A stretch of 61,199 bases of DNA, taken from the IMG/VR virus record IMGVR_UViG_3300038365_000169. One strand, given 5' to 3'. Made by a program: the position numbers and the translations under genes. Under the pieces are notes generated by a model. The model saw only the letters and a program-made list of their open reading frames with translations, did not search any database and was not told where the DNA came from. Below are positions 1-61,199 of the stretch, piece after piece (within the stretch, counting starts at the first letter, position 1; the number at the start of each line of letters is the position of its first letter). The DNA comes from an uncultured virus (IMG/VR IMGVR_UViG_3300038365_000169). Its lineage: Duplodnaviria; Heunggongvirae; Uroviricota; Caudoviricetes.

Positions 1-281
1 CGGACAAAATTGACTGGTTTCCGTTTGTGGGCAACAAAAATGACAGAATACGCAAGCTTTACTTTATGAACACCGCCAAGATTATGCTAAAGGAGGACAT
101 GCTTGGATGCCCATCCTGGAAGAGGTTATGCATATGCATGCTGAAGAATGACATCAGCATGAAGTATGCCGGCTTCTCCATGACCTATAGGGAGCGATTA
201 GCACGTGAGGCAGCAATGGAAGCTTTTGGCAATTTAGAGGGCAAGGCCAGAAAGATTGTGGAGGACCATTTAGAGGAATGA
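1..281 (+). CDS. C-terminal part of IbrA/DUF3440 (PAPS-reductase-like) protein, 5' truncated by window
   Basis: Frame open from position 3; PSWKRLCICMLKNDISMKYAGFSMT resembles the DUF3440 C-terminal motif; IbrB-like gene at 5467. Confidence 0.6.
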   Translation, partial: DKIDWFPFVGNKNDRIRKLYFMNTAKIMLKEDMLGCPSWKRLCICMLKNDISMKYAGFSMTYRERLAREAAMEAFGNLEGKARKIVEDHLEE

Positions 282-320
282 AAGATGTATGTACAGGGGT
301 CGGCTAAGACCCCTGCCTGC

Positions 321-638
321 CTAAAATGTGGGCAGGTTGTAGAGTGCCTTGGTCGGGTCATCTGTGGGGTTTGCACGAAGAATTTCCGCTGGGTTGTCCC
401 CGCGTGTGCGTCCAACATTCACACCCTGAATGCCCTTGGTCTTGGCGTACTCCACCGCTTCCTCCTTGCTGAGCTCCATGCCGTTGCTCAGCTTGTAGTC
501 CGTTATGATGCCTGCTTCGGTCTTTCTGACGGCTACCACCGTAGGTTGCCCTTCATCCTTCGGTGCTCCATTATTTCTGTTGTAATAATTTTCCTGCCCG
601 TTGGGCATGATTTCTTTACCATTAACGGTGTTTTGCAT
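321..638 (-). CDS. DUF3892-like small protein
   Basis: VVAVRK..G.ITDYKLSNG.ELSKEEAV...LRANP......LYNLPTF pattern; GGAG RBS. Confidence 0.7.
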   Translation of the reverse strand: MQNTVNGKEIMPNGQENYYNRNNGAPKDEGQPTVVAVRKTEAGIITDYKLSNGMELSKEEAVEYAKTKGIQGVNVGRTRGDNPAEILRANPTDDPTKALYNLPTF

Positions 639-824
639 CTTTAAATTCTCCTTTGTTTTTATTCATACGTCCTGGAGCTTGTCCATAAATGGACGTATGT
701 ACCCCGCCTAGATGCGGGACAAAGGTTAGATCTCACCGCTATGATAATGAATCATGCCTATCCTCTTATATAGAACTAATGCTAAATTTTGGCCGAGATA
801 TGGGCATGGGCATTAAACCATCTG

Positions 825-1019
825 CTAGAAATGATGCTTTATCCCGGCCTGCTGCATTATTACGTTTGCAATGTGCCTGGACTTTATCTTTCCGTCAACG
901 GTAAAGTTAAGGTTGCTCTTGGGGCTGAACCATATGTCATGGTCACCCTTGCCATGCCTGACAAACTTGCAGCCATGCTCCTTGAGAACCTGTCTTACCT
1001 TCTTTTCGTACTCTGCCAT
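825..1019 (-). CDS. hicA: HicA-family toxin (mRNA interferase)
   Basis: 64 aa basic protein, LKEHGCKFVRHGKGDHDIW (G-x-H motif), ends IMQQAGI. Confidence 0.85.
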   Translation of the reverse strand: MAEYEKKVRQVLKEHGCKFVRHGKGDHDIWFSPKSNLNFTVDGKIKSRHIANVIMQQAGIKHHF

Positions 1020-1259
1020 CTACGCACGTAGCCTTTCTACCCTTTGTGACACAAAGCGAATGGAAGAGCCCGTTGGGTCAGTTATGCCGCAGTTAAGCTC
1101 CAAAAGCTCTGGCACTGCATTTTTGACCCTTTCCATGAGTGCATCAACAGAACCTGCCTCCATAGCTAGGCCCTTTACGTTTTCGCTGGTGGCGATCCAA
1201 ACATATGCTTCAGAGTCCCAGTTCAGATTAACCAAATATTCCATAAAGATCACCTCCAT
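1020..1259 (-). CDS. HicB-like/DUF1902 antitoxin (start probably ATG at 1244)
   Basis: WDSEAYVWIATS..VKGLAMEAGS.DALMERV..AVPELLELN; abuts hicA. Confidence 0.75.
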   Translation of the reverse strand: MEVIFMEYLVNLNWDSEAYVWIATSENVKGLAMEAGSVDALMERVKNAVPELLELNCGITDPTGSSIRFVSQRVERLRA

Positions 1260-1322
1260 ATTTTTCTTGACTTATACATTATATGGAACTAATGTCAAAG
1301 CAAATGATTTGCAGTATGCCAG

Positions 1323-1841
1323 CTATGCTAAAATCTTAAAGTCTGGGTTCTCAAGCTGTAGCAGCGATAGCTTTATGTCTAATCCGGCAGAATATCCGGC
1401 TAATGAGCCGTTTTTGCCCACCACCCTATGGCAGGGGACAAAAATAATCAGAGGGTTTCTGCCTATGGCAAAGCCTACAGCCCTTAGATGCATGCCCTTG
1501 CCGTTGGCCTGAGAAACCTCCTTGCCAACATCTAAATAGTTGGATGTTTTCCCGTAGCCTATGCTTGATACAGCCTTCCATACCTGCATCTGATACTCCG
1601 TTCCCTGAACCAGCAATGAAACGTCCTTTAGATTGGGGTTCTTACCGTCAAAATATAGGTCAAGCCAGCTCTTTGCGGCGCATATGGCGTGGTCGTCACC
1701 TTGCACTAAATCTCCCTGAAGCACCTTGCTTTCGTTTAGCTGACCCTTAAAGCATGCTCCAACAAGATTCATTCCGTTTGAAACCAACATGATGTCTCCA
1801 AGTGGGGATTCGTACCTAGACACTGATAGCCTTTGAACCAT
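1323..1841 (-). CDS. ogt: Methylated-DNA--protein-cysteine S-methyltransferase
   Basis: RAVGFAIGRNPL...PCHRVV active-site motif; YESPLG N-terminus. Confidence 0.92.
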   Translation of the reverse strand: MVQRLSVSRYESPLGDIMLVSNGMNLVGACFKGQLNESKVLQGDLVQGDDHAICAAKSWLDLYFDGKNPNLKDVSLLVQGTEYQMQVWKAVSSIGYGKTSNYLDVGKEVSQANGKGMHLRAVGFAIGRNPLIIFVPCHRVVGKNGSLAGYSAGLDIKLSLLQLENPDFKILA

Positions 1842-1844
1842 AGC

Positions 1845-2219
1845 CTATGCCATCTCCTTGAGCCCAAGAAGATCATATATTTTGCCATGCTCCCATGTTC
1901 CAACGGCTTTCAGCTCTCCATCGACCTCAAAGGCTCTGTAGAACCTGCTGTCAAAACCGTATAAAGCGCTACCAGGCTTGCCGGATGCAAGAGCTGCTCC
2001 CTCAATTTTGAGCTCGGATAGGGTTAAAATGTACCCATTCTCCACCATCACCTCGTTGAACCTCATGCCCTGGAATTCAAAGTTGGCGGCGTATTTGCCG
2101 TTCTTAAGGTTTGGCAGATACAAGGGGTCCACATATGTCTCATAGTTGCGATCTTCCTGCTCATCAGCAGCCTCCACAAATTCGATCTGTGGTACATGCT
2201 CTCTAACCTTTACGTTCAT
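1845..2219 (-). CDS. Hypothetical protein
   Basis: 124-aa ORF with RBS, in operon-like run. Confidence 0.6.
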   Translation of the reverse strand: MNVKVREHVPQIEFVEAADEQEDRNYETYVDPLYLPNLKNGKYAANFEFQGMRFNEVMVENGYILTLSELKIEGAALASGKPGSALYGFDSRFYRAFEVDGELKAVGTWEHGKIYDLLGLKEMA

Positions 2220-2237
2220 CTTGATCTTCCTCCCTAT

Positions 2238-2429
2238 TTAGTTAAAAAGTTCATTTATGACCGCCAATGCCTTGTCCCTTATGTTGTCCTTTACGCGGTC
2301 TACATCCTCGAGATTGGCGCATTGTTCGGCTTTTCCGTCGTACTCCCCAAGAAGAATCTGCATGTCATGGTTCATGGAGTCGTACTTTTCCTTCAAATAC
2401 TTCAAGCTGACAAATCTGCTCCCATCCAT
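2238..2429 (-). CDS. Hypothetical small helical protein
   Basis: 63-aa ORF with GGAGG RBS. Confidence 0.55.
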   Translation of the reverse strand: MDGSRFVSLKYLKEKYDSMNHDMQILLGEYDGKAEQCANLEDVDRVKDNIRDKALAVINELFN

Positions 2430-2454
2430 TCCTTACCCTCCTAATGTTAACTTT

Positions 2455-3099
2455 CTATAGGTTGCCCTTGTTGGCGATTATGGCCTTCCATTTGCCATTT
2501 TCGAACATGCTTTGGTCCTTAGTTTTGTCGTAGTATCGTATTAGATGGAAAATTTCTGGTGACATGACATAGTCAAAATTTTCCATTATGGCATCGTTCA
2601 CTGTAAAGTTTAAAGAGTCCATAAGAAGCAAAACATCGTCAAAATCTTTGAACCTGGCGAAACCACCACCTGCGTCAAGTTCCGCAAATGAGGTGTCTAT
2701 TGCAATTATTTTCATCCTTAAAAGGCATCTTTTGTCCAAAACATTCACCGTAATAACCCTGAGGTCAAAGGCATGCACAAACTCCAATTTGCCCGTTAAT
2801 AGCTCCAGTTCCTTCAGGTCGCTTCCAGCAAGTAAAACGTCATTGTTGATCCAACCGCGTCCTAAGCCGTACCTGATGCCCACCTCGTCAACGATCTCCC
2901 GCAGCTCCTCCGGTAGCGTGGCGCCAATGTAGTCAATGTCCGTATAGTCGCTCATTCGCACCCTTTGCACCGTTAGGGCGAAACCGCCCACAACGTTGAG
3001 CTCAAAGGGTATTACCCTCTTTTTGTGGAATATCTCGTCTAGCTCCTCAAGAGCCTTGTAAACGATCTTCTCCTTGTACAGTATATCCATGTCGATCAC
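2455..3099 (-). CDS. Nucleotidyltransferase-fold protein (DUF6036/AbiEii-like)
   Basis: VVGGFAL...YTDID motif, GWINNDV, C-terminal RFKDFDD. Confidence 0.7.
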   Translation of the reverse strand: MIDMDILYKEKIVYKALEELDEIFHKKRVIPFELNVVGGFALTVQRVRMSDYTDIDYIGATLPEELREIVDEVGIRYGLGRGWINNDVLLAGSDLKELELLTGKLEFVHAFDLRVITVNVLDKRCLLRMKIIAIDTSFAELDAGGGFARFKDFDDVLLLMDSLNFTVNDAIMENFDYVMSPEIFHLIRYYDKTKDQSMFENGKWKAIIANKGNL

Positions 3100-3361
3100 C
3101 TCTTTCTTGCTGCAGGTTTGGAAGTACGTACCTGCAGGCCTCCCATTCCATGCTGGAAAGTTTGTCCCTGTTTCCCATCAAAAAGAAATAGAGGCTCCGC
3201 CGGTCTACCTCCATGCACTTGTAAAGCCATATGCCGAAGCTGTCCAGGCTGCCCTTGCTTTGCATTAATTTCTTGGAAAGCATGTTAAAATCGTTTATCT
3301 TGCTGAACAGCTCAGAAATGCTGTCCTCGCGATGAAGCGGTTTGTAGCTCAAGCCAAGCAC
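3047..3361 (-). CDS. Hypothetical protein, possible partner of the nucleotidyltransferase
   Basis: GTG start with GGGGAGG RBS; overlaps NTase start. Confidence 0.45.
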   Translation of the reverse strand: MLGLSYKPLHREDSISELFSKINDFNMLSKKLMQSKGSLDSFGIWLYKCMEVDRRSLYFFLMGNRDKLSSMEWEACRYVLPNLQQERGDRHGYTVQGEDRLQGS

Positions 3362-3460
3362 CTCCCCTTAATTTTTATATTAAACGCCAAACTATAGGCA
3401 GGTCTTGATTATGATTTTCTTGCCTTCTAGACTGCAAAGGTGACATTTGAGGGTCTCCAT

Positions 3461-4039
3461 CTAGTCATCCATAAGAATGATGAGTCCGTTGCGGTACCTT
3501 TGAACGTCATGAATCTTGCACTCCTTCACCACCTGCTCTATGGTCTCGGTGGGAAGGACCGTTAGCTCGTAGACAAGATTTCCGGGCCCCTTGACGGCAA
3601 TTCTTCTGTAGGTTCTCTTGAAGCAGTTATTGCACAAGCATCTATATGCATCACCAGACTGATGTTGCCATGGAGGAAGAAGCTTTCGCTCCCCTTCACG
3701 GCGCACATGTAGTCTACTGTGAATGTTGACAAGATTATTGCCGAATCGTTGGGTAAAGCTAGGGCCATTTTCCCTATGCGTACCTTCCCTTATGTCAATC
3801 CATCCAACATCATGGAATTTACGGATTGCCTCAACCGCAGGTGAATAAAGGTAATTTTTCCCTATCTCGGCCTGATTACCAAGGTATGGGTACCATCCAC
3901 TCTTTAGACCATCGGTTACTGAAATTACTTCAGTTCCACAATGCTCACAGTTTGAATGCACAATTCGACATCCAGGTATAGGCACTCCATCATTAAATTC
4001 TTCACCATGCGTTATCTTTCCTTGCAGTTGCCAAGCCAT
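3461..4039 (-). CDS. Cys/His-rich hypothetical protein, paralogue A
   Basis: CEHC, GWYPYLGNQA, GNNLVNIHSRLH, CNNC shared with the adjacent ORF. Confidence 0.7.
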   Translation of the reverse strand: MAWQLQGKITHGEEFNDGVPIPGCRIVHSNCEHCGTEVISVTDGLKSGWYPYLGNQAEIGKNYLYSPAVEAIRKFHDVGWIDIREGTHRENGPSFTQRFGNNLVNIHSRLHVRREGERKLLPPWQHQSGDAYRCLCNNCFKRTYRRIAVKGPGNLVYELTVLPTETIEQVVKECKIHDVQRYRNGLIILMDD

Positions 4040-4059
4040 GCGCTTTCCTCCTTTATTTG

Positions 4060-4632
4060 CTAGGGGTTGGCGTAGTCCACTATGCCTCCCTTTCCCACCA
4101 GCTTGCCGCTTATGCCTAGCTCTAGCATGACGGAATGCACCGTTTCTTCCCTCTCTTGAAGAACGGAGATGGCGTATAAAATGCCGTCATCTCCCATAAT
4201 TTTTACCCTTTGGTACGTTTTCTGAAAGCATTTGTTGCAAAGAATTCTGACGGAGGCATGAGACCCACGTACCAACCAGTTGGTTGGTTGGCTGTGAACA
4301 CGTGCATGAACGTTTAAAAGGTTGTTTCCCATTTCGTCAGTCCAAACCTTGCCCTCCACCCCAAAATGCTTCCTCATGCACTGAATGATGGATGAATAGA
4401 CGTATGTGTTTGGCCTCCTGGCTTGGTTTCCTAAATAGGGGTTCCATCCGTTTAGGTTGTGCTTGTCCCAAACACCAAGTACCTCCCTTTTGCAGTACTG
4501 ACACTGGGTATGACCAACAACTGTGTTTGGCAAAACTATGCCGTTGCAGTACTCAGAGCCGTCCGTGGGGTTTTCCTTCATTGCTTCCACTGCCTTCATG
4601 TATGCCTCTAGCTTCCTCTCCATTGCATGCAA
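4060..4632 (-). CDS. Cys/His-rich hypothetical protein, paralogue B
   Basis: CQYC, GWNPYLGNQA, GNNLLNVHARVH, CNKC. Confidence 0.7.
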   Translation of the reverse strand: MHAMERKLEAYMKAVEAMKENPTDGSEYCNGIVLPNTVVGHTQCQYCKREVLGVWDKHNLNGWNPYLGNQARRPNTYVYSSIIQCMRKHFGVEGKVWTDEMGNNLLNVHARVHSQPTNWLVRGSHASVRILCNKCFQKTYQRVKIMGDDGILYAISVLQEREETVHSVMLELGISGKLVGKGGIVDYANP

Positions 4633-4644
4633 ACCCTCCCCTTG

Positions 4645-5094
4645 CTACTTTGCGTCCAGATGGGCCATCAGGTACTGCTCCAGGCTTTCTCCATCTAATG
4701 CCTCTAAAAGCTGGCTGTATTGGCTCTCCGTTAGGTTTAGGGTGATCTTCACCATTCTCTCCTCAGGAAGCGAAGGGTAGGGGCTCACGCTGTAGTAGGG
4801 TATAAGGCTGCTGAATGAAACGTCAGCAACGGACCACCTGCTTACCGCATGCCCCTGATAGAGAACAGGCTGGGAGGACTCATATACATACTCCCTAAAC
4901 CCGTCCCCTTTCTCCAGATACTGGAAGGTTATTCCGCTTACATTGCAGCCCTTCTCGGAGAGCTTCTTGGCAATTATGCCCGGTTTGATGTCAGGTAGCA
5001 TCTGTGAAATCACCAAAGCTAACGCAAGAACTGCTACACATACCGCAACGGCAATCATGTCTGACCTCTTGAACTTGTTGCATTCGCTGTACAT
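4645..5094 (-). CDS. Membrane-anchored/exported hypothetical protein
   Basis: N-terminal hydrophobic helix; RBS. Confidence 0.6.
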   Translation of the reverse strand: MYSECNKFKRSDMIAVAVCVAVLALALVISQMLPDIKPGIIAKKLSEKGCNVSGITFQYLEKGDGFREYVYESSQPVLYQGHAVSRWSVADVSFSSLIPYYSVSPYPSLPEERMVKITLNLTESQYSQLLEALDGESLEQYLMAHLDAK

Positions 5095-5163
5095 TTTTCA
5101 CCTCCTCTCAAAATATTCTAAATATTATAATTATATGGCCTATTTTTATACATGATGCTTCAG

Positions 5164-5463
5164 TTAGTCCCAGTCTACAAGCTGCCCGTTTTCTGAGATG
5201 CGGAATGATAGTTGCCCTTCGTCCAAATTTGGAATTTCTGGCAGCTTCTGCTCGGGATTTGCATGGAGTGCACCGTAAAGATAGGCTAGATATAGCTCTC
5301 GATTTCTGCGGTTTGGGTCGTCTAATGGAAGAAGGGCTGAGAGCCTCTCATTTTCAGTCATAAGTCTGTTTATTTCGTCCACAGCCTTTCGCATGCCCTC
5401 GCTGTTGATTGGCAGGTCACCGATTGCGCTTGTCATAAAAGCTTCCATATTTGCCCCTTTCAT
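5164..5463 (-). CDS. Hypothetical protein
   Basis: ORF directly downstream of the IbrB-like gene. Confidence 0.55.
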   Translation of the reverse strand: MKGANMEAFMTSAIGDLPINSEGMRKAVDEINRLMTENERLSALLPLDDPNRRNRELYLAYLYGALHANPEQKLPEIPNLDEGQLSFRISENGQLVDWD

Positions 5464-5466
5464 TCA

Positions 5467-6399
5467 TTAGGAGAGCTGCAGGTATAACTCGCCATGCTGC
5501 TTCCATACCTCAGTTTCGTCAAAACCAATCTCCATGGCAATGTCCACCGCTGTGCCGTTGGAGGGCTGCACCCAGTCGGAATTGCTCTTGCGGTAGTTCT
5601 CAATGAACACCGTGGCCTCACGGACCAAATAGGCGATCATCTTGCGCTGGTAGGACTTGTCAGCCTCAGGGCTCCATGCCATGTCAGCATCGTCAATGTC
5701 ATTCATGGCTGCCTTTAGGCCGGAGAGCTGTTGCATGCGCTTGATGCTTTCAAGGTCTAAATACAGGTTTTGGGCCACCCACTCCTCAGACATGCCAGCA
5801 ACATTGATCAAGTTGTACACGATGTCCTTCATGCTGTCCAAGCTGTGGCTGCCACGCGCGGTGTTGTGAAGAATCTCGGCGGACATCTGCTTGGTCTCGT
5901 CAATGTCAAGCACCACCGTGGGTACGGAAAAATCCTCCCTCCATGCAAGAAACGCGAGCATGTCCAGCCCGGGACGCTCGGGAATGCCCTTTCCCTCAAA
6001 CCAGTCGTCGGACTTGTCATGGCCGTTCTCAAACCAGTACTTGCCCTGTCTGACAATTTGCGTTCTGTGTGAGCCGTCAATTAACCTCTTGGGGAAAAAC
6101 TTGGCAATTTCGTCATCACTGACCTGTGTGCCAATCTTTCCGCTGTTGGTGAATGTGCTCTCACCGTCGGATACCTCCAAAAGGTTGGGCTTGGGTAAAC
6201 CCTCCGTGGAGGGGTCGTAGTCAGCATTTCTGCTGGCAACCACCGGAAATGTGTATCCGGTGTTAAAAATGCTCTGTTGAAGTGCCTCCCAGGCCTTGCC
6301 CGTCATGGAGTTTGGATTGGCCTTTTGGCTCACAAGATCGTCAATGTGTACCTTCTGTACACCATATGCTGGGCTTATGAATGTGCTCTTTTTCATCAT
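5467..6399 (-). CDS. IbrB-like ParB/Srx-domain protein with insertions
   Basis: SPAYGVQKV..D.L...NPN, SIFNTGYTFPVV, LIDGSHR, HNTARGSH. Confidence 0.8.
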   Translation of the reverse strand: MMKKSTFISPAYGVQKVHIDDLVSQKANPNSMTGKAWEALQQSIFNTGYTFPVVASRNADYDPSTEGLPKPNLLEVSDGESTFTNSGKIGTQVSDDEIAKFFPKRLIDGSHRTQIVRQGKYWFENGHDKSDDWFEGKGIPERPGLDMLAFLAWREDFSVPTVVLDIDETKQMSAEILHNTARGSHSLDSMKDIVYNLINVAGMSEEWVAQNLYLDLESIKRMQQLSGLKAAMNDIDDADMAWSPEADKSYQRKMIAYLVREATVFIENYRKSNSDWVQPSNGTAVDIAMEIGFDETEVWKQHGELYLQLS

Positions 6400-6477
6400 T
6401 GCTCCTCCATATCTAATGTTATATTGGTATAAATGTTATGGGAAATTTCATGCTATCAATCCATTGGATTGATATGC

Positions 6478-6984
6478 TTACATAAAACCCCTGCCGGACA
6501 TAAGTATGCAAATTTTGCTTTTGTCAAAGTCTTCTAGGGCATTTCCGTATAGATCAACTGCAACCATCTCTTCCCCATTGGAGAAGCCCTTCTCGGAAAA
6601 TAGGTATGCCAGCCTCTTCCCCTCAAGCTCCACCAGCTGGACCCCTTCGGCGCTTTTAAGCCCGCTTTTGACGAAAGCTTCATATGCGCTTAAAGTGACC
6701 ATTTCGAAGCCTTTTTCCAGCCCTAATGCCCCTAAAAGACCATCAAAATCCATACCGTCTGATTGATTTAATATTGCATCCATGCTGTCAGAATTCGTCA
6801 AAAGATGCTTTATCTCCAGCAGCCGGTTTTGAATGCTGACTGCCTCCAAAAGAAGGTTGACAACATTTTCCGCCTTTAGCATCAACTCATCGGCAATTTT
6901 GCCGTCAGCATTTGTTCCTCCGCTTAAGCTCGAGTACTGATCGCTCATTCGCTTAAATGCCTCCTGGACAAGTTTTTCCTTCAT
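6478..6984 (-). CDS. Hypothetical protein
   Basis: 168-aa ORF. Confidence 0.6.
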   Translation of the reverse strand: MKEKLVQEAFKRMSDQYSSLSGGTNADGKIADELMLKAENVVNLLLEAVSIQNRLLEIKHLLTNSDSMDAILNQSDGMDFDGLLGALGLEKGFEMVTLSAYEAFVKSGLKSAEGVQLVELEGKRLAYLFSEKGFSNGEEMVAVDLYGNALEDFDKSKICILMSGRGFM

Positions 6985-7044
6985 TTTGAATACCTACCCT
7001 TCTTCTATCTTAATCTTATAAACTAATGATGAAGCAAGACATTA

Positions 7045-7860
7045 TCACTTTTTCTTCCAGGGCTCGATTAACCCCTCCAAGCTCAACCCCTCTCGCTCTA
7101 AAAAGGACCAGTCAAGAGGGTTTCTAAAGTTCCTAAGATTTTCCGGCAGGGACTGGAAGTTTTTGACCAATGATTCGTCTGTGTAGTCCATGGCGCATCT
7201 GATTGAGTCACGCCCTCTCGCAAACTGGGGGTTTCCCTTCAGTATGATGCATTTCGCAGGATCATCAAACATGGCCTGGGTCACCTTTAGTGCTTCCACA
7301 GTTTGCACCTCCTCCTGATACTTGATGCCTGAGTTCCTATAGAGTTGAGCTTCGGTTAACCACTGGGACTCCGCTAAACCGAGCCTGCGATAGTTGGGGT
7401 CAATAAAAAGAATGTACCCGTGTCCGATATGAACCCTATGATTTTTGTCAATGTTTTGGCCTGGGATCACCTTGTGGCTCTTGGGGTATCTGAGCTGTCC
7501 AGTTTTCCTTAGGTATGAACCGCCCGCAGCTACAGGTTCCATGCCCCTCTCGGGGTCATAGTAAACAAGTGCATACATGTCGAAAGACTTGCCAGAAACT
7601 GAGTCAACAGCTGCCTCCTTGCCCTCATAGGGAGTGTATCTCCATTGAAATCTTTTTCCGTCATCCTTGGAGTAGTCCATCAAATCGGGATACTTCATAT
7701 GTAAATAGCTCATTACGGCCTGAAATTCTTCCTCTGAATGTGTGATCCCTACCGATAATCTGCCCTTTAGTGCGTTTTTCTGCTCAACCTCCAACGCTTT
7801 GATGTCCCATTCTACATCCCCTACCGTTGGGAGGTATCTGTTGCTTTGGTCCACTGTCAT
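7045..7860 (-). CDS. GNAT-fold protein, paralogue of 12626..13462
   Basis: FIDPNYRRLGLA acetyl-CoA-binding motif A. Confidence 0.65.
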   Translation of the reverse strand: MTVDQSNRYLPTVGDVEWDIKALEVEQKNALKGRLSVGITHSEEEFQAVMSYLHMKYPDLMDYSKDDGKRFQWRYTPYEGKEAAVDSVSGKSFDMYALVYYDPERGMEPVAAGGSYLRKTGQLRYPKSHKVIPGQNIDKNHRVHIGHGYILFIDPNYRRLGLAESQWLTEAQLYRNSGIKYQEEVQTVEALKVTQAMFDDPAKCIILKGNPQFARGRDSIRCAMDYTDESLVKNFQSLPENLRNFRNPLDWSFLEREGLSLEGLIEPWKKK

Positions 7861-8109
7861 TCCATCATTCTCCTCTCAATTTTACTCCATCATGGCATTT
7901 GCAAGGCATTAGTTTACCAATCATTTCCTAATGCCAAAATCTAGTGTTTTAACATATTATACTTCCATTTTCTTCATATTATATTATTTTAATGAATTGC
8001 CACACCGTTATACCTCCCTATTATTAAATGGGTTTTAGCGCAGCATGGGATCGGCAAGCATCTGCTCAATTAATACCAATGATTTCAAACACTTGCCCAG
8101 CAGCACATG

Positions 8110-8331
8110 CTACGCAAGAAACCCCATGGACTCCAGCTCCTCAAGATTGGCTTGATGCTCTTCCTCGACATTGGGCCAGAATTGTGCTACCTCACCGATA
8201 TATGGTCGGCGGATCTGATACACTATGGTGGCTAGATTTTTTGAAACCCATCCACCCTCCACTGGTACATATGTGTAGCTTAGTTCCTTGAGCAAGCTGT
8301 AGTCAAATCCCTCTACAACTTTCCTGTTCAT
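8110..8331 (-). CDS. Hypothetical protein
   Basis: 73-aa ORF with GAGG RBS. Confidence 0.5.
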   Translation of the reverse strand: MNRKVVEGFDYSLLKELSYTYVPVEGGWVSKNLATIVYQIRRPYIGEVAQFWPNVEEEHQANLEELESMGFLA

Positions 8332-8394
8332 CTTGGCTTACCTCTTTTCAACCTTGACCTTCATGTGAAGGTCGCCCTAAAGTTTATGGTTGGC

Positions 8395-8796
8395 CTATCT
8401 GTACTCTGGTTCCTCGGATGACTCGGTGTTGGCAATAATGCTCTTTGCAACTAAACCGGAGTTTACCTCCGAAACGTTCAACCGCTTGACAAACTCAAGC
8501 TTCTGAAGGTGGCTAAGAACAGATGCTTCCTCCTCCACCTTGCTGACATAAAGAATCTCAAACTTTTCTGGGCTTAGCATCTCCAGCTCATGCAGAAGGG
8601 CCTTTGGGTCCTCTACATCGGGTCCGGAGCGCATGCCGTATAGCTTGATTTGGAGCTTTTCTGCAAAATTGCAGGCGACCTGCTCCATCATTTCGCGCTT
8701 GAGCATCAAATTCTCGGGGCAGACAAAATAAAAAATTCTGTCCATCTCTTTGGAAATGGCAACCATTTCGGGGGTCATATTTTTATCGTCCATCAT
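8395..8796 (-). CDS. Hypothetical protein
   Basis: 133-aa ORF with ATGA overlap to upstream gene. Confidence 0.6.
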   Translation of the reverse strand: MMDDKNMTPEMVAISKEMDRIFYFVCPENLMLKREMMEQVACNFAEKLQIKLYGMRSGPDVEDPKALLHELEMLSPEKFEILYVSKVEEEASVLSHLQKLEFVKRLNVSEVNSGLVAKSIIANTESSEEPEYR

Positions 8797-9455
8797 ATTT
8801 CCTCTCCATCCTCATCCTTGTAGTATATGTCTATTGAGCTCTGAGCGATCTCAACTATGTCCCTATCCGCCAACATTTTAGCAAAGGTGGAAATCTCCCC
8901 TCTGTTTAGGTTGACGTCAAAATGCATGACAACAACCTTTTGGTCAAATTTTTTGACGCCATTTCCGCTGCGTATGCCAAAACGAACCTTGGCAAACCCA
9001 AAGTCTAGTATCTTGCTGGCAACCTTAATGTCGCCCTTTTTCTCGCTGTTAAGCGTTATGTCAACACGCACCTCATCTATGAATAGGTCGGTCCCCTCCA
9101 GTGCGTCCTGCCTGCCCGTTGGTCTTTTTATGGTGCCGTCGCCCCATTCCCTGTTGCAGGCGACCTCAAATCGCTCGCACATTTCGTCCTCAAATTGGTC
9201 CCCAAAGGACATTTTCTCGGATAAACGTTTCTTGAGCTGGCGGTACTCAATGTTTGCTGCATGGTTCCTGGTGGTCCTTGCTCTTTTGTCAGCTTTATAT
9301 CCTATGCGCTCGGCAAACTGTCCTTCGCTCTCATTGGCAACCTGATGGTCAACATGGTTGCATCGGCCCTTGCCGATTCTCTCCTCTGATGCGGTGCAGT
9401 AGGTGAGGTGGCCGTCCACAGTTAGGGCTAACCTTTTGCCCACTTTCACCACCAC
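8793..9455 (-). CDS. GKGRCxH-module protein with C-terminal PD-(D/E)XK-like domain
   Basis: N-term LALTVDGHLTYCTASEERIGKGRCNHVDH; C-term FEDEMCERF...EGTDLFIDEVRVDIT. Confidence 0.55.
   Translation of the reverse strand: MVVKVGKRLALTVDGHLTYCTASEERIGKGRCNHVDHQVANESEGQFAERIGYKADKRARTTRNHAANIEYRQLKKRLSEKMSFGDQFEDEMCERFEVACNREWGDGTIKRPTGRQDALEGTDLFIDEVRVDITLNSEKKGDIKVASKILDFGFAKVRFGIRSGNGVKKFDQKVVVMHFDVNLNRGEISTFAKMLADRDIVEIAQSSIDIYYKDEDGEEI
9352..9428 (-). repeat. 77-bp block identical, in inverted orientation, to 61108..61184
   Basis: Base-by-base comparison: reverse complement = gccctaactgtggacggcc...gatgcaaccatgt. Confidence 0.95.
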
Positions 9456-9479
9456 CTTAAGTTTAATTTATATGTTATA

Positions 9480-10091
9480 TTAAGTGTCATCATGAAATAC
9501 CGTCTTTCTGGCAGCAGCTACATTTATCTCGGGCTTGGCCATGTCCATGAGCCACTGCTCCAAAACAGCTAAAACCTCCAGTAGGGTGTGTCCTGACTTT
9601 CTTTTCACCCGTTCGTCCCATTCGAATGTGCTGGCAACTACATTTTTGCCAAGAGGTAAGCTGATCCATTCGAGCTCAAATATCTTTCCAAGGCCGTTTA
9701 AATAGCGGTACATTTCGGGTAAAGGAGGGTCTAAATCTAGCTTCATGCCGGCTAATTCAATTTTCTCAAGATGGTCCCGTAAGCGTTCCTCCATCTGTAC
9801 GCTCTGCCCTACATATAAGCAGGTTTTCTGCCCCTTGTCCAAACATGCGTAAAGCCCGCACTTGCTTGAATTTTCATTCCCAAATACCCTTTGGATCATC
9901 TTGACGGCATCGTATGCATTTCCCTTGAAGCGTTTGGCGTCTGGCATTAGCTTGAGCCAGGCGTAAATGGGATAGCCGTACATAACAGGTTTGCTGTTGC
10001 TTCCTATGCGGTAGCGCTTGGTGCCGAATATGGCGTGAACTCGATAGGATGGTCTTTTGAATCCGTACCCATCCTTGCGCTCACGCTCCAT
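9480..10091 (-). CDS. GIY-YIG nuclease-family protein
   Basis: CGLYACL...LYVGQSVQMEERLRDH...LEQWLMD..KPEIN. Confidence 0.7.
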   Translation of the reverse strand: MERERKDGYGFKRPSYRVHAIFGTKRYRIGSNSKPVMYGYPIYAWLKLMPDAKRFKGNAYDAVKMIQRVFGNENSSKCGLYACLDKGQKTCLYVGQSVQMEERLRDHLEKIELAGMKLDLDPPLPEMYRYLNGLGKIFELEWISLPLGKNVVASTFEWDERVKRKSGHTLLEVLAVLEQWLMDMAKPEINVAAARKTVFHDDT

Positions 10092-10180
10092 TGGCTTCTA
10101 CCCCTTCATATGCATTTGATTTTTGCATTTAGCTTTCTATATGTTGGCCTCTTTCGAACATCACAGTTCCATCTTATATA

Positions 10181-10423
10181 TTACTTGCCTGCAGCAAGCT
10201 CTGGTGGAAATGTGATCCCCTTTTCAAATATCCACTCGAAGCAGCATTCGTCGCCGTCGTCCGTAATGATCACCCTGACGGTGGTGCCAATCCTGCCGCC
10301 TATGCTGGATATGCATCCGTATGCAATTTTGACAGCATCATCCATGGGTACAAGCTCGGCAAGCCTCTCGTAGCTTCCGTCCAAAAAGTACTGAAATACG
10401 GAATATTCCATCTGCCTGTCCAT
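10181..10423 (-). CDS. Hypothetical phage-like protein
   Basis: 80-aa ORF with RBS. Confidence 0.55.
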   Translation of the reverse strand: MDRQMEYSVFQYFLDGSYERLAELVPMDDAVKIAYGCISSIGGRIGTTVRVIITDDGDECCFEWIFEKGITFPPELAAGK

Positions 10424-10435
10424 TTATTACACCCC

Positions 10436-10798
10436 CTAGATCTTAAGACCATTTACAACATCATCAAACCAGTGCCCGTCAAACTGAAAGCGTCCGATAA
10501 CCACCTTCCCGGAATGCACTGCCTTAACGCATACGATTGTTAGGTCGCTTTTATATGCATTTTTGCCAGCCAATCCGTAGTGCCTGTTCATGGTTTCTCC
10601 CTTGATGACAAAGGCTTCCTTAATCTTGCCGCCGTCATTTTGCTCCACCCATCTGACAAATGCTGGAATGCTGGACTCCTCCAGACCTACCACAGTCAGA
10701 GCGCTGCATTCGCAAAGTTCGTCAAGTTGGGCCTTGCTTTCCACATATACTTTGTTCATCGGACGCATCCACCTTTCCTTTCCTTGCATCATTTGCAC
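10436..10798 (-). CDS. Hypothetical phage-like protein (start probably near 10759)
   Basis: ORF; AAGGTGG RBS before MNKVY. Confidence 0.55.
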   Translation of the reverse strand: MQMMQGKERWMRPMNKVYVESKAQLDELCECSALTVVGLEESSIPAFVRWVEQNDGGKIKEAFVIKGETMNRHYGLAGKNAYKSDLTIVCVKAVHSGKVVIGRFQFDGHWFDDVVNGLKI

Positions 10799-10955
10799 AT
10801 TTTGGGCAAATGGCTCCCTTTGGTGAAATTTTCCACCCTTGACCTCTAAGCTTACTTAGATAAGCATCACGACCCATTGAGCTAGTGCAATCCCATTCAT
10901 GGCAATCTGGAGTGTCACAAGAGCAATGGAATTGCCATTCATACACAAATGCCAT
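10722..10955 (-). CDS. Small putative zinc-binding protein
   Basis: CSCDTPDC...GWKI...ICPKC; GGAGG RBS. Confidence 0.55.
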   Translation of the reverse strand: MAFVYEWQFHCSCDTPDCHEWDCTSSMGRDAYLSKLRGQGWKISPKGAICPKCANDARKGKVDASDEQSICGKQGPT

Positions 10956-11019
10956 ACCTTTCCTCCCACCAATTTTTAGAAATAAAATAACTTTTAAAGG
11001 CAGTTAATATGGTAAAACA

Positions 11020-11065
11020 AGCCAGACGGAGATGTTTTATTAGATGACGCTTTCTCCGTCTGGCT
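11020..11065. terminator. Stem-loop, probable terminator
   Basis: 13-bp perfect inverted repeat agccagacggaga / tctccgtctggct with 20-nt loop, just after the stop at 11077. Confidence 0.5.
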
Positions 11066-11076
11066 GAATTCTACAG

Positions 11077-11346
11077 CTATTCCATGCTTTTGGGAAGGGA
11101 CAAATCCGTGGAACCCTTCCCATTGATAAGGTCCAACGCCTTCATTCTGCATTCGGCCCTGTTGCATGAGGTGATGGACCCCCTTTTTAACGTATATTCT
11201 GACAAGCTAAGGTTATCACCGCAGCCCAAGCATGTGCAGTCGTACATGATGCTTCTCCTTCTAGGCAAGTCCAATTTGCTTTCCTGCAATTTTAGCACTT
11301 TTATCAAGCCCACCCTGGTGCCCTCAGGTATCGCTCCGTTTCTCAT
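11077..11346 (-). CDS. Small Cys-rich domain like the N-termini of phage HNH/AP2 proteins (stand-alone)
   Basis: GTRVGLIKVL...YDCTCLGCG...LKRGSITSC; start re-called at MRNGAIPEG after GGAGG. Confidence 0.55.
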   Translation of the reverse strand: MRNGAIPEGTRVGLIKVLKLQESKLDLPRRRSIMYDCTCLGCGDNLSLSEYTLKRGSITSCNRAECRMKALDLINGKGSTDLSLPKSME

Positions 11347-11365
11347 TTTTCCTCCATCGCTTGTT

Positions 11366-11965
11366 TTATTTTTCCTCTGCTTGCCCCAATTGCTTGGGTT
11401 CGCTGTCAAGAAGATATGTGGCTGCCATATCCGCAAGATGTAGAAGCACTGCGACAGGAAATTTTTCGTATGAATTTCCCAATGACTGTTCGCCTCCCTT
11501 TACAGCATGGTCAAACCCGCCCATATGCCAACGAACTGCATGCTGCTCCTCCTCGGTTAGGTCCACAAACCTTTGCACCATAAGGAGTGATTCCTCCCCA
11601 TGCCCAAGAGAGGCTCTGTTGGTTCTTTCCCACTTTTCATCAATCTTTTTGTAAAGATTTATCTTGCATACGTCATGGAAAAGAGCGACTAAAATTAGGG
11701 AGTTTAAGTTGATTGATACGCACTTTAGGTTGAATAATACCCGTGCCATCTGCTCCGCAGCGTCCATGACATTTAGAGAATGGTGAACCAAACCGCCCTC
11801 AAATGCTCCATGGTGGGTTCTGCTGGCGGGAGCAAGGAAAAAGTCCGTTTCGTTCTCCAGCCACTCTACTAGTCTATCCACACCTGGTCTGTTTAGACCA
11901 AGTGCAACCTCCTTAAAGCGCTTCTTGCTCTCAAGAGCATAGTTCCTTTTGACAAAAATTTCCAT
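11366..11965 (-). CDS. HD-domain phosphohydrolase (phage type)
   Basis: HHGAFEGGLVHHSLNV, LFHDVCK, GHGEES, RWHMG, LHLAD. Confidence 0.85.
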   Translation of the reverse strand: MEIFVKRNYALESKKRFKEVALGLNRPGVDRLVEWLENETDFFLAPASRTHHGAFEGGLVHHSLNVMDAAEQMARVLFNLKCVSINLNSLILVALFHDVCKINLYKKIDEKWERTNRASLGHGEESLLMVQRFVDLTEEEQHAVRWHMGGFDHAVKGGEQSLGNSYEKFPVAVLLHLADMAATYLLDSEPKQLGQAEEK

Positions 11966-12043
11966 GCATACACCTCCATTTACTTCCTATTTGTCCAATG
12001 GTTTAAATGCGAACCTTTGGTCGATTAAGTCGACAAGTTAGGC

Positions 12044-12451
12044 CTATTCAAATGCACTTTTGAACATGACGTACTCTAAATGCTTGAATAAGGTCTTGAG
12101 GGTGGAGTCAAGATGCATCTCGACATGGCATCTGTCGGACAGCTTGGCCTGCACAGCTTCAAGCTCCTTCATGACGCTCTCGGATACCTCAAGGTTTATT
12201 CTCTCCATTATGGATGAAGTTTTCATCCCTCTTTTGGCCATCTTCTTGAGCATTCTAACACCGATGGGGTTTTCCTTAAGATTTTCCAAAGCCTTCACCA
12301 AAATGTACCCATAGTCCAAATTGACCTCATTTTCCTCCCACCAGTCATTATGAATGCCCTCCATGTAAAGCATCTCCTTGAGCATGTCCAGCTTGTTTTT
12401 GGCCATTATGCTGACAGACACCTCAATGTTGATTTTGTTAGATGTTGGCAT
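12044..12451 (-). CDS. Hypothetical protein, possibly tandem ribbon-helix-helix-like
   Basis: Internal repeat KINIEVS / RINLEVS, each followed by helices. Confidence 0.45.
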   Translation of the reverse strand: MPTSNKINIEVSVSIMAKNKLDMLKEMLYMEGIHNDWWEENEVNLDYGYILVKALENLKENPIGVRMLKKMAKRGMKTSSIMERINLEVSESVMKELEAVQAKLSDRCHVEMHLDSTLKTLFKHLEYVMFKSAFE

Positions 12452-12625
12452 TTTTATCTCTACCTTTGCACCATGAAAAATTTTGAGGATAAGTTAATAA
12501 ATGTGGAAAATGCGATTCTTAATTCATTACCCACCAAAAATTGAAATATTTGCCATACCTGCATCTGTTTAAAAAATTTTAAATAGGTCCCCTTACAACC
12601 ACTATAATCATAAGAGGACCACATT

Positions 12626-13462
12626 TTACACCAGCTTGCCCGCTTGCCATATTTGCCCTAAATCGTTCACCTGCTCGCGTTTCATAAAGTTCCACTTTGG
12701 AGCCTCATAAATGGTCTTAAGATTGTCAGGCATGCCGTTCCAGCCCTCCACAAGATCAGGGTCCGTATAGTCTAACATGCAGCGTATTTGAGCGCGCGTT
12801 CCGTCTGCCTTCATCCTGCCCTGCGATGTGATGATGCACTTGGATGGATCGCTAAACATCTGCTGGGTGGACTTAAGGCTGTATTCGTTCTGAATTTCCA
12901 TTTGAAAGCGGATGCCTAAAGCCTCCCGATACAGCTGGGCCTCCGCCCACCATAGGTCCGTGGCAAGGCCCAGGCGTCGGTAGTCTGGGTCCACAAACAT
13001 GACTATTCCATGCCCAATACGCTGAAAGCTGTCTCCAAATGTTTTGCCCTCAGCATCGCATAAAAATGGTATGTTGGCAGAGTCCACCACCACCGGCTTC
13101 CCGGTGACAAAGTAGCTGCCTGCAAATGCCACAGGTTCCCAGTCACGCTCAGAGTCATATACAACAAAAGCGTACATGCTTTGCTCAATTTTTAGCACAG
13201 AGTTATACATCATCACTGCATTTTTGCCCGCTGTGTACCGCCACTGGATGGGAACATTTTCGCTGCCGTCGGGAAGCTTGGTTAGGTCCATCTCCCTTGG
13301 AAACTTCTTGTACATGTAGGATATTACCCTCTGATACTCCTCATCCGTGGTGACCTGTGCAATTCTTAGGCGTCCCTTTATCTGGGACCTTTCCTCCTTG
13401 GAGGTCTGCTTGATGTTCCATTCGGGCTTTCCTATGGTGGGGACATATGATTCTATTCTCAT
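12626..13462 (-). CDS. GNAT-fold protein, paralogue of 7045..7860
   Basis: FVDPDYRRLGLA motif; shared PT.G..EW.IK, QWRYT, EAQLYR blocks. Confidence 0.65.
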   Translation of the reverse strand: MRIESYVPTIGKPEWNIKQTSKEERSQIKGRLRIAQVTTDEEYQRVISYMYKKFPREMDLTKLPDGSENVPIQWRYTAGKNAVMMYNSVLKIEQSMYAFVVYDSERDWEPVAFAGSYFVTGKPVVVDSANIPFLCDAEGKTFGDSFQRIGHGIVMFVDPDYRRLGLATDLWWAEAQLYREALGIRFQMEIQNEYSLKSTQQMFSDPSKCIITSQGRMKADGTRAQIRCMLDYTDPDLVEGWNGMPDNLKTIYEAPKWNFMKREQVNDLGQIWQAGKLV

Positions 13463-13516
13463 GAATTTCTCCCTTCAAAGTATAATCAACCCCAGGTAAA
13501 TGTAGCCAGCTTTGAG

Positions 13517-14191
13517 CTATCTGACGAGCTCAAAACCAGCATCATTCACCAGCTGCTGGTATACCTTGCCAAAACCGTCACAGTTTAGATCCACGTTGAA
13601 CTTGTACATGTCATGAGCTTCATCACTCTCATATGGTTCCTGTCCGAACTGCCTTAAAATGCCAGCAGACATCTTTGAGCAGCCAATGTAGTACCAGGTG
13701 TGACCATGGTCCTTTAGTTCCTTTTCTAGCACTAAAAGCATAGCTTTGCCAATTCCCTTGCCTTGATACTCTGGGTCAGTGATGAACTGCTTGCCGATTG
13801 GTTTGACCTTACCGTTTCGTTCGGTCACCACCATGCAGAAAATGCCCACAGGTTTGCCAAGCCCCATCACCCTCTGCTCACCTTCCACTGTGCCGTCATA
13901 GGCAACCACACAGAAGTTTTCCACCTCAGTGCCCAGAGGAGTTTTGTTCAACATGGGGTTAACATCGTCAAACATGGGGTCATTCCACTTTTTCTTGTCC
14001 AAAGCATACATAGCCTTCCATGCTTCTATGTAATGCTCCCTTTTGCAGATCTGAAGAACTATGCCGTTTTTGGCCAGCCTTTCCTCAACATCTACCTTTG
14101 CTTGGTCGGCTACCCCAACCGCAGGTTGCTCCATCTCTGCAATGTTTTGATTTTCGACCTTTTTGGTCTTTTTCTTCTTTTTTGCTGCCAT
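13517..14191 (-). CDS. GNAT-family acetyltransferase
   Basis: FITDPEYQGKGIGKAML motif A. Confidence 0.8.
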   Translation of the reverse strand: MAAKKKKKTKKVENQNIAEMEQPAVGVADQAKVDVEERLAKNGIVLQICKREHYIEAWKAMYALDKKKWNDPMFDDVNPMLNKTPLGTEVENFCVVAYDGTVEGEQRVMGLGKPVGIFCMVVTERNGKVKPIGKQFITDPEYQGKGIGKAMLLVLEKELKDHGHTWYYIGCSKMSAGILRQFGQEPYESDEAHDMYKFNVDLNCDGFGKVYQQLVNDAGFELVR

Positions 14192-14212
14192 TTGCTTCTC
14201 ATCTCCTTATGT

Positions 14213-14629
14213 TTATTTTTGGGCCAATGGTTGCATTTTTGCGATCATGTCCCTCAATAGGTCTGCATCCATCCTTTGCCCCATGTTCTTGACATAGCCT
14301 ATATTGTCCGTTCCGCCCAAAAATAGGCCGTTTTCAAAACCATGTGACATGACGATGCTGGCGTACATGCCGTCCTCATAGGACTTTACGGCAAGTGTGG
14401 CCTCTGAGCTTTCGTTTACCTTGCCATACTTTGGGCACTCTAATAGCTGCCTTAGTAGGCCGTAAACCATCTCTGAGTTCATTTTTACGCCGTAGTTCGG
14501 AAGCTCCTCAAAGCTCCTTACTGGAACAAGATAGAACTTAAAATGCAGGTTGTCGTCATCCATCAGTGCAACAATTCCAGCCATGGGCTCCGTGTTAAAG
14601 CATTTAAAATACCATTCGACCTTTGACAA
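14213..14629 (-). CDS. Hypothetical protein with internal duplication
   Basis: Two similar halves; resembles the N-terminal domain of 21618..22355. Confidence 0.55.
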   Translation of the reverse strand: MSKVEWYFKCFNTEPMAGIVALMDDDNLHFKFYLVPVRSFEELPNYGVKMNSEMVYGLLRQLLECPKYGKVNESSEATLAVKSYEDGMYASIVMSHGFENGLFLGGTDNIGYVKNMGQRMDADLLRDMIAKMQPLAQK

Positions 14630-14668
14630 TGCACCATCCTCCTTTCTCCATACCTTAACATCCAGAGC

Positions 14669-15241
14669 TTACTGCTCAGCTGCTGAGGCTAATATGCGTA
14701 CAAAAATGTCGCCATAGTCGTTTGCAACCGTGTACCACCACTCTGGCGTTAAATCCTCGGGTAAACCGTCATTTTCAAACCTCCATGCTCTACCCTTCCA
14801 TACGGATGGCCCGCCACCGATGTAGGTGATTCCGGATACATACTTCCAGTTGTCATCCTTTATGTGCCCGTTCTTCACCAGGAGGTCAATTGGTGCTTTG
14901 AAGGTCTTGGCGTAGTTTTGGGGGTCAAATGGGTACTCCCGTGGCCTCCACACCTCACACCTTAGGCTGAGAAATTTGCCGCCCTCAACCAATGCTACTG
15001 CTTCCTCTGGCTTGGGTACGGCAAAGCCGCATGGTGCAATGCCGTACTGTACCACAGATTCCTGATTGGCTTCATGCTGAACTGCCACCCTTTCGCCGTT
15101 AAGAATTTCGTTGAACTGGTACGTTAACCAGTCAAGATTGCCCTGATGAATGCGATAGTGCTGCCCATGGTTGTCATTTATAATTTTGTTGGCCGGAACC
15201 ACACAACGATATAGCTCTAGTCGAGTGCCGTAAGCAATCAT
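14669..15241 (-). CDS. RusA-like Holliday junction resolvase
   Basis: DPQNYAKTFKAPIDLLVKNGHIKDDN (D-x2-N...K...D...DD pattern). Confidence 0.65.
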   Translation of the reverse strand: MIAYGTRLELYRCVVPANKIINDNHGQHYRIHQGNLDWLTYQFNEILNGERVAVQHEANQESVVQYGIAPCGFAVPKPEEAVALVEGGKFLSLRCEVWRPREYPFDPQNYAKTFKAPIDLLVKNGHIKDDNWKYVSGITYIGGGPSVWKGRAWRFENDGLPEDLTPEWWYTVANDYGDIFVRILASAAEQ

Positions 15242-16113
15242 TTGCCCTTTACCTTCAGCAGGAATAGGTCATTGCTCATAACTCGAACCACATAGTGGCT
15301 GCTGTTTACGACCCACTGTGGCAGGTCCACAGCATACATTCTGCTGCCCTTTCCGGCTTGGTTTACCTCCCGCACCACATTGGCAATTACATATGGATAG
15401 CCGGCTAGGGACATGTGCTCCATTAGGTCCCTATAGTTGCCGTCATTTAGATGCTCGTACATCTTGCGTATAAGACCCTCTTCGTCAAGAAAGCTCTCCG
15501 CCTCCACCAGCGGACAGTTGATCAAAACGGCTGCCAGCTCCATGCGCTCTATGCCAGGCACTGTTTGGTTTCTGCACCATCTGAGGATGTTCTCCAGCTT
15601 GACGTCCAAAAGTAAAACATCCTTATGCTGCCCCAAATAGGACACAAATTCGTTTAACCTCTTGAGGCTGCCACAGACCAACTGGCAGACCCCATCATGC
15701 TCGTTGCCGCCCTGAACCTCATTGTTGCCACCCATCCCCTGTAGAATGATGTCGTCGTAAAAGTCCTTTTTGAGAACTAAACTCTGCCCGGATTCGGCAA
15801 GGCTTTCAATGTCAAAAACCTCAAAAAGCTTCTTGACCTCCTCAGAAATTCTGTTGAACTCCTTCATGGATGGGACCGTTAAAACAATGTCCTTTCGTAG
15901 CTTGGCTGATGCGACAAATGCTTCCTCAAATGCGCTCCAGTCCAAATGAATGGTGTCATATGGTACCAGCTGCTCGAGAATTTTGGTCTCCTTTCTCTCC
16001 ACAGCAGACACTAGATTTTTGGCAGCAATGCCCTCAGGAATGTGAAGAACCTGATGGCTCTCTGATAGCTTGCGCATCATGTTGCCGTAGTTTCCAACAA
16101 GCGCTACATGCAT
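15238..16113 (-). CDS. Hypothetical protein in the ssb-recA operon
   Basis: 291-aa ORF with GGAGG RBS. Confidence 0.65.
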   Translation of the reverse strand: MHVALVGNYGNMMRKLSESHQVLHIPEGIAAKNLVSAVERKETKILEQLVPYDTIHLDWSAFEEAFVASAKLRKDIVLTVPSMKEFNRISEEVKKLFEVFDIESLAESGQSLVLKKDFYDDIILQGMGGNNEVQGGNEHDGVCQLVCGSLKRLNEFVSYLGQHKDVLLLDVKLENILRWCRNQTVPGIERMELAAVLINCPLVEAESFLDEEGLIRKMYEHLNDGNYRDLMEHMSLAGYPYVIANVVREVNQAGKGSRMYAVDLPQWVVNSSHYVVRVMSNDLFLLKVKGK

Positions 16114-16128
16114 GTCCTTTCACCTCCT

Positions 16129-17208
16129 TTATTCGTTCTCAGGAGCTTCCTTGTTCTCCTTGATGGTGATGTCACCTGTGACCTTCTTGAGCTCCTGGGC
16201 TATGTCCTTCCTTAGCTTCCCCAGGATCTCCGGATTGTCATTTAAATACTGGACAAAAGCAGGCCTGCCGGCAACGCCCTTCTCCTGCCCCTTGATGATG
16301 TAGGTTCTGGCGGTCTTCTCGATGAAACCCGTCTTTACCCCCAGATCGACCGCTTCCTGCGCTAAGTCTAACCCCTTGCCGAATGTGATGTAGAAGTCCG
16401 CTGCTCGATATGGAGGTGCAATTTTGTTCTTCCTGGTGTATGCCTGTATCTGGTTGGTGACGATTTCACCGCCGGACTCAAGATGGCCAATTCTGGTGAT
16501 CTCCACCATATGTGTGAAGTAAAATTTCAAATACTGACCGCCGGGCTGGTACTTGTTGCCGCTCACCTTGTCACCGCTGGCAAACTTGTTGATCTTGGTG
16601 TCCTCCACCAGCTGGTTGATTGCAATGACAATCGTCTTGGTTTTGTTTGCCTTGGCAAATATCTTGGCAAAGCCCTGTGTGTCCAACCGTGCGCCAACGC
16701 CAATTTGCGCCTGCTCACCCATCTCGCCGGATAAGATTGCCTTGGGTACCATTGACGCGATGGAGTCAATGACAGCGATGTCAAGGACACCTGAGGCTAT
16801 CATCATCTCTGCTACCGTGTAGCCGTCCTCACCGCAGTCAGGTTGGATGATGTAAACCTCGTCCAAATTGACCCCAAGCGCCTTTGCGTATGATGGGTCA
16901 AGTGCGTTCTCTGCGTCAATATACAGAACATTTGCCTCAGGATTGCTCTTCTGAATCTCTGCAATTATGGTCAGGGCCAGGGTGGTCTTACCGCTGCTGG
17001 TGTGGCCAAAAAGGTTCAAAATTCTGCCCTTTGCGGCCCCTCCGCCCAAAATTGCGTCTACCGCAAGGGAGCCGGTGGAAACGCACTCCACGTCAAGAGA
17101 CCCGCCGTAGTTCTTATACTTGTCCAAAACAACGTTTGGCATCTGCTTCTTGATCTGGTCAAGAGTGCTCTCCATTACCGCTTTTCTGTCAATAGCCATA
17201 TTTTCCAT
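16129..17208 (-). CDS. recA: RecA recombinase, divergent element-encoded copy
   Basis: STGSLAVDAILGGG, GHTSSGKTT, YIDAENALDP, VIDSIA, INQL, KNKIAPPYR. Confidence 0.93.
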   Translation of the reverse strand: MENMAIDRKAVMESTLDQIKKQMPNVVLDKYKNYGGSLDVECVSTGSLAVDAILGGGAAKGRILNLFGHTSSGKTTLALTIIAEIQKSNPEANVLYIDAENALDPSYAKALGVNLDEVYIIQPDCGEDGYTVAEMMIASGVLDIAVIDSIASMVPKAILSGEMGEQAQIGVGARLDTQGFAKIFAKANKTKTIVIAINQLVEDTKINKFASGDKVSGNKYQPGGQYLKFYFTHMVEITRIGHLESGGEIVTNQIQAYTRKNKIAPPYRAADFYITFGKGLDLAQEAVDLGVKTGFIEKTARTYIIKGQEKGVAGRPAFVQYLNDNPEILGKLRKDIAQELKKVTGDITIKENKEAPENE

Positions 17209-17250
17209 CCTTTCTGGTTAAAAGTTTAATTTGACCGCAAATGCATGCCA

Positions 17251-17616
17251 TTAGTATTGGTTGCCGGCTGGATCGTCCCTATACTCTCGACGTCCCCCGT
17301 CATCCTGGTACCTGGTCTCACTGTTGCCGTCACGGTTTGGCTGCTGGCCGAAGGAGAAATCGTCAACATCGACATTGTAGTAGCCGTCACTGTTGCGCGT
17401 TAACTTCCCCTCGAAAAAGATCTGCCTGCCGGTGGTGATGAACTGCGCGGTCTTTTCGTCACGATTCCATATGGTGCATTGAATGTACGTTGGGTTTTCA
17501 TCGTTATAGAATCGGTCGCAAATTAAACCAAATGATACCCCAGTTTTGTTCTCCTTGCCGTACTGAAAGACCTTTGCGTCCTTTGCCACCCGACCGTCTC
17601 CAAATGTTTTAATCAT
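17251..17616 (-). CDS. ssb: Single-stranded DNA-binding protein
   Basis: OB-fold pattern GRVAKD...YIQCTIW...G.QIFFEGKL, acidic tail, upstream of recA. Confidence 0.75.
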   Translation of the reverse strand: MIKTFGDGRVAKDAKVFQYGKENKTGVSFGLICDRFYNDENPTYIQCTIWNRDEKTAQFITTGRQIFFEGKLTRNSDGYYNVDVDDFSFGQQPNRDGNSETRYQDDGGRREYRDDPAGNQY

Positions 17617-17670
17617 GGGCTAGTCTCCTTTCAATTTTAGTTTCTCTTCCCTATTATTAAACAGGTTTCA

Positions 17671-18084
17671 TTACCTGCTGCTCATCCACTTTTCGTAGGC
17701 CCAAATTCTGCTCTTGGCGGCATCCCTTTCGCTGTTCCTTAACATGTCAAGCAGCCTTTCGTCAGAAATTAGGCCTATTCTCTCTGCGTTGGCGATGGCA
17801 TCTAAAGCCATTTGCTCCCTCTCCTCGGGGTTTGACCAGTACTTGCGCTCCTTCTGTGCCTTTACAAGTATGTCAAGTAGTTCGTTGGTCAGCTTGGGTA
17901 CCGTCATGCCGGATGTTTGGTGGTAAACTATGATGTTCATGAGCTTGCCCCACCCCTTAACCTCATCAACACCAAAGTACTTTAAAGCATTTTCGAAGGT
18001 GCCCTGGTAGTGCTCATGATTTTTGCTGCAGTTGTAGGGGCATTCTACCACCTTCCCCTTCTCGGTCAATGCATATAGGGCCAT
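17671..18084 (-). CDS. Hypothetical protein; N-terminus weakly resembles the GKGRCxH module
   Basis: YALTEKGKVVECPYNCSKNHEH. Confidence 0.55.
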   Translation of the reverse strand: MALYALTEKGKVVECPYNCSKNHEHYQGTFENALKYFGVDEVKGWGKLMNIIVYHQTSGMTVPKLTNELLDILVKAQKERKYWSNPEEREQMALDAIANAERIGLISDERLLDMLRNSERDAAKSRIWAYEKWMSSR

Positions 18085-18627
18085 TTAGCCCCTCCTTTCC
18101 CTGCGTAGGTCCTCCTGTTCCTCCTCCATCTGGTTGGAGAATGAAAAGTCACCAATGCCCACGAAATGTGAAAGTGTGGTGTCATTTACCTTGTTCATAT
18201 AGTTGAATATTTGCTTGACGTCAGCGGAACGAAAGTCATAGTGGGACCTGTTGGTAAGATTCACCAAAAGCCTTAGCAAAGGTGCTATTCTGTTTAAACG
18301 TCCCACCATAAGCTTGTGAAACTTCATGTTCATCTCGCTGGAAAACTTGTCGGAGTCCAAAGGGTGCAGCGGCTTAAAGTCCTCAATCTCCAGCTCGCTC
18401 TTCTTGGAGCGGGACTGGTAGAATTCGTTCTTGACTGCCTCTATTCTGCCCTTCAGCTCGCTGTAGTAATAGACCGCCTCCTCCTCGGTATAGTCATACC
18501 TGCTGTCTGAAAGATTGGATATCAGCAGCATTAGATTCTTGAAGCGGTTCACCCGTATCTCCGCTAGTCTTTTGAATTTGTCATAGCATGTTTCCCTTGA
18601 CATGTCTAAGCCCTCCTTAACTACCAT
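18085..18627 (-). CDS. Two-repeat helical protein
   Basis: FKRLAEIRVNR...LISNLSDSRYDY and FHKLMVGRLNR...LLVNLTNRSHYDF. Confidence 0.65.
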   Translation of the reverse strand: MVVKEGLDMSRETCYDKFKRLAEIRVNRFKNLMLLISNLSDSRYDYTEEEAVYYYSELKGRIEAVKNEFYQSRSKKSELEIEDFKPLHPLDSDKFSSEMNMKFHKLMVGRLNRIAPLLRLLVNLTNRSHYDFRSADVKQIFNYMNKVNDTTLSHFVGIGDFSFSNQMEEEQEDLRRERRG

Positions 18628-19423
18628 GCATGTTGAAACGATTCATTATCTTTGTTTCAAATGCATATGCGTCAGCCTCTCTATAGAATTTTTTAATGAG
18701 TATGTAATCATGGTACCAACTGTGACCATTTTCATGGAGAAATACCCTAGCATTGCCGTCTGTAACTGCTGTTGAAAAATTAACATCGCTTCCAGATGCA
18801 TTGACGCGCATGCTTCCACTTTTACCAACAACAAGCGGCCTTATTCTTCCACCTTTACCAACATAAAATTTAACGTAAACAAACCATGTGCATCTATTGA
18901 TTCTGTTTAGCATCATGTCAAAGGCTATCTTATCTCCAGCCCAAGAGTCCTTTGATGTCCTTAATGTTGGAAGCCATCTAAATCCATAGATAAGCCGTAA
19001 AAGAATGGTTCTACTTGATGCTAGCCTTGGATGTTCATTTTCCCATTCATTGACATAGCAGCTAAAGCATTTTCCCCTATAGGTAAGACGCTGAAAAGGA
19101 TGCCTAGAGCATCTATTGTTATGCCTAAACTTTTGACGAGATTCATCAGCAGCCCAGGCTTCACATCTTCTACTGCAAAATCCAGCATGCCTATCTTTGC
19201 TATGGCTAAATAGCCTTTGGCAGTATGGGCATAATTGACCATGTTTGGGTCCGAAGAGCCTATTGAACAGGTATCTCCAATGCCCCACCCCAGGGGACCT
19301 AATGGAGTGCACAAACCAAAGCGTAAACATGATCACAATCATACCCGCAATGGACCACTTAAAGATGGACTGCAGCATACCTGTTAACTCATCAATGGAC
19401 CCCATGTTGGGCATGTTATGCAC
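18617..19423 (-). CDS. Membrane-anchored Zn-finger plus possible divergent GIY-YIG-like protein
   Basis: TM helix; CPYC...FCSRRC; C-term FVYVKFY...VVGKSG...AYAFETKI. Confidence 0.45.
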   Translation of the reverse strand: MHNMPNMGSIDELTGMLQSIFKWSIAGMIVIMFTLWFVHSIRSPGVGHWRYLFNRLFGPKHGQLCPYCQRLFSHSKDRHAGFCSRRCEAWAADESRQKFRHNNRCSRHPFQRLTYRGKCFSCYVNEWENEHPRLASSRTILLRLIYGFRWLPTLRTSKDSWAGDKIAFDMMLNRINRCTWFVYVKFYVGKGGRIRPLVVGKSGSMRVNASGSDVNFSTAVTDGNARVFLHENGHSWYHDYILIKKFYREADAYAFETKIMNRFNMHGS

Positions 19424-19856
19424 CCATTTCCTTCCCCGCAGAAAAGCCGCGGTAGCTCTCAGTTACCCGGTATCCTGCCTCCTCAAATGCTTTCACCTGG
19501 TCCACATTTGTCCTGGCAATGTTGGCTATCGCTACCTTTAAACTCTCGTTCATTGCGTTCAAGTAAAGTTTGGCTTCAAGCTCTAAATGGTCCAAAAGAA
19601 CAGTTTCATAGCCTATGCATCTGCACTCAGGAGCCACCCAAACTGCATGAATCTTGCCGCATACTCCCCTTTTGGTCCTGTATAGCTCCATAAGGCCAAC
19701 ACCCTGCAAAAATTTGGTGCCGTCCTCACTTTCCATCTTGATGCATATGTCCTCTAAATGGCCACGTGTGCCGGCGCCTAGATGTAAATTTTTCATGCGT
19801 TCACCCTGTTGATGAACCATTTCCTCTAGCTCATCCACAGTCATCCTATTGACCAT
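19416..19856 (-). CDS. Degenerate GNAT-fold protein
   Basis: IHAVWVAPECRCIGYETVLL...N...AFEEAGY. Confidence 0.5.
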   Translation of the reverse strand: MVNRMTVDELEEMVHQQGERMKNLHLGAGTRGHLEDICIKMESEDGTKFLQGVGLMELYRTKRGVCGKIHAVWVAPECRCIGYETVLLDHLELEAKLYLNAMNESLKVAIANIARTNVDQVKAFEEAGYRVTESYRGFSAGKEMGA

Positions 19857-19940
19857 CTGCAGACCCTCCTTTCAGTCGTCAATCTGGTGAAAATTTTTCC
19901 ACAAAACTAACTTCATACTACTATATTTGCAAACGAACTA

Positions 19941-21581
19941 TTAAATCATAGGGTCAAAAGATTCCCCATTTTCCTCGACTTCAATCGGTAATAGCTGTGG
20001 AATGATGTCGAAGGCCATTACCATCCAGTAGGTTTTCCCCTCCTGAATCCAGCTGTTTTCGCCCAACCATCTGCCGTTATGCAGATTTATAGACTCCACC
20101 CATGCGCCAGATTCGGTCTGATATGCCTTGTCAAGAACGGCCTGACAGGTGACATTCTTCAATGACGTGATTCTTTCCTCTATGGACTTTACCGTAACAA
20201 GTACCCTCTCGGATAGCAGCTTGCAGGCAATCTGGTCCGCTGGATACTTTGGTATCACCAGCTTGGAGTTGTTGCTCTTGCTGTTCCTTATGTCCAGACC
20301 CTGCGTCTCCACAGTGCTGTTGGCGAGCTTGACCACCAAGCCATCAAGAGCATACTGGTGGAGATTCCTGTACCTGCTCTTGCTGCTCACCCTTTTGCCA
20401 TTAAGGTCGCATCCGTAGAACTCACAGACTTTCTCCAGCACTTCGATGGCATTTTTAGTCTTGCCGTAAAATTGTGTCGGCTTGTCGTCAAGACGCAGTA
20501 TGTCTCCAACGAAAATAACGCCAGGAATGTCACGAATTTTCTCGGTGTCCTTGTTTAGGCCGTTTACTGCGCAGCTGTAGCATACAACATCAAGCTCCTC
20601 GCCCTCGTCATAAAATCCGTGACTGTTGCCGTCTGCATGCCTTATCTCCACATATCCGTCCTCACGTATGGATAGCATGCTGGTGCGTAGGAACTTATGT
20701 TGGTCGTTTCCAAGTGATGCTATCAACCTGGCATTTTGCAGGTTGTTCTCCACGTACACCCTTCCGTTCATCTCGTCGGAGAAAAATCCCTCATTGTCCA
20801 CAAGCTGCCCTAAATCCTTTCCGTATAGGTACAAAAGAACTCCGTTTAAGTTTGCAGGGACCTTTCTGTTGAATATGCCGGAAACTACGCTGCGCCACAC
20901 AACCACCTCAGCAAGATCGTTCTGCTGCTCGCCCCTGTACTTCATTAAATTTTTCTCCGTCTTCTTGATCACACCCTCACCACGCAGCTCGAAGTACTCA
21001 GGAAGATCCCCACATATGCTCTCAACATAGCTGACATCAATAAACTCCGGTACGCCGTTTAAACGAACACCGGAAAGAGCATGCTCATGAAGCTTTAGGC
21101 CGTAGCGTCCGTTCCCCCTGCTGGTGATGCAGTCCTTTCTGTAGAATGAAACACCAAGACCCTCGTCACCGTCCAAAACATACCTTGTGTTGGCGGTTAA
21201 ACCGTCCAGCTTTGGTTCGTATAAAAGCTCTTCACCCTCATATTTGGTGCAAAAGACCTGAAGCTCCTCCAGATTGCCTGCTTTGTCTATGGATGGAAGT
21301 GGTGCAAGTAACCTGACCCAGGTGCGGCCGGATGGTGCAACCGATATCAGGCTTTCCTGATAGTTAAACTTTTTCTTGAGAATGTCCCATTCCTCGTCAG
21401 ATACCTTGGGGTATCCGTCAATGTAGGCACGCTCCAGGTTTTGCATCATGCGCAGCTGATCTTCGTTTCCTTTGAAGTCGCTCTGCTCCTCCAATGCGTA
21501 GGTTAGCTCGTTAAGCTCCGCGGTAACCCTCTCCAGCTCCTCATCAGTGCGTCTGTTGCCGTACTGTTTTTGTGTTTCCAT
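19941..21581 (-). CDS. NAD-dependent DNA ligase, minimal (adenylation plus OB domains)
   Basis: AYIDGYPKVSDEEWD, EPKLDG, SRGNG, ELRGE, LDGLVVK; no Zn/HhH/BRCT tail. Confidence 0.82.
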   Translation of the reverse strand: METQKQYGNRRTDEELERVTAELNELTYALEEQSDFKGNEDQLRMMQNLERAYIDGYPKVSDEEWDILKKKFNYQESLISVAPSGRTWVRLLAPLPSIDKAGNLEELQVFCTKYEGEELLYEPKLDGLTANTRYVLDGDEGLGVSFYRKDCITSRGNGRYGLKLHEHALSGVRLNGVPEFIDVSYVESICGDLPEYFELRGEGVIKKTEKNLMKYRGEQQNDLAEVVVWRSVVSGIFNRKVPANLNGVLLYLYGKDLGQLVDNEGFFSDEMNGRVYVENNLQNARLIASLGNDQHKFLRTSMLSIREDGYVEIRHADGNSHGFYDEGEELDVVCYSCAVNGLNKDTEKIRDIPGVIFVGDILRLDDKPTQFYGKTKNAIEVLEKVCEFYGCDLNGKRVSSKSRYRNLHQYALDGLVVKLANSTVETQGLDIRNSKSNNSKLVIPKYPADQIACKLLSERVLVTVKSIEERITSLKNVTCQAVLDKAYQTESGAWVESINLHNGRWLGENSWIQEGKTYWMVMAFDIIPQLLPIEVEENGESFDPMI

Positions 21582-21617
21582 GCTATCGCCTCCCTTTTCT
21601 CAATTTTCAGCAAAGCA

Positions 21618-22355
21618 CTATTTAACTCTAAGATACCTTTTGCCCGTCTCAGGCTCCATGTATGCCTCATATGATAAAATTTTGCTTCCAACGCTGTTTC
21701 TTGCTAGGGCTGTGCCAATCTTTCTGGCGACACCTGAATGAACAGAAACAACCATTGATGCGTTCTTGCAGTTAACCGCAACATATTCGATAAATGCGTC
21801 CACTGCCTCAGGATCCATCTCTGCATTGTCTATAATGATAGCGCATTTTTTGTCCTTATGTTCGTCCACAAACACCTTTGCAAGGTTGTAGTCGTCAAAA
21901 GATAGTATGTCCTGCGGAACCTCAAGAGGAGCGTTGCCATATGCAACACATGTGTCCACACCAGCTTCAATGAAGCGCCTGGCGATGCCTAATGCAACCG
22001 TTGTTTTCCCGGTGCCCGTTGACCCAACCAGAAGAACGCGCTTAGCCTCGCCATCGTCAACGGATTCAAGTAATGCGTTCAAAGATAGGCTGTCGCCATT
22101 TTCCATCTGCTTGACATACTTTTTTGATGACTTGAGAACGTTTACCATGTTCCTTAGTACCTCAAGTGTGATCTCGCGACCATTTTCTGCAATTCTTATG
22201 ATGGCAGCATCCCTGTCCTCATATGCAGACATGGACCCAAGATAAAATCTGTTCTCCCATTCATTGCTGACAAGAACTATTGCTCCCTCGTTAGCCTTTG
22301 ATGTGAAGGAGCTGTTGCTGGCTGACATCCATAGTTTTATGTTATTTTCCATCAT
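21618..22355 (-). CDS. P-loop NTPase fused to an N-terminal domain related to 14213..14629
   Basis: GSTGTGKTT Walker A, IIIDN Walker B. Confidence 0.65.
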   Translation of the reverse strand: MMENNIKLWMSASNSSFTSKANEGAIVLVSNEWENRFYLGSMSAYEDRDAAIIRIAENGREITLEVLRNMVNVLKSSKKYVKQMENGDSLSLNALLESVDDGEAKRVLLVGSTGTGKTTVALGIARRFIEAGVDTCVAYGNAPLEVPQDILSFDDYNLAKVFVDEHKDKKCAIIIDNAEMDPEAVDAFIEYVAVNCKNASMVVSVHSGVARKIGTALARNSVGSKILSYEAYMEPETGKRYLRVK

Positions 22356-22421
22356 ATTTACCTCCCGTATACGGCCTTTGAATAAGCTGAAAGTGCCCCA
22401 TTATTGTACATAAAACAGATG

Positions 22422-22667
22422 TTACCACCTGCCATCGAATGTTTCGCCCGCAGGTTTGCCATTTTCGTCAAAATAATTCACTCGAACATGGTGGTTGCTT
22501 TGAAACGTTCTTAAAACAATATCGTTTTTGCCGATGCTGAGCTCCGTGTCCTCTCCGTTTTCGTTCTTTCCGGATACGTACGTTGGATAGCTTTCATGGC
22601 TTTGCATGAGCTCCATCAGCTGCTCGCTGTTGTCAAAATCTACATATATTTGGTTTTTCATCAACAT
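22422..22667 (-). CDS. Hypothetical protein
   Basis: 81-aa ORF with RBS. Confidence 0.55.
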   Translation of the reverse strand: MLMKNQIYVDFDNSEQLMELMQSHESYPTYVSGKNENGEDTELSIGKNDIVLRTFQSNHHVRVNYFDENGKPAGETFDGRW

Positions 22668-22740
22668 GACGCAATTTTCCTTTCATTGGAGAAAATATAT
22701 TACGTTATATTTGATGCTGGCAAGTTCCAAGAACACATAG

Positions 22741-23139
22741 TTAAAATTCATCTATGTATGTGTTGCTTAGAACCAAACATTCCTCAATCCTGCCATGAAT
22801 GCGCTGCCAGTGTGGAAGGCTTCTCTCTGCCTTAAAGTACCTCTCAGCTTCCTCACTGCTGTGATTCTTGGGTATGTATGCTGGTCCCTTCATCCATGCT
22901 GTTATGACATAATTGCCCTCCTCGCCGTCACCTAGGTCAAAACGTCCCCTGGTGCCGGTTTCACCCTCTAGATGCTCGGCCCAAAATGTGCCAAAAATGG
23001 ACTCAGGAAGCCCATCCTTGCTGTCTGCAACCGTGTTAATCCACCCGGCCCATCTGCATCCGTCGGGTAGGTTCACCTCCAGCCACCACTTCTTCATGAA
23101 CCTCTTGGGTTCCTTTACCTTATTTACCATGTTGCACAC
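22741..23139 (-). CDS. Hypothetical protein
   Basis: ORF with GGAGG RBS. Confidence 0.55.
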   Translation of the reverse strand: MCNMVNKVKEPKRFMKKWWLEVNLPDGCRWAGWINTVADSKDGLPESIFGTFWAEHLEGETGTRGRFDLGDGEEGNYVITAWMKGPAYIPKNHSSEEAERYFKAERSLPHWQRIHGRIEECLVLSNTYIDEF

Positions 23140-23151
23140 CTCCTATGGTTA

Positions 23152-23541
23152 TTAGCCATCCCATTCCTCATCGTCCTCCTCATCAAGAAGCTCCCCTATG
23201 TCACAAAACCAGTCCGCAGCAGTCTCCTTTACCAGAAGAATAACCGCCACCAGCATGGCGCCCTGAAGCACTGCGGTTGAGAGCCTGGAAAGCAATGGTG
23301 TGCCCGGATGCTCCATCATGCCGCCGGCAAACATGGCAACCACCGCAAATGCGCCCCCTACAGCAATCTTGAGCACCTTTAGGAGAACCTTTCTGTTTTC
23401 ATAGATGAAGCTGATGAGGCAGTAAAGGCCCCAAAGTGCCAAACGGAGCATCCTTCTGGCATTTCCGTTTAATGCTTTCTTGCGCCTGTAGTTCCAAGCT
23501 GCTGCGCTTTCATTTCCATGCTGAAATTTGTTTTTCTTCAT
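23152..23541 (-). CDS. Membrane protein
   Basis: About 3 hydrophobic segments, acidic tail. Confidence 0.6.
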   Translation of the reverse strand: MKKNKFQHGNESAAAWNYRRKKALNGNARRMLRLALWGLYCLISFIYENRKVLLKVLKIAVGGAFAVVAMFAGGMMEHPGTPLLSRLSTAVLQGAMLVAVILLVKETAADWFCDIGELLDEEDDEEWDG

Positions 23542-23580
23542 TAAAAACCCTCCATTCTTGCTTTCTGCACCAATCTTGAC

Positions 23581-24303
23581 CTAATACTCATTAATGGGTG
23601 TTAGTGACCCTACATCAGCCTTTAAGAGCACCTCAACTATGGCATTCATGTCCTCCTGTGATAGTGATATGCCGTAGTGCTGGCAGACAAGTAACCAGGT
23701 GTAGCAGTAGTCCTCTACATTTTTCTGCGGCAACCACTTGCTGGGAGGCTTTGCCCCCTTGGACCTGTTGTCGTACTGCGTGCAGCATACCCCATTCAAT
23801 GGGTCGTCTGCAAAGGCTCTTTTGTCCTCCTCTGTCCACTCCGCACCGCCATGCGAGTTGGCGTATGCCAAAGGAACAATATGGTCATAGTCAGTCTGCT
23901 TCACTGATTGAATTTTTTCGCCCGTGTATGGGTCCGTATACTCCATAGCATTCCAGTCATACCATTCGCTCTCATAGAAGCTGTAGGTTCGTATGCTGGT
24001 GTACTCGCCGTCACAGGGATGATTTTTGTTGCATGCATACCATTGGCTGCTGCTGATCCACTCCTTGCGGTCATAGTTTACACTCTCAGCCTCCCCAACC
24101 ATTACGGATTGAAGTAACGCATTTAGGCCCTCGTCATCAATTTGCCCCAGATGCTGGCCAACCTCAACAACTGCGGATTGGTTGAAATCACCCATATCAA
24201 GAATTTTATGGGCAATTTGGGGGTTTGTTAGCAATGCAACAGCTAGAGCAAGCAATATAATAGTGGCTATCTTGGGTCCGAGATATCTCTTAAGATTTTT
24301 CAT
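23581..24303 (-). CDS. Exported HNH nuclease (DUF1524-like)
   Basis: Signal/TM segment; DYDHIVPLAYA, FADDPLN, NRSKGAKPPSKWLP. Confidence 0.85.
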   Translation of the reverse strand: MKNLKRYLGPKIATIILLALAVALLTNPQIAHKILDMGDFNQSAVVEVGQHLGQIDDEGLNALLQSVMVGEAESVNYDRKEWISSSQWYACNKNHPCDGEYTSIRTYSFYESEWYDWNAMEYTDPYTGEKIQSVKQTDYDHIVPLAYANSHGGAEWTEEDKRAFADDPLNGVCCTQYDNRSKGAKPPSKWLPQKNVEDYCYTWLLVCQHYGISLSQEDMNAIVEVLLKADVGSLTPINEY

Positions 24304-24497
24304 GTCTCATTGTCCTTCCTTTCCGGGAAATTGTTTGACGTAAAATCTGTTGTCAAGATTAATGATGGGTCACTTATATCATCATTACGTGCAATATTGT
24401 ACAGTTTGACAGTCTCATCCTTAATAATAAATAAGTTATCCCATGCACCTATTTGGTGCTATATAAGAGTTTAATGTAAAGGGGGCAGGATGCCAAA

Positions 24498-24731
24498 ATG
24501 AACATTGCCCTTGGCCTACTGGTTTTATTATGCGCATGCGCCCTCTTCTATGAAGCTGTCAAGATGATATCCAGCCTGGTGATGGAGGTTGTTGCCAGCC
24601 AGATGGTTCATCGCAGGGTCAAGATGAGCAAGGAGATGTCCCTAAAGTTACTGCTCATATTGGTGGTAATGCCCCTTGTGGTGCGACTGCTAAGGATATC
24701 AGTATCGGTGATTTTCACCGGGTCTTTCTAA
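24498..24731 (+). CDS. Small membrane protein, first gene of plus-strand island
   Basis: Two hydrophobic helices. Confidence 0.6.
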   Translation: MNIALGLLVLLCACALFYEAVKMISSLVMEVVASQMVHRRVKMSKEMSLKLLLILVVMPLVVRLLRISVSVIFTGSF

Positions 24732-24740
24732 GGAGGTGAC

Positions 24741-25139
24741 GTGATGAAGCGCGAGTTTATAGGAACTGTTGCAGACGTTCAAGTTGATGACGAGGTGATG
24801 GGAAGGGACGGCAAATGGCACAAAATCACGGACCTTCTGCCACCATTCATGCCCAAGCTAATGTACAGCGTTCATCTTGAGAACGGATATGTGGAGTGCA
24901 CTGGGGACCATCAATGGAACGTATTTTTAGCCGGAAACAGCCTTGGAAATTTTGACACATCCAACATGCTGGTACTCTTTGAGAGCTTCGAAAAGGGAGA
25001 TTTATGCGTTGGAGTGGCTGACGGACCCGCCCTACTAGGGGTGGAAAGAATTGAGCCCAAGATGAGCTGCTGTCTTGTGGTGGACTCTGAGGACCATCAA
25101 TTCGAGATATTAACACACCAGGGAGGTGATGGCAAATGA
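24741..25139 (+). CDS. Free-standing intein/Hint middle fragment (blocks B and F, class-3 type)
   Basis: TVADVQVDDEVMGRDG, block B CTGDHQW, block F CCLVVDSEDHQF; no block A start, no HN-[CST]; own AGGAGG RBS. Confidence 0.8.
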   Translation: MMKREFIGTVADVQVDDEVMGRDGKWHKITDLLPPFMPKLMYSVHLENGYVECTGDHQWNVFLAGNSLGNFDTSNMLVLFESFEKGDLCVGVADGPALLGVERIEPKMSCCLVVDSEDHQFEILTHQGGDGK

Positions 25140-25387
25140 CGCTCATGGCGGCAACAGCCTGCATTGCATTTATGTTGCCAATGATGGCATATGGGGAGAG
25201 CTTTAGCTTTGCTGTGAATGAGGTGATGTGGGACTTTCCGGAGGGGCCGGCAAAAAGGGCCACCATAATTGCAGCTCAATGTATATTTATGGCAATCATC
25301 TGCATCATCTCAATCTTGACCGTTTGGCCCATGCATTACATCATGTCGTCAAGGCCAACCATAGCTTGGAATGGGTGGTGGTTGTAA
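25136..25387 (+). CDS. Small membrane protein between the intein fragments
   Basis: Hydrophobic; overlaps both neighbours; GGAGG RBS. Confidence 0.55.
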   Translation: MTLMAATACIAFMLPMMAYGESFSFAVNEVMWDFPEGPAKRATIIAAQCIFMAIICIISILTVWPMHYIMSSRPTIAWNGWWL

Positions 25388-25907
25388 AATGACTAGCATG
25401 AATGGAATTCAGGTTCTTAGCATCCTTAGTGAGGGTGATCTTTTGGTCATTAATGCAGAAGGGGAAAAGGTTATATGGTCTCCAGAATATGCTGAAATGA
25501 TGATGTCTGGGGATTTACAATCAGTTTTTACACACAATTGTGGACAACGTTTGGTCTGCGGCAGATTAGGCAGTGTTGCCAGCCGTATGGCTCTTGACGA
25601 CAACCAAGCCACCACCATTGACGGAACCCGAAAGGGTGCTGGGATAGTAAAGAGCCAAGGAGAGGTTACCCACATACAGTACTATTTTGCCACACAAAAA
25701 TGGATAGAGGACTGGTTTGTGGAACGCGGGTTAACCAAGCAGGGCTACCCACCAGACATGGAGAGCAATCCGGACTTTGACCCAGCAAAGATAGACTTTG
25801 GTGAGGATGAGGACATCAAAATATCCAGAAAGAAGACAGACATAGATTTTCACAAGATACACCGTGAGGTGGATCATACACAGGACCAAAGGTTCGAGGA
25901 ACTTTAG
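25371..25907 (+). CDS. Intein C-terminal piece (VFTHN/C) fused to C-terminal subdomain of an FtsK/TcpA-like ATPase
   Basis: THN then Cys+1 (25539-25541); CGQRLVCGRL...SRMALD...KGAGIV...IQYYF aligns with NNIQMSCLLGDF...SSLLFE...KGRGFL...FQAYW of 28979..29869. Confidence 0.75.
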   Translation: MGGGCKMTSMNGIQVLSILSEGDLLVINAEGEKVIWSPEYAEMMMSGDLQSVFTHNCGQRLVCGRLGSVASRMALDDNQATTIDGTRKGAGIVKSQGEVTHIQYYFATQKWIEDWFVERGLTKQGYPPDMESNPDFDPAKIDFGEDEDIKISRKKTDIDFHKIHREVDHTQDQRFEEL

Positions 25908-25930
25908 GCATAAATTCCATTAAAAGTAGA

Positions 25931-25955
25931 TTAGGCTCCCTAAAGGGGAGCCTAA
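25931..25955. terminator. Bidirectional intrinsic terminator between convergent genes
   Basis: ttaggctccc-taaag-gggagcctaa hairpin with AT-rich flanks. Confidence 0.75.
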
Positions 25956-25985
25956 ATTTATTTATTAGCTTCATTATTCAACAAT

Positions 25986-26423
25986 CTATACCTCAGTTTT
26001 GACAAGCATGGAGCAGTTATTGAATAAAAATGCAAATGTTCCGTTTAAATCTACGATCATCTCAATTTCGCCCGCATGAACAACCATGCCAACCTGGTCA
26101 AGATATTCTTCGTCAACTTCACCCTTCCATAGCTCCACTGGAACCACACCAAGTGTGCCTGATTCAACCTCATAGCTCTTGCCGTTGGAGTCCAGAAAAA
26201 TCCCGTCTCCCTCCACCGTGGACTTCATGGCAAAAAGAAATCCGCTGTCAGGATCCTTCCATTCTCCATCCTTGTAGCCGTATAGATCGCCCCAAACCCC
26301 ATCATATACCCGTGGGTCTAAGGCGAAATATACGTCACCCACAAAAATTTTGCCGATGGCGGACGAAACCTTGAATTTTACTTTTTCGGTGTTAAGCATC
26401 ATTATCACCTCCAATATGCACAT
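25986..26423 (-). CDS. Hypothetical phage-like protein
   Basis: ORF; FVGDVYF...GDG.F...SGTLGVVP. Confidence 0.6.
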   Translation of the reverse strand: MCILEVIMMLNTEKVKFKVSSAIGKIFVGDVYFALDPRVYDGVWGDLYGYKDGEWKDPDSGFLFAMKSTVEGDGIFLDSNGKSYEVESGTLGVVPVELWKGEVDEEYLDQVGMVVHAGEIEMIVDLNGTFAFLFNNCSMLVKTEV

Positions 26424-26447
26424 GCTGATGTCGTACGCATCGACGCT

Positions 26448-26594
26448 TTAGCTGACCTCCTTGGCCTCCTCAAGATGAGTCTGCTCCAGATCCTCAGCAA
26501 CCATGTATGCGTCCTCCTCATTGGGATACCAGTCAACAACCTCTCTGTTGTCACGAAGAACCACAAACCCAGAAACTACAGAATAGTTGATCAT
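26448..26594 (-). CDS. Small acidic protein (48 aa), not in ORF track
   Basis: GGAGG RBS + ATG; MINYSVVSGFVVLRDNREVVDWYPNEEDAYMVAEDLEQTHLEEAKEVS. Confidence 0.55.
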   Translation of the reverse strand: MINYSVVSGFVVLRDNREVVDWYPNEEDAYMVAEDLEQTHLEEAKEVS

Positions 26595-26737
26595 GTTAAG
26601 CTACCTCCACTAAAATTGGCATTATTTCTCCCTATTATTAAACAAGAAATATTGCAAAGGAATTAGCTTAACTCCGACTTATAAAGCTTATGAGCAAAAT
26701 AGTAAAAAATATTAATCTAGAAATATAATGCTATAAA

Positions 26738-26920
26738 CTAGACCAAATAGAGTATAGCCACTGCAAAGCTGATGAAGCATGCGGCCATAAGAACTGCAAG
26801 AAGCGGGACCATCTTGTATGCTCTTTTGGCCATATACATCAGCCCCATGCTTAGCACAAGGTATGCCACACATAGGGATATGAACTTGAATAAAAACATG
26901 GTGGTGACCTCCTCTAACAT
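26738..26920 (-). CDS. Small membrane protein
   Basis: Two hydrophobic helices. Confidence 0.5.
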   Translation of the reverse strand: MLEEVTTMFLFKFISLCVAYLVLSMGLMYMAKRAYKMVPLLAVLMAACFISFAVAILYLV

Positions 26921-26923
26921 ACC

Positions 26924-27751
26924 TTACACCTCCATGCTGTCCGATATTAGCTTGCTTCTGTCCAGATCCTCGTCAAACTGTGCGTTGGAAAGATCCACCC
27001 CTCTGAAGTTGGTCTGGTTGAATTTGCAGCTTCTAAAGTTGCTGTTGTTTACCTGTGAGTCCTGAAAGTCCGTCCATTGAAGTGACGCTCCGTTGAAAAA
27101 TGCGGACCTAAAGTTGCACCTGTGGAACCTGATGCCGTCCAGCTCCATGCCGGAAAAATCGCTAGAGCCGAAATAGCACCCCACAAATTCTGTGTTGGGT
27201 ATGCTGCCACCTAGAACCCTGTCAAGCGATGTGTCATGAAACATCACGGAGATAAACCTTGCGTTGGATACCTTTGACTGCATGAACCTGTTCTGCTCAA
27301 ACTCGCAGTCCTTCATCACCGCTCCAACTAAATCGCTGCTTTGCATCACGCTCTGCATCAGTCGGACGCCCTCCATCTGTAAGCCTTGAAGCTCACATCC
27401 CATCCAATAGACCACATTCCACTTGCCGTGGTCGAAATGACTTTCGTTCATCTTGCATCCGTCAAAAGTGACCAAAGAGCCGTCACATCTTTGCCAGACG
27501 GTTCCCTCTAAATGAGCGCCCTCAAAGTTGCATCCGTCAAATGAGCACATAAGTAACGTGCTGTTCCGTAGGTCCGTTAGCTTGAACTTGCAGTTGTCAA
27601 AATCTACACTGTCAAACCTGCATGCGTTAAATGTGATGCGTGATAGGTCCATCTTGGACAGGGTGAAGCCCTCAAAGCTTTTGTCGCTTATGATGGGGTT
27701 GGAGCCGCTCTTGGCCTCCTCCACCAGCTGCAAAAACTGTTCCTTTCTCAT
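26924..27751 (-). CDS. Pentapeptide-repeat protein
   Basis: Continuous 5-residue F/L periodicity (FDNCK FKLTD LRNST...). Confidence 0.9.
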   Translation of the reverse strand: MRKEQFLQLVEEAKSGSNPIISDKSFEGFTLSKMDLSRITFNACRFDSVDFDNCKFKLTDLRNSTLLMCSFDGCNFEGAHLEGTVWQRCDGSLVTFDGCKMNESHFDHGKWNVVYWMGCELQGLQMEGVRLMQSVMQSSDLVGAVMKDCEFEQNRFMQSKVSNARFISVMFHDTSLDRVLGGSIPNTEFVGCYFGSSDFSGMELDGIRFHRCNFRSAFFNGASLQWTDFQDSQVNNSNFRSCKFNQTNFRGVDLSNAQFDEDLDRSKLISDSMEV

Positions 27752-27793
27752 CTTGTCGCCCCCTTTGCCATTTTACCATATTTTATATTGGCG

Positions 27794-28966
27794 CTACTGC
27801 AGGAGGGCCCAGTCTGGAATGTCCACTATTTTGCCCTCCTGTACAGCCTCGTATATCTTGCCCATGGTGAGTAGCATGGGTTGGCCGTTTATCTCGCACT
27901 GCATGATCTCGTCAAATTGAAAGCTTTGGTCCCCAATTTTGAACCACTCTACGTCCTTCTCTAGGTCATAAATGTCCTGCACGTCAGCTTGCTCCATAAA
28001 CTTGAACCTGTCCATCATTATGGACTGTGCCTGCCCAAGAAGCTCCTCAACGTCAGTCACGGTAAGTGCGACCTTATGCACCCCCTTAACCCTCTCCAGT
28101 CCGCCAAACTCCACCCGCTTTACGTCGCATAGAAGCCCCTGTATTCTGTCCGCAAACCTGGATATATGGCCTATGATGCCGTTTTCAACCACAGATTTGC
28201 CTGATCCTGTGCCGCCAGCCACTATCAGATGGGTGCTAACCAGTGTGTTGACCATCTCCTTGCGCTCCGTTTGGTTGTTTATCTTCCACCCTATGGGGCT
28301 AACAGTCTTTCTTTCGTTGTTAACTGCCTCCCCTAGAGGTATGATGTTCCATGATGTGTCGCTGCTTTTGTCAATGGAGCATCTTTTTGGTATGGCCTGC
28401 TTCTTGGCTATGTTGATGCTGACCGTGTAGCTGTCTATATCTATGTTGTCCAAATAGTAGGTGAAATGCTCACTTTTGTCCGAGATTTCCCTTACAAAGT
28501 CCATCACGTCATTTCTGCTCAAGCTCACGTCATAGTGTATGAACAGGTACTTACCCTTAAAGAAAATGTAGCTACATGACAACCTCTTCTTTGCCAGATC
28601 TCTAACCCACCTATCGAACATGGGAGGCTTCAACCCAACAATGTACACCAGCATCAGCAACGGACCAGTGGTCCAGCATGCCGTTCTGCAGATTCCAGAG
28701 AACGGGTTCAACATGCCCTTTATGGTTTCAAACAAGGGTATAACGCTGGTGCGGGAGAGCAACCTATAGGAGCCAGATGACATGAAGAGCAAGAACAGGC
28801 TGCCGAAAAACAGAATGGAAAGCGCAATGGCCAACCACTTCCAGATTGGGCTATTGGGAATCACTCTGACTTTTTGTTCCCCTATAACTATCTTCTTCCC
28901 CTCACGTTCACGCTTTGCCTCATCCGTTTGAGCTTTGCTTTGCTTGCCAAATAGTTCGTTTGCCAT
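27794..28966 (-). CDS. FtsK/TcpA-like ATPase, N-terminal half (TM + Walker A)
   Basis: 2 TM segments; HLIVAGGTGSGKS; CDVKRVEF; ends before Walker B. Confidence 0.8.
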   Translation of the reverse strand: MANELFGKQSKAQTDEAKREREGKKIVIGEQKVRVIPNSPIWKWLAIALSILFFGSLFLLFMSSGSYRLLSRTSVIPLFETIKGMLNPFSGICRTACWTTGPLLMLVYIVGLKPPMFDRWVRDLAKKRLSCSYIFFKGKYLFIHYDVSLSRNDVMDFVREISDKSEHFTYYLDNIDIDSYTVSINIAKKQAIPKRCSIDKSSDTSWNIIPLGEAVNNERKTVSPIGWKINNQTERKEMVNTLVSTHLIVAGGTGSGKSVVENGIIGHISRFADRIQGLLCDVKRVEFGGLERVKGVHKVALTVTDVEELLGQAQSIMMDRFKFMEQADVQDIYDLEKDVEWFKIGDQSFQFDEIMQCEINGQPMLLTMGKIYEAVQEGKIVDIPDWALLQ

Positions 28967-28978
28967 CTATATCACCCC

Positions 28979-29869
28979 TTATTCCACAATGTCATACCCT
29001 TCGTCCATCGAAGGTTGCTGATCCACAGGTATCTTCACATCCATATTTTTCTTGTTGAGCTTTAATTTGGTGACGGCAACCGGCTGCTCGTCCTGAACTT
29101 GACCGGACATCTTGATGTTAATTTTGCCCAACCTGACCTCAGGTACCCTTTCAACATTCTGCTCGACAAATGGTGCTAGGGTTTCCTCAACCTCTAGCTC
29201 CAAACCTCTTGCCTTTCTGGCCCTGTTCATGGCGGCTATTAGCTCGGCTCTTTCGTCAAGTGGCTCCTGAGGGAGCAGATGCTTGACCGCAGGTTTTTCC
29301 TCCAGTTGATACCCCTGCTCTAACTCTGCATGTTTGACCACCTGCTCCACCTGATGTTGCTTGAAATGCTCTACCTTGTCCTGTCGCTTTTGTTTGACCC
29401 TTTTGGCCTTTTTGCTGTTTGAACTGCTGTTTATTTTAACCTCGGTCTGGCCGCGTTCAAGAAAGTCCTTCTTTCTCTCCGTCCAGTATGCTTGAAACTC
29501 ATGTATGTCCTTGCCGCTCTTTAGAAAACCGCGCCCCTTTATCTCAGGCTTGGACAGACTGGACATGTCCTTCTCAAATAATAAGGAGCTTGCGCCAGCG
29601 TCAAAATCTCCCAAAAGACAGCTCATCTGTATGTTGTTCTTCAGGTCAGCATTTATGACGTTGGATGAGGGTCTTTGCGTTGCTAAGCATAAGGATACAC
29701 CTGCCGCTCGACCAAGCCTTGCTATGCTGCCAAGGGAGCTCTGTATGGAGTTAACAAGCTTGAAGTTTGAATCATTCATTACCTCTGAAAGTTCGTCCAC
29801 CAGCACAACAACCGCCTTGGGCCTGTAGGCTGCCACATGCTTGCTGATGCTGTCCTTGGATATTCGCAC
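28979..29869 (-). CDS. FtsK/TcpA-like ATPase, C-terminal half (Walker B onward)
   Basis: VVVLVDEL, IARLGRAAGVSLCLATQRP, KGRG; disordered tail. Confidence 0.82.
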   Translation of the reverse strand: MRISKDSISKHVAAYRPKAVVVLVDELSEVMNDSNFKLVNSIQSSLGSIARLGRAAGVSLCLATQRPSSNVINADLKNNIQMSCLLGDFDAGASSLLFEKDMSSLSKPEIKGRGFLKSGKDIHEFQAYWTERKKDFLERGQTEVKINSSSNSKKAKRVKQKRQDKVEHFKQHQVEQVVKHAELEQGYQLEEKPAVKHLLPQEPLDERAELIAAMNRARKARGLELEVEETLAPFVEQNVERVPEVRLGKINIKMSGQVQDEQPVAVTKLKLNKKNMDVKIPVDQQPSMDEGYDIVE

Positions 29870-29878
29870 GCCCTCACC

Positions 29879-30097
29879 TCACTTTACCCATAGTTCGTTA
29901 ATTTGGTTGTTATTGTTCGTTATATAGTCCGTTATCTCCCTTACCTGATCCTTTATGGCGTCCATCAATGGGCTGCTAGCTATGGCAAATATGGTTACGG
30001 CAAAAATGACCAAAATAATGAGAAATTCGAATGCTATTGCACCCTCATGCTGTTCGTTTAACTTGCCCTTAATCTTGGCTAAATCTAAGGGTTTCAT
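29879..30097 (-). CDS. Flp/type IVb pilin-like protein
   Basis: HEG/AIAFEFLIILVIFAV prepilin motif (Glu+5). Confidence 0.65.
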   Translation of the reverse strand: MKPLDLAKIKGKLNEQHEGAIAFEFLIILVIFAVTIFAIASSPLMDAIKDQVREITDYITNNNNQINELWVK

Positions 30098-30109
30098 GGA
30101 TTTGCCCTC

Positions 30110-31612
30110 CTATACCTCACCCTCAGACCTTTGCTCCAAGATGCTGAGCAGGCCGAAAAGTGAGTCCTTGGTCGGCAGTATCGCAACCGTCTCCCTATGG
30201 CGGGGTAACCGGGTGTTAACCTCCAAGTTGGCGTCAATGGAGCGGTCCACTACAGGAATGATGGATTCGCTGTTGAAGCCATAGAAGGAGCATGCGTCCC
30301 CGTCATGGTCAGCATTGTATGCCTTGCAGTAAAGTGGATGGATCTCAGCAGAAGCTCCCTTGCTGACCCTAGGTATGAAGCTTTGAAATGAGCTTTGGTG
30401 CAACGATGGCTGCCTGTTCATGGCAACCCTAAGATGGCCAATTCTGCGCTCTAAATCCTTTCTGGCTGGCTCGGTTACTTGATTTTGAGGTACCCTGAAC
30501 TGCTCCATCCATTGGTCTATCTGCTCCATGCTTCTTCCCTCCGCGGAAAGCTGCTTTAATATGGTGGGTCGGTATATGTCAACCGCCATGGATGGTGGAA
30601 TGGCAACCTCTCCAAACTTTAGGTCCGCGTTAGGTGTGATGACAGCTCGTCCGCTGTAGGGGATGCTGGACCCGGACAGTACAGCCCTAAATACGCCGCC
30701 CTTACCGGCAAATTCGTCCGCTAATGACATGTTTCTGTATCCGTTGCTGAACCTGGCATAGTTGTCGCCAAGCTTGGCGTTGTTTAAAAGTGCGTCATAT
30801 GCTAGCTGCTGTCGGTCTGGATTGGCATGCTGCCTGAGCATATACTTATAGCCAACGGTGATGTCACTGGAGACCACATCCTCACGTTCGCCAATAGGGC
30901 TGCCATCCCCAGCAGAGCTGTCAACCTCCGTGTGGTCAGAAATGCCCATTCTCATGTAGTATGGAAGAACATATACATGCTTGGTTGCCTCAAAGTTGAA
31001 CTTTTCATGCGCAAACCTGTTCATGGCAACCACACCAGTTTCAACCTTTACTGACTCCTCCCAGCCCTCTGGATAGCCGTCACGTTCGTATTCCTCTATC
31101 TTTTCCTTGCTGAAAGCTCTGCCAACCTTGAATCGATTTAAGTTGCTCTCCGTTACTAAAAATACGTCCCCATGAAGCATGCCGTTTATGGTCTTGTATG
31201 GCATGCCGGATAGCTGGCTGAAGTAGTTTTTGTCCATGTCATTCCACAAAGGTTCCTCCAGCTCCATGTATCCGCCATCCATATTTTGGTCCAGCTGCAT
31301 GCGGTTTTCAATCTTAACAAGATCCTTGAGCTCCTCGTCACTCATCCTGTATGGTTTGCTCTCTATGGTGGTTCCCTCATAGGGTATGAATCCGTCAACA
31401 TCAACCGCATCATCACCAGGTAGGTTGCTGGATAACCTCTCCTGCAGAAGCTCAACCCTGCTCACAAACTCCTGAGGCGTTTCCCCCTCATATTGGTGCT
31501 CAATATGATTGCAACGACCCTTACCGCGAAGTTCGGGTGGGCAAGTGCAATAGGTCATATTGCCGTTTACATTTAGGGCTAGAACCTTTGTTACCCTTGT
31601 GGCTGCGCCCAT
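30110..31612 (-). CDS. RNA polymerase beta-prime (RpoC)-like catalytic fragment with N-terminal GKGRCxH module
   Basis: GKGGVFR..LSG....YSGRAVI, NRQPSLH, IHPLYCKAYNADHDGD (30296-30316); ends about 60 aa after the motif. Confidence 0.88.
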   Translation of the reverse strand: MGAATRVTKVLALNVNGNMTYCTCPPELRGKGRCNHIEHQYEGETPQEFVSRVELLQERLSSNLPGDDAVDVDGFIPYEGTTIESKPYRMSDEELKDLVKIENRMQLDQNMDGGYMELEEPLWNDMDKNYFSQLSGMPYKTINGMLHGDVFLVTESNLNRFKVGRAFSKEKIEEYERDGYPEGWEESVKVETGVVAMNRFAHEKFNFEATKHVYVLPYYMRMGISDHTEVDSSAGDGSPIGEREDVVSSDITVGYKYMLRQHANPDRQQLAYDALLNNAKLGDNYARFSNGYRNMSLADEFAGKGGVFRAVLSGSSIPYSGRAVITPNADLKFGEVAIPPSMAVDIYRPTILKQLSAEGRSMEQIDQWMEQFRVPQNQVTEPARKDLERRIGHLRVAMNRQPSLHQSSFQSFIPRVSKGASAEIHPLYCKAYNADHDGDACSFYGFNSESIIPVVDRSIDANLEVNTRLPRHRETVAILPTKDSLFGLLSILEQRSEGEV

Positions 31613-31695
31613 TGCTCAACCCCCTTTCAGATGCAAATGCATTGTTATTTACACATTATGACGATGCTATTATATATCTATTAGGATACATTATA

Positions 31696-34032
31696 TTATT
31701 TGACGATTTCGAATAAATCGTCATCATTTGCGACAGGTTTGGAGTATACTGAGTTAAGGGTGGTGGTGTCACCAACTATCATTATGCCCTTGTCATCATC
31801 CACTCGACCCTCATCCTTGACCAACGGTAGGTCCGGTTCAAGCTCTAAAATTTCCTCCATTGAAAGTATGGCGTCAGGACCGGCATAGTTGGGTGCGAAG
31901 AAGTCTGGAACCTCCGGAAGAACCGCTGTGCCAATCTTCTCCTTCTCGATGAGGTCACCATGTAGGCCCTGCAGCTGCATCTCGCTGTGCAAGAAACGTG
32001 CAGAGTCATTTAATCTGATCTCTTTGCCGCCTATTTTGACCATTTCTCCCTCTACCCTTGATACCTCACGACGTACGCCAGCTAACCCGTAGTCAGCCTT
32101 TACCCCCTTTGCCATGTATTCAGGAAGCATGTCGTCATACCTTTCAAACGATAGGTTCTTTAGTTGGTTCTGTTTCAATACCTTGCCCTTTTTGACCATC
32201 TTTAGCATTTTCTTGCCAAGGCCAGCTTGGTCCAAAACATCCATTGAATCCGCCCATAAAAGCTTCCAAAGGTCCTTTTTGCCGTAGTTTACCAAAAGTG
32301 ATAATGTGTAGTCAGAATGGTCAGGCACCTGGGTGCCGCTGCTGTCACACATGGCAATCTGGCTGACGTCTGCAGGCACGGGGCCAACTGCAACCCTAAA
32401 GTCTATGTTATCACGCAGTGAGAGGGGAAATGTCTTGCCGCTTACCTTTAAGCTGGAGAACACCACATGCACGTTAACAGACTTGCCATACTTGGTGATG
32501 GTCTCCATGGCAATTTTGATTTCATTGACCATTACGCCCTTGCTTACGCTGCCTCCAACTATGCCCTGCATTTCGTCATCATCAACAGCTGCTTTTTCGT
32601 CCGTTTCAATTAGCTTTTCGTAGTCCGTTACAACAAAAACAACGGGAGGCAGGCTCATCTCCCCGCCTAACTGTATTACATTCTGGGTGGCAATCTCCCA
32701 GTGGTTGGGTATGCGAAAACGCTTGTCACCCTCAAGTACGACCTCCATGCCGGGTTGGATGTCCTGTGCAACTATGTCCTTTTCGTCGCCAGCAATTCTG
32801 ACGTGAACACGTTCATTTGCGCCCAGTATGTGGTTGTTTAATGCCACCCGTGTGCCAAGGTTTATTACACCGGACAGCGGCAGGGACTGTATGTTTAGCT
32901 TCTTTAATGCATTATACCTTTGGGTCATCATGTATAGCAAACGCTTTACAACCTCATATGATTCTGAGACATTCCTTGCAATGTACTTTATCTGTGGTGC
33001 AGATTCCAATGCGTCAAACTGTGGGTTCTGATTCTGGTTGTCAATATATACTTCCACCCCGCCCTTCATGACCATGTGCCCAATGATGGACTTGAGTATG
33101 CTGTTCCTCTGGTCTTCATTCTGACCGACCACCATGGCCATTGATGCGGACTTGTTGGCCCTGATAAATTCATTTGACTGAAGTTCCTTTGTGCGGAGCA
33201 GGTCTGAAAATGTCATGTCATGACTTGGCTTGAGGTACTTGGGGTCCTTGACAGCTTTTTTGTTCCTTTTGAGTGCAAGGTCAAACGTTTGCTCCTCAAA
33301 TTGGGGCGTCTCATGCAGCTTAAGAACGTACATGCTGTTGGTCTTTGATGCCAAAGTTACGTCGCTTATAACACCAAGAGGTACCACATACCATGGAAGG
33401 AAATTAGAGATGCCAAGCAGTGACTTCCACTCCACATGCTCGTCAAAATGTAAGCATGCAGTTAAGGTATACCATTTGCCGTCCCTCATGCCGTCCCATA
33501 GATACTCAGGAAATGCATTCTCTAAAGATTCAATTAGGACCTCATATTGCTGCCTGTTGGCAGTGGCAGACATGCGAAATCGAAAAACATGCATTAGAAC
33601 AGGCACGATCTTTCCTGACTTTCTTAGCGGTGATAAGCTGTGCACCACCGGTCGTCTTTCCTTTTTGTCAGGAGAAACCTCATTGTTGCCAGAACCGTTG
33701 AATACCTCACGAAATGCAACCATTTCGTCTGGAATGTTCATAAGGGTTACTCCAGCTTCATATATGATCCCCTTTACCTTGGATATATGCCCCCTTTGGT
33801 ATACTAGATAGCTGACAGCCATAAACATCCAGTTCAGAGCATGAACCATCAGAAGTACATAAAGATGCACGGGAATGAATAGGGTTGCCACCGCTAGGGC
33901 AACCGTTACACCAAAGAAAATCCAATGCATTCTTACGTTTCGCTTGACATAGAGCTTGTTCTCTAGCATGAAGCGATATATTACGGCGACCATCAGCGTG
34001 GCCACAACCAGGGCAATGTTTATAGCGTTCAT
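31696..34032 (-). CDS. FtsK/TcpA-like membrane protein with degenerate ATPase motifs
   Basis: 3 TM segments; Walker A position reads GQNEDQRNS; VVFVVTDYE; KYGKSVNVHVV; LRDNIDFRVAVG. Confidence 0.65.
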   Translation of the reverse strand: MNAINIALVVATLMVAVIYRFMLENKLYVKRNVRMHWIFFGVTVALAVATLFIPVHLYVLLMVHALNWMFMAVSYLVYQRGHISKVKGIIYEAGVTLMNIPDEMVAFREVFNGSGNNEVSPDKKERRPVVHSLSPLRKSGKIVPVLMHVFRFRMSATANRQQYEVLIESLENAFPEYLWDGMRDGKWYTLTACLHFDEHVEWKSLLGISNFLPWYVVPLGVISDVTLASKTNSMYVLKLHETPQFEEQTFDLALKRNKKAVKDPKYLKPSHDMTFSDLLRTKELQSNEFIRANKSASMAMVVGQNEDQRNSILKSIIGHMVMKGGVEVYIDNQNQNPQFDALESAPQIKYIARNVSESYEVVKRLLYMMTQRYNALKKLNIQSLPLSGVINLGTRVALNNHILGANERVHVRIAGDEKDIVAQDIQPGMEVVLEGDKRFRIPNHWEIATQNVIQLGGEMSLPPVVFVVTDYEKLIETDEKAAVDDDEMQGIVGGSVSKGVMVNEIKIAMETITKYGKSVNVHVVFSSLKVSGKTFPLSLRDNIDFRVAVGPVPADVSQIAMCDSSGTQVPDHSDYTLSLLVNYGKKDLWKLLWADSMDVLDQAGLGKKMLKMVKKGKVLKQNQLKNLSFERYDDMLPEYMAKGVKADYGLAGVRREVSRVEGEMVKIGGKEIRLNDSARFLHSEMQLQGLHGDLIEKEKIGTAVLPEVPDFFAPNYAGPDAILSMEEILELEPDLPLVKDEGRVDDDKGIMIVGDTTTLNSVYSKPVANDDDLFEIVK

Positions 34033-34092
34033 AGCTTCACCTTTCCTTTCGACTATTTTTATGCTATTATATTAGATTAAGGGCATTTTATG

Positions 34093-37000
34093 CTATAGGT
34101 CCTCAGAGTCCTGGTCGAGAAGGCCAACTGCAGCTTCTGCACCGTTACGCTTTCTTTGCTCAGAGATTTTGCCGTCAACCTCCAGTGATATGCCCTCCCT
34201 TTTGCCTGATGCATCTTCAACCTTTGACTGCCTCTCGGCAACCATCCGCTCCTGAGCTGGCTCAAGATTCCTCTTGTCCTCCATTTCGAACTCTGCAGAT
34301 GTTTTGACATCGTCATCTTTCTTTTTGCCAAATACGCCCTTTTTCTTGCCCTGATCCTTTTGTTGAACTTTCTTCTTGGCAACAGGTTGCTCCTGCAAGA
34401 AACGCTCTTGAACCTGAGCCCTTTCGCCATTTTGATGGATTTCCTCTGTTTGGCTGCCAGGAACCCTTTGGTCCTGTACGGGTTTCTTGCCCTCTGATTT
34501 TTCCTGCTGCATCTTTATGTTCTGAGAGCTTGATCCGCCAAGTTTTACCTTCTTGACCTGACCCTGCTTGTTCCTCTGTTCCACTACATTTTCCCCCACC
34601 TGAACCTTTTCAACTGTTAAGCCGGAGCTTTGCTGCTCCAGAACCTCTTGATGGAGTTTGGCAGTATGTTGCTTGCTCTGCCCCTCGACCTTTTGGTCCA
34701 AATGAACGACATGTGACTGACCCTCTGGAACTGACATCGGTGTCTCCGTTCCGTCAGAAACTATCTCAAAGTCGTCCTCTTCGTGCTTTTCCCCCATGGA
34801 CTCATTGTCAGGTTTCTGAATCTCATCAAGGTCCCTATCCCTCATGCTTAAGCTAACAGTTGCTGCGCCGTCTAAACTTTCCTCAGACTCGTCTGGTTGG
34901 GCTCTCTCTTTGCCCTTCGGTTCCGCTCCAGCCCCTAGCTCTGAGCCCTCATTGTCCACCAATGGTTCCTCTGGTATCACACCGTGTGCATTGCCTGAAG
35001 TGACTGGCTTCTGCTCGCCATCATTTTCCTCGTTGTCTGGCCCAACCTCTTCGTCACTTTCGCCGTTGGCGTCCCTACGTCCTGTTTCCTCCACAGGTAT
35101 CTCGGTTCCGTCCACAAAGTCCTCATTGTCCACCACCGGTTCGTCAGCTCCATTGTCCTGCTGGTTGCCGGATGGATTCGTTCCGCTGTTGCCGTTTCCT
35201 GCACCTGTTGCACCGCCATTTCCGCTGTTGCCTGGAGCACCAGAGCCAGCCCCAGAACGGGTGCCTGGAGTTTGTCCGGTGGAGGGTTTGTTTCTAAGAC
35301 GTCTGAATGCACTCCCCAGTCCGAATGTTCCCCTGCCGCCACGAGAGCCATAACGACCGCGTCGTGCAAATGCACGGTTTACAAAGCCTAGCTCCCTGCC
35401 GCCAACAGTTCTGGAGATGTACATGTTGATCTCCTGAATGATGATTGGTCCAAACTTGGCCATAACCACCGAAAGAACCATGCCCACCAACATGCCGCCT
35501 ATGCCCTGAGCGGAAAGTAAAACTACAACCACTATTAAAACGTTAAATAGAGCTGATCCGATTAAAAAGCGGAAAAATGCCAATAGATAGGTCCACACCA
35601 TCCTTCTGGCAATGTCCCTTGTGCCCCGAAATAGAAGCATGGCTGGCATGACGACCATTGCAAATGAGCCTATAATTATGATGGTCTGTCCAAGCATGCA
35701 GAATATGGATATCTGAAATAACCCGAAGGCTAGCAGAAGATTCTGTAAAAACGACATAAATACGTTTGCGCATGCGGTGCCATAGCTGGGATTTACAAGG
35801 CTGTACATGATCTTGTCCACCTTGCCTACCAGCTGTGCGTCACCGGAGTTTTGCTCCTTTAGGTTGGATAGAAAGTCCACCACATATAAAATTCTGTCAT
35901 TTGAGTCCAAATTTACCACCGTCTGTCCGGAGCTGGTGAAGGCCAAGCCAGAGCTTACTGTGTCATTTATGTACACTGATGAGTTTGCTGCCCACCAGTA
36001 GTACCCAAGGTTATTTATGCTGTTTTGGCCGTTTGTGTCGGTTTGCACCCTCATGGAGTTTATGTTGCCGTTTGGAAATGTTACCTCCAGTGCCCTTTCG
36101 GCTTGTTCAACGGTGCAAAGTGAGCCCGCATTGCCATCCGGTCCGACAATGTAAAGGTCATTTATTGGCATGCCAAACTGGGCCTCAATGATGGAGTCAA
36201 TATACACCTTTCCGACCAAGCCCTTCTGTGTGGCCGCTGTGTCCGTTCCCAGCGATGCGTCCGTTTGGTAGTCATATACTGCACCGGCATCACCCATGGA
36301 CATTACCGCTAAATCGTTAGATAGTGCGGAAATGAAGTCTATTCCAACATTGCTGACCTTTGCAGGGTTGCTGGGTGTGAAAAACATTCCGGTGATCAAT
36401 AATGCCACCAAAAATATGGAAAACTCCTGAGCAACCACCTTTAGGGTCGTGTCTCCCTTGATCACCTTGAATGCTAGGCCCACAAATGATACCAAAAACA
36501 TGAAAAGAGCGAAAACTAAAAATGGGGATAGGGTGCCGGTTGCAAGGTCAATTAAAAATATGGATGATAGAATTTTGGCTAGCTCCCCTGAGCCTTGGTC
36601 GAACACGCTTAGTATGGCGGATAGGTCTATGCTCTTGATGGTGACGGATATGTCCACCAATAGCTTGGATATCCAATGTAATGCGTTGATTATGCCCAAG
36701 GCTAAGCCGCCGAAGAATTCCCCCACACTGTCCGTTGGTTGGGTCATGGCCCATAGATGTGGGTCAGTGCTGCTGTCGTCTATCTTGTCAGCACCCCATT
36801 GGCCGTTTAAACCGGAGCTGAATGGTCTTTCCCGTCCGTTTATCTCCTCACCGTTGTAGTACCTGTATGGAAACTGGTCGCGCAGGTAGTATGGAATCTC
36901 CCCCTTGTAGGAGACTAACTTGCGGCTGCCGCCGTAAAGTGAGTCAAAACCAATGGCTGTTATGTTTTCGGCGTTAAATGGGTACTTGGAAAGGTTGGGA

Positions 37001-37212
37001 GAGTAGGTCCCCTTGCCCTCTATGACGGTCTTTCTTGCCGTTAAGAAGGGTTCAATAAATCCGTCGGTAGCTGCGTAAACAACAGGAGCTATCGTGAAGA
37101 TTGTCGCAATGATCATAATGGTTGAAATCAACCTAGAGACCCTACTTTTACAACCTTTAGTTAAGAGGGTAGAGGAGGGCTTTATGCCTTTAGTTTTGAA
37201 TTTTTCCGACAT
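34093..37212 (-). CDS. VirB6/TcpH-like polytopic transfer protein with long acidic low-complexity tail
   Basis: Signal peptide, multiple TMs, Gly-rich then E/D/Q-rich C-terminus. Confidence 0.6.
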   Translation of the reverse strand: MSEKFKTKGIKPSSTLLTKGCKSRVSRLISTIMIIATIFTIAPVVYAATDGFIEPFLTARKTVIEGKGTYSPNLSKYPFNAENITAIGFDSLYGGSRKLVSYKGEIPYYLRDQFPYRYYNGEEINGRERPFSSGLNGQWGADKIDDSSTDPHLWAMTQPTDSVGEFFGGLALGIINALHWISKLLVDISVTIKSIDLSAILSVFDQGSGELAKILSSIFLIDLATGTLSPFLVFALFMFLVSFVGLAFKVIKGDTTLKVVAQEFSIFLVALLITGMFFTPSNPAKVSNVGIDFISALSNDLAVMSMGDAGAVYDYQTDASLGTDTAATQKGLVGKVYIDSIIEAQFGMPINDLYIVGPDGNAGSLCTVEQAERALEVTFPNGNINSMRVQTDTNGQNSINNLGYYWWAANSSVYINDTVSSGLAFTSSGQTVVNLDSNDRILYVVDFLSNLKEQNSGDAQLVGKVDKIMYSLVNPSYGTACANVFMSFLQNLLLAFGLFQISIFCMLGQTIIIIGSFAMVVMPAMLLFRGTRDIARRMVWTYLLAFFRFLIGSALFNVLIVVVVLLSAQGIGGMLVGMVLSVVMAKFGPIIIQEINMYISRTVGGRELGFVNRAFARRGRYGSRGGRGTFGLGSAFRRLRNKPSTGQTPGTRSGAGSGAPGNSGNGGATGAGNGNSGTNPSGNQQDNGADEPVVDNEDFVDGTEIPVEETGRRDANGESDEEVGPDNEENDGEQKPVTSGNAHGVIPEEPLVDNEGSELGAGAEPKGKERAQPDESEESLDGAATVSLSMRDRDLDEIQKPDNESMGEKHEEDDFEIVSDGTETPMSVPEGQSHVVHLDQKVEGQSKQHTAKLHQEVLEQQSSGLTVEKVQVGENVVEQRNKQGQVKKVKLGGSSSQNIKMQQEKSEGKKPVQDQRVPGSQTEEIHQNGERAQVQERFLQEQPVAKKKVQQKDQGKKKGVFGKKKDDDVKTSAEFEMEDKRNLEPAQERMVAERQSKVEDASGKREGISLEVDGKISEQRKRNGAEAAVGLLDQDSEDL

Positions 37213-37216
37213 TCAT

Positions 37217-38113
37217 CTACCCGCCTCTCTTTTCCTGATAGCCCCTAAATTCCAGGAGCATCTCAAGATCCTCCTCCTTGATATGGCTGCTGTGTGCACC
37301 GTCCTTGATGGAAAACATCCCTATTTCATCAGCTACCACCACTATCTCCGGTTGCTTGCCGTCCAAGCTCTCGTAGGTTTTTCTCTGAAGGTAGTTCCAT
37401 CTGTCCCAGAACTCGTCCATTATGTTGATGCCGTTGCTCTCAAGAATTTCCTTCCATTCCTGCTTTCTGAGCCAGTCTGTGGGATATCCGTTGCCCTCCG
37501 TTTGCACCACGTTAAACATGATGCCGTTGTTGCTCATGTCGTTAAATGCCACAAAATTGATGCCTGCCCATTTGTAGTTTGGGTCAAGGTAGTCGTAAAA
37601 ATTGCTGTCAATCAGCCATTCGTTGACCAAAAGCATCTGCCATTCGTTTTCGTCATTAACACGTCTTTTCTCCATCTTGCTGATGGTGTCCAGAATTACA
37701 ACCCTCTCCTGCTCGTTAATGTTGTAAGGCTTGGGAAGTGTCCCCAGTGGTGGTACGTTCATTACCTCTGCACTGGGATAGTAGCTGACAAAAATGGTGG
37801 ATGGTTTGTTGGGCTGCCAGAGCACCGCAAAGAACGGACCTTCCAACTCTGTCACCTTATAGCTCCAGTTCCAACCAATTGAACCATTGATAAAATCATA
37901 GAGCATGGGTGAATCAGTGCGTGATACAAGTGTTAGTGATGGTAATGAAATGAACCCATTATCAACACCATTATTTACATCAACCTCTGGTTTGTTGCGT
38001 TGGCTCATAACTAATGCTACAACTAGAGCAAGTATGAAGACCACTGCAACCACCACTAGGGTCCTCCTTTTCATTCTCACGATTAACACCTCCATCTTGA
38101 AATGCACGACCAT
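37217..38113 (-). CDS. Exported/membrane-anchored hypothetical protein
   Basis: MKRRTLVVVAVVFILALVV signal-like segment. Confidence 0.6.
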   Translation of the reverse strand: MVVHFKMEVLIVRMKRRTLVVVAVVFILALVVALVMSQRNKPEVDVNNGVDNGFISLPSLTLVSRTDSPMLYDFINGSIGWNWSYKVTELEGPFFAVLWQPNKPSTIFVSYYPSAEVMNVPPLGTLPKPYNINEQERVVILDTISKMEKRRVNDENEWQMLLVNEWLIDSNFYDYLDPNYKWAGINFVAFNDMSNNGIMFNVVQTEGNGYPTDWLRKQEWKEILESNGINIMDEFWDRWNYLQRKTYESLDGKQPEIVVVADEIGMFSIKDGAHSSHIKEEDLEMLLEFRGYQEKRGG

Positions 38114-40066
38114 CTACCTGGCTGCATTAATATATTTCTCGCTTTTGTCGGGATTTGTGCATCTATATACCTCATAGATGCGGTTTTCATCCTGGGGTCC
38201 GTCATTCCTTAAATAGGGGAAATAATCCTCATATGATGCTTGGTAAAAGTCTGCAATGCTGCCGGGAAACCTTCTTTGTACAGCCTCGATGCCGGTGTAT
38301 ATCTTGATATGACCCCTACCCTGAGTGATTAAAACATCACCAGGCATGAGCATGACCTGACCCCATACTCCTATGTAGTCCCACTTGTTGGAACGTGTGA
38401 GATAGTTGTACTGGGTTGCTGTGTTGCCGGCGGGAAATGTGTCGTCAGCTCCAGCCCATCTTACTGCCGTTGCTACCGCTCTGTCACATGATGCGTACGT
38501 GTTGTCTCCAACAAATATGTTGTCATGAACCAACTGGTAGGTGGCGAGCTGTGGTTTGTTGCAGTTGGGTGAATGGCCATGAGCGTCAAATGATATTTTG
38601 ACCTCCCCGCTGGCAAGTGATACCGCAGCATCAGCTATGGATGCGTTTCCACCGGTGAATATGGTCTTTAAACCCTCGCATTCGTCCTTTAAAAAACCGC
38701 CCAGTGACTGTATGTCCAATGGCTGCCCTATGAACCTGTTGTAGTACTCCCTGGCACGCTGTAGATGCCTGGTATGGCTGTCCATATACCTGTTTTGGGT
38801 TGGGTCCGTGGTGTTGTACCTCCAGGCTGGCATGCCAATTCCTGCTGTTACCCTCCGGCACCATTCCTCAGCAGTTCTGTTGTCCTTTACTGGGTCTGCA
38901 TTGTCGTAGTCCCAAGCACCTTGATGGCTGAACCTTTCCATGATCCACTCCATTTGTGCCTCTGGATCCTGCCAGGACTTGCCCCTTTCCTCGCAGAAAA
39001 GTATCATCCTCGTGGCGTTATCTACCGCTTTATAGGGTGTTTCCACCCACTCTCCGTTGTCCTCACCGGTGTCTGGGTCCACATCAGGTACCCAGACCCA
39101 CTTCCAATGCCATACATCGCTGTCCTGCAGTAACCCCATGCCTATTGCGGCATATACCTTGTCGTCATGGCCGTTTCTGTGGTACTGTGCATGTGCTTGC
39201 TCCAACCCCACCGTGTCCAGCCAGTTTAACCACTCCATATTGCTGAGTGTTTTGTCATATGTTTCGCCACCAGGTCCGTTATGCATCCAGTAGCTCTCAT
39301 ATGTAAATGTGCCCATGCCAAACCCCTCCTGAATGATGTATGAGAGGGCTCCTATGACGGCATTGCTCTTCCATTTGGCTTGGTCTGCATAGTATATGAA
39401 CACCTGTGCTGCATAGTCAGGAGTGGCCATCTGCTCCAGAGTGGCGTCATCCAGAGGCTTTAATGCCTCTCCAGATGAATATATGTCCGTTTCACCGCAT
39501 AAAGCAAAGGGTGTATGGCCAAGAGAATTTAAGCATCCTGCTACATATACGCCAAGAACAATCAGGGCAACAATTAACAGTGGTATTGCCACCATCAATA
39601 GGGCCGCAATGGGGTTCTTTACCGCAAAACCTATTGCTTTGCCCAAAGCGCTTCCACGTGCATGGTCGCTAACATTTAGCATGGTTTGGCCTAACCTGCC
39701 GTATTCCTTGGCCTTTCCGTTCTTGTCACGTTTGATGTTTCCACGGAGGTCTCGCTTGAAATAGTCCAACTTTTGCTGGTTTTCGTCAACCTCCTGCTTG
39801 CCGATGTAGTAGCCGTAGTAACGGTTTACAGCATCTGGATGCACATATGGGTTTACAGCGTCAGATTCGGGTATGCCGAATAACCTGTAGTCCTCAGCTC
39901 TGTTGAATGAGTTTAGCCTGCGCTGGTACAGAAATTCGTATATATCACGTTCATGCTGAAAGCTGTTTATTCTGTTCCGAAGGTTGTTAACCGCCTTCCA
40001 GTCCCTATGGCTGAACCTATCCTCATCATAGTTCTTAAAATAGTCACCAATGTAGATTTCAGCCAC
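38114..40066 (-). CDS. Conjugative cell-wall hydrolase (lysozyme-like plus Cys/His amidase domain)
   Basis: TM; NAVIGAL..IIQE...GMGLLQ...WQDPEAQ; SCDRAVA...PGDVL...GHIKIY. Confidence 0.7.
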   Translation of the reverse strand: MAEIYIGDYFKNYDEDRFSHRDWKAVNNLRNRINSFQHERDIYEFLYQRRLNSFNRAEDYRLFGIPESDAVNPYVHPDAVNRYYGYYIGKQEVDENQQKLDYFKRDLRGNIKRDKNGKAKEYGRLGQTMLNVSDHARGSALGKAIGFAVKNPIAALLMVAIPLLIVALIVLGVYVAGCLNSLGHTPFALCGETDIYSSGEALKPLDDATLEQMATPDYAAQVFIYYADQAKWKSNAVIGALSYIIQEGFGMGTFTYESYWMHNGPGGETYDKTLSNMEWLNWLDTVGLEQAHAQYHRNGHDDKVYAAIGMGLLQDSDVWHWKWVWVPDVDPDTGEDNGEWVETPYKAVDNATRMILFCEERGKSWQDPEAQMEWIMERFSHQGAWDYDNADPVKDNRTAEEWCRRVTAGIGMPAWRYNTTDPTQNRYMDSHTRHLQRAREYYNRFIGQPLDIQSLGGFLKDECEGLKTIFTGGNASIADAAVSLASGEVKISFDAHGHSPNCNKPQLATYQLVHDNIFVGDNTYASCDRAVATAVRWAGADDTFPAGNTATQYNYLTRSNKWDYIGVWGQVMLMPGDVLITQGRGHIKIYTGIEAVQRRFPGSIADFYQASYEDYFPYLRNDGPQDENRIYEVYRCTNPDKSEKYINAAR

Positions 40067-40087
40067 AGATTCACCTCCCTATTCCTA

Positions 40088-41071
40088 TTAAAGCACCCCT
40101 TTGATGATCCAGCTGTTCCCGCTCTTCTCTATGAGCAGGTACTTGTCGGTGGTGTATGTCATTCCACCGCTTGTTTTGACATTTATGGTGGCTTTTGCGT
40201 TGTATCCGTTCTGGTTTGTTTCGTTGTACATGGCAAAATCTATCATGTTGATGTAGGAAAGGTTTCCTGGGTCAAGTGCCTCCCCGTCATAGTATGGGCT
40301 GACATTCTTGCCGGTGTATAAAAATGTGAAAAAGTTGTCCACAAATGTTTTGCACTTGGACATGTCAGCTTCGTTTATCTTTGATGCTGTCTCTGACCAA
40401 ACGAACATCGGATTCTCCACTATCTCCAGATTTCCGTCCACAGACTTGGATGGTGTGAAAATTACGCTTCCTGCCATGGTGTACTCCCAGTCAGCTCCGC
40501 TCCAATGAAGTGGTATCATGCAGTCCACACGGTCAGAACCCTTGTTGGTTTCCACCGTTATGTAAAAATACACATTTGCGATGGCGTTGCTTTTGGTGGA
40601 TATCTTGGTTAAAACAGGATTTTCGACCACAATTTCGTTTACCCCTGATGATGCAACCAACTTGGATGAAATCAATGCAGGCATGTTGGTGGTTAAATAG
40701 CCCTGAACACCGTCAATGGGAAAGTTTGTCCTGTTGTTATAACGGTTCGCTATGAATGCAATCTCCTCATAGGTGAGCTCATGCTTTAAAAAGGTGTTAT
40801 AAACTCCAAATAGCAGCAAAGATGCGATTAAAAGAACTAAGGACCAGAACGCCATGTTCTTCTTGAACCTTAGCTGTTTGTACCTCTTGGCCGCTGCAAC
40901 CATCTGTTCCTCGCTCATGCTGGCATCTATGGCAGAGTCAGCCATGTCCTGAATGAAGTCCTCATGGAGGCGATCTCTGGCTCTTTCAATTTCGTTTCTG
41001 CGCTGAATCACCAGCCGCTGGCCGTCCTCCTCCTCGCGCTTAGCGCTCTTTTCGCCCAATTTTAAGGCCAT
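40088..41071 (-). CDS. TcpC/VirB8-like transfer protein
   Basis: Single TM; TFVDNFFTFLY; C-terminal LLIEKSGNSWII. Confidence 0.6.
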   Translation of the reverse strand: MALKLGEKSAKREEEDGQRLVIQRRNEIERARDRLHEDFIQDMADSAIDASMSEEQMVAAAKRYKQLRFKKNMAFWSLVLLIASLLLFGVYNTFLKHELTYEEIAFIANRYNNRTNFPIDGVQGYLTTNMPALISSKLVASSGVNEIVVENPVLTKISTKSNAIANVYFYITVETNKGSDRVDCMIPLHWSGADWEYTMAGSVIFTPSKSVDGNLEIVENPMFVWSETASKINEADMSKCKTFVDNFFTFLYTGKNVSPYYDGEALDPGNLSYINMIDFAMYNETNQNGYNAKATINVKTSGGMTYTTDKYLLIEKSGNSWIIKGVL

Positions 41072-41107
41072 ACCTTGGATCCCTCCCTTATTCCTTATTT
41101 TGACATT

Positions 41108-42241
41108 TTATTGTATTTTCTTTCTCTTCCTGAGCAAGGGGTTGCTGGTCACGTCTGACCCAAACAGGGAGGTTACCCTGAAGAATCCGGACCTTTGATT
41201 GCTGTCAATGTAGAAGCATTCACCCTGAATGGGGTTCCCTTGCTCGTTTAACTTGCCGCCAAACTGTGTGATGCTGTTTACTATGCTTCTTATGTCCGCA
41301 CTGCCGTCTGAGTCGCTGCTGTAAAACATCCTTAGAAACTCCTCTGCATCGTTCTTTGAGCTCTTGAAGCAGAACTTGCTGCTGACAAACTGCGCTATTG
41401 TGGGCGGGTAGTGGTGAACACTCTGTGATGCAAGAAGGGTTGGTACGTTCAGTGAACGGCCAAGTACCATAAATTCGTCAATTACCTGCGAAAAGTCTGG
41501 ATTCTGGAATGCTATATGCGCTTCGTCCATTACGAACAATGTGGGATAACCATGATCCTTTAAAAGCTCCCTTAGCATCTTGCACACTATAAAAACAATG
41601 CCAGAGTTGAACATCTGCTCCTCCGTTAGCTTTTTGGCATTCTTGGGCAGGTCCATCCCGTGCAGGCTGATGATCTTGCTCTTCTGGGTGAACACCGTTG
41701 GGCTGACATACTCGTCGTCATCAAATATGAGGCTGCCGTACTCACTGTCACGGTGTATGGAAAGCTTGGTGCCAATGGCTTGTGCGTCAAGATTGTCATT
41801 TGCGTACAAATAATCCGTTAGGGCTGCAAATGAGGTTGGAGCCTTGCTGCGTCGATGACGTATTACAAAGTCATTTATGATGGGGGTGATGCTTACCTTC
41901 TGCTGGTCCGTCAACCCACCGCATATGATGCTTACCACAGATGTGATGACATTGGTGTCCACCACCTTTAGCACCCTGAATGGGTTTAAAGACCCCGGAA
42001 GAATGTTGTTAATGTCTATATACTCAATTTTGTCCGGATATATCTCCGCCAGTATGCCAAGATCGTCCTTTGGGTCTATGGCATAGATTCTTTGCTCCAT
42101 CATGAGTGCGTTGGCGCATATGTTTAGGACAAAAAATGTCTTGCCTGCACCGGGTTGGCCGATTATGATCGTGGTGGCAGCCTTGTTCTCAAAAATGGCT
42201 GTAAATGGGCTGTACTGTATGCTGGTCGCCATGGCAACCAC
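41108..42241 (-). CDS. VirB4/TcpF-like ATPase domain (C-terminal part; start probably 42232)
   Basis: GQPGAGKT, IDPKDD, LNPF, FVMDEAH, GRSLNV..LLASQ. Confidence 0.82.
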   Translation of the reverse strand: MVAMATSIQYSPFTAIFENKAATTIIIGQPGAGKTFFVLNICANALMMEQRIYAIDPKDDLGILAEIYPDKIEYIDINNILPGSLNPFRVLKVVDTNVITSVVSIICGGLTDQQKVSITPIINDFVIRHRRSKAPTSFAALTDYLYANDNLDAQAIGTKLSIHRDSEYGSLIFDDDEYVSPTVFTQKSKIISLHGMDLPKNAKKLTEEQMFNSGIVFIVCKMLRELLKDHGYPTLFVMDEAHIAFQNPDFSQVIDEFMVLGRSLNVPTLLASQSVHHYPPTIAQFVSSKFCFKSSKNDAEEFLRMFYSSDSDGSADIRSIVNSITQFGGKLNEQGNPIQGECFYIDSNQRSGFFRVTSLFGSDVTSNPLLRKRKKIQ

Positions 42242-42287
42242 CTCCTTTCATGCTTTCCTCTTTAGGCCCTGCCGATGGACTAATTCT

Positions 42288-43586
42288 CTACCCAATGCCA
42301 ACAACCATCGATCCATACTTTGAGTCCGCATCTCCAACGTTAACCCCATCGTCAAGCTGGAAGGAAAGGGCGTACTGCAGGTCCATTACATGAAAATATT
42401 CGGATGGTCGGTTCTTTACAAATGAGTTCACATATGTCTTCGCTTGGTTGCCAGCTATGGAGCATACAACATTTAGGTCCGAAAGAACTGATATCGTGTG
42501 CTTCTTTTTGACGTCTAGGTCCTCCTTGGAGTTTGCTATTACCAAGATGTTGGCATCCACCTGTGTCATGATGCGCCCCTGTCTGATGCTGTGTAGGGCC
42601 CTGTCAACTGACGTAGCGTCGTCACCGATGTCAGAGTCATTCGTCTTGGCGTCAGCCGCTTCGTCCTCCTCCTGATATACGTCAGCACGAAGTCTCTTGA
42701 ACTTCAGCATGGCCTTGTCCTTTGGTAGCAGGTGCATGTTTACATGAAGTCCAGGTGTGAATATGTTGAATGATTCGCTCATGATGGCGTCTGGAAACTG
42801 TAGCACCGATAGCACGCTGCCGTAGGTAACTCGAGGTTTGGCGCCGAATGATACAATTCCGCTGTTGGACATCTCAAACCACCCTAGATGTGGGACAAAC
42901 TCCTGCTGTATGCCGGAAAGAATTGGGGCAGCCTTGCTGGTTAAATACTCATTATAGACAATATTGTATGAGGGAAACAGGCTGTTCACATATATGTTCA
43001 TTACAAGCTTTGGGCTGGCAGGCACGGCATACCTTTGCAGGCTGTTTTTGAACCTGGTGTTCTGTATGTCCACAGCTTTTTCGTCAATGCTGGTTGCGGT
43101 CATGGAAAAGTTTTGCTGCACAAAATGGTCAATTTTGCTCTTTATTATGTTCAAGGCGCTCTGTGTCTCTATGTCAACACTGTCCTTAATGTCAATGTCA
43201 ATTGCAAGAATGGTGAAGTCCTTTGCAATGTTCTTTATGTACTTTCTGTACTCCTCTGGAAATGAGGTGTAGTCCTCACGATATATCTTTACCGTGTTAA
43301 CTATTTGCTGTATGGTTTCTTCCTTGCTTACCATACTTTTGAGCCTAAACATGCTCATTTTGATCTCCCCAACAGAGGAGTAAAGTGTGTTTATGGCGGT
43401 GTAAAGTCGGTTCACATGAAGCTCTGCTGATGATAGGTCCATAACCCCATAGTTGTATGGGAAAAGCACGTAGTATGCCGTGATGACACCGTTGTTGATG
43501 AACATGTTGTTAAAAACTGACAGCCTGTTGTCCAGGGTGTTTCTGTAGCCAATCATGGCACACCTCCTCCTATAGCCTCTCCACAA
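42288..43586 (-). CDS. VirB4/TcpF-like N-terminal part
   Basis: Lies between the TcpE-like gene and the ATPase; NNMFINNG.ITAYY start typical of Gram-positive VirB4 N-termini. Confidence 0.55.
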   Translation of the reverse strand: MWRGYRRRCAMIGYRNTLDNRLSVFNNMFINNGVITAYYVLFPYNYGVMDLSSAELHVNRLYTAINTLYSSVGEIKMSMFRLKSMVSKEETIQQIVNTVKIYREDYTSFPEEYRKYIKNIAKDFTILAIDIDIKDSVDIETQSALNIIKSKIDHFVQQNFSMTATSIDEKAVDIQNTRFKNSLQRYAVPASPKLVMNIYVNSLFPSYNIVYNEYLTSKAAPILSGIQQEFVPHLGWFEMSNSGIVSFGAKPRVTYGSVLSVLQFPDAIMSESFNIFTPGLHVNMHLLPKDKAMLKFKRLRADVYQEEDEAADAKTNDSDIGDDATSVDRALHSIRQGRIMTQVDANILVIANSKEDLDVKKKHTISVLSDLNVVCSIAGNQAKTYVNSFVKNRPSEYFHVMDLQYALSFQLDDGVNVGDADSKYGSMVVGIG

Positions 43587-44022
43587 AGGAGTTAATCTTG
43601 AAACCCTCTAATTTGACCACCTTACCGTGTTGGTTTAATGGTTTCTTGGGCTGAATGTATAGCTTGATGTAGTCTATTGCCCGATAGTTTTGTATCTTGT
43701 ATGAGTTAAGCCCGATGCCTATGGCAACGGGTAGTATCACAAAAACTAGATAGAAGTAGCCCACGGAGGAGCTGTTTGCCAGATTTAAGGGGCTGTACCA
43801 CATTTTACCCGTGATAAGACAGAAGAGGAGCCCCAGCACCGTAAATATGGCCAGGACCCCTCCAGATGTCTTTATCATACCCATCGAAAGACCCTGCTGC
43901 GAGATGGTGGTATTAAAGAGGGAGTAAACACGTTTTTCCCTTCTCTGGATTTTAGTGTAGTTATAAACGATCATACCCCATCCCCCGTCACTTAAGAATT
44001 TTCTCTGCGTCCCCCGCTCCAT
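43570..44022 (-). CDS. TcpE/VirB3-like membrane protein (start probably MIVYNY)
   Basis: YNYTKIQRREKRVYSL, 2 TM, YIQPK. Confidence 0.6.
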   Translation of the reverse strand: MERGTQRKFLSDGGWGMIVYNYTKIQRREKRVYSLFNTTISQQGLSMGMIKTSGGVLAIFTVLGLLFCLITGKMWYSPLNLANSSSVGYFYLVFVILPVAIGIGLNSYKIQNYRAIDYIKLYIQPKKPLNQHGKVVKLEGFKINSFVERL

Positions 44023-44281
44023 CCGTAATGATGGTGTCGGTCAGGTTTTTAAACAGATTTCCGTAAGCTTGGAAGGACCCAGCAGCGTACATGATGCCGA
44101 TGATGAATAGGAGGATTAAAACACCCCCGATCAACTTTTTGACCGAGCCCGTCTCGCTGCCTGAAAAGATCTTTACTGCTTGAACGACGCAAAAGATTAC
44201 CAGACAGATTCCCACCACTGGTGCCAAAAAATTGATCAAATTGGTGAGTATGTTGTTGGTGATAAAACCGGTTCCAGACAT
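43988..44281 (-). CDS. Small two-TM protein, VirB2/TcpD-like
   Basis: 97 aa, two hydrophobic helices, directly upstream of tcpE-like gene. Confidence 0.5.
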   Translation of the reverse strand: MSGTGFITNNILTNLINFLAPVVGICLVIFCVVQAVKIFSGSETGSVKKLIGGVLILLFIIGIMYAAGSFQAYGNLFKNLTDTIITDGAGDAEKILK

Positions 44282-44368
44282 AAGCTTCTCTTCCTTTCTT
44301 TACAATGTATGTTGCCAATTAACTAAAACTTGACTATTATATACATAATAGCCCTTTGCCTTCAGGCT

Positions 44369-46204
44369 CTAGCCTTTCACCTTTCTCTTGAGCCTATTGG
44401 CAACTTTGAGCACACCGGCCTTTCCTTGCTGATATATGCGGTTTAAACGTGCTGTGGTGCGTATGGGCTTTATGAGGTTTAGGTACACACCAGCAACAAG
44501 CCATACTATGTTGGCAAGTGCGTTGTCACCTGCAAGATTTCTGTATAAAACAATGGCTAGAAATGCTACTATGCTCCACCATAAATAGTCATAAATTGGT
44601 ACTAAAACCTTCTTAAGGTTGCTTAAAGCGTCATACCTGTTTGGCATGACAAAGTTAAATGCGCTTCTATATACGAGAATTACGCCCATCATGACCATCT
44701 TGATGGAAACAACCGTTTTTCTGAGGCCAAGTACCAGTATGGGTAGCATTAAAAGTGTAAGAACAAGGCTTTGCAGCCCGGCATCTACAAAGTTCTGCTC
44801 GTACAGCCTGGAGGCGGAATAGTTCATTCGAACCTTCTCTGGGCTTCTGTACTCTGGAGATATGTTTAGATATGCGTCCAACCATCTGAAGTTGTCCACA
44901 TACATCTGCTTGTTGTTTGGTGTTAGCTCAGCACGTGGCCATGCTGATGGAGGAATGCGGTCGTAGTCTAGCACCGTTGACTCTATGTGGTAAAGGCTCT
45001 GGCAGGACCAGGCTAGTGCTGCCCAGTTTCTTACCTCCTTTACCCCCAGTGGAACCATAACATCTCCTGTAATCTTCACGCTGTTGTACTTTAATGATTC
45101 GTCTCCCCATGCTGTTAATACGTCATCATTGGACTGTGGCATCGCCATTTGGTCGCTTTGAAGTGAGGCATGCTGTGTGTAGAGATGTTGGTACTTGTCA
45201 CCAAACATGCCGTTGCACCATGGTTCAAATACGGATACACGCCATAGAACGGCCTCTCTGACATTTTTGGTGGTGGAGCTCACAACCACCTCATCTGCAT
45301 TTAGCTGAAGGGCCTCGTCAAATACGTCATCCACTATCGTTACTGCATCCAACAGTAGGTTCCCAAGCGACATGGGTGCCGCTACAAATGAGAATATCAG
45401 CCCAAGTGATATGACCCCGCTGGCCAGATGGGCAAGAAATTTTCTTAGAGCCATGTCACCCTTCACCAGCTTGACCGCTGACTTTACCACCCCAAAAAGA
45501 GCTATTGCTACCAATAGCGGTAGAAAAACCATTGCTAATGCTGAAACTATGTCCGCCAGACCGGCGTCCATCACCTTTACCATTACCTCATTTATTAGCT
45601 TGTATAGACCGTTGCTGGCAAAAAACGATACAAAAGAGGTGCTAAACTTTGATACGCCCAAATAGAAGTTGCCAACCGCAGCGTCCCCTCCGGTGGTGCT
45701 GATGCCGCTGTATGCAAATACTCGTGGGTCCCTAAATCCGCTGTCTATCTCCTCTGAGGATAATATGTTGGGACGGCCGGTGTAAATTACGTTGTTTGAC
45801 ACGGCAGGCTGCTGAAAGAAAAGCTTTATGTCATCCAACGTGAGCTTGAATTCGCTCTCGTTCTCCATAAACTTGGTGTAGAATCGGTCAAAAATCCCGG
45901 TTTCTATCCGGGTCTCCCCAAGGTATGGAACGAACCTGATGTCACCGCCAAACCTGTCATATAGGCTGTAGTCCACCGACGTTCCGTCAAATATTTCGCC
46001 ATTTATGCGCTCCCGTTCCTTGCGGTCCTCGCTGGTGTCTAAAGCGGTAGAGCCGTCCGTTAACCTGATGTCAAATACCTTGTTGAAATAGTCACCTATG
46101 ATGGAATGCGTGTTTTGATCGTCAGCGCTGGCAAACATTGGGGTGAATCCAACAACTATAGCCAGTATTGCTAATGATAATGCAAACTTCTTGATCTTTG
46201 TCAT
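44369..46204 (-). CDS. VirB6-like polytopic membrane protein
   Basis: Signal peptide, TM cluster, LW..S.FEPWC..MFG, C-terminal TMs. Confidence 0.55.
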   Translation of the reverse strand: MTKIKKFALSLAILAIVVGFTPMFASADDQNTHSIIGDYFNKVFDIRLTDGSTALDTSEDRKERERINGEIFDGTSVDYSLYDRFGGDIRFVPYLGETRIETGIFDRFYTKFMENESEFKLTLDDIKLFFQQPAVSNNVIYTGRPNILSSEEIDSGFRDPRVFAYSGISTTGGDAAVGNFYLGVSKFSTSFVSFFASNGLYKLINEVMVKVMDAGLADIVSALAMVFLPLLVAIALFGVVKSAVKLVKGDMALRKFLAHLASGVISLGLIFSFVAAPMSLGNLLLDAVTIVDDVFDEALQLNADEVVVSSTTKNVREAVLWRVSVFEPWCNGMFGDKYQHLYTQHASLQSDQMAMPQSNDDVLTAWGDESLKYNSVKITGDVMVPLGVKEVRNWAALAWSCQSLYHIESTVLDYDRIPPSAWPRAELTPNNKQMYVDNFRWLDAYLNISPEYRSPEKVRMNYSASRLYEQNFVDAGLQSLVLTLLMLPILVLGLRKTVVSIKMVMMGVILVYRSAFNFVMPNRYDALSNLKKVLVPIYDYLWWSIVAFLAIVLYRNLAGDNALANIVWLVAGVYLNLIKPIRTTARLNRIYQQGKAGVLKVANRLKRKVKG

Positions 46205-48645
46205 TGTAACCCACCTCCATTCTCATCTCCCTGCTCTGATTTCTCTTGCTGCGCCTCTTCGTTGTCAGCTACTTCCTCCTCCCCATCCTCAGCCTCATGC
46301 TGGTCGTTGCTTTCACCCTCCAAATCGTCATCATCGTTTTGGCCATCGTTCTCCTCAGGTTTTTCCCCATCGCCATCATTTTCTTGACCCTCAGGATCCT
46401 CCGCATGCTGACGTATTCCCGTTGGTGCTGTTACCCGAGCAGCAAGCTGCCTGAGAAGCATGACGGGCTTTCTGAAGATCTTTGGTGAAAATGGTCCGTT
46501 GGAAGCAACGGCAGTTTTTAGCACCTGCCAGGCTAAGAATGCGTAAAGTGCCACCATTATCAAGCATAATGGCCCGTCCACGAGCAATGAGGTCCATACG
46601 GCTAACGTTACAGCTATGTTTGCAACTGCAACATTTACCATCGAGGCAAATAGCCCCTTAACGTGCTTTGCAACATGCTTGCCGTCATTTACGGTCAAGG
46701 CCATGTTAACCACTAAAAATGCAAGGTTGAAAACAAACTCTAAGAAGAGCAACATCTTGACCAATAGGAAGATAAGTATCAATAGCTGCATGGGCAGGGC
46801 CGCCCAATGTATGCTGCTCTGTATGTCCCCAGTGTAGTTTTCGTTCACAGATACGTTAAAGTCCACCTGCTGTAGGTCCACCAGCTCCACTCGTGGTGCC
46901 ATAAAGTGGTCCACCATGCGGTAAACATTTCCGGAGTAGGACTCTGGTTTGGTGACCATGTCAGCTAAAACAGTGCTCCATAGATTTTGGTCCATTCCGG
47001 CTATTTGTGGAACCTCTAAACCGTCCATTTCAGGCCCCACTGATTGGTCAATTTGCTGCGTTGCGTCTAAAATGGTGTGGTTGGTCTGATAAACGGTCCA
47101 TACGTTAAAGTATGGTAGCCATAGGTTGACGTCCTCCTTCTGAGCCTCATCTGACGTTCCGTAGAGCTCTTGAATCTGAGGGGTGGAGTTGAAGGATACG
47201 TTTCCCATGTTGAATATGAAGCTGGATGCGCCCTTTATTTGGTTGTACGTCCTGTCAGGTTCCATGCCCACGGACCATACAAATCCGACCAGTACAAAGG
47301 TGCATATAATTTTGAGAAAAATTCTGAATGGTGATGCTTCACCATGTATGATCTTTACCGCTGACCTTACCGCTAGAAATATGAAGGCAAGAAGCATTAA
47401 AAATAGGAGGAAATGGACTATGCCGCTGTCCCATAGCTGCATGGGGTCAAGGCCTATCCCCTCCATAAAGCTTAAGTTGCTTATTCTGTTTATGTTGACA
47501 CTAGCCTTTGATAGTGAGCTGGAAGCACCTAATGCCCAGTTGCTGACGCTGTTTTTGACAATGTTTCCGTACCCCGTGGACATCAGATTCTCCTGAATCT
47601 GGGCCCGATGGTCAATAACACCGTTAAAATTTAATGCGTCCTTGGAGTTCATCCTGGTTAGGTCGTAGGGCATGATGCGCTGATACCTGTGTACCTCCTC
47701 TACACCGGAGGATAGAAGAATTCCCTCCGCCACACCGCCGTAGTAGCGGCCACAGATTTCCTCGAGCTCCTGGCATATGTAGTCCGCTGATAGACCGGGT
47801 TTTGCCAAGCCTTGGTCAAAAATGATGTTTTTGGCGATCCACTGCTTTCCGTCCTTCATGCCGTCCTCGTCAGCTATGGCCAGTAAAATTTGGTTCTCCT
47901 TTATGTTGCCCACAGCCTTGTACCAGTTCTCTCGAACCCAGTTATAAAAGGTGGCACCGGCTGTGTTATAGTCCCTGGGCATCTGATATATCAATGAGTC
48001 CAAATCTTTGTCCGTGGGTAGGCTTATAACATCACCTGTCCATATAAAATTCCAAACCCTGCCAAAGCCGTCAAATACGTTGTCTGGGGTTAGAACTCCC
48101 AGTATGGAGATGGTGATCAATGGCCTTTCACCCATGTATGTGGGTGATGGTATGTCAAAACCGTAACGCTCTAGAGCGTTGGGTGCGGTCTCCCAGCCCT
48201 CTACTTCTATTCCGGCATTGTTTCCGTATCCTGAAACCATTACGTTGGTGTAGAGCATGTTGTAGAAGGTCATCTGAAGGTTGGGAACATTCCACCAGTA
48301 GGTGTAGTTGTCACCCCTGCTTTCTATTATGACAAAGGTTTCGACGTCAGTAATCCACTGCCATGCGTTTGGAATGTCGGAAACATTTAACGAGAAAATC
48401 TCCTCAATCTCGTCATCGCTGAGATTGCTGTGGTACTCTGAATCACTGCTGGCATATGCCGAAAACCAGGGTGCATTGGTTATGACGATGCACATCATGA
48501 TGCAGAGCAACCATCTAGTTGCCGCCCTTGCCTTCTGCATCTGGTGCTCCTTCCTCAACATTGGTGTCTCCCTGCCCCTCACCATCTGGTTTGCCGGAAG
48601 GTCCCCATTCCCCCTTCCATTCCTCAAACTTGGAGTCATCATCAA
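46201..48645 (-). CDS. VirB6-like polytopic membrane protein with acidic tail (true start likely downstream of 48645)
   Basis: Signal-like segment, multiple TMs, D/E-rich C-terminus. Confidence 0.55.
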   Translation of the reverse strand: MMMTPSLRNGRGNGDLPANQMVRGRETPMLRKEHQMQKARAATRWLLCIMMCIVITNAPWFSAYASSDSEYHSNLSDDEIEEIFSLNVSDIPNAWQWITDVETFVIIESRGDNYTYWWNVPNLQMTFYNMLYTNVMVSGYGNNAGIEVEGWETAPNALERYGFDIPSPTYMGERPLITISILGVLTPDNVFDGFGRVWNFIWTGDVISLPTDKDLDSLIYQMPRDYNTAGATFYNWVRENWYKAVGNIKENQILLAIADEDGMKDGKQWIAKNIIFDQGLAKPGLSADYICQELEEICGRYYGGVAEGILLSSGVEEVHRYQRIMPYDLTRMNSKDALNFNGVIDHRAQIQENLMSTGYGNIVKNSVSNWALGASSSLSKASVNINRISNLSFMEGIGLDPMQLWDSGIVHFLLFLMLLAFIFLAVRSAVKIIHGEASPFRIFLKIICTFVLVGFVWSVGMEPDRTYNQIKGASSFIFNMGNVSFNSTPQIQELYGTSDEAQKEDVNLWLPYFNVWTVYQTNHTILDATQQIDQSVGPEMDGLEVPQIAGMDQNLWSTVLADMVTKPESYSGNVYRMVDHFMAPRVELVDLQQVDFNVSVNENYTGDIQSSIHWAALPMQLLILIFLLVKMLLFLEFVFNLAFLVVNMALTVNDGKHVAKHVKGLFASMVNVAVANIAVTLAVWTSLLVDGPLCLIMVALYAFLAWQVLKTAVASNGPFSPKIFRKPVMLLRQLAARVTAPTGIRQHAEDPEGQENDGDGEKPEENDGQNDDDDLEGESNDQHEAEDGEEEVADNEEAQQEKSEQGDENGGGLQ

Positions 48646-49000
48646 TTATGTCCTTGTGCTCGTCCAAAGCGCCCTCCTCTGGAACGTCAGCATCCTTAAA
48701 ATAGACGCCGTCATCGGTAAACTTGAAGGGGCTGGTCCCGTCCAAGAATGAGTTTAAAAAGCCGGATATGTTATGCCCTATGTCCAATGCGTACTCCACC
48801 AGGGTCTGTCCCGTTTTTACCTGGTTAATACCTCCGGAGAGCAAAAACATTGTTAAGGAGGCCAATATAATCAAACCAATGATACGCAGCACTCCAAACA
48901 CAAATGCACGCTTTATCGGCAAAAATATCAGGCTCCATGTATAGCGCCCAAAGCCAGAACCGCGTCTAACCTTTCTCGGCTCTCTTTCCTCCTTAGCCAC
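48515..49000 (-). CDS. Membrane protein
   Basis: TM segment and acidic tail; AAGGAG RBS. Confidence 0.6.
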   Translation of the reverse strand: MAKEEREPRKVRRGSGFGRYTWSLIFLPIKRAFVFGVLRIIGLIILASLTMFLLSGGINQVKTGQTLVEYALDIGHNISGFLNSFLDGTSPFKFTDDGVYFKDADVPEEGALDEHKDIIDDDSKFEEWKGEWGPSGKPDGEGQGDTNVEEGAPDAEGKGGN

Positions 49001-49034
49001 TTTTTACCACTCCTTTCCATCCATTTTTATATGA

Positions 49035-50138
49035 CTATTCGGGGTCCCAGTCCTTTAAAACTTTCGCTTTCAAAAGGGGCTCCCTGCCGAAAAGCTCATT
49101 TATGACCACAGGTATGTTCTCACCTGCGGCAATCTGGTGGTTCAAATGCATCTTTAGTTCGTCCGTAAACACCATATACTGTGTGTTTAACCTGAAACCT
49201 GTGTCCGAAGGTATTAGCCTTTGGCATAGTATTAGGCTTAGGTTGGCAATTACGTCATGCATTATGCCCTCATTTTGCCCCACCAGCATGTTGTACATGC
49301 GGGATATGGTGTCGCCGCAGTCAGACGCATGAAAGCTGGATATGACGCCATGGCCCGTTCGTGATGCTTCCACCAATGTTTCCACCGTTTCTCGGTCACG
49401 TGTTTCACCCACATTTACAAAGTTTGGATGCTCACGCAGGCTCTGCTTGACGCCATCAGCAAAGTTCTTAAAGTCCACCCTCAGCTCCTTTTGAAGAATG
49501 TTTACATTTTCGGATGAGGGAAATACGTATTCAACTGGGTCCTCCAGTGATATGATCGTTGTGTTGTTCATCACCCCGCCAGGTAGGGAGAAATCCCTCA
49601 TGCATGCTGCAAGGGTGGTGGTCTTGCCGGAGCCCGTTACGCCCACAAATAGTGTGATGCCCTGACGCTTCGCAATTACCTGCTTCAGTATCCTCTCAAT
49701 GTCAGAAGGAAAGTTTATCTTGCTGAATGATGGAAGCTCCTTGGTGATCATTCTGAATGTTGCGATGTTTTTGCCCATTGAGAAGCCCACTGAAACTCGA
49801 TAGCGTAGCTCGTTTACCGTCGATAGCCCCTCTGCATCCACACCTGGTTCTGAGATCACATATGAAAGGTCCAGCATCTTTTTGCGCACATAGGCAGCGT
49901 TATTCTCGGAGGTGATGGCCTCCTTGGCCCATGCGTTCCATATCTTGGCGGTCACAGGATGGGTTGGAACGGTGTAAAGAAGGCCCCATCTGGTGATGTA
50001 TGGCTCCTGTCCAACCTTTATGTATAGGTCTGAGCATTCGTTTTCGGTGCAAAACCGCAGCAGCATGTCAATGTCTGGCATTTTGTTTTGGAACTGCTCT
50101 AGATTTAATGAGCTGGTTCTGACTATTTTGAGCGCCAC
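49035..50138 (-). CDS. PilT/VirB11-family secretion ATPase
   Basis: CSDLYI, GVTGSGKTTT, EDPVEY, LREHPN...GETRD, TGHGVISSFHA. Confidence 0.9.
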   Translation of the reverse strand: MALKIVRTSSLNLEQFQNKMPDIDMLLRFCTENECSDLYIKVGQEPYITRWGLLYTVPTHPVTAKIWNAWAKEAITSENNAAYVRKKMLDLSYVISEPGVDAEGLSTVNELRYRVSVGFSMGKNIATFRMITKELPSFSKINFPSDIERILKQVIAKRQGITLFVGVTGSGKTTTLAACMRDFSLPGGVMNNTTIISLEDPVEYVFPSSENVNILQKELRVDFKNFADGVKQSLREHPNFVNVGETRDRETVETLVEASRTGHGVISSFHASDCGDTISRMYNMLVGQNEGIMHDVIANLSLILCQRLIPSDTGFRLNTQYMVFTDELKMHLNHQIAAGENIPVVINELFGREPLLKAKVLKDWDPE

Positions 50139-50141
50139 AGC

Positions 50142-50753
50142 TTACACCTCCTTAATGTCTAAAATAATGTTATTTATGATCTGCTTCGCTGACGTGGATG
50201 TTACCTGCGTTAATGGAAGGCTCATGGGGTTTCCCACGGTCCATAGGTTTTTGCCGACCTCAGAGAAAACTACGCCTAAAACTTTTGAATCCTTCCATTC
50301 CTCAAAATATACTATCTTGCGGCAGAATGGTTCTGGAAGAAACTCGGCAAAATTTATGTAGTCGAATAGCTCAGCTGACATGTATGACCATGACTGCTGC
50401 TCTAAGCGGGATGAGTTTCCTATGAGATACCATACGTGATGAAGTCGTGCCTTTCCACCGCCCTTTTTGACCGGTATTACCGCTGTTACGGATATGTTTC
50501 CGACCACCGTAACCATCCTTAGGCTGCAGACTTCTGGATCCCTTACCTGCTCGGCAAATGGTTCCAGCAGGCCCTCTAACTCGGGGTGCCTGGCAGCAGA
50601 TACAAATCTGCCCTCTGCTGCTGAAATGATGTCCAAATGTCGGAAGGGGACATGCAGTGAGTGGTCCAAATAAAGCATTTGCTCCATTATGTCCAAGGTG
50701 TCATGATAGACTATGTTCTGCTCGCCCATGTCAATGCCCCCTGGGCTGACCAC
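50142..50753 (-). CDS. Hypothetical protein in transfer operon
   Basis: ORF in tight gene run. Confidence 0.6.
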   Translation of the reverse strand: MVSPGGIDMGEQNIVYHDTLDIMEQMLYLDHSLHVPFRHLDIISAAEGRFVSAARHPELEGLLEPFAEQVRDPEVCSLRMVTVVGNISVTAVIPVKKGGGKARLHHVWYLIGNSSRLEQQSWSYMSAELFDYINFAEFLPEPFCRKIVYFEEWKDSKVLGVVFSEVGKNLWTVGNPMSLPLTQVTSTSAKQIINNIILDIKEV

Positions 50754-51483
50754 GTAGGATGTAGCTTACGTCACCCTGTTGAATGCGCTCGTTAAGACCC
50801 TCTGAGTTTACCACAAATATTATGCCACCATTATGCGAGCGATACCTGTAAAGCTTGTATTTGACCAAAAGCGGAAACCAGTCAGGTGTACTGGACTGCA
50901 CCAAAATGTCTCCCTCACGAATTTCATCCAAGGATACCACATAGTCCCTTGATATTACGGAAAATCCGAACAAATCCTGGTTCGTTCCCTTGACCTCCTC
51001 AGGAACCATTCGGTAGGAAAGAAGAAAATACGTTAAAAAAATCATCACCAGAAATAAAATGCATAATAGGGCAAGCTTGACACCCTTAAGAATCTTGCGG
51101 CCCCTTTTCCCGGTCTCCTCCAATATGACAAAATCGTCAGAAATTGGCACTGCGCCCTCTAGAACTATCATGTCACTTTTGCCCTTGCTTTTGGGCTTTT
51201 TCTTCCTTTTCTCCCTTTTGTTTTTCTTGCCCTCCCCACGTACGGTGGACTTCCACTCGTCCTCATGGGTGCTGATGTTCACCATGCCATCCATGCCTGG
51301 ATCGTCATCGGTGTCTATTTCAACCATTTCCTCAGCAATGACAAAGGGCTCGTCATCCTCAGGCAAAACATACCCTTGAAGGTCGCCCTCCAATTCCTCA
51401 ACATCTAGGAGTGCCACAGCAGCTGATGTGTTGTCGGCAATTTCGGGGCTCTCTGAATGGTCCCAGTTTTTTACCTTCCTCAC
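50731..51483 (-). CDS. Single-pass membrane protein; C-terminus weakly S26-peptidase-like
   Basis: Acidic N-terminus, TM, LDEIREGDILV. Confidence 0.5.
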   Translation of the reverse strand: MRKVKNWDHSESPEIADNTSAAVALLDVEELEGDLQGYVLPEDDEPFVIAEEMVEIDTDDDPGMDGMVNISTHEDEWKSTVRGEGKKNKREKRKKKPKSKGKSDMIVLEGAVPISDDFVILEETGKRGRKILKGVKLALLCILFLVMIFLTYFLLSYRMVPEEVKGTNQDLFGFSVISRDYVVSLDEIREGDILVQSSTPDWFPLLVKYKLYRYRSHNGGIIFVVNSEGLNERIQQGDVSYILRGQPRGH

Positions 51484-51501
51484 GGCCCATCACCCCTTTC
51501 A

Positions 51502-52065
51502 TTACCATTCGTCATCCTGAAGCTTTTTGCTCCTTGCACGCTTGTACCTCATGTTGGGAAACTGGTAGAAGTACCTGTCGTCCACATTTTTTACCAAAGT
51601 TTCCACCATGTTGTCGGGGCCCTCAGCGTAGAAAATTATGCCCACCGCTCCGCTCTTCTTGAACTGTGACATGAAGAAAACGGCCAAACCGGTGGAGATG
51701 TCAAAATCCAAAATTGGAATCATCACCCATTTGCTGCGCACCTCTCCGGCAAAAATGCTGAAGAAGTCCTCAATTCTCTCCTTTTTCTTCCATTCGGCGC
51801 TATCGTCACCAATGTAGGAGGCAATCACCTGGCCGTCGATGATTTCAATTTCCTCATTCTTGACCTTGCCGCTCTCAATTAAGTAGCGGCAGATCTTATA
51901 GCATAATGGCTCGCTGTTGGCTGCAATGGTCACAAAATGCTCCATGGATATTAGCATGATTTCGTCCAACCTGGATAGGTTGGCCTTGGTGTCTTTTTTG
52001 AAGCGAACGTCAAAAATGGCCCTATCCTGCCATTTAAGAATTTCCTTCTTGGTGTCAAACTTCAT
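51502..52065 (-). CDS. Hypothetical protein
   Basis: 187-aa ORF with GGAGG RBS. Confidence 0.65.
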   Translation of the reverse strand: MKFDTKKEILKWQDRAIFDVRFKKDTKANLSRLDEIMLISMEHFVTIAANSEPLCYKICRYLIESGKVKNEEIEIIDGQVIASYIGDDSAEWKKKERIEDFFSIFAGEVRSKWVMIPILDFDISTGLAVFFMSQFKKSGAVGIIFYAEGPDNMVETLVKNVDDRYFYQFPNMRYKRARSKKLQDDEW

Positions 52066-52098
52066 CTACTCCATCCTCCTCCTAACTCATAGTTTGCC

Positions 52099-52362
52099 CT
52101 ATACATATATTTTGGTGGTTTCAACATAGTTCAAAAATAGCCCGGAGCCAAACTCCCTAAGCTGATTCTTGGAGATGCCGCGCTCCAGCAAAAATGTGAA
52201 GAGCTGGTACGGTATCTCGTCAGCGCACCTTCTGCGCTTGAACCTGTTGATTGAGCCGTTATTCTCCCTATATTCGTAGGGCTCCTCGTCGGGGCTCATT
52301 ACCACCGCTGGGTTTAAAATGTACTCCGACAATTGTTCCCTTATGGTGTCATTCCAGTTCAT
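52099..52362 (-). CDS. Hypothetical protein
   Basis: 87-aa ORF with RBS. Confidence 0.55.
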   Translation of the reverse strand: MNWNDTIREQLSEYILNPAVVMSPDEEPYEYRENNGSINRFKRRRCADEIPYQLFTFLLERGISKNQLREFGSGLFLNYVETTKIYV

Positions 52363-52365
52363 TGC

Positions 52366-52656
52366 TTAGCCCTCCATGTTAAGGAAGTTTACAATCCTTT
52401 CCACCTGCTCGTCCTTCAACTTGCCAAGATTGCTGAAAAACTCCATAATGGTTTCCTTCTGGGACTGTATGGTGATGCTGGACGGCTGGTTTTCAATCTG
52501 TACCTCGTACATGCCGCGCTGCAGCTTCCTTAGCTCCATGGCTGAGCCGCCCTCGTCCCCAAGAATATGGCAGCACCTTCCCTTGCCAACAAGTTCGTCA
52601 GGGGAGGAGCACTCGCTGTATCCTCCGTCCTTTCTGGGTCTGATCATGGTGGTCAT
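52366..52656 (-). CDS. Small protein carrying the GKGRCxH module
   Basis: DGGYSECSSPDELVGKGRCCH; GGAGG RBS. Confidence 0.7.
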   Translation of the reverse strand: MTTMIRPRKDGGYSECSSPDELVGKGRCCHILGDEGGSAMELRKLQRGMYEVQIENQPSSITIQSQKETIMEFFSNLGKLKDEQVERIVNFLNMEG

Positions 52657-52728
52657 GTTGTGTACACCTCCTTATATTTATATACTTTTATATAGCTTTA
52701 CGGCATTTTTGAGCTTCATATGGACCCA

Positions 52729-53178
52729 TTATACCGCAGCAAAAATGGAGCTAACTCCGTTGTCCTCCATCAAAAATGATATGAAATGAACATTTTCCTC
52801 CCGTAGCTCCTTGAAGCTGTAGTCCCTGTTCTCCAGGGTGCGCATGGCAAACTTTTTTACGCACTTTCCCTGATTTTTTTCCTTCTCGAGCCACTTCCTG
52901 CGGAACTCAAGATCTGCTGTCCTTTGGGCCTCAAGCAGAAGCATGTATTCGTCCAAAGTTTTGAAATGGATGTTCACCGCATCGGGGTGCTGACCGTCGC
53001 CTATACGCACGATAAGGTCCGAAATATACTCGTAAACAATAAGGTCCTGCTTGTTGCTATTGGTGATTTCAACTGGTGTGTTCACTGCGTAGGCAAACAC
53101 CCATTTCCCCCCATCATACCTTAATGAATGGATCTCGCAGCTGGGAATGGGTAGGTCATACTCCAATATTTGAAACAA
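52729..53178 (-). CDS. Hypothetical protein
   Basis: TTG start with GGAGG RBS. Confidence 0.6.
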   Translation of the reverse strand: MFQILEYDLPIPSCEIHSLRYDGGKWVFAYAVNTPVEITNSNKQDLIVYEYISDLIVRIGDGQHPDAVNIHFKTLDEYMLLLEAQRTADLEFRRKWLEKEKNQGKCVKKFAMRTLENRDYSFKELREENVHFISFLMEDNGVSSIFAAV

Positions 53179-53199
53179 AACCCTCTCACCTCCCTTCCA

Positions 53200-53844
53200 T
53201 CATTGCCATTTCATGCCAAGCAGCTCCTTGCTGGTTTTGCCGCTGGTGTCCATGTCTGGTAGTATCTCAAGCTCGCCGACAGAGGTGAATCGGAATTTCC
53301 CCGCACATACCTTTTTGTTAAGCATGGTGCTTTGCTTGCTTCCCCTGGCCCTTTCTATGGTTAGAAGCCATTTGTCGCGTTGGTCCAATGGTGTGCCGGA
53401 CCTCTGGAAAAGGGCCTCCAGGTCCTCAACCTCCTGAACCTCCTCCAACTCGTCCCGCTGGGGTAATGGCTGCTGCCTTTGAATTTGCCCCTCTTGTTCA
53501 ACTGAGGAAACTAATTGTGATTTTTCAACGTTTTCCTGATTTTTCTTTCTGCCAAGATTTAACCTTAAGGATTTGCCCACATGCTGCTCGGGTTGGCCCT
53601 GCAGCTCAACATGTTTTTGGGGTAATGGCTGCTGCTTTGGTTGCTCGGGTTCAACACCCTTTACCACAACCCGCTCCACAGTGCGCCTTAGGCCCATCTC
53701 CTTGGCGCGGAGCTCGTCCTCTGTGAGTGTCTGTTCATTTTCCTGGTTGAGAACCCTTTGCTCTACCATCTGCTGGTTCACTTGCTTCTTTATTTTGCCG
53801 TCATCAGAAAAGCTTTCTAAAAACTCTCCAAGCTTGGAACCCAT
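53200..53844 (-). CDS. Hypothetical Q/E-rich protein
   Basis: 214-aa ORF with RBS; QQPLPQ twice. Confidence 0.6.
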   Translation of the reverse strand: MGSKLGEFLESFSDDGKIKKQVNQQMVEQRVLNQENEQTLTEDELRAKEMGLRRTVERVVVKGVEPEQPKQQPLPQKHVELQGQPEQHVGKSLRLNLGRKKNQENVEKSQLVSSVEQEGQIQRQQPLPQRDELEEVQEVEDLEALFQRSGTPLDQRDKWLLTIERARGSKQSTMLNKKVCAGKFRFTSVGELEILPDMDTSGKTSKELLGMKWQ

Positions 53845-53856
53845 AGCTTCACCTCC

Positions 53857-54750
53857 CTACTTGATAAATATGAACCACACTAAAAATAGGTTTACACCCG
53901 TTAGTATGAAGTTAAGAATAATGTTCACCGTGCCGCCCGTCGTGATGGCAAATTTGCCGCCAAATAGGTACGGTTTCCACCACATTCTGAAACCGATGCC
54001 CCTTCTGGTTTTTACCGGCGTGGGTATGGGAAAGAACAACGGTGCACTACCCTTGGTAAGCAAGTCACCAATGATATGAAACAGGTAACCCAACGATATG
54101 GCCGTACCAATCAACTTAAGCTGAGACAAGGGCATTCTCCACATGCTCCATATGGACAGCACCAGGAAGAGCCAGCAGAAGATCTGAGTGGACCTTTGTC
54201 TTCTCAAGAGACTCAACACCTTGTAGAAGAACATGGAAGCACCCAGGTAAACACTTATGGCACCCAAGAAGATCATGGTATAAACGGATGCCGGCACAGA
54301 GGTCCAACCCATGGATGCCGGCGATGCATTTGATGACGGATATGCGAACCAATTAAAGGCAAATATCACAACAGCAACAAATGGTGCATGAAAGAACATG
54401 CGGTGCTGGCTGGGCGGTTTCTCGTCATGCTTGGTGTGCATGATGTTCCAAATTACCCCTGATATAACCACGGCTACAATCGAAAGGCCCTGGCCAAGAA
54501 ATCCGAGCTGGTACACCGCCGTGGAGCCTCCCTCCTGCAACGGGGAGGAGTCCAGATCCGGCAGCAATGACGCTCCCCCTATGACCAAAAAGACCATAAA
54601 GGCAAAGATCCAGCTCTGCATGATGGCGCTAACGTAGCTCTGAGCCATGGCGATTGGGGTCAACCAGATGAGGAAGAACAGCATCAATGCGATCAGCCAG
54701 TGGGTAAAACCGCTAAATCCCGCATGTTCCGACATAAGCAACCTACGCAT
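53857..54750 (-). CDS. Membrane-bound metal-dependent hydrolase (YdjM family)
   Basis: GFTH, GASLLPDLD, HRMFFH, GYLFHIIGDLLT..G.PLFFP. Confidence 0.8.
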   Translation of the reverse strand: MRRLLMSEHAGFSGFTHWLIALMLFFLIWLTPIAMAQSYVSAIMQSWIFAFMVFLVIGGASLLPDLDSSPLQEGGSTAVYQLGFLGQGLSIVAVVISGVIWNIMHTKHDEKPPSQHRMFFHAPFVAVVIFAFNWFAYPSSNASPASMGWTSVPASVYTMIFLGAISVYLGASMFFYKVLSLLRRQRSTQIFCWLFLVLSIWSMWRMPLSQLKLIGTAISLGYLFHIIGDLLTKGSAPLFFPIPTPVKTRRGIGFRMWWKPYLFGGKFAITTGGTVNIILNFILTGVNLFLVWFIFIK

Positions 54751-54790
54751 TTGCGTTCACCTCCTTAACATTAAATGGGTTTTAGTCAAA

Positions 54791-55786
54791 TTACTGTAGC
54801 ATTGACTCCAGCTCCTTGACCGTTACAATTTTGACCTCGCCGTCGGGTGTTTTGACCTCCAGCTGGTCGGTGTCCTTCATCCTGTGGTTGAATATCATGA
54901 CCTCATCCGTTGGGCACTGTGGTCTGAAGTCCTTTATGTCGTTTAGGCCCAGCTTGGCCATTTCCCTGTTTCGTGCGTACATGCACTCCCTCATGACCCT
55001 TAGTATCTCGGCGCACTCACGAACGTTGTTCGCCACCGCCACAACATTTTTCTTGCCCTTGTATGACTCAAACTCTGTAACCTTTAGGTCCACCAAAGCT
55101 ACAGCGATCTCCTCGCCGTGGGTCAAGCAGTGCAGTATGATGTTTCTCAGTGTGACTGAGTTATGATGCATTAGGTCGCATGTTTCAAACCTATGATCGT
55201 TTGTTTCCACGCAGAAAACCCTCCTGTCACCCAGGCATTTGCCGGATAAAACGGCATGCCCGTTGCACAGAAGCTCCTCACCCATATGGGCTAGATCGAC
55301 CACCAAACGCACGGGGAGCCAGAATTCAACCTCTGATACCTTTGAGGGGTCTGACTCCACCGCGACATCACGTATCTCCATGGGTGCTAGACGCTTCATG
55401 CCCTCGAGTGCTACTGCACCCTCAACCTTAACTAGACCGATTTGGCCAAAAAGAGCGTTTAACTCGCCATGCGTCATGGTGCCCTTAAGAACCTCGTCTA
55501 AATTGCTGTAGTATGCATGCCTGTCCATAAGAGTGGGGATCTCATACCCGGTGAAGTTGTCTCGAACCCATTGCTTGCCGGCTAAGGTCATCTTGGATAT
55601 GTCAATCAGAAGCAGGTGGTCCTCCGATAGAACGCAGGATTTTTTGCCGTACTCGGTGATAAAGCCGGACCTCTTGCGGTACTTGATTTCGTAGCAGACA
55701 GCCGTGTATTCCACATGTCGACGCACAACAGTGGACCCGTTGGAAAATTTGTCCCCCACCTCCACCTCTGACCATTTCTTTAGCAA
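54791..55786 (-). CDS. Large C-type split-intein fragment (55160..55786) fused to the post-Walker-A segment of an FtsK/TcpA-like ATPase
   Basis: Starts KKWSEVEVGD (no block A start); block B LSEDHLL; block F/G VFCVETNDHRFETCDLMHHN, then S+1 VTLRNII...VDLKVTEF...RECMYARN. Confidence 0.85.
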   Translation of the reverse strand: MLKKWSEVEVGDKFSNGSTVVRRHVEYTAVCYEIKYRKRSGFITEYGKKSCVLSEDHLLLIDISKMTLAGKQWVRDNFTGYEIPTLMDRHAYYSNLDEVLKGTMTHGELNALFGQIGLVKVEGAVALEGMKRLAPMEIRDVAVESDPSKVSEVEFWLPVRLVVDLAHMGEELLCNGHAVLSGKCLGDRRVFCVETNDHRFETCDLMHHNSVTLRNIILHCLTHGEEIAVALVDLKVTEFESYKGKKNVVAVANNVRECAEILRVMRECMYARNREMAKLGLNDIKDFRPQCPTDEVMIFNHRMKDTDQLEVKTPDGEVKIVTVKELESMLQ

Positions 55787-55812
55787 GCTCTATTCACCTC
55801 CAATGCTTCTTT

Positions 55813-55968
55813 TTAATGCGTTGCCATGATGGCCACCCTTATACCATCCGGCTCAGGGATGTGATCGAAGGGGGTTGGTTTTGAGCGCCCCATGAACCAA
55901 AAGGCTGTGGCCAACACAATCGCAGTGATAGCAACAGTTAAAATTGCTATTGATGTGGATTTTCTCAA
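55813..55968 (-). CDS. Small membrane/exported peptide (51 aa), not in ORF track
   Basis: GGAGG RBS + TTG; MRKSTSIAILTVAITAIVLATAFWF... Confidence 0.5.
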   Translation of the reverse strand: MRKSTSIAILTVAITAIVLATAFWFMGRSKPTPFDHIPEPDGIRVAIMATH

Positions 55969-55990
55969 GATAAACCCTCCTGTAGGGGAA

Positions 55991-56022
55991 TGGAGCCTGA
56001 AGATTTACGTCTTCACGCTCCA
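55991..56022. terminator. Stem-loop, probable terminator
   Basis: tggagc-c-tgaaga / tcttca-c-gctcca inverted repeat after the stop at 56057. Confidence 0.45.
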
Positions 56023-56056
56023 ATGCCTATTTTTGGCGCTTTAATGCCCATTAGCG

Positions 56057-56521
56057 CTAGTCCTGCTCTATGACGCTCTCCTGCTGGTGCGGCCTGACCC
56101 AGGAGTTTAATGACGTTCTGAACTCCCCAAACTGAACGACAGCATTTCTTCCGTCCCAGTAAACATAGCATTCGTTGCATTGGTCGCTGCCGGATATCAG
56201 ACCGGCATTTCTCAGCATGGTGTTGTATTCGGCCAATGGGTTGTATGGATGGTTGGTAAGGGGAAGGTTGCCCGTATAATTTCCTGCTGGTATCCTTACG
56301 TTGTCCATGTAGCTGTTAACCGCCACATTTATGCTGGAGATGTAGGCAAGATTGTCCGCCATGGCCACCGCCTGTGAATCCCACGATAACCTCACAGAGG
56401 CGAACAGTATGAAGGAGCAGATTACCATGGTGGTGATGAAGTATAGACCGCCAATGCCGCGATGCTCCTGACGCAAGCATCCAAGCAGTGGTGCTTGATC
56501 TGGTCCAGCCAGCGTACCCAT
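56057..56521 (-). CDS. Pseudopilin/TadE-G-like protein (start uncertain)
   Basis: QEHRG followed by hydrophobic helix; directly downstream of Flp pilin. Confidence 0.5.
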   Translation of the reverse strand: MGTLAGPDQAPLLGCLRQEHRGIGGLYFITTMVICSFILFASVRLSWDSQAVAMADNLAYISSINVAVNSYMDNVRIPAGNYTGNLPLTNHPYNPLAEYNTMLRNAGLISGSDQCNECYVYWDGRNAVVQFGEFRTSLNSWVRPHQQESVIEQD

Positions 56522-56742
56522 TACGGTGCGCCTGTGCCCAGCGGGTTCTGCCCGTTGTTCTGAATGAACAATGCGATCTCCTGTGCCTTCTTTACCACTT
56601 CGTCAGCGAGAAAGCCCCAGGCCGTAAAGATGGCTACAGCCATGATCACCAAAATGATGACGTACTCGAACGCCACTGCACCCTGATGCTCCTCTACGAG
56701 CTCCCTTTGGACCTCCTGTGCAATTCTTTTGATCCTGAACAT
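56521..56742 (-). CDS. Flp family type IVb pilin
   Basis: HQG/AVAFEYVIILVIMAVAI (G-x4-EY Flp motif), 73 aa. Confidence 0.8.
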   Translation of the reverse strand: MFRIKRIAQEVQRELVEEHQGAVAFEYVIILVIMAVAIFTAWGFLADEVVKKAQEIALFIQNNGQNPLGTGAP

Positions 56743-56856
56743 GCTTGGTTTCCCTCCCTTTCTGAGGCATTATTTTAATGCTACCAATTTTGTCTCCATA
56801 TGGCCATGAATCTGGGATTCATAACTATTATATAGTAAAGCCTCTAATGCGGCCTA

Positions 56857-57477
56857 TCATCGCCTGCCTGCTATATATTCAACCGTTCTCTGGTGGTCCC
56901 TCTGCTCCTGTGTGACCGGCTGAAAGTAGTTTCTGTTCCAGTACACGCTCCTGGTGTCCCATGCCCTTTGCGCCTCCAGTAGCTCCCTGTTTAGCTTGCC
57001 CTCCACCTGCAGAGCGGTAACCCTTACCTGCAGGTCCAGCCACTGGCAGATCACCTTGGACCTCTTGTCCAATGAGAATAGATGCAGCGGGTGGAACTCC
57101 TCTGCGTCCCACGGTAGGTTTTTGACCCTGTCAAGATCCATCTGGTGCATGCGTATCTCGTAGCCGACGTCAAGCGTCTCATGAACGTCCAAACACACCA
57201 GCCACCTCCTGCGGGCCCTTCTGCCCCAAAGCTCCCATATGCCGGAAAGCCCCTCCACCTGGTCGGGTCTGTATGGGTCGACCACCAAGTTCATGGGTTC
57301 AACCGCCACCAGCTCGGGGTTGGGCCTGCTGTAGTACAGCGCCCTGTTCCACCTGGATGGCTCTGGTACGTAAAATGGGTCCTCAACGCCAAAGTTCTTC
57401 TGGTTCTTGGGGCCGACGAACAGTGACTGATATTCGCCCTCCATGTTGCACATCACCGTCCCCTCTAAAAAGGCCAA
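56857..57477 (-). CDS. Hypothetical protein
   Basis: Long ORF; start uncertain. Confidence 0.5.
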   Translation of the reverse strand: MAFLEGTVMCNMEGEYQSLFVGPKNQKNFGVEDPFYVPEPSRWNRALYYSRPNPELVAVEPMNLVVDPYRPDQVEGLSGIWELWGRRARRRWLVCLDVHETLDVGYEIRMHQMDLDRVKNLPWDAEEFHPLHLFSLDKRSKVICQWLDLQVRVTALQVEGKLNRELLEAQRAWDTRSVYWNRNYFQPVTQEQRDHQRTVEYIAGRR

Positions 57478-57525
57478 ATAAAATGACCATGAATTTTATG
57501 ATTTTTCTGCAGCTTACCCCTGCCT

Positions 57526-58098
57526 TTAGATGCTGGCGCCGGGAGGTAAAATGGGGTACTCCAGCTCGGTGCAGAACTCCCTGTTGCCGGCCCATTTGTT
57601 CATCCACTCGGCCACCACAAACCTCTCGCTGCATAGCTTGGCGGGTACCTCAAACCCCAGAAGCACCAGGGTGACCTCCAGCGATCCGCCCTCAGCCTCA
57701 TGCGCGATGCCGTCCAAATGCAACCTTTTGTCCGCCCTGAGCAGGATGTCGTCCAAGGTTCTCTCCACGCTGTAGACCTCCAGCTGCTTGCGGTAGGCCC
57801 TAAGGTACCTGCACTCCATGTTATAATAGGTGGGGTCCTCCGCATGGATCTTGGCGCAGCTCTCGCAGTCCAAGGACGGCTCATAGGACCTGGGCACCAA
57901 CGGAGGGTAGCGCAAGCCCGTGTACCATTTGGGGTCCCACTTGCAGATGCTCACCGGCACCCAGCTTGTGTGCGCCCCCATGAACCTGACCTGGTAGAAG
58001 TAGGAGGTACGAATGAACACACGGATACCACGCCATCTGTACCAAGCATCCATGGTTGCACCTCCCAACTTAGATTTTGCAGTAAACCAATGGGTCAA
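57526..58098 (-). CDS. DUF488-like protein
   Basis: IRTSYF...VSICKWDPKWY...VLLGFE.P...CSERFVVAEW. Confidence 0.5.
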   Translation of the reverse strand: MTHWFTAKSKLGGATMDAWYRWRGIRVFIRTSYFYQVRFMGAHTSWVPVSICKWDPKWYTGLRYPPLVPRSYEPSLDCESCAKIHAEDPTYYNMECRYLRAYRKQLEVYSVERTLDDILLRADKRLHLDGIAHEAEGGSLEVTLVLLGFEVPAKLCSERFVVAEWMNKWAGNREFCTELEYPILPPGASI

Positions 58099-58668
58099 AA
58101 TTTAATGCATAAAGGGCATGGTTAAGCTCCTTGTCGCAGTAAATCTTCACCCAAAGGCCAACGAACCCTAACCCACCAATGATGAAGTACATCCCGTCAA
58201 GATGCACTGGACGCTACCCGTTGGGTTATCCTGCACATTTCTTCCCGCACCCCTGTATGGCCTTGCCCTTTGCGTTTCCTAAAGCTACTGCCTACAGGTG
58301 GAGCGTCTTCGGTTCGGCCATCCATGGGTCGCTTCTGCCCTTGCCCTGGTGGGGTCACTGGCGTTCGCTTCCCTTCCCTGGCCTCTTGCACTTGAACATG
58401 CCTAATGCATTTATATATTAGTGGTTAAATGGGTCAACATGGGTCACTCCGTCATCTGCGGTTTCGTCGCCCTTGCCCTTTGCACTTGGGGGTATGGTCA
58501 GGGCTCCTTCACGCAGATGATGGAGATCGTCTAAACATTTTAATGATTTAAATCACCCGTTCATGTGGTCAACCGCTTCTACCGCTCATTTTACCTGGTT
58601 AACGTAGGACTACCAAAATCATCATGCGAATTCCCATAATGATAGTTCTAACATCAGATATGATTGGC

Positions 58669-58923
58669 CTACCGCGAGATGGCCACCAACCAGGCCATCA
58701 GGGAGAAACCTGCCGCTGTCAGCACTGTACCAGCTATGATGCTCACCCTACCTGTGGACCTTCTCGCCGAGGCAATGGTCAAAGCCAGCCCTGCGGTGGC
58801 CGTCGCCAAGGCGGCCGCATAGGGCGCCAGGTGGTAGATTGCCCTTGACGTCAAGTCAAAAAACCCAACCTCTGCCATCCAACCCCTCCTTTCCCTGGTC
58901 AGCCCATTGGATGTGGCTGCCAA
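58669..58923 (-). CDS. Small membrane protein
   Basis: Two hydrophobic helices; GGAGG RBS before MAEVG. Confidence 0.5.
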   Translation of the reverse strand: MAATSNGLTRERRGWMAEVGFFDLTSRAIYHLAPYAAALATATAGLALTIASARRSTGRVSIIAGTVLTAAGFSLMAWLVAISR

Positions 58924-59016
58924 AATCTTTGATTAAAAATGCAAAATATTTTATTTATTTTTATGCAGACCCTTGGCCCTCAAACCCGCATAGGTCGCAT
59001 TATGCCTGCAGCTGTA

Positions 59017-59066
59017 GCATCCGGGTGAGAGCGACCATCCTGTGGACCTAGCCCTCACCCGGATGC
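59017..59066 (-). terminator. Strong stem-loop downstream of 59102..59299
   Basis: 13-bp perfect inverted repeat gcatccgggtgag / ctcacccggatgc, extendable by G-U pairing on the minus strand. Confidence 0.45.
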
Positions 59067-59101
59067 ACATGGTTAAAGCTGAAGGGGGCCCCAACGTAAG
59101 C

Positions 59102-59299
59102 TTATGCTTCGTCGGGTACCTCCTCCACGTTAAAGACAATGCCCTGAACCTCCTTGCAGTTGATGCTGGCGGAGGGATGAACCGCAACATGGTCCTTTCC
59201 CAGGTTGTCCGCAAGCTCGCCGTAGAACTTGGAGCTGTAGGGGGCCTCGATCTGAGCGCCGCTTTTCATCGTGACTTGGATGGTTTTTACCTTTGCCAT
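59102..59299 (-). CDS. Hypothetical small protein
   Basis: 65-aa ORF with GAAGG RBS. Confidence 0.5.
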   Translation of the reverse strand: MAKVKTIQVTMKSGAQIEAPYSSKFYGELADNLGKDHVAVHPSASINCKEVQGIVFNVEEVPDEA

Positions 59300-59551
59300 G
59301 GATATGTACCTTCTTTCTTCAGTTTTTCATCATGCAGTGCAGGCGCACATTTTGCACCCTAAACACTGTCATAATCTCTTATATACAATTGCGCCCTTTA
59401 CGCCCATATTTAGGTCCATGCATTGCATGCGCTGCAGCGGTAGTGGGTGACCAGGTGCCACACCCACTATGCGTCCAGAAATTTTTGCCTACACGCTTTG
59501 CCCTGCTCATTATATACCATAAATGCTGTGAAATGAAGGGAGGATGGAAAG

Positions 59552-60010
59552 ATGAGAATGTGGCCCTACCAGATGCTGGACGTGCTACCCACCAAGCAGC
59601 TGGTCTCCCAGTGGAGGGAGTGCCTGGCCATTGCCGGGTCCATGGCCAGCGAGGCGGGCTTGAACCATGCCACGGTGAACCGCGTAAAGGAATATCCAGT
59701 GGAGCATTTTGCCGCATATTGCGATCTTGTCCGCAAGGAGTTTGAAGCACGTGGGTTCACCATTGGCACCAACACAATAGAGAAGCTTGACAGGGACATC
59801 AACTACTCCTGCCTAAAGTACGGGTTGGAGGTTGTTGACGGCTTAGCGCTGGTGGACGGCGAGAGGCTTCTGGGCGACTTTCATGGGGACAGGTACGTCA
59901 TGCAGTGCGTGTACTCCTTCCAGGAGAGGTATGACTGCGGCACCATAACGAAACTTGAGTGGGAAAGAATCTGCCTCAAGCTATGGCCCGACGGGGTCGA
60001 CAAATGGTAG
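59552..60010 (+). CDS. Pyrimidine-dimer DNA glycosylase / T4 endonuclease V-like
   Basis: MRMW...LPTKQLVSQWREC.AI...HATVN...EFEARG. Confidence 0.8.
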   Translation: MRMWPYQMLDVLPTKQLVSQWRECLAIAGSMASEAGLNHATVNRVKEYPVEHFAAYCDLVRKEFEARGFTIGTNTIEKLDRDINYSCLKYGLEVVDGLALVDGERLLGDFHGDRYVMQCVYSFQERYDCGTITKLEWERICLKLWPDGVDKW

Positions 60011-60042
60011 GTTGACCTAGCATTACTGTTCGTTCAGCTGCA

Positions 60043-60990
60043 CTAGTGGTTTGAGGAGGATGATGTTGCATGGTTGTCAACTCCGCCAAGAAGGTCAAAC
60101 CCCTGGTAGTGCATCTGGGCGTTCGATGGAAGCCTGGCGCTGGTGTATCCGTCCAAATAGTTGAAGACGCACTGCTGGGTGTACTTGGCCCGCAGTAGGT
60201 CGTTCTCCCGACCGCCGCCACGAATGTCCATAAGCTCGTCACGTAGGCGTATCACCGGAATGTCCACATCGCTCCTGGTGATGCCCGTTCTGAGCACCTC
60301 AGCGATGTGCGCAAGTGCCTTCATGGGCACCCCGGATAGATGCGCCCATAGCAGGGAGCTTCTTACCACATTGGACCCGATCTTGATCTTAGCGCCAAGG
60401 TTGAAAAGCTCGCTCTGCTCGCACAGTAGCAGGTCCTTGCTGTACCTCTTCCATAGCTGTGCTAGCTCGGTGTTGGAAAGATTTATCCTCGGGTCAGAAA
60501 GCTTTAACCCGGCCATCAGCACCGCACGGAACCTGGATGGTAGGATCTCCACCTCCACCCTCTTGAATATGGCGGACTGGTCGGAATACGTTCTGTTCTT
60601 GCCGGTGTCCATGGATAGGTGCTGTTCAACGTTTAGGTCAAACTTGAGCAGCACGCTCTCCACCTTGGCTCCCGCTAATGCCTTAAGCCTGTGCTGGCCG
60701 TTGACCAGCATGCCCTTGCTGTTGAAGCCGATGTAGTCAACATCTGCGTACCAGTTTCCGCTCTCCATGTCGCGACGTAGCCGCTCCACATGCTGGCTTT
60801 TTATGTGTCGGTTAAGCCTGTTGCAGTGCTTCAGCAGAAACTTGGCCTGCTCCGGCGTTACCTCCATGCCGAAGGAGACCTGCTCGGGGCCCGCGCCAAG
60901 GCACCTGCGCACTCCCTCAATGTCAATGTATCTGTTGGTTTGCTTCACAAATTTTACCTCCTTTTGTTCATTTTCCTTAATATTAACCAA
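60043..60990 (-). CDS. ParB/Srx-like N-terminal domain protein (phage type)
   Basis: VTPEQA...NRHI...RDMESGNW...GMLVNGQHRLKAL...DTGKNRT. Confidence 0.7.
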   Translation of the reverse strand: MVNIKENEQKEVKFVKQTNRYIDIEGVRRCLGAGPEQVSFGMEVTPEQAKFLLKHCNRLNRHIKSQHVERLRRDMESGNWYADVDYIGFNSKGMLVNGQHRLKALAGAKVESVLLKFDLNVEQHLSMDTGKNRTYSDQSAIFKRVEVEILPSRFRAVLMAGLKLSDPRINLSNTELAQLWKRYSKDLLLCEQSELFNLGAKIKIGSNVVRSSLLWAHLSGVPMKALAHIAEVLRTGITRSDVDIPVIRLRDELMDIRGGGRENDLLRAKYTQQCVFNYLDGYTSARLPSNAQMHYQGFDLLGGVDNHATSSSSNH

Positions 60991-61080
60991 TAAATATGCA
61001 TAGCCCTAGCAACACATGTTATATTCGATTTAGCCCATATTTTGCCATAGAGCTAACATGGATATATAAATTTATGAAAG

Positions 61081-61199
61081 GTGGTGGGCAATCTGGAGAA
61101 GCGTCTTGCCCTAACTGTGGACGGCCACCTCACCTACTGCACCGCATCAGAGGAGAGAATCGGCAAGGGCCGATGCAACCATGTCACCCATCAAAGGGA
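61081..61199 (+). CDS. Start of another GKGRCxH-module protein, 3' truncated by window (start codon uncertain)
   Basis: Reads VVGNLEKRLALTVDGHLTYCTASEERIGKGRCNHVTHQR. Confidence 0.75.
   Translation, partial: MVGNLEKRLALTVDGHLTYCTASEERIGKGRCNHVTHQR
61108..61184 (+). repeat. 77-bp block identical, in inverted orientation, to 9352..9428
   Basis: Direct base-by-base comparison. Confidence 0.95.

What the first reader, a model, noticed from the sequence alone, without database searches (positions are those of the whole stretch)
24741..55786. Coupling-protein-like ATPase encoded 'in pieces' across more than 30 kb and both strands
Seen: 54791..55786 (post-Walker A segment) and 25371..25907 (C-terminal subdomain) are non-overlapping, colinear parts of one FtsK fold, about 29 kb apart and on opposite strands. 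Each begins with an intein C-junction. Inference: one ATPase assembled from at least four extein pieces (two not in the window), two different split inteins and one non-covalent split. This could act as a post-translational AND-gate on DNA transfer. It is the best candidate for an undescribed system here.
Basis: inference. Interest (0 to 1): 0.88.

Follow-up and report, generated by a model that had tools for sequence, protein, structure and literature searches.

The report
ATPase gene fractured by split inteins
One DNA-pumping ATPase of a very large mobile element is encoded as scattered gene pieces that carry protein-splicing signals, and one of the two splicing elements itself seems to be divided among three separate genes, which has so far been reported only for engineered versions.

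Summary
54791-55786(-) encodes a 209-aa intein C-part ending HHN|S, then the post-Walker-A segment of an FtsK-like ATPase. 25389-25907(+) encodes a short leader ending FTHN|C, then the C-terminal subdomain.

Both map without overlap onto one contiguous 746-aa homologue (P0148). In four complete 250-394 kb relatives, all four extein pieces exist as single copies.

- ORF 24741-25139 is a free-standing intein core. It has the class-3 signature (block-B Trp, block-F Cys) and a confident Hint-fold model. Relatives fuse it to the C-terminal piece, or carry it in cis. The second intein is therefore split into three genes: about 12 aa on the absent Walker-B piece, the free core, and the block-G strand on the last piece.
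- The first intein cuts the P-loop between Lys and Ser.
- The window holds two more FtsK-like paralogues, one of them complete.

The two missing pieces are not in the window, and the rest of this replicon could not be read. Splicing, assembly and any gating role are inferred, not shown. I found no report of a natural three-piece intein in the library searched.

The parts
55160..55786 (-). Intein 1, long C-part (residues 1-209 of the 331-aa ORF). It is a Hint core lacking only the first strand, with block B S54..H57, block F Cys192 and a terminal H208-N209.
   Evidence: Invariant residues in 26 aligned homologues. 69 of 70 homologues keep the junction. In the AF2 model this part has pLDDT 85-97, and the best PDB matches are inteins (6riy_B E 6e-4). 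In G001-G004 the same region is a separate ORF.
54791..55159 (-). Extein piece B2 (Ser210 to Gln331, plus the TAA stop). It is the post-Walker-A segment of the FtsK-like ATPase and starts with the P-loop Ser. It ends at a break with no intein marks.
   Evidence: Pfam PF01580 profile 53-147, 29.5 bits. It maps to P0148 residues 256-359 at 37.5% identity, E 6e-21. Cys290 in its tail is not conserved.
24741..25139 (+). H1: the free-standing core of intein 2 (132 aa). It holds blocks B and F and lacks both the first strand and block G. It has its own AAGGAGGTGA Shine-Dalgarno sequence.
   Evidence: D17, H57, W59 and C111 are invariant in 27 sequences. AF2 pLDDT is 93.1. The Foldseek top matches are class 3 DnaB inteins, TM 0.67-0.72. 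Homologues are fused to the B4 extein or sit in cis in P0148. It is a single-copy stand-alone ORF in 4 of 4 complete relatives.
25136..25387 (+). orf83: a small ORF with two hydrophobic segments between H1 and B4. Its start overlaps the H1 stop (ATGA). Its role is unknown.
   Evidence: Sequence and GGGAGGTGA Shine-Dalgarno sequence. Only a weak sub-threshold Pfam hit.
25389..25538 (+). B4 leader plus the intein 2 C-piece. About 38 aa are not Hint-like but are conserved in close relatives. The block G strand SVFTHN follows.
   Evidence: T54, N56 and C57 are invariant in 24 sequences, and 36 of 36 homologues keep the junction. Relatives carry only 6-15 aa before the junction.
25539..25907 (+). 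Extein piece B4 (Cys57 to the end, plus the stop): the C-terminal subdomain of the ATPase.
   Evidence: It maps to P0148 residues 605-746 at 38% identity, E 2e-25. It is paralogous to paralogue A's C-half. It is single copy in 4 of 4 complete relatives.
25931..25955 (.). Bidirectional terminator-like hairpin that closes the H1-orf83-B4 unit.
   Evidence: 11-pair stem followed by a T run on both strands.
27794..29869 (-). Paralogue A, shown for comparison: a complete FtsK-like ATPase in two adjacent ORFs with no intein. The C-half (28979-29869) lies upstream of the N-half (27794-28966). It is broken at the same point as B2/B3.
   Evidence: PF01580 profile 27-135 and 165-220. Translations. The paralogue A clade has 97/97 support.
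31696..34032 (-). Paralogue C, shown for comparison: a contiguous 778-aa membrane protein with a degenerate FtsK-like domain.
   Evidence: Weak tblastn hits to A and B2. Translation. blastp to P0145 gives E 2e-5.

Best explanation
The window holds three of at least five genes that together make one membrane-anchored FtsK/TcpA-like ATPase ('paralogue B') of a very large mobile element.

Proposed assembly:
1. An N-terminal piece, not in the window, ends in the P-loop ...GxxGxGK plus a 9-15-aa intein N-tag. It pairs with the 209-aa intein C-part of ORF 54791-55786. Trans-splicing joins Lys to Ser210 and completes Walker A.
2. A Walker-B piece, also not in the window, ends in ...NN plus a tag of about 12 aa that begins with Pro. 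This tag, the free-standing core H1 (24741-25139) and the block-G strand ...FTHN on ORF 25389-25907 fold into one class-3 intein.
3. The block-F cysteine of H1 takes over the N-extein as a thioester and passes it to Cys57. Asn56 then cyclises and the two exteins are joined.
4. The two spliced halves associate without a covalent bond, as the two ORFs of paralogue A must do.

Shown here: homology, colinear tiling, conservation of all catalytic residues, the Hint fold, and the existence of every piece in complete relatives.

Inferred: that splicing and assembly occur, and that the product moves DNA.
For: Tiling:
- P0148 (746 aa) is contiguous. PF01580 profile 15-220 matches in one stretch, Walker A is intact, and intein 2 sits in cis at residues 480-624.
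- Window B2, H1 and B4 map to P0148 residues 256-359, 496-617 and 605-746.
- Intermediate grades of fragmentation exist: P0145, P0153, P0137 and P0132.

Complete relatives G001-G004:
- B1, the intein 1 core, B2, B3, H1 and B4 are each single copy in 4 of 4.
- In G001 they lie colinear within 18 kb.

Catalytic residues:
- B2: H57, C192, H208, N209 and S210 are invariant in 26 of 26.
- H1: H57, W59 and C111 are invariant in 27 of 27.
- B4: T54, N56 and C57 are invariant in 24 of 24.
- B3: P121 is invariant in 16 of 16, and 46 of 120 listed B3 proteins end in NNP[LI][SA]x..T.

Class 3 signature:
- The W/C/T positions are as defined in PMC7891396 (sections read).
- Pro1 is the first residue of the prototype class 3 intein in PMC2807308 (passages).

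Fold:
- H1 model has pLDDT 93.1, and its best PDB matches are class 3 DnaB inteins.

Gene signals in the window:
- Strong Shine-Dalgarno sites, coupled starts and a terminator.
- The same arrangement occurs in a contig of another run, with 7 substitutions, 5 of them synonymous, and no indels.

Co-occurrence:
- B2 and B4 homologues share identical longest-contig lengths in 6 pairs.
Against: - The N-terminal and Walker-B pieces were not found in the window, and the rest of this replicon cannot be read. For this element they are assumed from relatives that are only 33-48% identical.
- No experiment, RNA or peptide shows splicing.
- Intein 1 lacks the Trp and Thr of the class-3 triplet.
- The window's B4 has a 38-aa leader of unknown role, and orf83 lies between H1 and B4. 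A decayed fused gene is therefore conceivable.
- A complete paralogue A in the window could make B dispensable.
- Relatives carry small stop-bearing insertions inside B2 and B4 that I cannot explain.
Confidence: 0.7

Rival explanations
1. The pieces are decaying relics of a gene wrecked by intein and endonuclease invasion. Paralogue A does the work, and paralogue B is non-functional in this element.
For: - A complete paralogue A is present.
- The H1/B4 locus is an inverted island with reversed GC skew, next to an HNH/GmrSD_C endonuclease gene.
- orf83 and a non-Hint leader interrupt what is a single ORF in 14 of 36 B4 homologues.
- The partner pieces are unseen.
Against: - Every piece keeps an open frame, a strong ribosome-binding site and all catalytic residues across homologues down to about 31% identity.
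- The same fragmentation is kept, with single copies, in 4 of 4 complete relatives.
- The leader type is conserved in 7 relatives.
- 5 of 7 substitutions between samples are synonymous.
Confidence: 0.12
2. The intein fragments serve only as non-covalent docking modules. The ATPase works as a multi-chain complex without peptide ligation.
For: - The B2/B3 break, and the paralogue A break, already require non-covalent assembly.
- No evidence of ligation exists.
Against: Residues needed only for chemistry are invariant: block-F Cys, block-B His, terminal Asn and the +1 Cys or Ser. An unspliced P-loop would carry a 200-aa insert between Lys and Ser.
Confidence: 0.1
3. The pieces are joined at the RNA level by group I or II introns or trans-splicing. 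In particular, H1 and B4 would be fused by removal of the 25140-25388 region.
For: Gene fragmentation by small group I introns is reported as common in huge phages (PMC12880540, passages read). H1 and B4 are in the same reading frame.
Against: - No Rfam family reaches threshold anywhere in the window, and no intron family appears even at E up to 10 in 24500-26100.
- orf83 and B4 have their own coupled starts.
- B2 lies on the opposite strand 29 kb away.
- The breaks coincide with protein-level intein junctions.
- In relatives, H1 and B4 are 3 to 43 kb apart.
Confidence: 0.04
4. B2 and B4 belong to two different ATPases and only look complementary.
For: Three FtsK-like paralogues coexist in the window.
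Against: - Both match the single contiguous protein P0148 far better than the paralogue A pieces do.
- Paralogues A and C have their own C-terminal parts.
- Tree.
- The pieces co-occur on the same contigs.
Confidence: 0.04

Closest known systems
Class 3 inteins (prototype: mycobacteriophage Bethlehem DnaB intein; solved examples: Mycobacterium DnaB inteins 6bs8 and 6rix)
   Same: Intein 2 has Pro at position 1 (in relatives and in cis form), Trp at block B:12, Cys at block F:4, Thr-His-Asn at the end, and a Hint fold whose best structural matches are these inteins.
   Different: - Those inteins are single-chain. Here the core is its own gene.
[quoted passage not shown]
- Intein 1 has only the block-F Cys of the triplet.
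AceL NrdHF, the first reported naturally split class 3 intein (PMC7891396)
   Same: A class 3 chemistry split across genes, in a phage-like metagenomic contig with a fractured-gene layout.
   Different: AceL NrdHF has two pieces (98 + 48 aa), split at the canonical endonuclease site. Here there are three pieces, split after the first strand and before the last strand.
Engineered three-piece split inteins (Sun, Yang and Liu 2004, seen only as a citation; Weis et al. bioRxiv 2023, abstract read)
   Same: A short N-tag, a free middle piece and a short C-tag that reassemble.
   Different: Those are artificial. The 2023 abstract states that natural inteins were known only as one or two genes. They also derive from class 1 inteins, whose nucleophile sits on the N-tag rather than on the free core.
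'Fractured genes' (Dassa et al. 2009, PMC2677866; abstract read)
   Same: A conserved enzyme gene is broken by a split intein in phage-like DNA. In relative G001, endonuclease-like ORFs and a TnpB gene lie between the pieces.
   Different: - Fractured genes have two adjacent halves with one endonuclease gene between them.
- Here there are 4 extein pieces plus 1-2 free intein cores.
- The pieces are scattered over tens of kb and, in the window, lie on both strands.
- FtsK is not mentioned anywhere in that paper's text.
FtsK/SpoIIIE-family translocases, including conjugative coupling proteins and T7SS EssC/YukB
   Same: PF01580 domain. For the contiguous homologue, the nearest solved relatives are FtsK (E 1.6e-9), YukB (1.6e-5) and a 'DNA translocase coupling protein' 6o1w (1.4e-4). 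The neighbours include TcpC-like, AAA_10 and T2SSE/Flp genes.
   Different: No gamma domain was seen. The protein is encoded in pieces. Its role is untested. Identifying 6o1w as pCW3 TcpA is from recall only.

Membership tests
Intein (Hint domain) | Hint fold | tested here: met
   H1 model has pLDDT 93.1, and 11 PDB matches at E <= 1e-3 are all inteins. For the B2 N-part, the best matches are inteins, with TM 0.51-0.57 on the target.
Intein (Hint domain) | C-terminal Asn followed by Cys, Ser or Thr at +1 | tested here: met
   B2: N209 and S210 are invariant, and 69 of 70 homologues keep the junction. B4: N56 and C57 are invariant, and 36 of 36 keep it.
Intein (Hint domain) | Block B His (TxxH) | tested here: met
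   H57 is invariant in both the B2 and the H1 alignments.
Intein (Hint domain) | Actual excision and ligation | not testable with these tools
   No RNA holder was listed and no proteomics is available.
Class 3 intein | No nucleophile at intein position 1 | tested here: inconclusive
   Met in relatives: Pro in 16 of 16 aligned B3 tails and in the cis form of P0148, and Ala in the B1 tails. The window's own N-pieces are not available.
Class 3 intein | Cys at block F position 4 | tested here: met
   C111 of H1 in 27 of 27, and C192 of B2 in 26 of 26. The position was assigned by alignment to the class 1 block F pattern, which I recalled.
Class 3 intein | Trp at block B:12 and Thr at block G:5 | tested here: met
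   Intein 2: W59 is invariant and T54 is invariant. Intein 1 does NOT meet this: it has Leu and His at those places.
Naturally split intein (two-piece) | Intein encoded on exactly two genes, each fused to an extein | tested here: not met
   Intein 2: H1 is a stand-alone ORF with a stop upstream, its own Shine-Dalgarno sequence and no extein. Intein 1 in the window fits a two-piece atypical split, with a short N-tag elsewhere.
FtsK/SpoIIIE family | PF01580 domain above the curated cut-off | tested here: met
   B2 scores 29.5 bits against a cut-off of 24. The contiguous homologue P0148 scores 65.3 bits.
FtsK/SpoIIIE family | Intact Walker A and Walker B in one polypeptide | tested here: not met
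   The window pieces hold neither motif. Walker A is cut between Lys and Ser, and Walker B lies on an absent piece.
Conjugative coupling protein (TcpA-like) | Required for DNA transfer and docks to a relaxosome or T4SS | not testable with these tools
   Context only: TcpC-like at 30.3 bits, AAA_10 at 108.8 bits, and TcpE below its cut-off.
Fractured gene (Dassa 2009) | Free-standing endonuclease gene between the two halves | tested here: not met
   In the window, only orf83 lies between H1 and B4, and B2 is 29 kb away. In G001, endonuclease-like ORFs were not recognised by Pfam, while TnpB was.

The most novel reading that the evidence does not exclude
H1 is the first natural example of a free-standing, trans-acting intein core. 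It would be a three-gene class-3 intein in which the catalytic cysteine sits on a protein fused to neither extein. The N-extein would then be carried transiently as a thioester on a separate 15-kDa protein and handed to the C-extein. That is, in effect, a dedicated protein ligase that recognises a 12-aa tag and a 6-12-aa tag, and it might turn over or be used as a checkpoint for assembling the ATPase.
Probability: 0.5. Interest if true: 0.9.

Novelty: new variant of a known kind. Interest (0 to 1): 0.8.

Why it matters
- Split inteins are core tools of protein engineering. Very short tags at both junctions and a separate catalytic core have so far been reported only as engineered variants. A natural, evolutionarily tuned version with class-3 chemistry would be a new tool.
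- It would also test how far a Hint domain can be divided.
- It shows an extreme of gene fracturing: one ATPase from up to six genes scattered over tens of kb. Gene callers and domain scans miss this, because Pfam saw no intein in any of these pieces above threshold.
- It raises the question of whether such fracturing is only tolerated damage from selfish elements, or is used to time assembly of a DNA-translocating machine.

Tried and rejected
Dead ends in data access:
- No whole genome is held for the window.
- No near-identical DNA for window 24000-48000, and no protein match for B2, in the plasmid or phage collections.
- The GTDB genome scan gave one 3.2-kb MAG contig only. The JGI metagenome scan gave 11 mostly short loci, none close to the window's lineage (GC 26-31% in the five loci examined).

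Readings I dropped:
- Cys290 in the B2 tail as the Cys1 of another split intein: rejected, because it is not conserved.
- 'THQ' at the end of H1 as a degenerate C-junction: rejected, because relatives end right after block F.
- TAG recoding to extend ORFs in relatives: the piece ends are followed by further stops, so the readings hold either way.

Tests with no usable answer:
- Complex prediction on the G002 trio (B3 tail, H1, B4 head) scored 0.26 against a mark of 0.32, so it gave no verdict.
- No RNA holder was listed among the sequencing runs.
- Rfam found no intron or any other family.
- Phage hallmark searches in G001-G004 found nothing: Terminase_6N, Phage_capsid and Gp23 (the Gp23 control rang nowhere). 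Whether these elements are phages or giant plasmids is open.
- Pfam did not recognise the endonuclease-like ORFs of G001 and G002.


Full report
**What is in the window**

ORF 54791-55786 on the minus strand is 331 aa. It starts at a TTG seven bases after GGAGGTGA, with a stop codon just upstream in frame.
- Residues 1-209 look like a Hint domain that lacks only its first strand. They end in HHN, followed by Ser210.
- Residues 210-300 match Pfam FtsK_SpoIIIE profile positions 53-147 (29.5 bits, cut-off 24).

A small operon on the plus strand sits in a stretch otherwise coded on the minus strand, with reversed GC skew. It holds three tightly coupled ORFs, closed by a bidirectional terminator-like hairpin at 25931-25955:
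- H1, 24741-25139, 132 aa, with Shine-Dalgarno sequence AAGGAGGTGA.
- orf83, 25136-25387, whose start overlaps the H1 stop.
- B4, with its best start at ATG 25389, one base after the orf83 stop.

B4 reads ...SVFTHN|CGQRLVCGRLGS..., followed by a segment paralogous to the C-terminal part of another FtsK-like protein in the window.

**The window holds three FtsK-like paralogues, not one**
- Paralogue A is complete and has no intein. It lies in two adjacent ORFs. 27794-28966 carries the membrane N-domain, Walker A (GGTGSGKS) and a tail. 28979-29869 carries Walker B, the QRP motif and the C-terminal subdomain. The C-half is encoded upstream of the N-half.
- Paralogue C (31696-34032, 778 aa) is contiguous, with degenerate motifs.
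- Paralogue B is the finding.

B2 aligns to paralogue A's N-half residues 258-335 at 31% identity, starting exactly at the P-loop Ser. B4 aligns to paralogue A's C-half residues 71-142. Intein 1 therefore cuts the P-loop between Lys and Ser.

**The pieces are conserved genes**

B2:
- It has 70 homologues, and 65 of 70 cover at least 94% of it, at identities down to 31%.
- In 26 aligned sequences H57, C192, T195, H208, N209 and S210 are invariant.
- 69 of 70 keep the xN|S junction, and the intein part is 165-326 aa long.
- Cys290 in the tail is not conserved. The tail is extein, not another intein N-part, and the ORF ends at a break with no intein marks.

B4:
- It has 36 homologues, and 36 of 36 keep T[HRQ]N|C.
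- The part before the junction is 135-165 aa in 14 of them, which is an H1-like core fused in front.
- It is 47-90 aa in 17 and 12-31 aa in 5.
- The window's 38-aa non-Hint leader recurs in P0074-P0078, P0080 and P0081.

**H1 is the core of intein 2**

A search of 1.84 billion representatives with H1 gave 69 hits. By a rough HMM-based sorting of the 65 that gave a domain row:
- 26 are stand-alone ORFs that start at the H1 start and end within 45 aa after block F.
- About 15 continue into ...THN|C plus the B4 extein.
- 7 carry an N-extein in front.
- The rest sit inside larger proteins.

In 27 aligned sequences D17, H57, W59 and C111 are invariant.

PMC7891396 (introduction and two results sections read) defines the class 3 signature as Trp at N3:12, Cys at C2:4 and Thr at C1:5, with Asn at C1:7. 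H1 has ...GDHQW... and ...CCLVVDSEDHQF..., and B4 has T-H-N.

PMC2807308 (passages read) shows that the prototype class 3 intein begins with Pro1.

The AlphaFold model of H1 is confident (pLDDT 93.1, pTM 0.83). Its best PDB matches are class 3 DnaB inteins (6rix, 6bs8; TM 0.67-0.72). The B2 model is confident in the intein part, and its best matches are inteins too.

**Complete relatives hold all the pieces**

An IMG/VR scan gave four records of 250-394 kb. Three have direct terminal repeats, and all are estimated complete by CheckV. They share the window's AAA_10 ATPase at 44-45% identity.

In 4 of 4 I found single copies of each of the following:
- B1: 421-440 aa, a membrane N-domain.
  - A cis intein beginning PLGL[ND]T sits inside the P-loop.
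  - TGGGK follows it, then a tail AIYI[ED]Q....
- A free-standing core of intein 1: 197-211 aa. In G002-G004 it ends right after block F...CFCISTDTGRYET.
- B2 with only 11-33 aa before HN|S.
- B3: about 130 aa with Walker B. In G001-G003 it ends in ...NN-PLS[IL]DTLVE... In G004 it ends in ...PG-CDLLSIEKIDLMIV.
- H1: a 116-127-aa stand-alone ORF.
- B4 with 6-8 aa before the junction, for example MVFTHN|C.

In G001 all of these lie colinear within 18 kb, with a TnpB gene and endonuclease-like ORFs between them. In G002-G004 they are spread over 30 to 140 kb. Both inteins are thus three-piece in these genomes.

In the window, intein 1 is two-piece, because its core is fused to B2. The G001 core ORF matches B2 residues 1-172 at E 1.5e-9. 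Intein 2 is three-piece.

The B3 family has 212 members. Of the 120 listed, 46 end in the Pro-led tag. Others end in Cys-led short tags at two other sites.

**One protein**

P0148 (746 aa) is a contiguous form:
- N-domain and an intact P-loop (GATGGGKS).
- No break between the B2 and B3 parts.
- Walker B.
- ...RSN | PLALDTLV...HQW...CVCITT...IYTHN | CGFR...

Window B2, H1 and B4 map to P0148 residues 256-359, 496-617 and 605-746. The paralogue A pieces match more weakly.

P0145 and P0153 join B2 and B3. P0137 and P0132 join B3, the N-tag and the core.

A tree of the post-Walker-A segment puts window B2 with the B sequences, including these contiguous forms. The paralogue A clade lies apart, with 97/97 support. 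Support for the B side is modest, at 57/93.

B2 and B4 homologues share identical longest-contig lengths in six pairs.

**What is not shown**
- tblastn with four B1 and four B3 proteins finds neither piece in the window. B3 hits only paralogue A's C-half at 31-35% identity.
- No genome is held.
- Splicing itself is untested.
- No RNA holder was listed.
- The complex prediction gave no verdict.
- Rfam finds no intron.
- The same H1-orf83-B4 arrangement stands in a contig of another run, with 7 substitutions (5 synonymous) and no indels.
- Whether these elements are phages or giant plasmids is open. IMG/VR calls the relatives viral. Three hallmark Pfam searches found nothing. The window carries TcpC-like, AAA_10, Flp and T2SSE genes.

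**Literature**

Six full-text searches found three-piece inteins only as engineered constructs.
- The 2023 preprint abstract says natural inteins are known as one or two genes.
- PMC7891396 reports one split class 3 intein among 1701.
- PMC12880540 reports frequent gene fragmentation by introns and putative inteins in huge gut phages. It does not mention FtsK (passages read).

The library lacks most subscription journals, so absence from print is not proven.

Noticed in passing
window 27794-29869 (-): Paralogue A is encoded as two adjacent ORFs with the C-terminal half upstream of the N-terminal half. A relative (L005, G002) is contiguous across that point, and its gene begins with its own intein C-junction ...TIFHN|SGKSV, three residues away from the B-type site.
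   Followed up: partly
L017, L014, L026, L027, L048 (relatives): Tiny in-frame insertions of 6-21 nt that hold stop codons sit inside the B2 and B4 genes. Examples are ...CAARI[TAG]IVAGR... and ...FHCI[TAG]A[TAG]CLK[TAA]IEH... TAG recoding alone does not explain them.
   Followed up: partly
L034-L037 (B1 of G001-G004): A cis intein (Pro1, block-F Cys) sits five residues before the split-intein site in the same P-loop. The G003 and G004 copies end in Gln instead of Asn.
   Followed up: partly
window 25136-25387 (+) and 25389-25502 (+): orf83 is a small ORF with two hydrophobic segments, translationally coupled between H1 and B4. B4 also has a 38-aa leader that is conserved in close relatives but is not Hint-like.
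   Followed up: partly
window 31696-34032 (-): A third, contiguous FtsK-like membrane protein (778 aa) with degenerate Walker motifs, next to a 1039-aa multi-pass membrane protein (34093-37212).
   Followed up: partly
window 30110-31612 (-): A stand-alone 500-aa ORF carries only RNA polymerase Rpb1 domain 2 (beta-prime fragment). This suggests the element's RNA polymerase is also encoded in pieces.
   Followed up: no
window 56521-56742 (-), about 29870-30100 (-), 49035-50138 (-): Two Flp/Fap-pilin-like small ORFs and a T2SSE (TadA/CpaF-like) ATPase, together with TcpC-like, TcpE-like (weak) and AAA_10 genes. This is a Tad-like plus Gram-positive-type T4SS-like gene set on the element.
   Followed up: no
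G001:47571-49664 (relative): The AAA_10 ATPase homologue of G001 lies in a 732-aa open frame. That frame also matches H1 and the B1 cis intein weakly, so it probably carries an intein of the same kind.
   Followed up: no
window 23581-24303 (-): A GmrSD_C/HNH-type endonuclease gene lies directly beside the inverted H1-orf83-B4 island.
   Followed up: no
B3 family (P0176-P0295): B3 genes end in short intein N-tags at three different insertion sites: after TQR, after LPG and after QNN. The first two tags are led by Cys. This suggests repeated, independent invasions, all split after the first strand.
   Followed up: partly

What the first reader, a model, noticed from the sequence alone, without database searches (positions are those of the whole stretch)
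30110..31612. Stand-alone RNA polymerase beta-prime catalytic fragment (NADHDGD) within the transfer region
Seen: the C-terminal half matches RpoC conserved regions C-D (GKGGVFR, YSGRAVI, NRQPSLH, IHPLYCKAYNADHDGD). All three Mg-binding Asp are intact, with F->H in the usual NADFDGD. The protein stops about 60 aa later, its N-terminal half is non-canonical and starts with the GKGRCxH module, and no rpoB is adjacent. Known: split multi-subunit RNAPs occur in jumbo phages; they are not a standard feature of conjugative elements. Inference: the element has its own fragmented RNAP, or a repurposed double-psi-barrel enzyme or decoy. It appears co-transcribed with a pilin and the split FtsK genes.
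Basis: partly seen in the sequence, partly recalled or inferred. Interest (0 to 1): 0.82.

Follow-up and report, generated by a model that had tools for sequence, protein, structure and literature searches.

The report
Mobile element's own split RNA polymerase
This gene encodes the catalytic front third of a shrunken, bacterial-type RNA polymerase that a large transfer-capable mobile element carries for itself, a kind of enzyme so far described in giant phages and yeast killer plasmids.

Summary
ORF 30110-31612 (-) encodes 500 aa. Residues 84-500 are a reduced RNA polymerase beta-prime N-terminal part (clamp plus catalytic double-psi barrel), with NADHDGD at 433-439.

It belongs to a metagenome-only family of about 90 protein clusters, and DxDGD is present in 98 of 98 members examined. 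It is not a decoy or a gene remnant. Two partner families exist:
- a beta-like protein of about 700-790 aa;
- a beta-prime C-part with the bridge helix and trigger loop, often interrupted or split by inteins.

Both partner families share contigs with the beta-prime N-part family. The window's own element (a 123,228-base contig) carries a beta-like gene outside the window, inferred from matching contig records. Its beta-prime C-part was not found.

All three subunit families begin with the same roughly 45-aa Cys/Cys/His/His zinc module. This module heads four ORFs in the window, and its role is unknown.

The surrounding genes are a Gram-positive-type conjugation cluster plus replication and recombination genes. 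No phage structural genes were found in the window.

My reading is that this is one subunit of an element-encoded minimal multisubunit RNA polymerase. I found no description of the family in the literature searched, and no relative in the plasmid or phage collections searched. I class it as a new variant of a known kind.

The parts
30110..31612 (-). Gene for the beta-prime N-part subunit (500 aa, P0001) of an element-encoded minimal multisubunit RNA polymerase
   Evidence: ORF. Pfam PF00623 E 3.3e-19. PDB beta-prime E about 1e-25. AF2 model mean pLDDT 83.8. Foldseek best match is the cyanobacterial gamma subunit 9dvs_D, E 6e-23. VIA-align Z 20.
31427..31588 (-). N-terminal Cys/Cys/His/His zinc module (residues 9-62): three short strands plus a helix
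   Evidence: C22, G30, C34, H36 and H39 are invariant in 52 of 52 module-bearing sequences from all the families. pLDDT is 88-92. No structural relative was found: best Z 3.0 and no Foldseek E<=0.001. The SWIM-finger link is a lead only (Atlas score 0.88).
31364..31426 (-). Low-confidence acidic linker (residues 63-83) between the module and the beta-prime body
   Evidence: pLDDT is 51-56 for residues 61-80. The structural alignment to beta-prime begins at residue 84.
30113..31363 (-). Beta-prime-homologous body (residues 84-500): reduced clamp region plus catalytic double-psi beta-barrel. It lacks the canonical four-Cys zinc-binding domain.
   Evidence: VIA-align puts model 84-500 on E. coli beta-prime 21-549 and cyanobacterial gamma 12-556. 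The only Cys residues are 22, 24, 34, 429 and 441.
30296..30316 (-). NADHDGD, the Mg-binding aspartate triad (D435, D437, D439)
   Evidence: Position. D435, D437, G438 and D439 are invariant in 49 of 49 sequences. DxDGD is present in 98 of 98 family members; the middle residue is F in 62, H in 19, Y in 4 and other in 13.
31620..31628 (-). Shine-Dalgarno-like GAAAGGGGG upstream of the ATG, inside an 83-nt AT-rich gap (31613-31695, GC 0.31)
   Evidence: Read from the sequence. Gap composition.
8793..9455 (-). Second module-bearing ORF (220 aa, P0113): the zinc module plus an uncharacterised C-terminal domain
   Evidence: Translation. Profile hits on the module only, E 1e-17 to 1e-18. No Pfam, PHROG or NCBIfam family. 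Atlas leads to restriction-endonuclease families at 0.91.
52366..52656 (-). Third, degenerate module-bearing ORF (96 aa)
   Evidence: Translation. Module profile E 5e-7 to 1e-4.
61081..61199 (+). Fourth module-bearing ORF. Only its first 39 codons lie in the window, and its 5' end is an inverted copy of that of 8793-9455.
   Evidence: ORF open at the 3' end. Inverted repeat 9343-9458 / 61078-61193, 88%. Module profile E about 1e-14.
27794..30097 (-). Downstream genes on the same strand, separated by 9-12 nt gaps: a 72-aa pilin-like ORF (29879-30097) and two FtsK/SpoIIIE pieces (28979-29869 and 27794-28966)
   Evidence: ORFs. Pfam and PHROG FtsK hits. No terminator-like site on the minus strand in this stretch. 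The pilin reading rests on my own reading of the G/AIAFEF motif.
31696..34032 (-). Upstream 778-aa membrane protein of the transfer cluster, with no family match
   Evidence: ORF. No Pfam hit at E<=0.1, and no PHROG (E<=1e-5) or NCBIfam (E<=0.001) hit.

Best explanation
P0001 is the N-terminal catalytic subunit (clamp plus Mg-binding double-psi barrel) of a minimal, bacterial-type multisubunit RNA polymerase encoded by the mobile element itself.

The enzyme is built from three polypeptides:
- this beta-prime N-part;
- a beta-like subunit of about 700-790 aa that supplies the second barrel with its lysines;
- a beta-prime C-part that supplies the bridge helix, trigger loop and second zinc site.

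The split in beta-prime falls close to the natural rpoC1/rpoC2 split of cyanobacteria and plastids. Each subunit carries the same tethered N-terminal zinc module in place of the lost canonical beta-prime zinc-binding domain.

Shown: homology, fold, strict conservation of the catalytic residues, and co-occurrence of the three families.

Inferred: that the three assemble; that the enzyme transcribes element genes independently of the host polymerase and sigma factors; and that the module serves DNA targeting, assembly or delivery.
For: Identity and fold.

Purifying selection:
- DxDGD is present in 98 of 98 members.
- K304, R322, R400 and P402 are invariant in 49 of 49 sequences.

Partner families:
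- Beta-like family: 65 clusters. It matches Thermus beta in four colinear segments, E 4e-26. K596, K604 and R642 are invariant in 31 of 31.
- Beta-prime C family: 56 clusters. Its profile matches beta-prime bridge helix, trigger loop and region H, E 9e-21. The bridge-helix PGY.AR.L.Y motif, trigger-loop M283 and H287, and four Cys are invariant in 20 of 20.
- A fused 874-aa relative (P0123) carries module, barrel, bridge helix and trigger loop in one chain. It matches C. difficile beta-prime in four colinear segments, E 1e-31.

Co-occurrence:
- 16 contig lengths are shared between families.
- L005 holds the beta-prime N-part and all three pieces of the C-part within 21.6 kb.
- The window's exact protein and beta-like P0279 have identical contig records, longest 123,228. 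Their near-identical variants P0002 and P0369 both have longest contig 123,431.

Not a recent copy of a host gene:
- In a 30-row tree of the barrel region, the 17 family rows form one clade (100/99), outside a clade of 7 bacterial beta-primes that includes the Enterococcus and Listeria rows.
- PDB scores are flat across bacterial phyla, at 79-93 bits.
Against: - Only this one subunit lies in the window.
- The beta-like gene of this element is inferred from matching contig records, not seen in sequence.
- No beta-prime C-part cluster carries this element's contig length. That search covered 401-1278 aa only, so split pieces such as those of L005 would be missed.
- No sigma-like or alpha-like protein was recognised among the 61-62 window ORFs scanned.
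- No conserved upstream motif other than ribosome-binding sites was found in 29 intergenic regions.
- There is no expression or activity data.
- NCBIfam scores lie far below the rpoC cut-offs: 100 bits against 963.
Confidence: 0.8

Rival explanations
1. The enzyme is real, but its job is priming or establishment rather than general transcription. It would synthesise RNA on the transferred single strand in the recipient, priming complementary-strand synthesis or making the first transcripts. This is the role that transferred primases play for other plasmids.
For: - In the window the gene sits inside the transfer cluster.
- In relatives L001-L003 it follows DNA polymerase III alpha and RadA-like genes.
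- No primase was recognised among the window ORFs scanned.
- Passages of PMC5512222 say that conjugative primases are transferred with the DNA.
Against: - The clamp, bridge helix, trigger loop and region H, which are features of processive transcription, are conserved.
- Only about half of the element was seen, so a primase may lie elsewhere.
- No evidence bears on the template used.
Confidence: 0.12
2. The element is a phage or phage-plasmid rather than a conjugative element. The polymerase would then be a relative of the split jumbo-phage polymerases, used in an infection cycle.
For: - The Atlas cluster that holds this protein is labelled Viruses 92%, with phylum known for only 13 of 296 members.
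- PHROG 2987 ('RNA polymerase beta subunit') matches at E 6e-24.
- The element carries its own RecA/UvsX-like, SSB, ligase-like and clamp-loader-like genes.
- Vibrio phage 150E35-1 has a separate CDS spanning 1,341 nt annotated as putative beta-prime.
Against: - The window holds a VirB4 C-half, TcpC, TcpE, a PilT/TraJ-type ATPase and FtsK-type pieces.
- Of 62 ORFs, none hit a PHROG head, tail or portal family. The single exception is a terminase-labelled family on the VirB4-like ATPase.
- No relative turned up in four IMG/VR scans or in 50,697 phage records.
- The two Vibrio phage rows group with bacterial beta-prime (80/84), outside the family clade.
Confidence: 0.12
3. The protein is a decoy or a repurposed barrel. 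It would act without partners of its own, for example by pairing with host beta or by sequestering host factors.
For: It stands alone in the 61-kb window. It carries F to H in the motif.
Against: - Dedicated beta-like and beta-prime C partners share the module and co-occur with it.
- The whole catalytic triad and the NTP and RNA-contact residues are invariant.
- H at that position is a common family variant, in 19 of 98 members.
Confidence: 0.04

Closest known systems
Cyanobacterial and plastid split beta-prime (gamma/RpoC1 plus RpoC2)
   Same: Beta-prime is divided after the catalytic barrel into an N-part and a C-part. The best structural matches of the model are gamma chains: 9dvs_D with Foldseek E 6e-23 and VIA-align Z 20.0, model 84-500 on chain 12-556. 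The beta-prime C profile's best PDB hit is cyanobacterial RpoC2.
   Different: - NCBIfam rpoC1_cyan scores 78.5 bits against a cut-off of 975.9.
- The body is about 110 residues shorter over the aligned span.
- The four-Cys zinc-binding domain is missing.
- An N-terminal zinc module has been added.
- It is encoded by a mobile element.
- The family forms its own clade.
Split multisubunit RNA polymerases of jumbo phages (phiKZ, AR9)
   Same: Beta and beta-prime homologues are cut into several polypeptides, encoded by a large mobile genome, and no alpha or sigma was recognised. I saw only search listings and abstracts of PMC7598289, PMC4666361 and PMC5449584. PHROG 2987 matches at E 6e-24.
   Different: - The context is a conjugation cluster with no virion genes in the window.
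- Beta-like P0279 scores 4e-26 against bacterial beta but 2.6e-12 against chain 7s00_C. That this chain is the AR9 enzyme is recalled.
- All subunits share an N-terminal zinc module.
- No phiKZ or AR9 sequence was put in the tree.
RNA polymerase of yeast cytoplasmic killer plasmids (virus-like elements)
   Same: It is a strongly reduced two-barrel polymerase encoded by a plasmid-like element for its own transcription. I saw only the abstract of PMC6211774.
   Different: It has a eukaryotic host and linear plasmids, and its subunit layout differs (a beta/beta-prime fusion; recalled). No sequence comparison was made here.
YonO and related single-chain two-barrel polymerases of prophages
   Same: It is a mobile-element-encoded member of the two-barrel superfamily that works without host subunits. 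I saw passages of PMC7824862.
   Different: YonO has both barrels in one chain and belongs to the RdRP-like branch, which lacks the flap insert (passages). Here the barrels lie on separate beta-like and beta-prime-like chains that are clearly of the bacterial beta/beta-prime type.
Proteins delivered with the DNA (phage N4 virion RNAP; plasmid primases TraC1 and Sog)
   Same: They are possible functional analogues if the polymerase is carried into the recipient. I saw passages of PMC5512222.
   Different: These are unrelated folds. That paper reports N4-like polymerases only in phages and names no multisubunit-type polymerase in conjugative elements, in the passages I saw. Delivery is untested here.

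Membership tests
Two-barrel (multisubunit-type) RNA polymerase superfamily | Double-psi beta-barrel carrying the DxDGD metal-binding triad | tested here: met
   PF00623 scores 70.2 bits against a cut-off of 25.3. D435, D437 and D439 are present and conserved in 98 of 98 members.
Two-barrel (multisubunit-type) RNA polymerase superfamily | A second barrel with conserved basic residues, supplied by a beta-type partner | tested here: met
   Beta-like P0279 matches PF00562 and PF04565. It matches bacterial beta at E 4e-26. K596, K604 and R642 are invariant in 31 of 31. That it lies on the same contig as the window is inferred from identical contig records, not seen in sequence.
Bacterial RpoC (full-length beta-prime, TIGR02386) | Score above the curated equivalog cut-off, with all beta-prime domains in one chain | tested here: not met
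   100.3 bits against a cut-off of 963.5. The protein ends at the position equivalent to E. coli residue 549. Bridge helix and trigger loop lie on a separate family.
Bacterial RpoC (full-length beta-prime, TIGR02386) | Canonical four-Cys zinc-binding domain in the N-terminal clamp (recalled feature) | tested here: not met
   There is no Cys between residues 35 and 428, although residues 84-500 align to beta-prime 21-549.
Cyanobacterial gamma (RpoC1, TIGR02387 / NF002729) | Score above the curated cut-off | tested here: not met
   78.5 bits against 975.9, and 81.0 against 1117. The fold likeness is high (Z 20.0), so it works like a gamma subunit but is not a member.
Jumbo-phage split RNAP beta-prime N piece (PHROG 2987) | Profile match | tested here: met
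   E 6.4e-24, residues 273-449 on profile positions 250-432 of 478. The score is no better than against cellular beta-prime.
Jumbo-phage split RNAP beta-prime N piece (PHROG 2987) | Phage genome context (virion genes) | tested here: not met
   None of the 62 window ORFs hit a head, tail or portal PHROG, apart from a terminase-labelled family on the VirB4-like ATPase. Only about half of the element was seen.
YonO-like single-chain polymerases | Both barrels in one polypeptide | tested here: not met
   Only the beta-prime-type barrel is present in P0001. The beta-type barrel is on a separate family.
SWIM zinc finger (PF04434), for the N-terminal module | CxCxnCxH signature (recalled) and a profile match | tested here: inconclusive
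   - The window copy reads C22-x-C24-x9-C34-x-H36.
- C24 is not conserved, whereas H39 is invariant.
- There is no Pfam SWIM hit at E<=1.
- The Atlas feature search puts SWIM-containing clusters first at 0.88. SWIM is on 19-28% of the members of two clusters and is not common in the third; a score under 0.9 is a lead only.
- No structural match: best Z 3.0.
Gram-positive (Tcp/Tn916-type) conjugation system, for the context | VirB4-type ATPase, TcpC, TcpE and an FtsK-type translocase | tested here: met
   AAA_10 E 4e-31, TcpC E 5e-7, TcpE E 5e-4 (below its Pfam cut-off), and FtsK_SpoIIIE on three ORFs. VirB4_CagE E 1.3e-12.
Gram-positive (Tcp/Tn916-type) conjugation system, for the context | Relaxase and origin of transfer | tested here: inconclusive
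   No relaxase family hit among the window ORFs scanned. The rest of the element was not available.

The most novel reading that the evidence does not exclude
Every subunit of the element's minimal RNA polymerase begins with the same zinc module. The same module also heads a nuclease-like protein and other small proteins of the element. The boldest reading not excluded is that the module is a delivery or assembly tag, which lets the conjugation machinery carry a ready-made polymerase (and other effectors) into the recipient together with the DNA. That would be the conjugative counterpart of the virion RNA polymerases that phages inject, and it would make the incoming element independent of the new host's transcription machinery.
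Probability: 0.15. Interest if true: 0.9.

Novelty: new variant of a known kind. Interest (0 to 1): 0.8.

Why it matters
Multisubunit-type RNA polymerases encoded by mobile DNA have been described for jumbo phages, some prophages and yeast killer plasmids. In the literature I searched, none is described for conjugative elements, which are taken to rely on the host enzyme.

An element-encoded polymerase inside a transfer-capable element of Bacillota would bear on two questions: how such elements express genes in a new host, and how they might escape host silencing or rifamycins.

The enzyme is also one of the smallest beta/beta-prime sets seen, about 1,650-1,700 aa in all. It therefore shows which parts of the bacterial enzyme are dispensable.

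[quoted passage not shown] Some of these are split between distant genes, which would make an essential active-site element depend on protein splicing.

Tried and rejected
**The rest of the window's replicon.** No genome is held for the window. The metagenome scan returned six other loci, not the window's contig. Metagenome records cannot be searched by handle. The beta-like gene is therefore inferred from contig records only, and the beta-prime C-part is not located.

**Collections with no relative of the family.**
- GTDB species genomes, two scans.
- IMG/VR, four scans.
- PLSDB: only chromosomal-type rpoC or rpoB hits.
- INPHARED phages: only rpoC-type or distant hits for the N-part, none for the C-part.

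**Promoter search.**
- An 8-mer count over 29 upstream regions gave only ribosome-binding-site words.
- Sigma-70-like sites were not enriched: 10 found against 12.1 expected.

**The zinc module.**
- Fold search: best VIA-align Z 3.0 against 48,161 chains, and no Foldseek match at E<=0.001. The fold is not placed.
- Complex prediction of the beta-prime N and beta-like modules with zinc: no verdict, score 0.46 against a control at 0.63.

**Expression.** No RNA holder is listed among the sequencing runs. The DNA is held by runs labelled fermentation metagenome or metagenome in 3 studies, two of which may be the source.

**Earlier notes of this scan.** Nothing for this genome or sequence.

**Literature.**
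- Six searches found no description of this family.
- The YonO hits in Clostridium perfringens papers were the author name Yonogi.
- Papers outside the library (for example subscription journals) and supplements were not seen.

**Rejected readings.**
- Pseudogene or rpoC fragment: the frame is intact, and there are 98 conserved homologues.
- Recent capture of host rpoC: rejected by the tree.
- The module as the displaced beta-prime zinc-binding domain in its normal place: it lies before the residue that aligns to beta-prime residue 21.
Full report
**1. The observation.** ORF 30110-31612 on the minus strand encodes 500 aa. It is preceded by a GAAAGGGGG ribosome-binding site in an 83-nt AT-rich gap. 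The protein ends 61 aa after the last aspartate. The similarity is not chance:
- Pfam RNA_pol_Rpb1_2, E 3.3e-19, above its gathering score.
- Bacterial beta-prime chains in the PDB, E 2e-25 to 6e-22, over residues 269-497 (E. coli chain 300-510).
- NCBIfam rpoC_TIGR, E 6.6e-29, but far below the equivalog cut-off.

**2. The N-terminal half.** An AlphaFold2 model built on a 49-sequence family alignment has mean pLDDT 83.8.
- Foldseek's best matches are the cyanobacterial gamma subunit, the natural N-terminal half of a split beta-prime (9dvs_D, E 6e-23, about 441 aligned columns).
- VIA-align gives Z 20.0 (rmsd 5.4, 383 aligned) for model 84-500 on gamma 12-556. It gives Z 19.9 for model 84-500 on E. 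coli beta-prime 21-549.

So residues 84-500 are a shortened but canonical beta-prime N-terminal third: the clamp region plus the catalytic barrel. The protein has no Cys between residues 35 and 428, so the usual four-Cys zinc-binding domain of beta-prime (recalled feature) has been lost. Residues 1-83 are an addition, made of a small module (three strands and a helix, pLDDT about 90) and a low-confidence acidic linker.

**3. A conserved family.** The word-indexed search found 88 clusters of mostly 447-564 aa with E 8e-56 or better. All were metagenomic apart from a few NCBI fragments, and none had an informative name. The exhaustive search found 26 representatives at E<=1e-30, then a drop to ordinary beta-prime at about 1e-22.
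- In the 49-sequence alignment, D435, D437, G438, D439, K304, R322, R400 and P402 are invariant.
- DxDGD is present in 98 of 98 family sequences examined. The residue between the first two aspartates is F in 62, H in 19, Y in 4 and other in 13.

The window's H is therefore an ordinary family variant, and selection on the triad is not relaxed.

**4. The partners.** Two hits shared only the first roughly 45 residues with the query.
- *P0094 (729 aa)* carries RNA_pol_Rpb2_3 and Rpb2_6. Its family has 65 clusters of mostly about 700-790 aa. The member P0279 matches Thermus beta in four colinear segments (E 4e-26), including the fork region and the barrel motif GDKLSNRHGGKS. K596, K604 and R642 are invariant in 31 of 31.
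- *P0092 (730 aa)* belongs to a family of 56 clusters. A profile of 20 intein-free members (417-445 aa) matches beta-prime at E 9e-21 in three colinear segments: bridge helix, trigger loop and region H. The bridge-helix motif, trigger-loop M283 and H287, and four Cys are invariant.
- *P0123 (874 aa)*, a more distant relative, has module, barrel, bridge helix and trigger loop in a single chain. The split is therefore a variant of a mini-beta-prime.

**5. Co-occurrence.** The protein tables give each cluster's longest contig. Sixteen contig lengths are shared by at least two of the three families, and three (144,417; 134,871; 97,918) by all three. Beta-like and C-part share contigs as short as 9.1 kb, so those two genes lie close together. 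The N-part shares only contigs of 77 kb or more with either.

For the window itself, the exact sequence P0001 is on 3 contigs (longest 123,228; JGI, Logan, ENA). Beta-like P0279 has the same record. Their near-identical variants P0002 and P0369 both have longest contig 123,431. I take this to mean that the window's element carries a beta-like gene outside the window. This is an inference from records, not from sequence.

No C-part cluster carries either length, but that search was limited to 401-1278 aa. Inside the window, tblastn and profile HMMs against all 738 six-frame ORFs found no beta-like or C-part body.

**6. Inteins in relatives.** C-part lengths fall into classes: about 420-445 aa, about 575 aa and about 730 aa. 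P0092 has two Hint-like inserts, placed exactly in the bridge helix (…PGY|C…HN|TARKLF…) and after the trigger-loop histidine (…ELKH|…HN|TG…).

In locus L005 the same protein is encoded by three separate ORFs, at 8293-8988, 13607-14326 and 2537-3496. Their ends look like a short N-intein piece and a long C-intein piece. That points to trans-splicing, which was not tested. P0409 and P0430 are similar partial forms.

**7. The shared module.** A back-translated pattern for GKGRCNH occurs 4 times in the window against 0.12 expected; none of 100 shuffles reached 4. The four ORFs are:
- the beta-prime N-part;
- 8793-9455 (220 aa);
- 52366-52656 (96 aa, degenerate);
- an ORF starting at 61081 that runs off the window.

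A C-x(9-13)-C-x-H-xx-H pattern is found in 95 of 98 N-part, 65 of 65 beta-like and 55 of 56 C-part sequences. C22, G30, C34, H36 and H39 are invariant in 52 of 52 sequences across all the families.

The module folds confidently alone (pLDDT 85) but has no convincing structural relative. A language-model search places small, mostly viral, SWIM-finger-containing clusters nearest, at 0.88, which is a lead only. The window copy fits the recalled SWIM CxCxnCxH signature, but its second Cys is not conserved.

The C-terminal domain of the 220-aa protein has leads to restriction-endonuclease families at 0.91. A complex prediction of two modules gave no verdict. DNA targeting, subunit assembly and delivery all remain open.

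**8. Context.** Nearly all genes lie on the minus strand. The window holds the following:
- a VirB4-type ATPase whose C-half is a separate ORF (41108-42241);
- TcpC (40088-41071) and TcpE (43570-44022);
- a PilT/TraJ-type ATPase (49035-50138);
- three FtsK/SpoIIIE pieces;
- RecA (16129-17208) and SSB;
- a ligase-like protein and a ParB-like protein.

Of 62 ORFs, none hit a phage head, tail or portal family, except for a terminase-labelled PHROG on the VirB4-like ATPase. Ribosome-binding words such as AGGAGGTG dominate the upstream regions, and one beta-like member comes from an Enterococcus sp. isolate. Both point to Bacillota hosts.

Against a conjugative reading, the Atlas labels the N-part cluster as mostly viral on few records, and only about half of the element was seen. 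The gene's place in the transfer cluster is not conserved. In L001-L003 it follows DNA polymerase III alpha and RadA-like genes, and in L005 it lies among C-part pieces and sortase/pilin genes.

**9. Origin.** In a maximum-likelihood tree of the barrel region (30 rows, 182 columns), the 17 family rows form one clade (100/99). They lie on a long branch outside a clade of 7 bacterial beta-primes (99/98) that includes the Enterococcus and Listeria rows. They are also separate from 2 Vibrio phage rows and 4 archaeal rows. The tree is unrooted and small, and it lacks phiKZ and AR9. Sequence scores favour the bacterial type over the archaeal type. The gene is not a recent copy of a host rpoC.

**10. 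Mechanism and rivals.** The most likely reading (0.8) is that P0001 is one of three subunits of an element-encoded minimal RNA polymerase. That this enzyme transcribes element genes independently of the host is inferred. The rivals are:
- a priming or establishment role (0.12);
- a phage rather than conjugative context (0.12; this does not change what the protein is);
- a decoy (0.04).

**11. Novelty.** Six literature searches found no description of this family. Passages of a survey of proteins delivered by phages and conjugative elements mention only N4-type polymerases, and those only in phages (PMC5512222). The family is absent from PLSDB and INPHARED. It is a new variant of a known kind, the split multisubunit-type polymerases of mobile DNA. 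Its distinguishing features are its context, its small size, the shared zinc module and the inteins in the active-site elements.

Noticed in passing
window 9343-9458 and 61078-61193: A 116-nt inverted repeat, 88% complementary, formed by the 5' ends (zinc-module codons) of two oppositely oriented paralogous genes 51.6 kb apart. It is the only long repeat in the window.
   Followed up: partly
window 54791-55786 (-): This 331-aa ORF starts with a Hint/intein-C-like segment similar to the inteins of the polymerase C-part, ending ...LMHHN|S. It continues as an FtsK/SpoIIIE piece that seems to begin just after the P-loop. It looks like one half of a split-intein gene.
   Followed up: partly
window 27794-29869 (-): The two adjacent FtsK pieces are in permuted order. 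The upstream ORF (28979-29869) matches the later part of the FtsK profile (PHROG 1358 positions 694-874). The downstream ORF (27794-28966, with membrane segments and GGTGSGKS) matches the earlier part (positions 572-698).
   Followed up: no
window 41108-43586 (-): The VirB4-type ATPase appears divided. ORF 41108-42241 aligns only to the C-terminal half of VirB4 models (positions 415-679 of 792). The preceding 432-aa ORF (42288-43586) has no strong family match.
   Followed up: no
L005 2537-3496, 8293-8988, 13607-14326: In a relative, the beta-prime C-part is encoded as three dispersed genes. [quoted passage not shown]
   Followed up: partly
P0123 (874 aa, protein collection): This is a single-chain mini-beta-prime with the zinc module, the barrel (NADFDGD), an intact bridge helix and a trigger loop. 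It may represent the unsplit form of the family.
   Followed up: partly
L004 54-1286 (P0090): On a 1.5-kb contig, the first roughly 212 residues of a beta-prime N-part are fused to an NlpC/P60 domain. This may be a real recombinant or an assembly chimera.
   Followed up: no
window 8793-9455 (-): This is a 220-aa protein with the zinc module and a C-terminal domain. The only leads for that domain are restriction-endonuclease families (RE_TaqI, RE_MjaI), at language-model score 0.91.
   Followed up: partly
window 1323-27751: This is a block of DNA-metabolism genes unusual for a plasmid:
- Ogt-like methyltransferase (1323-1841)
- ParB-like (5467-6399)
- HD hydrolase (11366-11965)
- three GNAT-like ORFs
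- RecA (16129-17208)
- SSB (17251-17616)
- LigA-like (19941-21581)
- AAA/clamp-loader-like (21618-22355)
- HNH/GmrSD-like (23581-24303)
- pentapeptide-repeat protein (26924-27751)
   Followed up: no
window 56000-60042: GC rises to 0.52-0.54 here against about 0.47 elsewhere. The stretch 58099-60042 held no ORF in my gene list.
   Followed up: no
L013 (Vibrio phage 150E35-1, record 58344-59684): A 161-kb phage carries a separate CDS spanning 1,341 nt annotated as putative beta-prime. It matches P0001 residues 190-435 at 29% identity, and it groups with bacterial beta-prime, outside this family.
   Followed up: partly

Follow-up and report, generated by a model that had tools for sequence, protein, structure and literature searches.

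The open reading frame at 54791..55786 (minus strand, 331 aa, TTG start) of the window, the 61,199-nt stretch of DNA analysed here, is quite likely piece B of an FtsK/TcpA-like ATPase that a conjugative-type element of ~123 kb would encode in four pieces and join by trans-splicing as proposed below. With rather less assurance, though still as the likely arrangement, we suggest that this ATPase is made from four dispersed polypeptides via nucleophile-less inteins with N-fragments of 9-17 aa, and that one or both of these inteins are naturally three-piece with a free catalytic middle, which would act as a trans-acting ligase for a pair of short peptide tags and would gate the transfer motor's assembly in the manner of a multi-input AND. 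If so, a three-piece intein would be seen in nature for the first time, and so would an atypical split in a class 3-type intein.

An intein fragment ends at the Walker A serine of an FtsK-type ATPase

The ribosome-binding site of the gene, GGAGGTG (55795..55801, minus strand), lies 8 nt before the TTG, and an in-frame TAG two codons upstream of the TTG (55792..55790, minus strand) closes the frame; these features and the coordinates agree with a preliminary description made from the sequence. The first 209 aa (IntC; 55160..55786, minus strand) form an intein without its first ~12 residues, with Trp5, the block B His57 (55618..55616), the block F4 Cys192 (55213..55211) and His208-Asn209, as well as an insertion of ~90 aa at the position usual for an endonuclease. 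They end in His-His-Asn, and SVTLRNII follows as the start of the C-extein, the 122-aa host part of piece B (54794..55159, minus strand), whose Ser+1 is the Ser of the Walker A GK-S. The preliminary description had aligned this junction with the sequence after GSGK in the paralogue at 27794..28966, and the BLASTP alignment (pairwise E 6e-5; 31% over 78 aa) indeed starts exactly at Ser210, opposite the Ser that follows GSGK. That paralogue was its intein-free control; closer controls are the orthologues P0126, P0128-P0131, L005 and L006, intein-free alleles with a continuous GGGK-SVTLRN, showing that the intein interrupts a host motif.

Pfam FtsK_SpoIIIE (PF01580) spans residues 210-300 at 29.5 bits, above the cut-off of 24, and the Walker A motif lies in P0134, the candidate partner described below; the intein part was recognised by neither Pfam nor NCBIfam. 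The C-extein contains FtsK core strands and a helix, followed by a small inserted beta domain of which the first half is present, and the frame ends before Walker B, a point absent from the preliminary description. Joining to an upstream Walker A by stop read-through or frameshift was ruled out, there being no such motif upstream. We also ruled out that the C-terminal 45 aa are another IntN, since they align with the insert of the contiguous orthologue L005, to which piece B is related at 38% over 117 aa.

An AlphaFold2 model of piece B, built from a 43-row alignment, reached a pLDDT of 83.9. Its best VIA-align match was 6bs8, a class 3 DnaB intein (Z 12.2, rmsd 1.5 over 103 residues), followed by 6riy (Z 11.9); all 50 rows shown were Hint proteins, and hedgehog and gp41-1 tie with the class 3 DnaB inteins within 1 Z unit. 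Foldseek ranked the same folds first, none at E <= 0.001. Residue 1 of the model falls on residue 13 of the class 3 DnaB inteins, so that ~12 residues are missing, and Hint domains are matched only from their residue 13-17 on, in keeping with the earlier claim that the first intein strands are absent.

The homologue search, over lengths of 182-580, gave 70 proteins including the query itself (33-71% identity in the 43-row alignment). W5, H57, C192, H208, N209 and S210 are kept in all 70, at most 16 residues precede Trp5 in 65 of them, and none has a Walker A motif. Hint fold, block B His, terminal His-Asn and Ser at +1 together identify an intein; the gene is real and conserved, and the intein is most likely active. 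A length-free profile search listed 120 matches, and among the 79 inspected there was one contiguous FtsK form, P0282 (the same as L046), a contiguous gene with the same type of tail sequence followed by the same intein; a single-sequence fold of this L046 intein gave a pLDDT of only 30. The piece B alignment had no match in GTDB, nor was there any in the plasmid and phage searches, and in viral contigs neither the single piece B protein nor the piece A alignment found a match. The same intein clade, often N-truncated, occurs also in contiguous form, in RNA polymerase beta-prime-like and TadA-like proteins (P0301, P0303, P0319, P0321, P0342, P0343, P0353 and others), and there are suggestions of many further atypically split inteins in these elements.

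A candidate partner ends in Walker A and a short IntN

The preliminary description had predicted a partner outside the window that ends in a P-loop and a short IntN, and had named failure to find such a gene as grounds for rejecting its reading. Genes of this kind were found, encoding a membrane-anchored N-terminal piece that ends in Walker A GGGK, a short tail and a stop. In L038 a 272-aa gene ends in GSTGGGK plus 11 residues starting with Ser and lies upstream of Flp, a pilin-like gene and piece B, and in L042 a matching gene, with an 11-aa tail starting with Ala, shares one contig with piece B. The L038 protein used as query returned 61 N-piece homologues, 55 of which end in GGGK, a tail of 9-23 aa (9-17 aa in 54) and a stop; the first residue of these 55 tails is Ser in 35, Ala in 19 and Asp in one, and never Cys. 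Among the others five are intein-free with GGGK-SVTLRN and one is truncated. The N-extein and a short IntN are thus encoded by a separate gene, as expected of an atypically split intein.

For this element we point to the cluster P0100/P0134, which ends in GGGK-AIWVDQMVDVL, an 11-aa tail with Ala at position 1. P0134 occurs on three contigs, the longest of 123,228, and the same value is found for the window proteins P0141, P0144, P0152 and P0386, while the longest contig of P0100 (123,431) is that of sister copies of window proteins. P0134 is therefore likely this element's partner, encoded in that half of the ~123-kb element which the window does not cover. In the window P0134 had no tblastn match, and none of the six frames shows a Walker A with a short intein-like tail behind it, which upholds the claim that the partner lies outside. 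The replicon search that had been advised thus places a TM-FtsK partner on the same contig in L038 and L042, and for this element only through shared longest-contig values; in tables compared by eye 13 pairs of A and B homologues share the same size of longest contig.

A complex model of P0134 residues 225-271 with piece B residues 1-290 scored 0.73 against 0.00 for the best of three controls, passing a mark that 116 of 157 solved pairs and 2 of 215 mismatched pairs also reach; since similar split-intein complexes have already been solved, the predictor may simply have learnt the answer, and the pass shows likeness, not binding, and the model cannot separate close cousins. At least 59% of the contacts are shared between runs, with a partner pLDDT of at least 44, and tail residues 257-271 touch piece B at residues 1-6, 51-58, 188-192 and 202-211 (blocks B, F and G). 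In this model the IntN would complete the IntC fold, with 11 tail residues for the ~12 that are missing.

Splicing is probably of a class 3 type

Ala1 cannot start class 1 splicing because residue 1 lacks a nucleophile. The operational definition of class 3, no Cys1 and a Cys at block F4, as given in the accessible text of PMC7891396, fits this intein, with F4 read from motif spacing. The other two residues of the WCT signature are absent: B12 is Leu in 68 of 70 homologues in place of Trp, and G5 is His in 68 and Ser or Asn in two in place of Thr. A quick tree built from the N pieces requires 11 and 13 changes for the Ser and Ala labels of residue 1, at least 9 being forced by starred branches. 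Repeated Ala/Ser swaps at position 1 combined with an invariant Cys192 point to class 3-type splicing, and judged from sequence the intein is probably of this type without being a canonical class 3 member. The available portion of PMC5222942 describes the class 3 route as attack of the block F4 Cys on the N-junction, transfer to Ser+1 and Asn cyclisation. By analogy, piece A, consisting of a membrane anchor, Walker A GGGK and an 11-aa IntN starting with Ala, would bind piece B, as modelled, and supply the missing first strands; Cys192, aided by His57, would attack the Lys-Ala bond, the N-extein would move to Ser210, Asn209 would cyclise with His208, and an O-to-N shift would yield a continuous P-loop, GGGK-S. 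The preliminary reading of a split intein with a partner thus stands, and was incomplete in its chemistry, which the Ala1 tail makes probably class 3-type.

Trans-splicing might instead proceed outside class 3, by direct attack of Ser+1 (class 2) in the Ala1 copies and by class 1 chemistry in the Ser1 copies, with Cys192 assisting. Class 1 chemistry is indeed possible for the 35 of 55 tails that begin with Ser, WCT is incomplete, and class 2 is defined by the absent nucleophile at residue 1, as stated in the part of PMC5222942 at hand, so that Ala1 agrees with class 2 of the KlbA type; the invariant F4 Cys and Ser+1 argue against that class, however, Ser+1 being a class 3 trait that in the tested class 3 inteins could not start splicing (same text). 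Five other Cys of this copy vary among homologues and residue 1 flips repeatedly, whereas Cys192 is invariant in all 70, and the top structural matches are of class 3, even if they share their rank with others. We consider this alternative unlikely.

Still less probable, to our minds, is that the halves bind or cleave without ligation, as a docking clasp or a protease, with a P-loop that is never made covalent and an ATPase that either functions in this state or is dead. Non-covalent assembly does seem tolerated, as the same protein has an intein-free split between pieces B and C; an unspliced intein would nevertheless separate the Lys and Ser of Walker A, a motif that is continuous in the intein-free orthologues, and the residues required at both junctions (H57, C192, H208, N209, S210) are all invariant.

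It is very unlikely that P0134 is not the partner or lies on another replicon, or that the pieces are joined at the DNA or RNA level before translation. Contig values are an indirect linkage and close cousins could pass the model equally well, yet A and B are paired on the same contig in L038, in L042 and in the complete relatives G001-G005. Joining of nucleic acids would make the kept intein chemistry pointless, and a separate start and stop belong to every piece; across 53000-58500 four runs showed no DNA joint, and a contig of run X4 covers this interval with 30 substitutions and no indel or joint. That the gene is a decayed remnant of a contiguous intein gene, as the preliminary description had feared should homologues prove contiguous, or an assembly artefact, can practically be dismissed: the contiguous L046/P0282 exists, but all 70 homologues are split at one place with catalytic residues intact, and independent contigs agree without indels and vary mostly at synonymous sites (4 of the 5 strain substitutions within the frame). 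Class 3-type trans-splicing with P0134 accordingly remains our preferred reading.

The ATPase is probably divided into four pieces and carries a second intein

The two-part protein of the preliminary description also proved incomplete, since the ATPase is in four pieces. The contiguous orthologue L005 has 629 aa, and piece B stops in its small inserted domain, before Walker B, where there is no intein. A tblastn search with L005 exposed two further genes in the window. The first (24744..25139, plus strand) encodes IntM, which stands alone as the middle of another class 3 intein in this ATPase and shows the block B HQW and block F Cys but neither a first strand nor a terminal His-Asn; it has a ribosome-binding site, AGGAGGTG, and is 37-41% identical to the IntM genes of G001 and G004. 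The second (25389..25907, plus strand) encodes piece D, the last intein strand ending in FTHN (Asn at 25536..25538) followed by the C-terminal part of the ATPase from Cys+1 (25539..25541); its start codon is uncertain, 25371, 25389 and 25398 each being called in public sets. Aligned to L005, the second intein (24744..25541) has a complete WCT, IntM supplying HQW together with the block F Cys and piece D supplying THN. Both genes sit in a small plus-strand island (24498..25907) within an otherwise minus-strand region, with a short membrane-protein ORF between them.

Piece C, the Walker B piece, would supply the first strand of this intein. Among the best 120 of 315 matches, 92 of the Walker B pieces listed end in Asn-Pro plus 11-37 aa, which is the second intein's first strand, and this element's own piece C with its IntN was not found among those 120. 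A GTDB scan with piece C gave matches mostly limited to the Walker B region, which we took as ordinary FtsK genes. Piece B would probably meet piece C without an intein, through the split beta domain, and piece C would be joined to piece D by the class 3 intein, predicted from sequence to be three-piece in this element with 24744..25139 as its middle. The motor would then be active only when five dispersed genes are expressed.

This ATPase has further intein sites. In P0066 a terminal tail of 13 aa, led by Pro, follows FKG, in P0329 and P0331 an intein lies just ahead of the C-terminal split, and P0310 also has a further site. In L008-L012, P0085, P0091, P0112 and P0127 a contiguous Pro-led intein lies within Walker A and precedes the split intein by five residues, giving two inteins in one P-loop.

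Complete relatives keep all six genes apart

Five records of 250-467 kb, G001-G005, are rated complete, four of them having terminal repeats. The genes for A, B, C, D and two free intein middles are separate in all five, spread over about 73 kb in G002. Here the Walker A intein is three-piece as well, with an N fragment of 9-15 aa (Ala first in four, Ser in one), a middle of 190-196 aa and a C fragment of 11-15 aa in four relatives and of 33 aa in G001, a different second cut. The second intein's three fragments are all present in G001 and G002; G003-G005 have matches to the three genes, and the N tail was read only in G003.

Piece B is clean in G001 and carries in-frame stops or inserts in G002-G005, so that the three-piece inteins of four of the five complete relatives may sit in broken genes. 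Conserved genes of G002-G005 contain short inserts opening with TAG immediately behind a codon (piece B of L002, L003, L004 and L007, near 10040-10130; piece D of L093, L094 and L095, near 1500-1560), and at four of seven first-stop sites the same or a synonymous codon 3-21 nt further on restores the conserved reading, two sites having a small hairpin. T4 gene 60 is a case of programmed ribosomal bypassing, and by this analogy the inserts resemble bypassing rather than decay.

The element is more likely conjugative than a phage

Upstream of piece B lie a pilin-like gene (56057..56521, minus strand) and a Flp pilin gene (56521..56742, minus strand; a weak Flp_Fap match, E 0.002), a pair that also precedes piece B in L038, L039, L041 and L042. 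Other window genes are TcpC-, TcpE-, VirB4- and TadA/PilT-like or encode RecA, NAD ligase and an RNA polymerase fragment, and G001 and G002 share the transfer genes. Neither 50 window proteins nor 110 large ORFs of G001 gave a capsid or portal match, a search that small or divergent genes could escape, and matches with a terminase label belong to ATPases that bear inteins or are of VirB4/TadA type. Although labelled viral, the element is more likely a large conjugative one than a phage. G001 has replication, transcription and conjugation-type genes and many endonucleases, and G001-G005, likewise labelled viral, are possibly an undescribed class of giant conjugative elements. Samples that carry the window's element are fermentation metagenomes and unspecified metagenomes from three studies.

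A second FtsK paralogue (27794..29869, minus strand) has no inteins and consists of two genes in permuted order, Walker A at 27794..28966 and Walker B in the upstream gene at 28979..29869, cut in the same inserted domain as piece B. A third FtsK-like paralogue (31696..34032) is contiguous, with 778 aa, no recognisable Walker A and no Pfam match. Nearby is a stand-alone RNA polymerase beta-prime fragment (30110..31612) with an N-terminal motif that by eye resembles those of 8793..9455 and 52366..52656.

The TcpA of pCW3 is an FtsK/SpoIIIE coupling protein of Gram-positive conjugation. From this knowledge and the neighbouring genes we infer that the ATPase is a conjugative coupling protein. Like TcpA/FtsK-SpoIIIE coupling proteins it has an N-terminal membrane anchor and an FtsK-type ATPase, with TcpC-, TcpE- and VirB4-like genes in the window; unlike TcpA it comes in four scattered pieces and with three paralogues, has Flp and TadA/PilT-like genes nearby, and its transfer role is putative.

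Comparison with known inteins

Cat, VidaL and AceL-TerL are atypically split inteins. The present intein resembles the PolB16 OarG type in its natural split near the N-terminus, short IntN and long IntC. PolB16 OarG has an IntN of 15 aa, called the shortest characterised one, an IntC of 168 aa, Ser1 and Ser+1 (accessible text of PMC10189870). Here, in contrast, the IntN has 11 aa (9-17 aa in 54 of 55 homologues), Ala and Ser are interchangeable at residue 1, the block F Cys is invariant, the host is an FtsK P-loop and the halves lie far apart.

Similar in chemistry is AceL NrdHF, the first class 3 intein of split form, which splices by class 3 (this and the following as far as the available text of PMC7891396 goes). 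Both have Ala1, a Cys at C2:4 and Ser+1, lack the Trp of WCT and are naturally split. AceL NrdHF is divided at the usual site into 98 + 48 aa, the two parts being separated by an endonuclease gene, and retains the Thr; in the present intein the cut comes after 11 residues, G5 is His and the penultimate His is still in place. In that text no other split form is given among 1701 class 3 inteins. The contiguous Mycobacterium DnaB class 3 inteins (6bs8, 6riy) are the best structural matches, being single-chain and 17-18% identical. The second intein is like contiguous class 3 inteins in its full W, C and T and in relatives that begin with Pro; its Cys+1 is described as rare in class 3 in the available part of PMC5222942.

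Three-piece inteins have been engineered from Ssp and Rma DnaB, Npu DnaE and gp41-1, and the arrangement is called unproved in nature in the available text of bioRxiv 10.1101/2023.01.30.526203. Ours are alike in having N, M and C fragments with M free; those are artificial, and here the fragments are predicted from genes of the window and of all five complete relatives. The seen part of a 2025 phage intein survey does not mention FtsK, and a literature search over mostly freely available main texts found nothing on a split intein in FtsK or on three-piece inteins in nature.

Implications

Natural split inteins with very small N-fragments are valued as a means of attaching synthetic peptides to proteins, and the shortest IntN characterised has 15 aa, as the available text of PMC10189870 puts it. 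The family described here gives 55 natural N-fragments, mostly of 9-17 aa and without a catalytic side chain, plus matching C-fragments, and it unites two rarities, an atypical split and class 3-type chemistry, that we did not find together in print. With the second intein here and both inteins in the relatives, natural three-piece inteins become directly testable. The free middle fragment suggests a ready-made ligase for two tags of ~11 residues, a predicted property. Read from its genes, this case would show the stepwise scattering of a gene across a replicon with its function kept.
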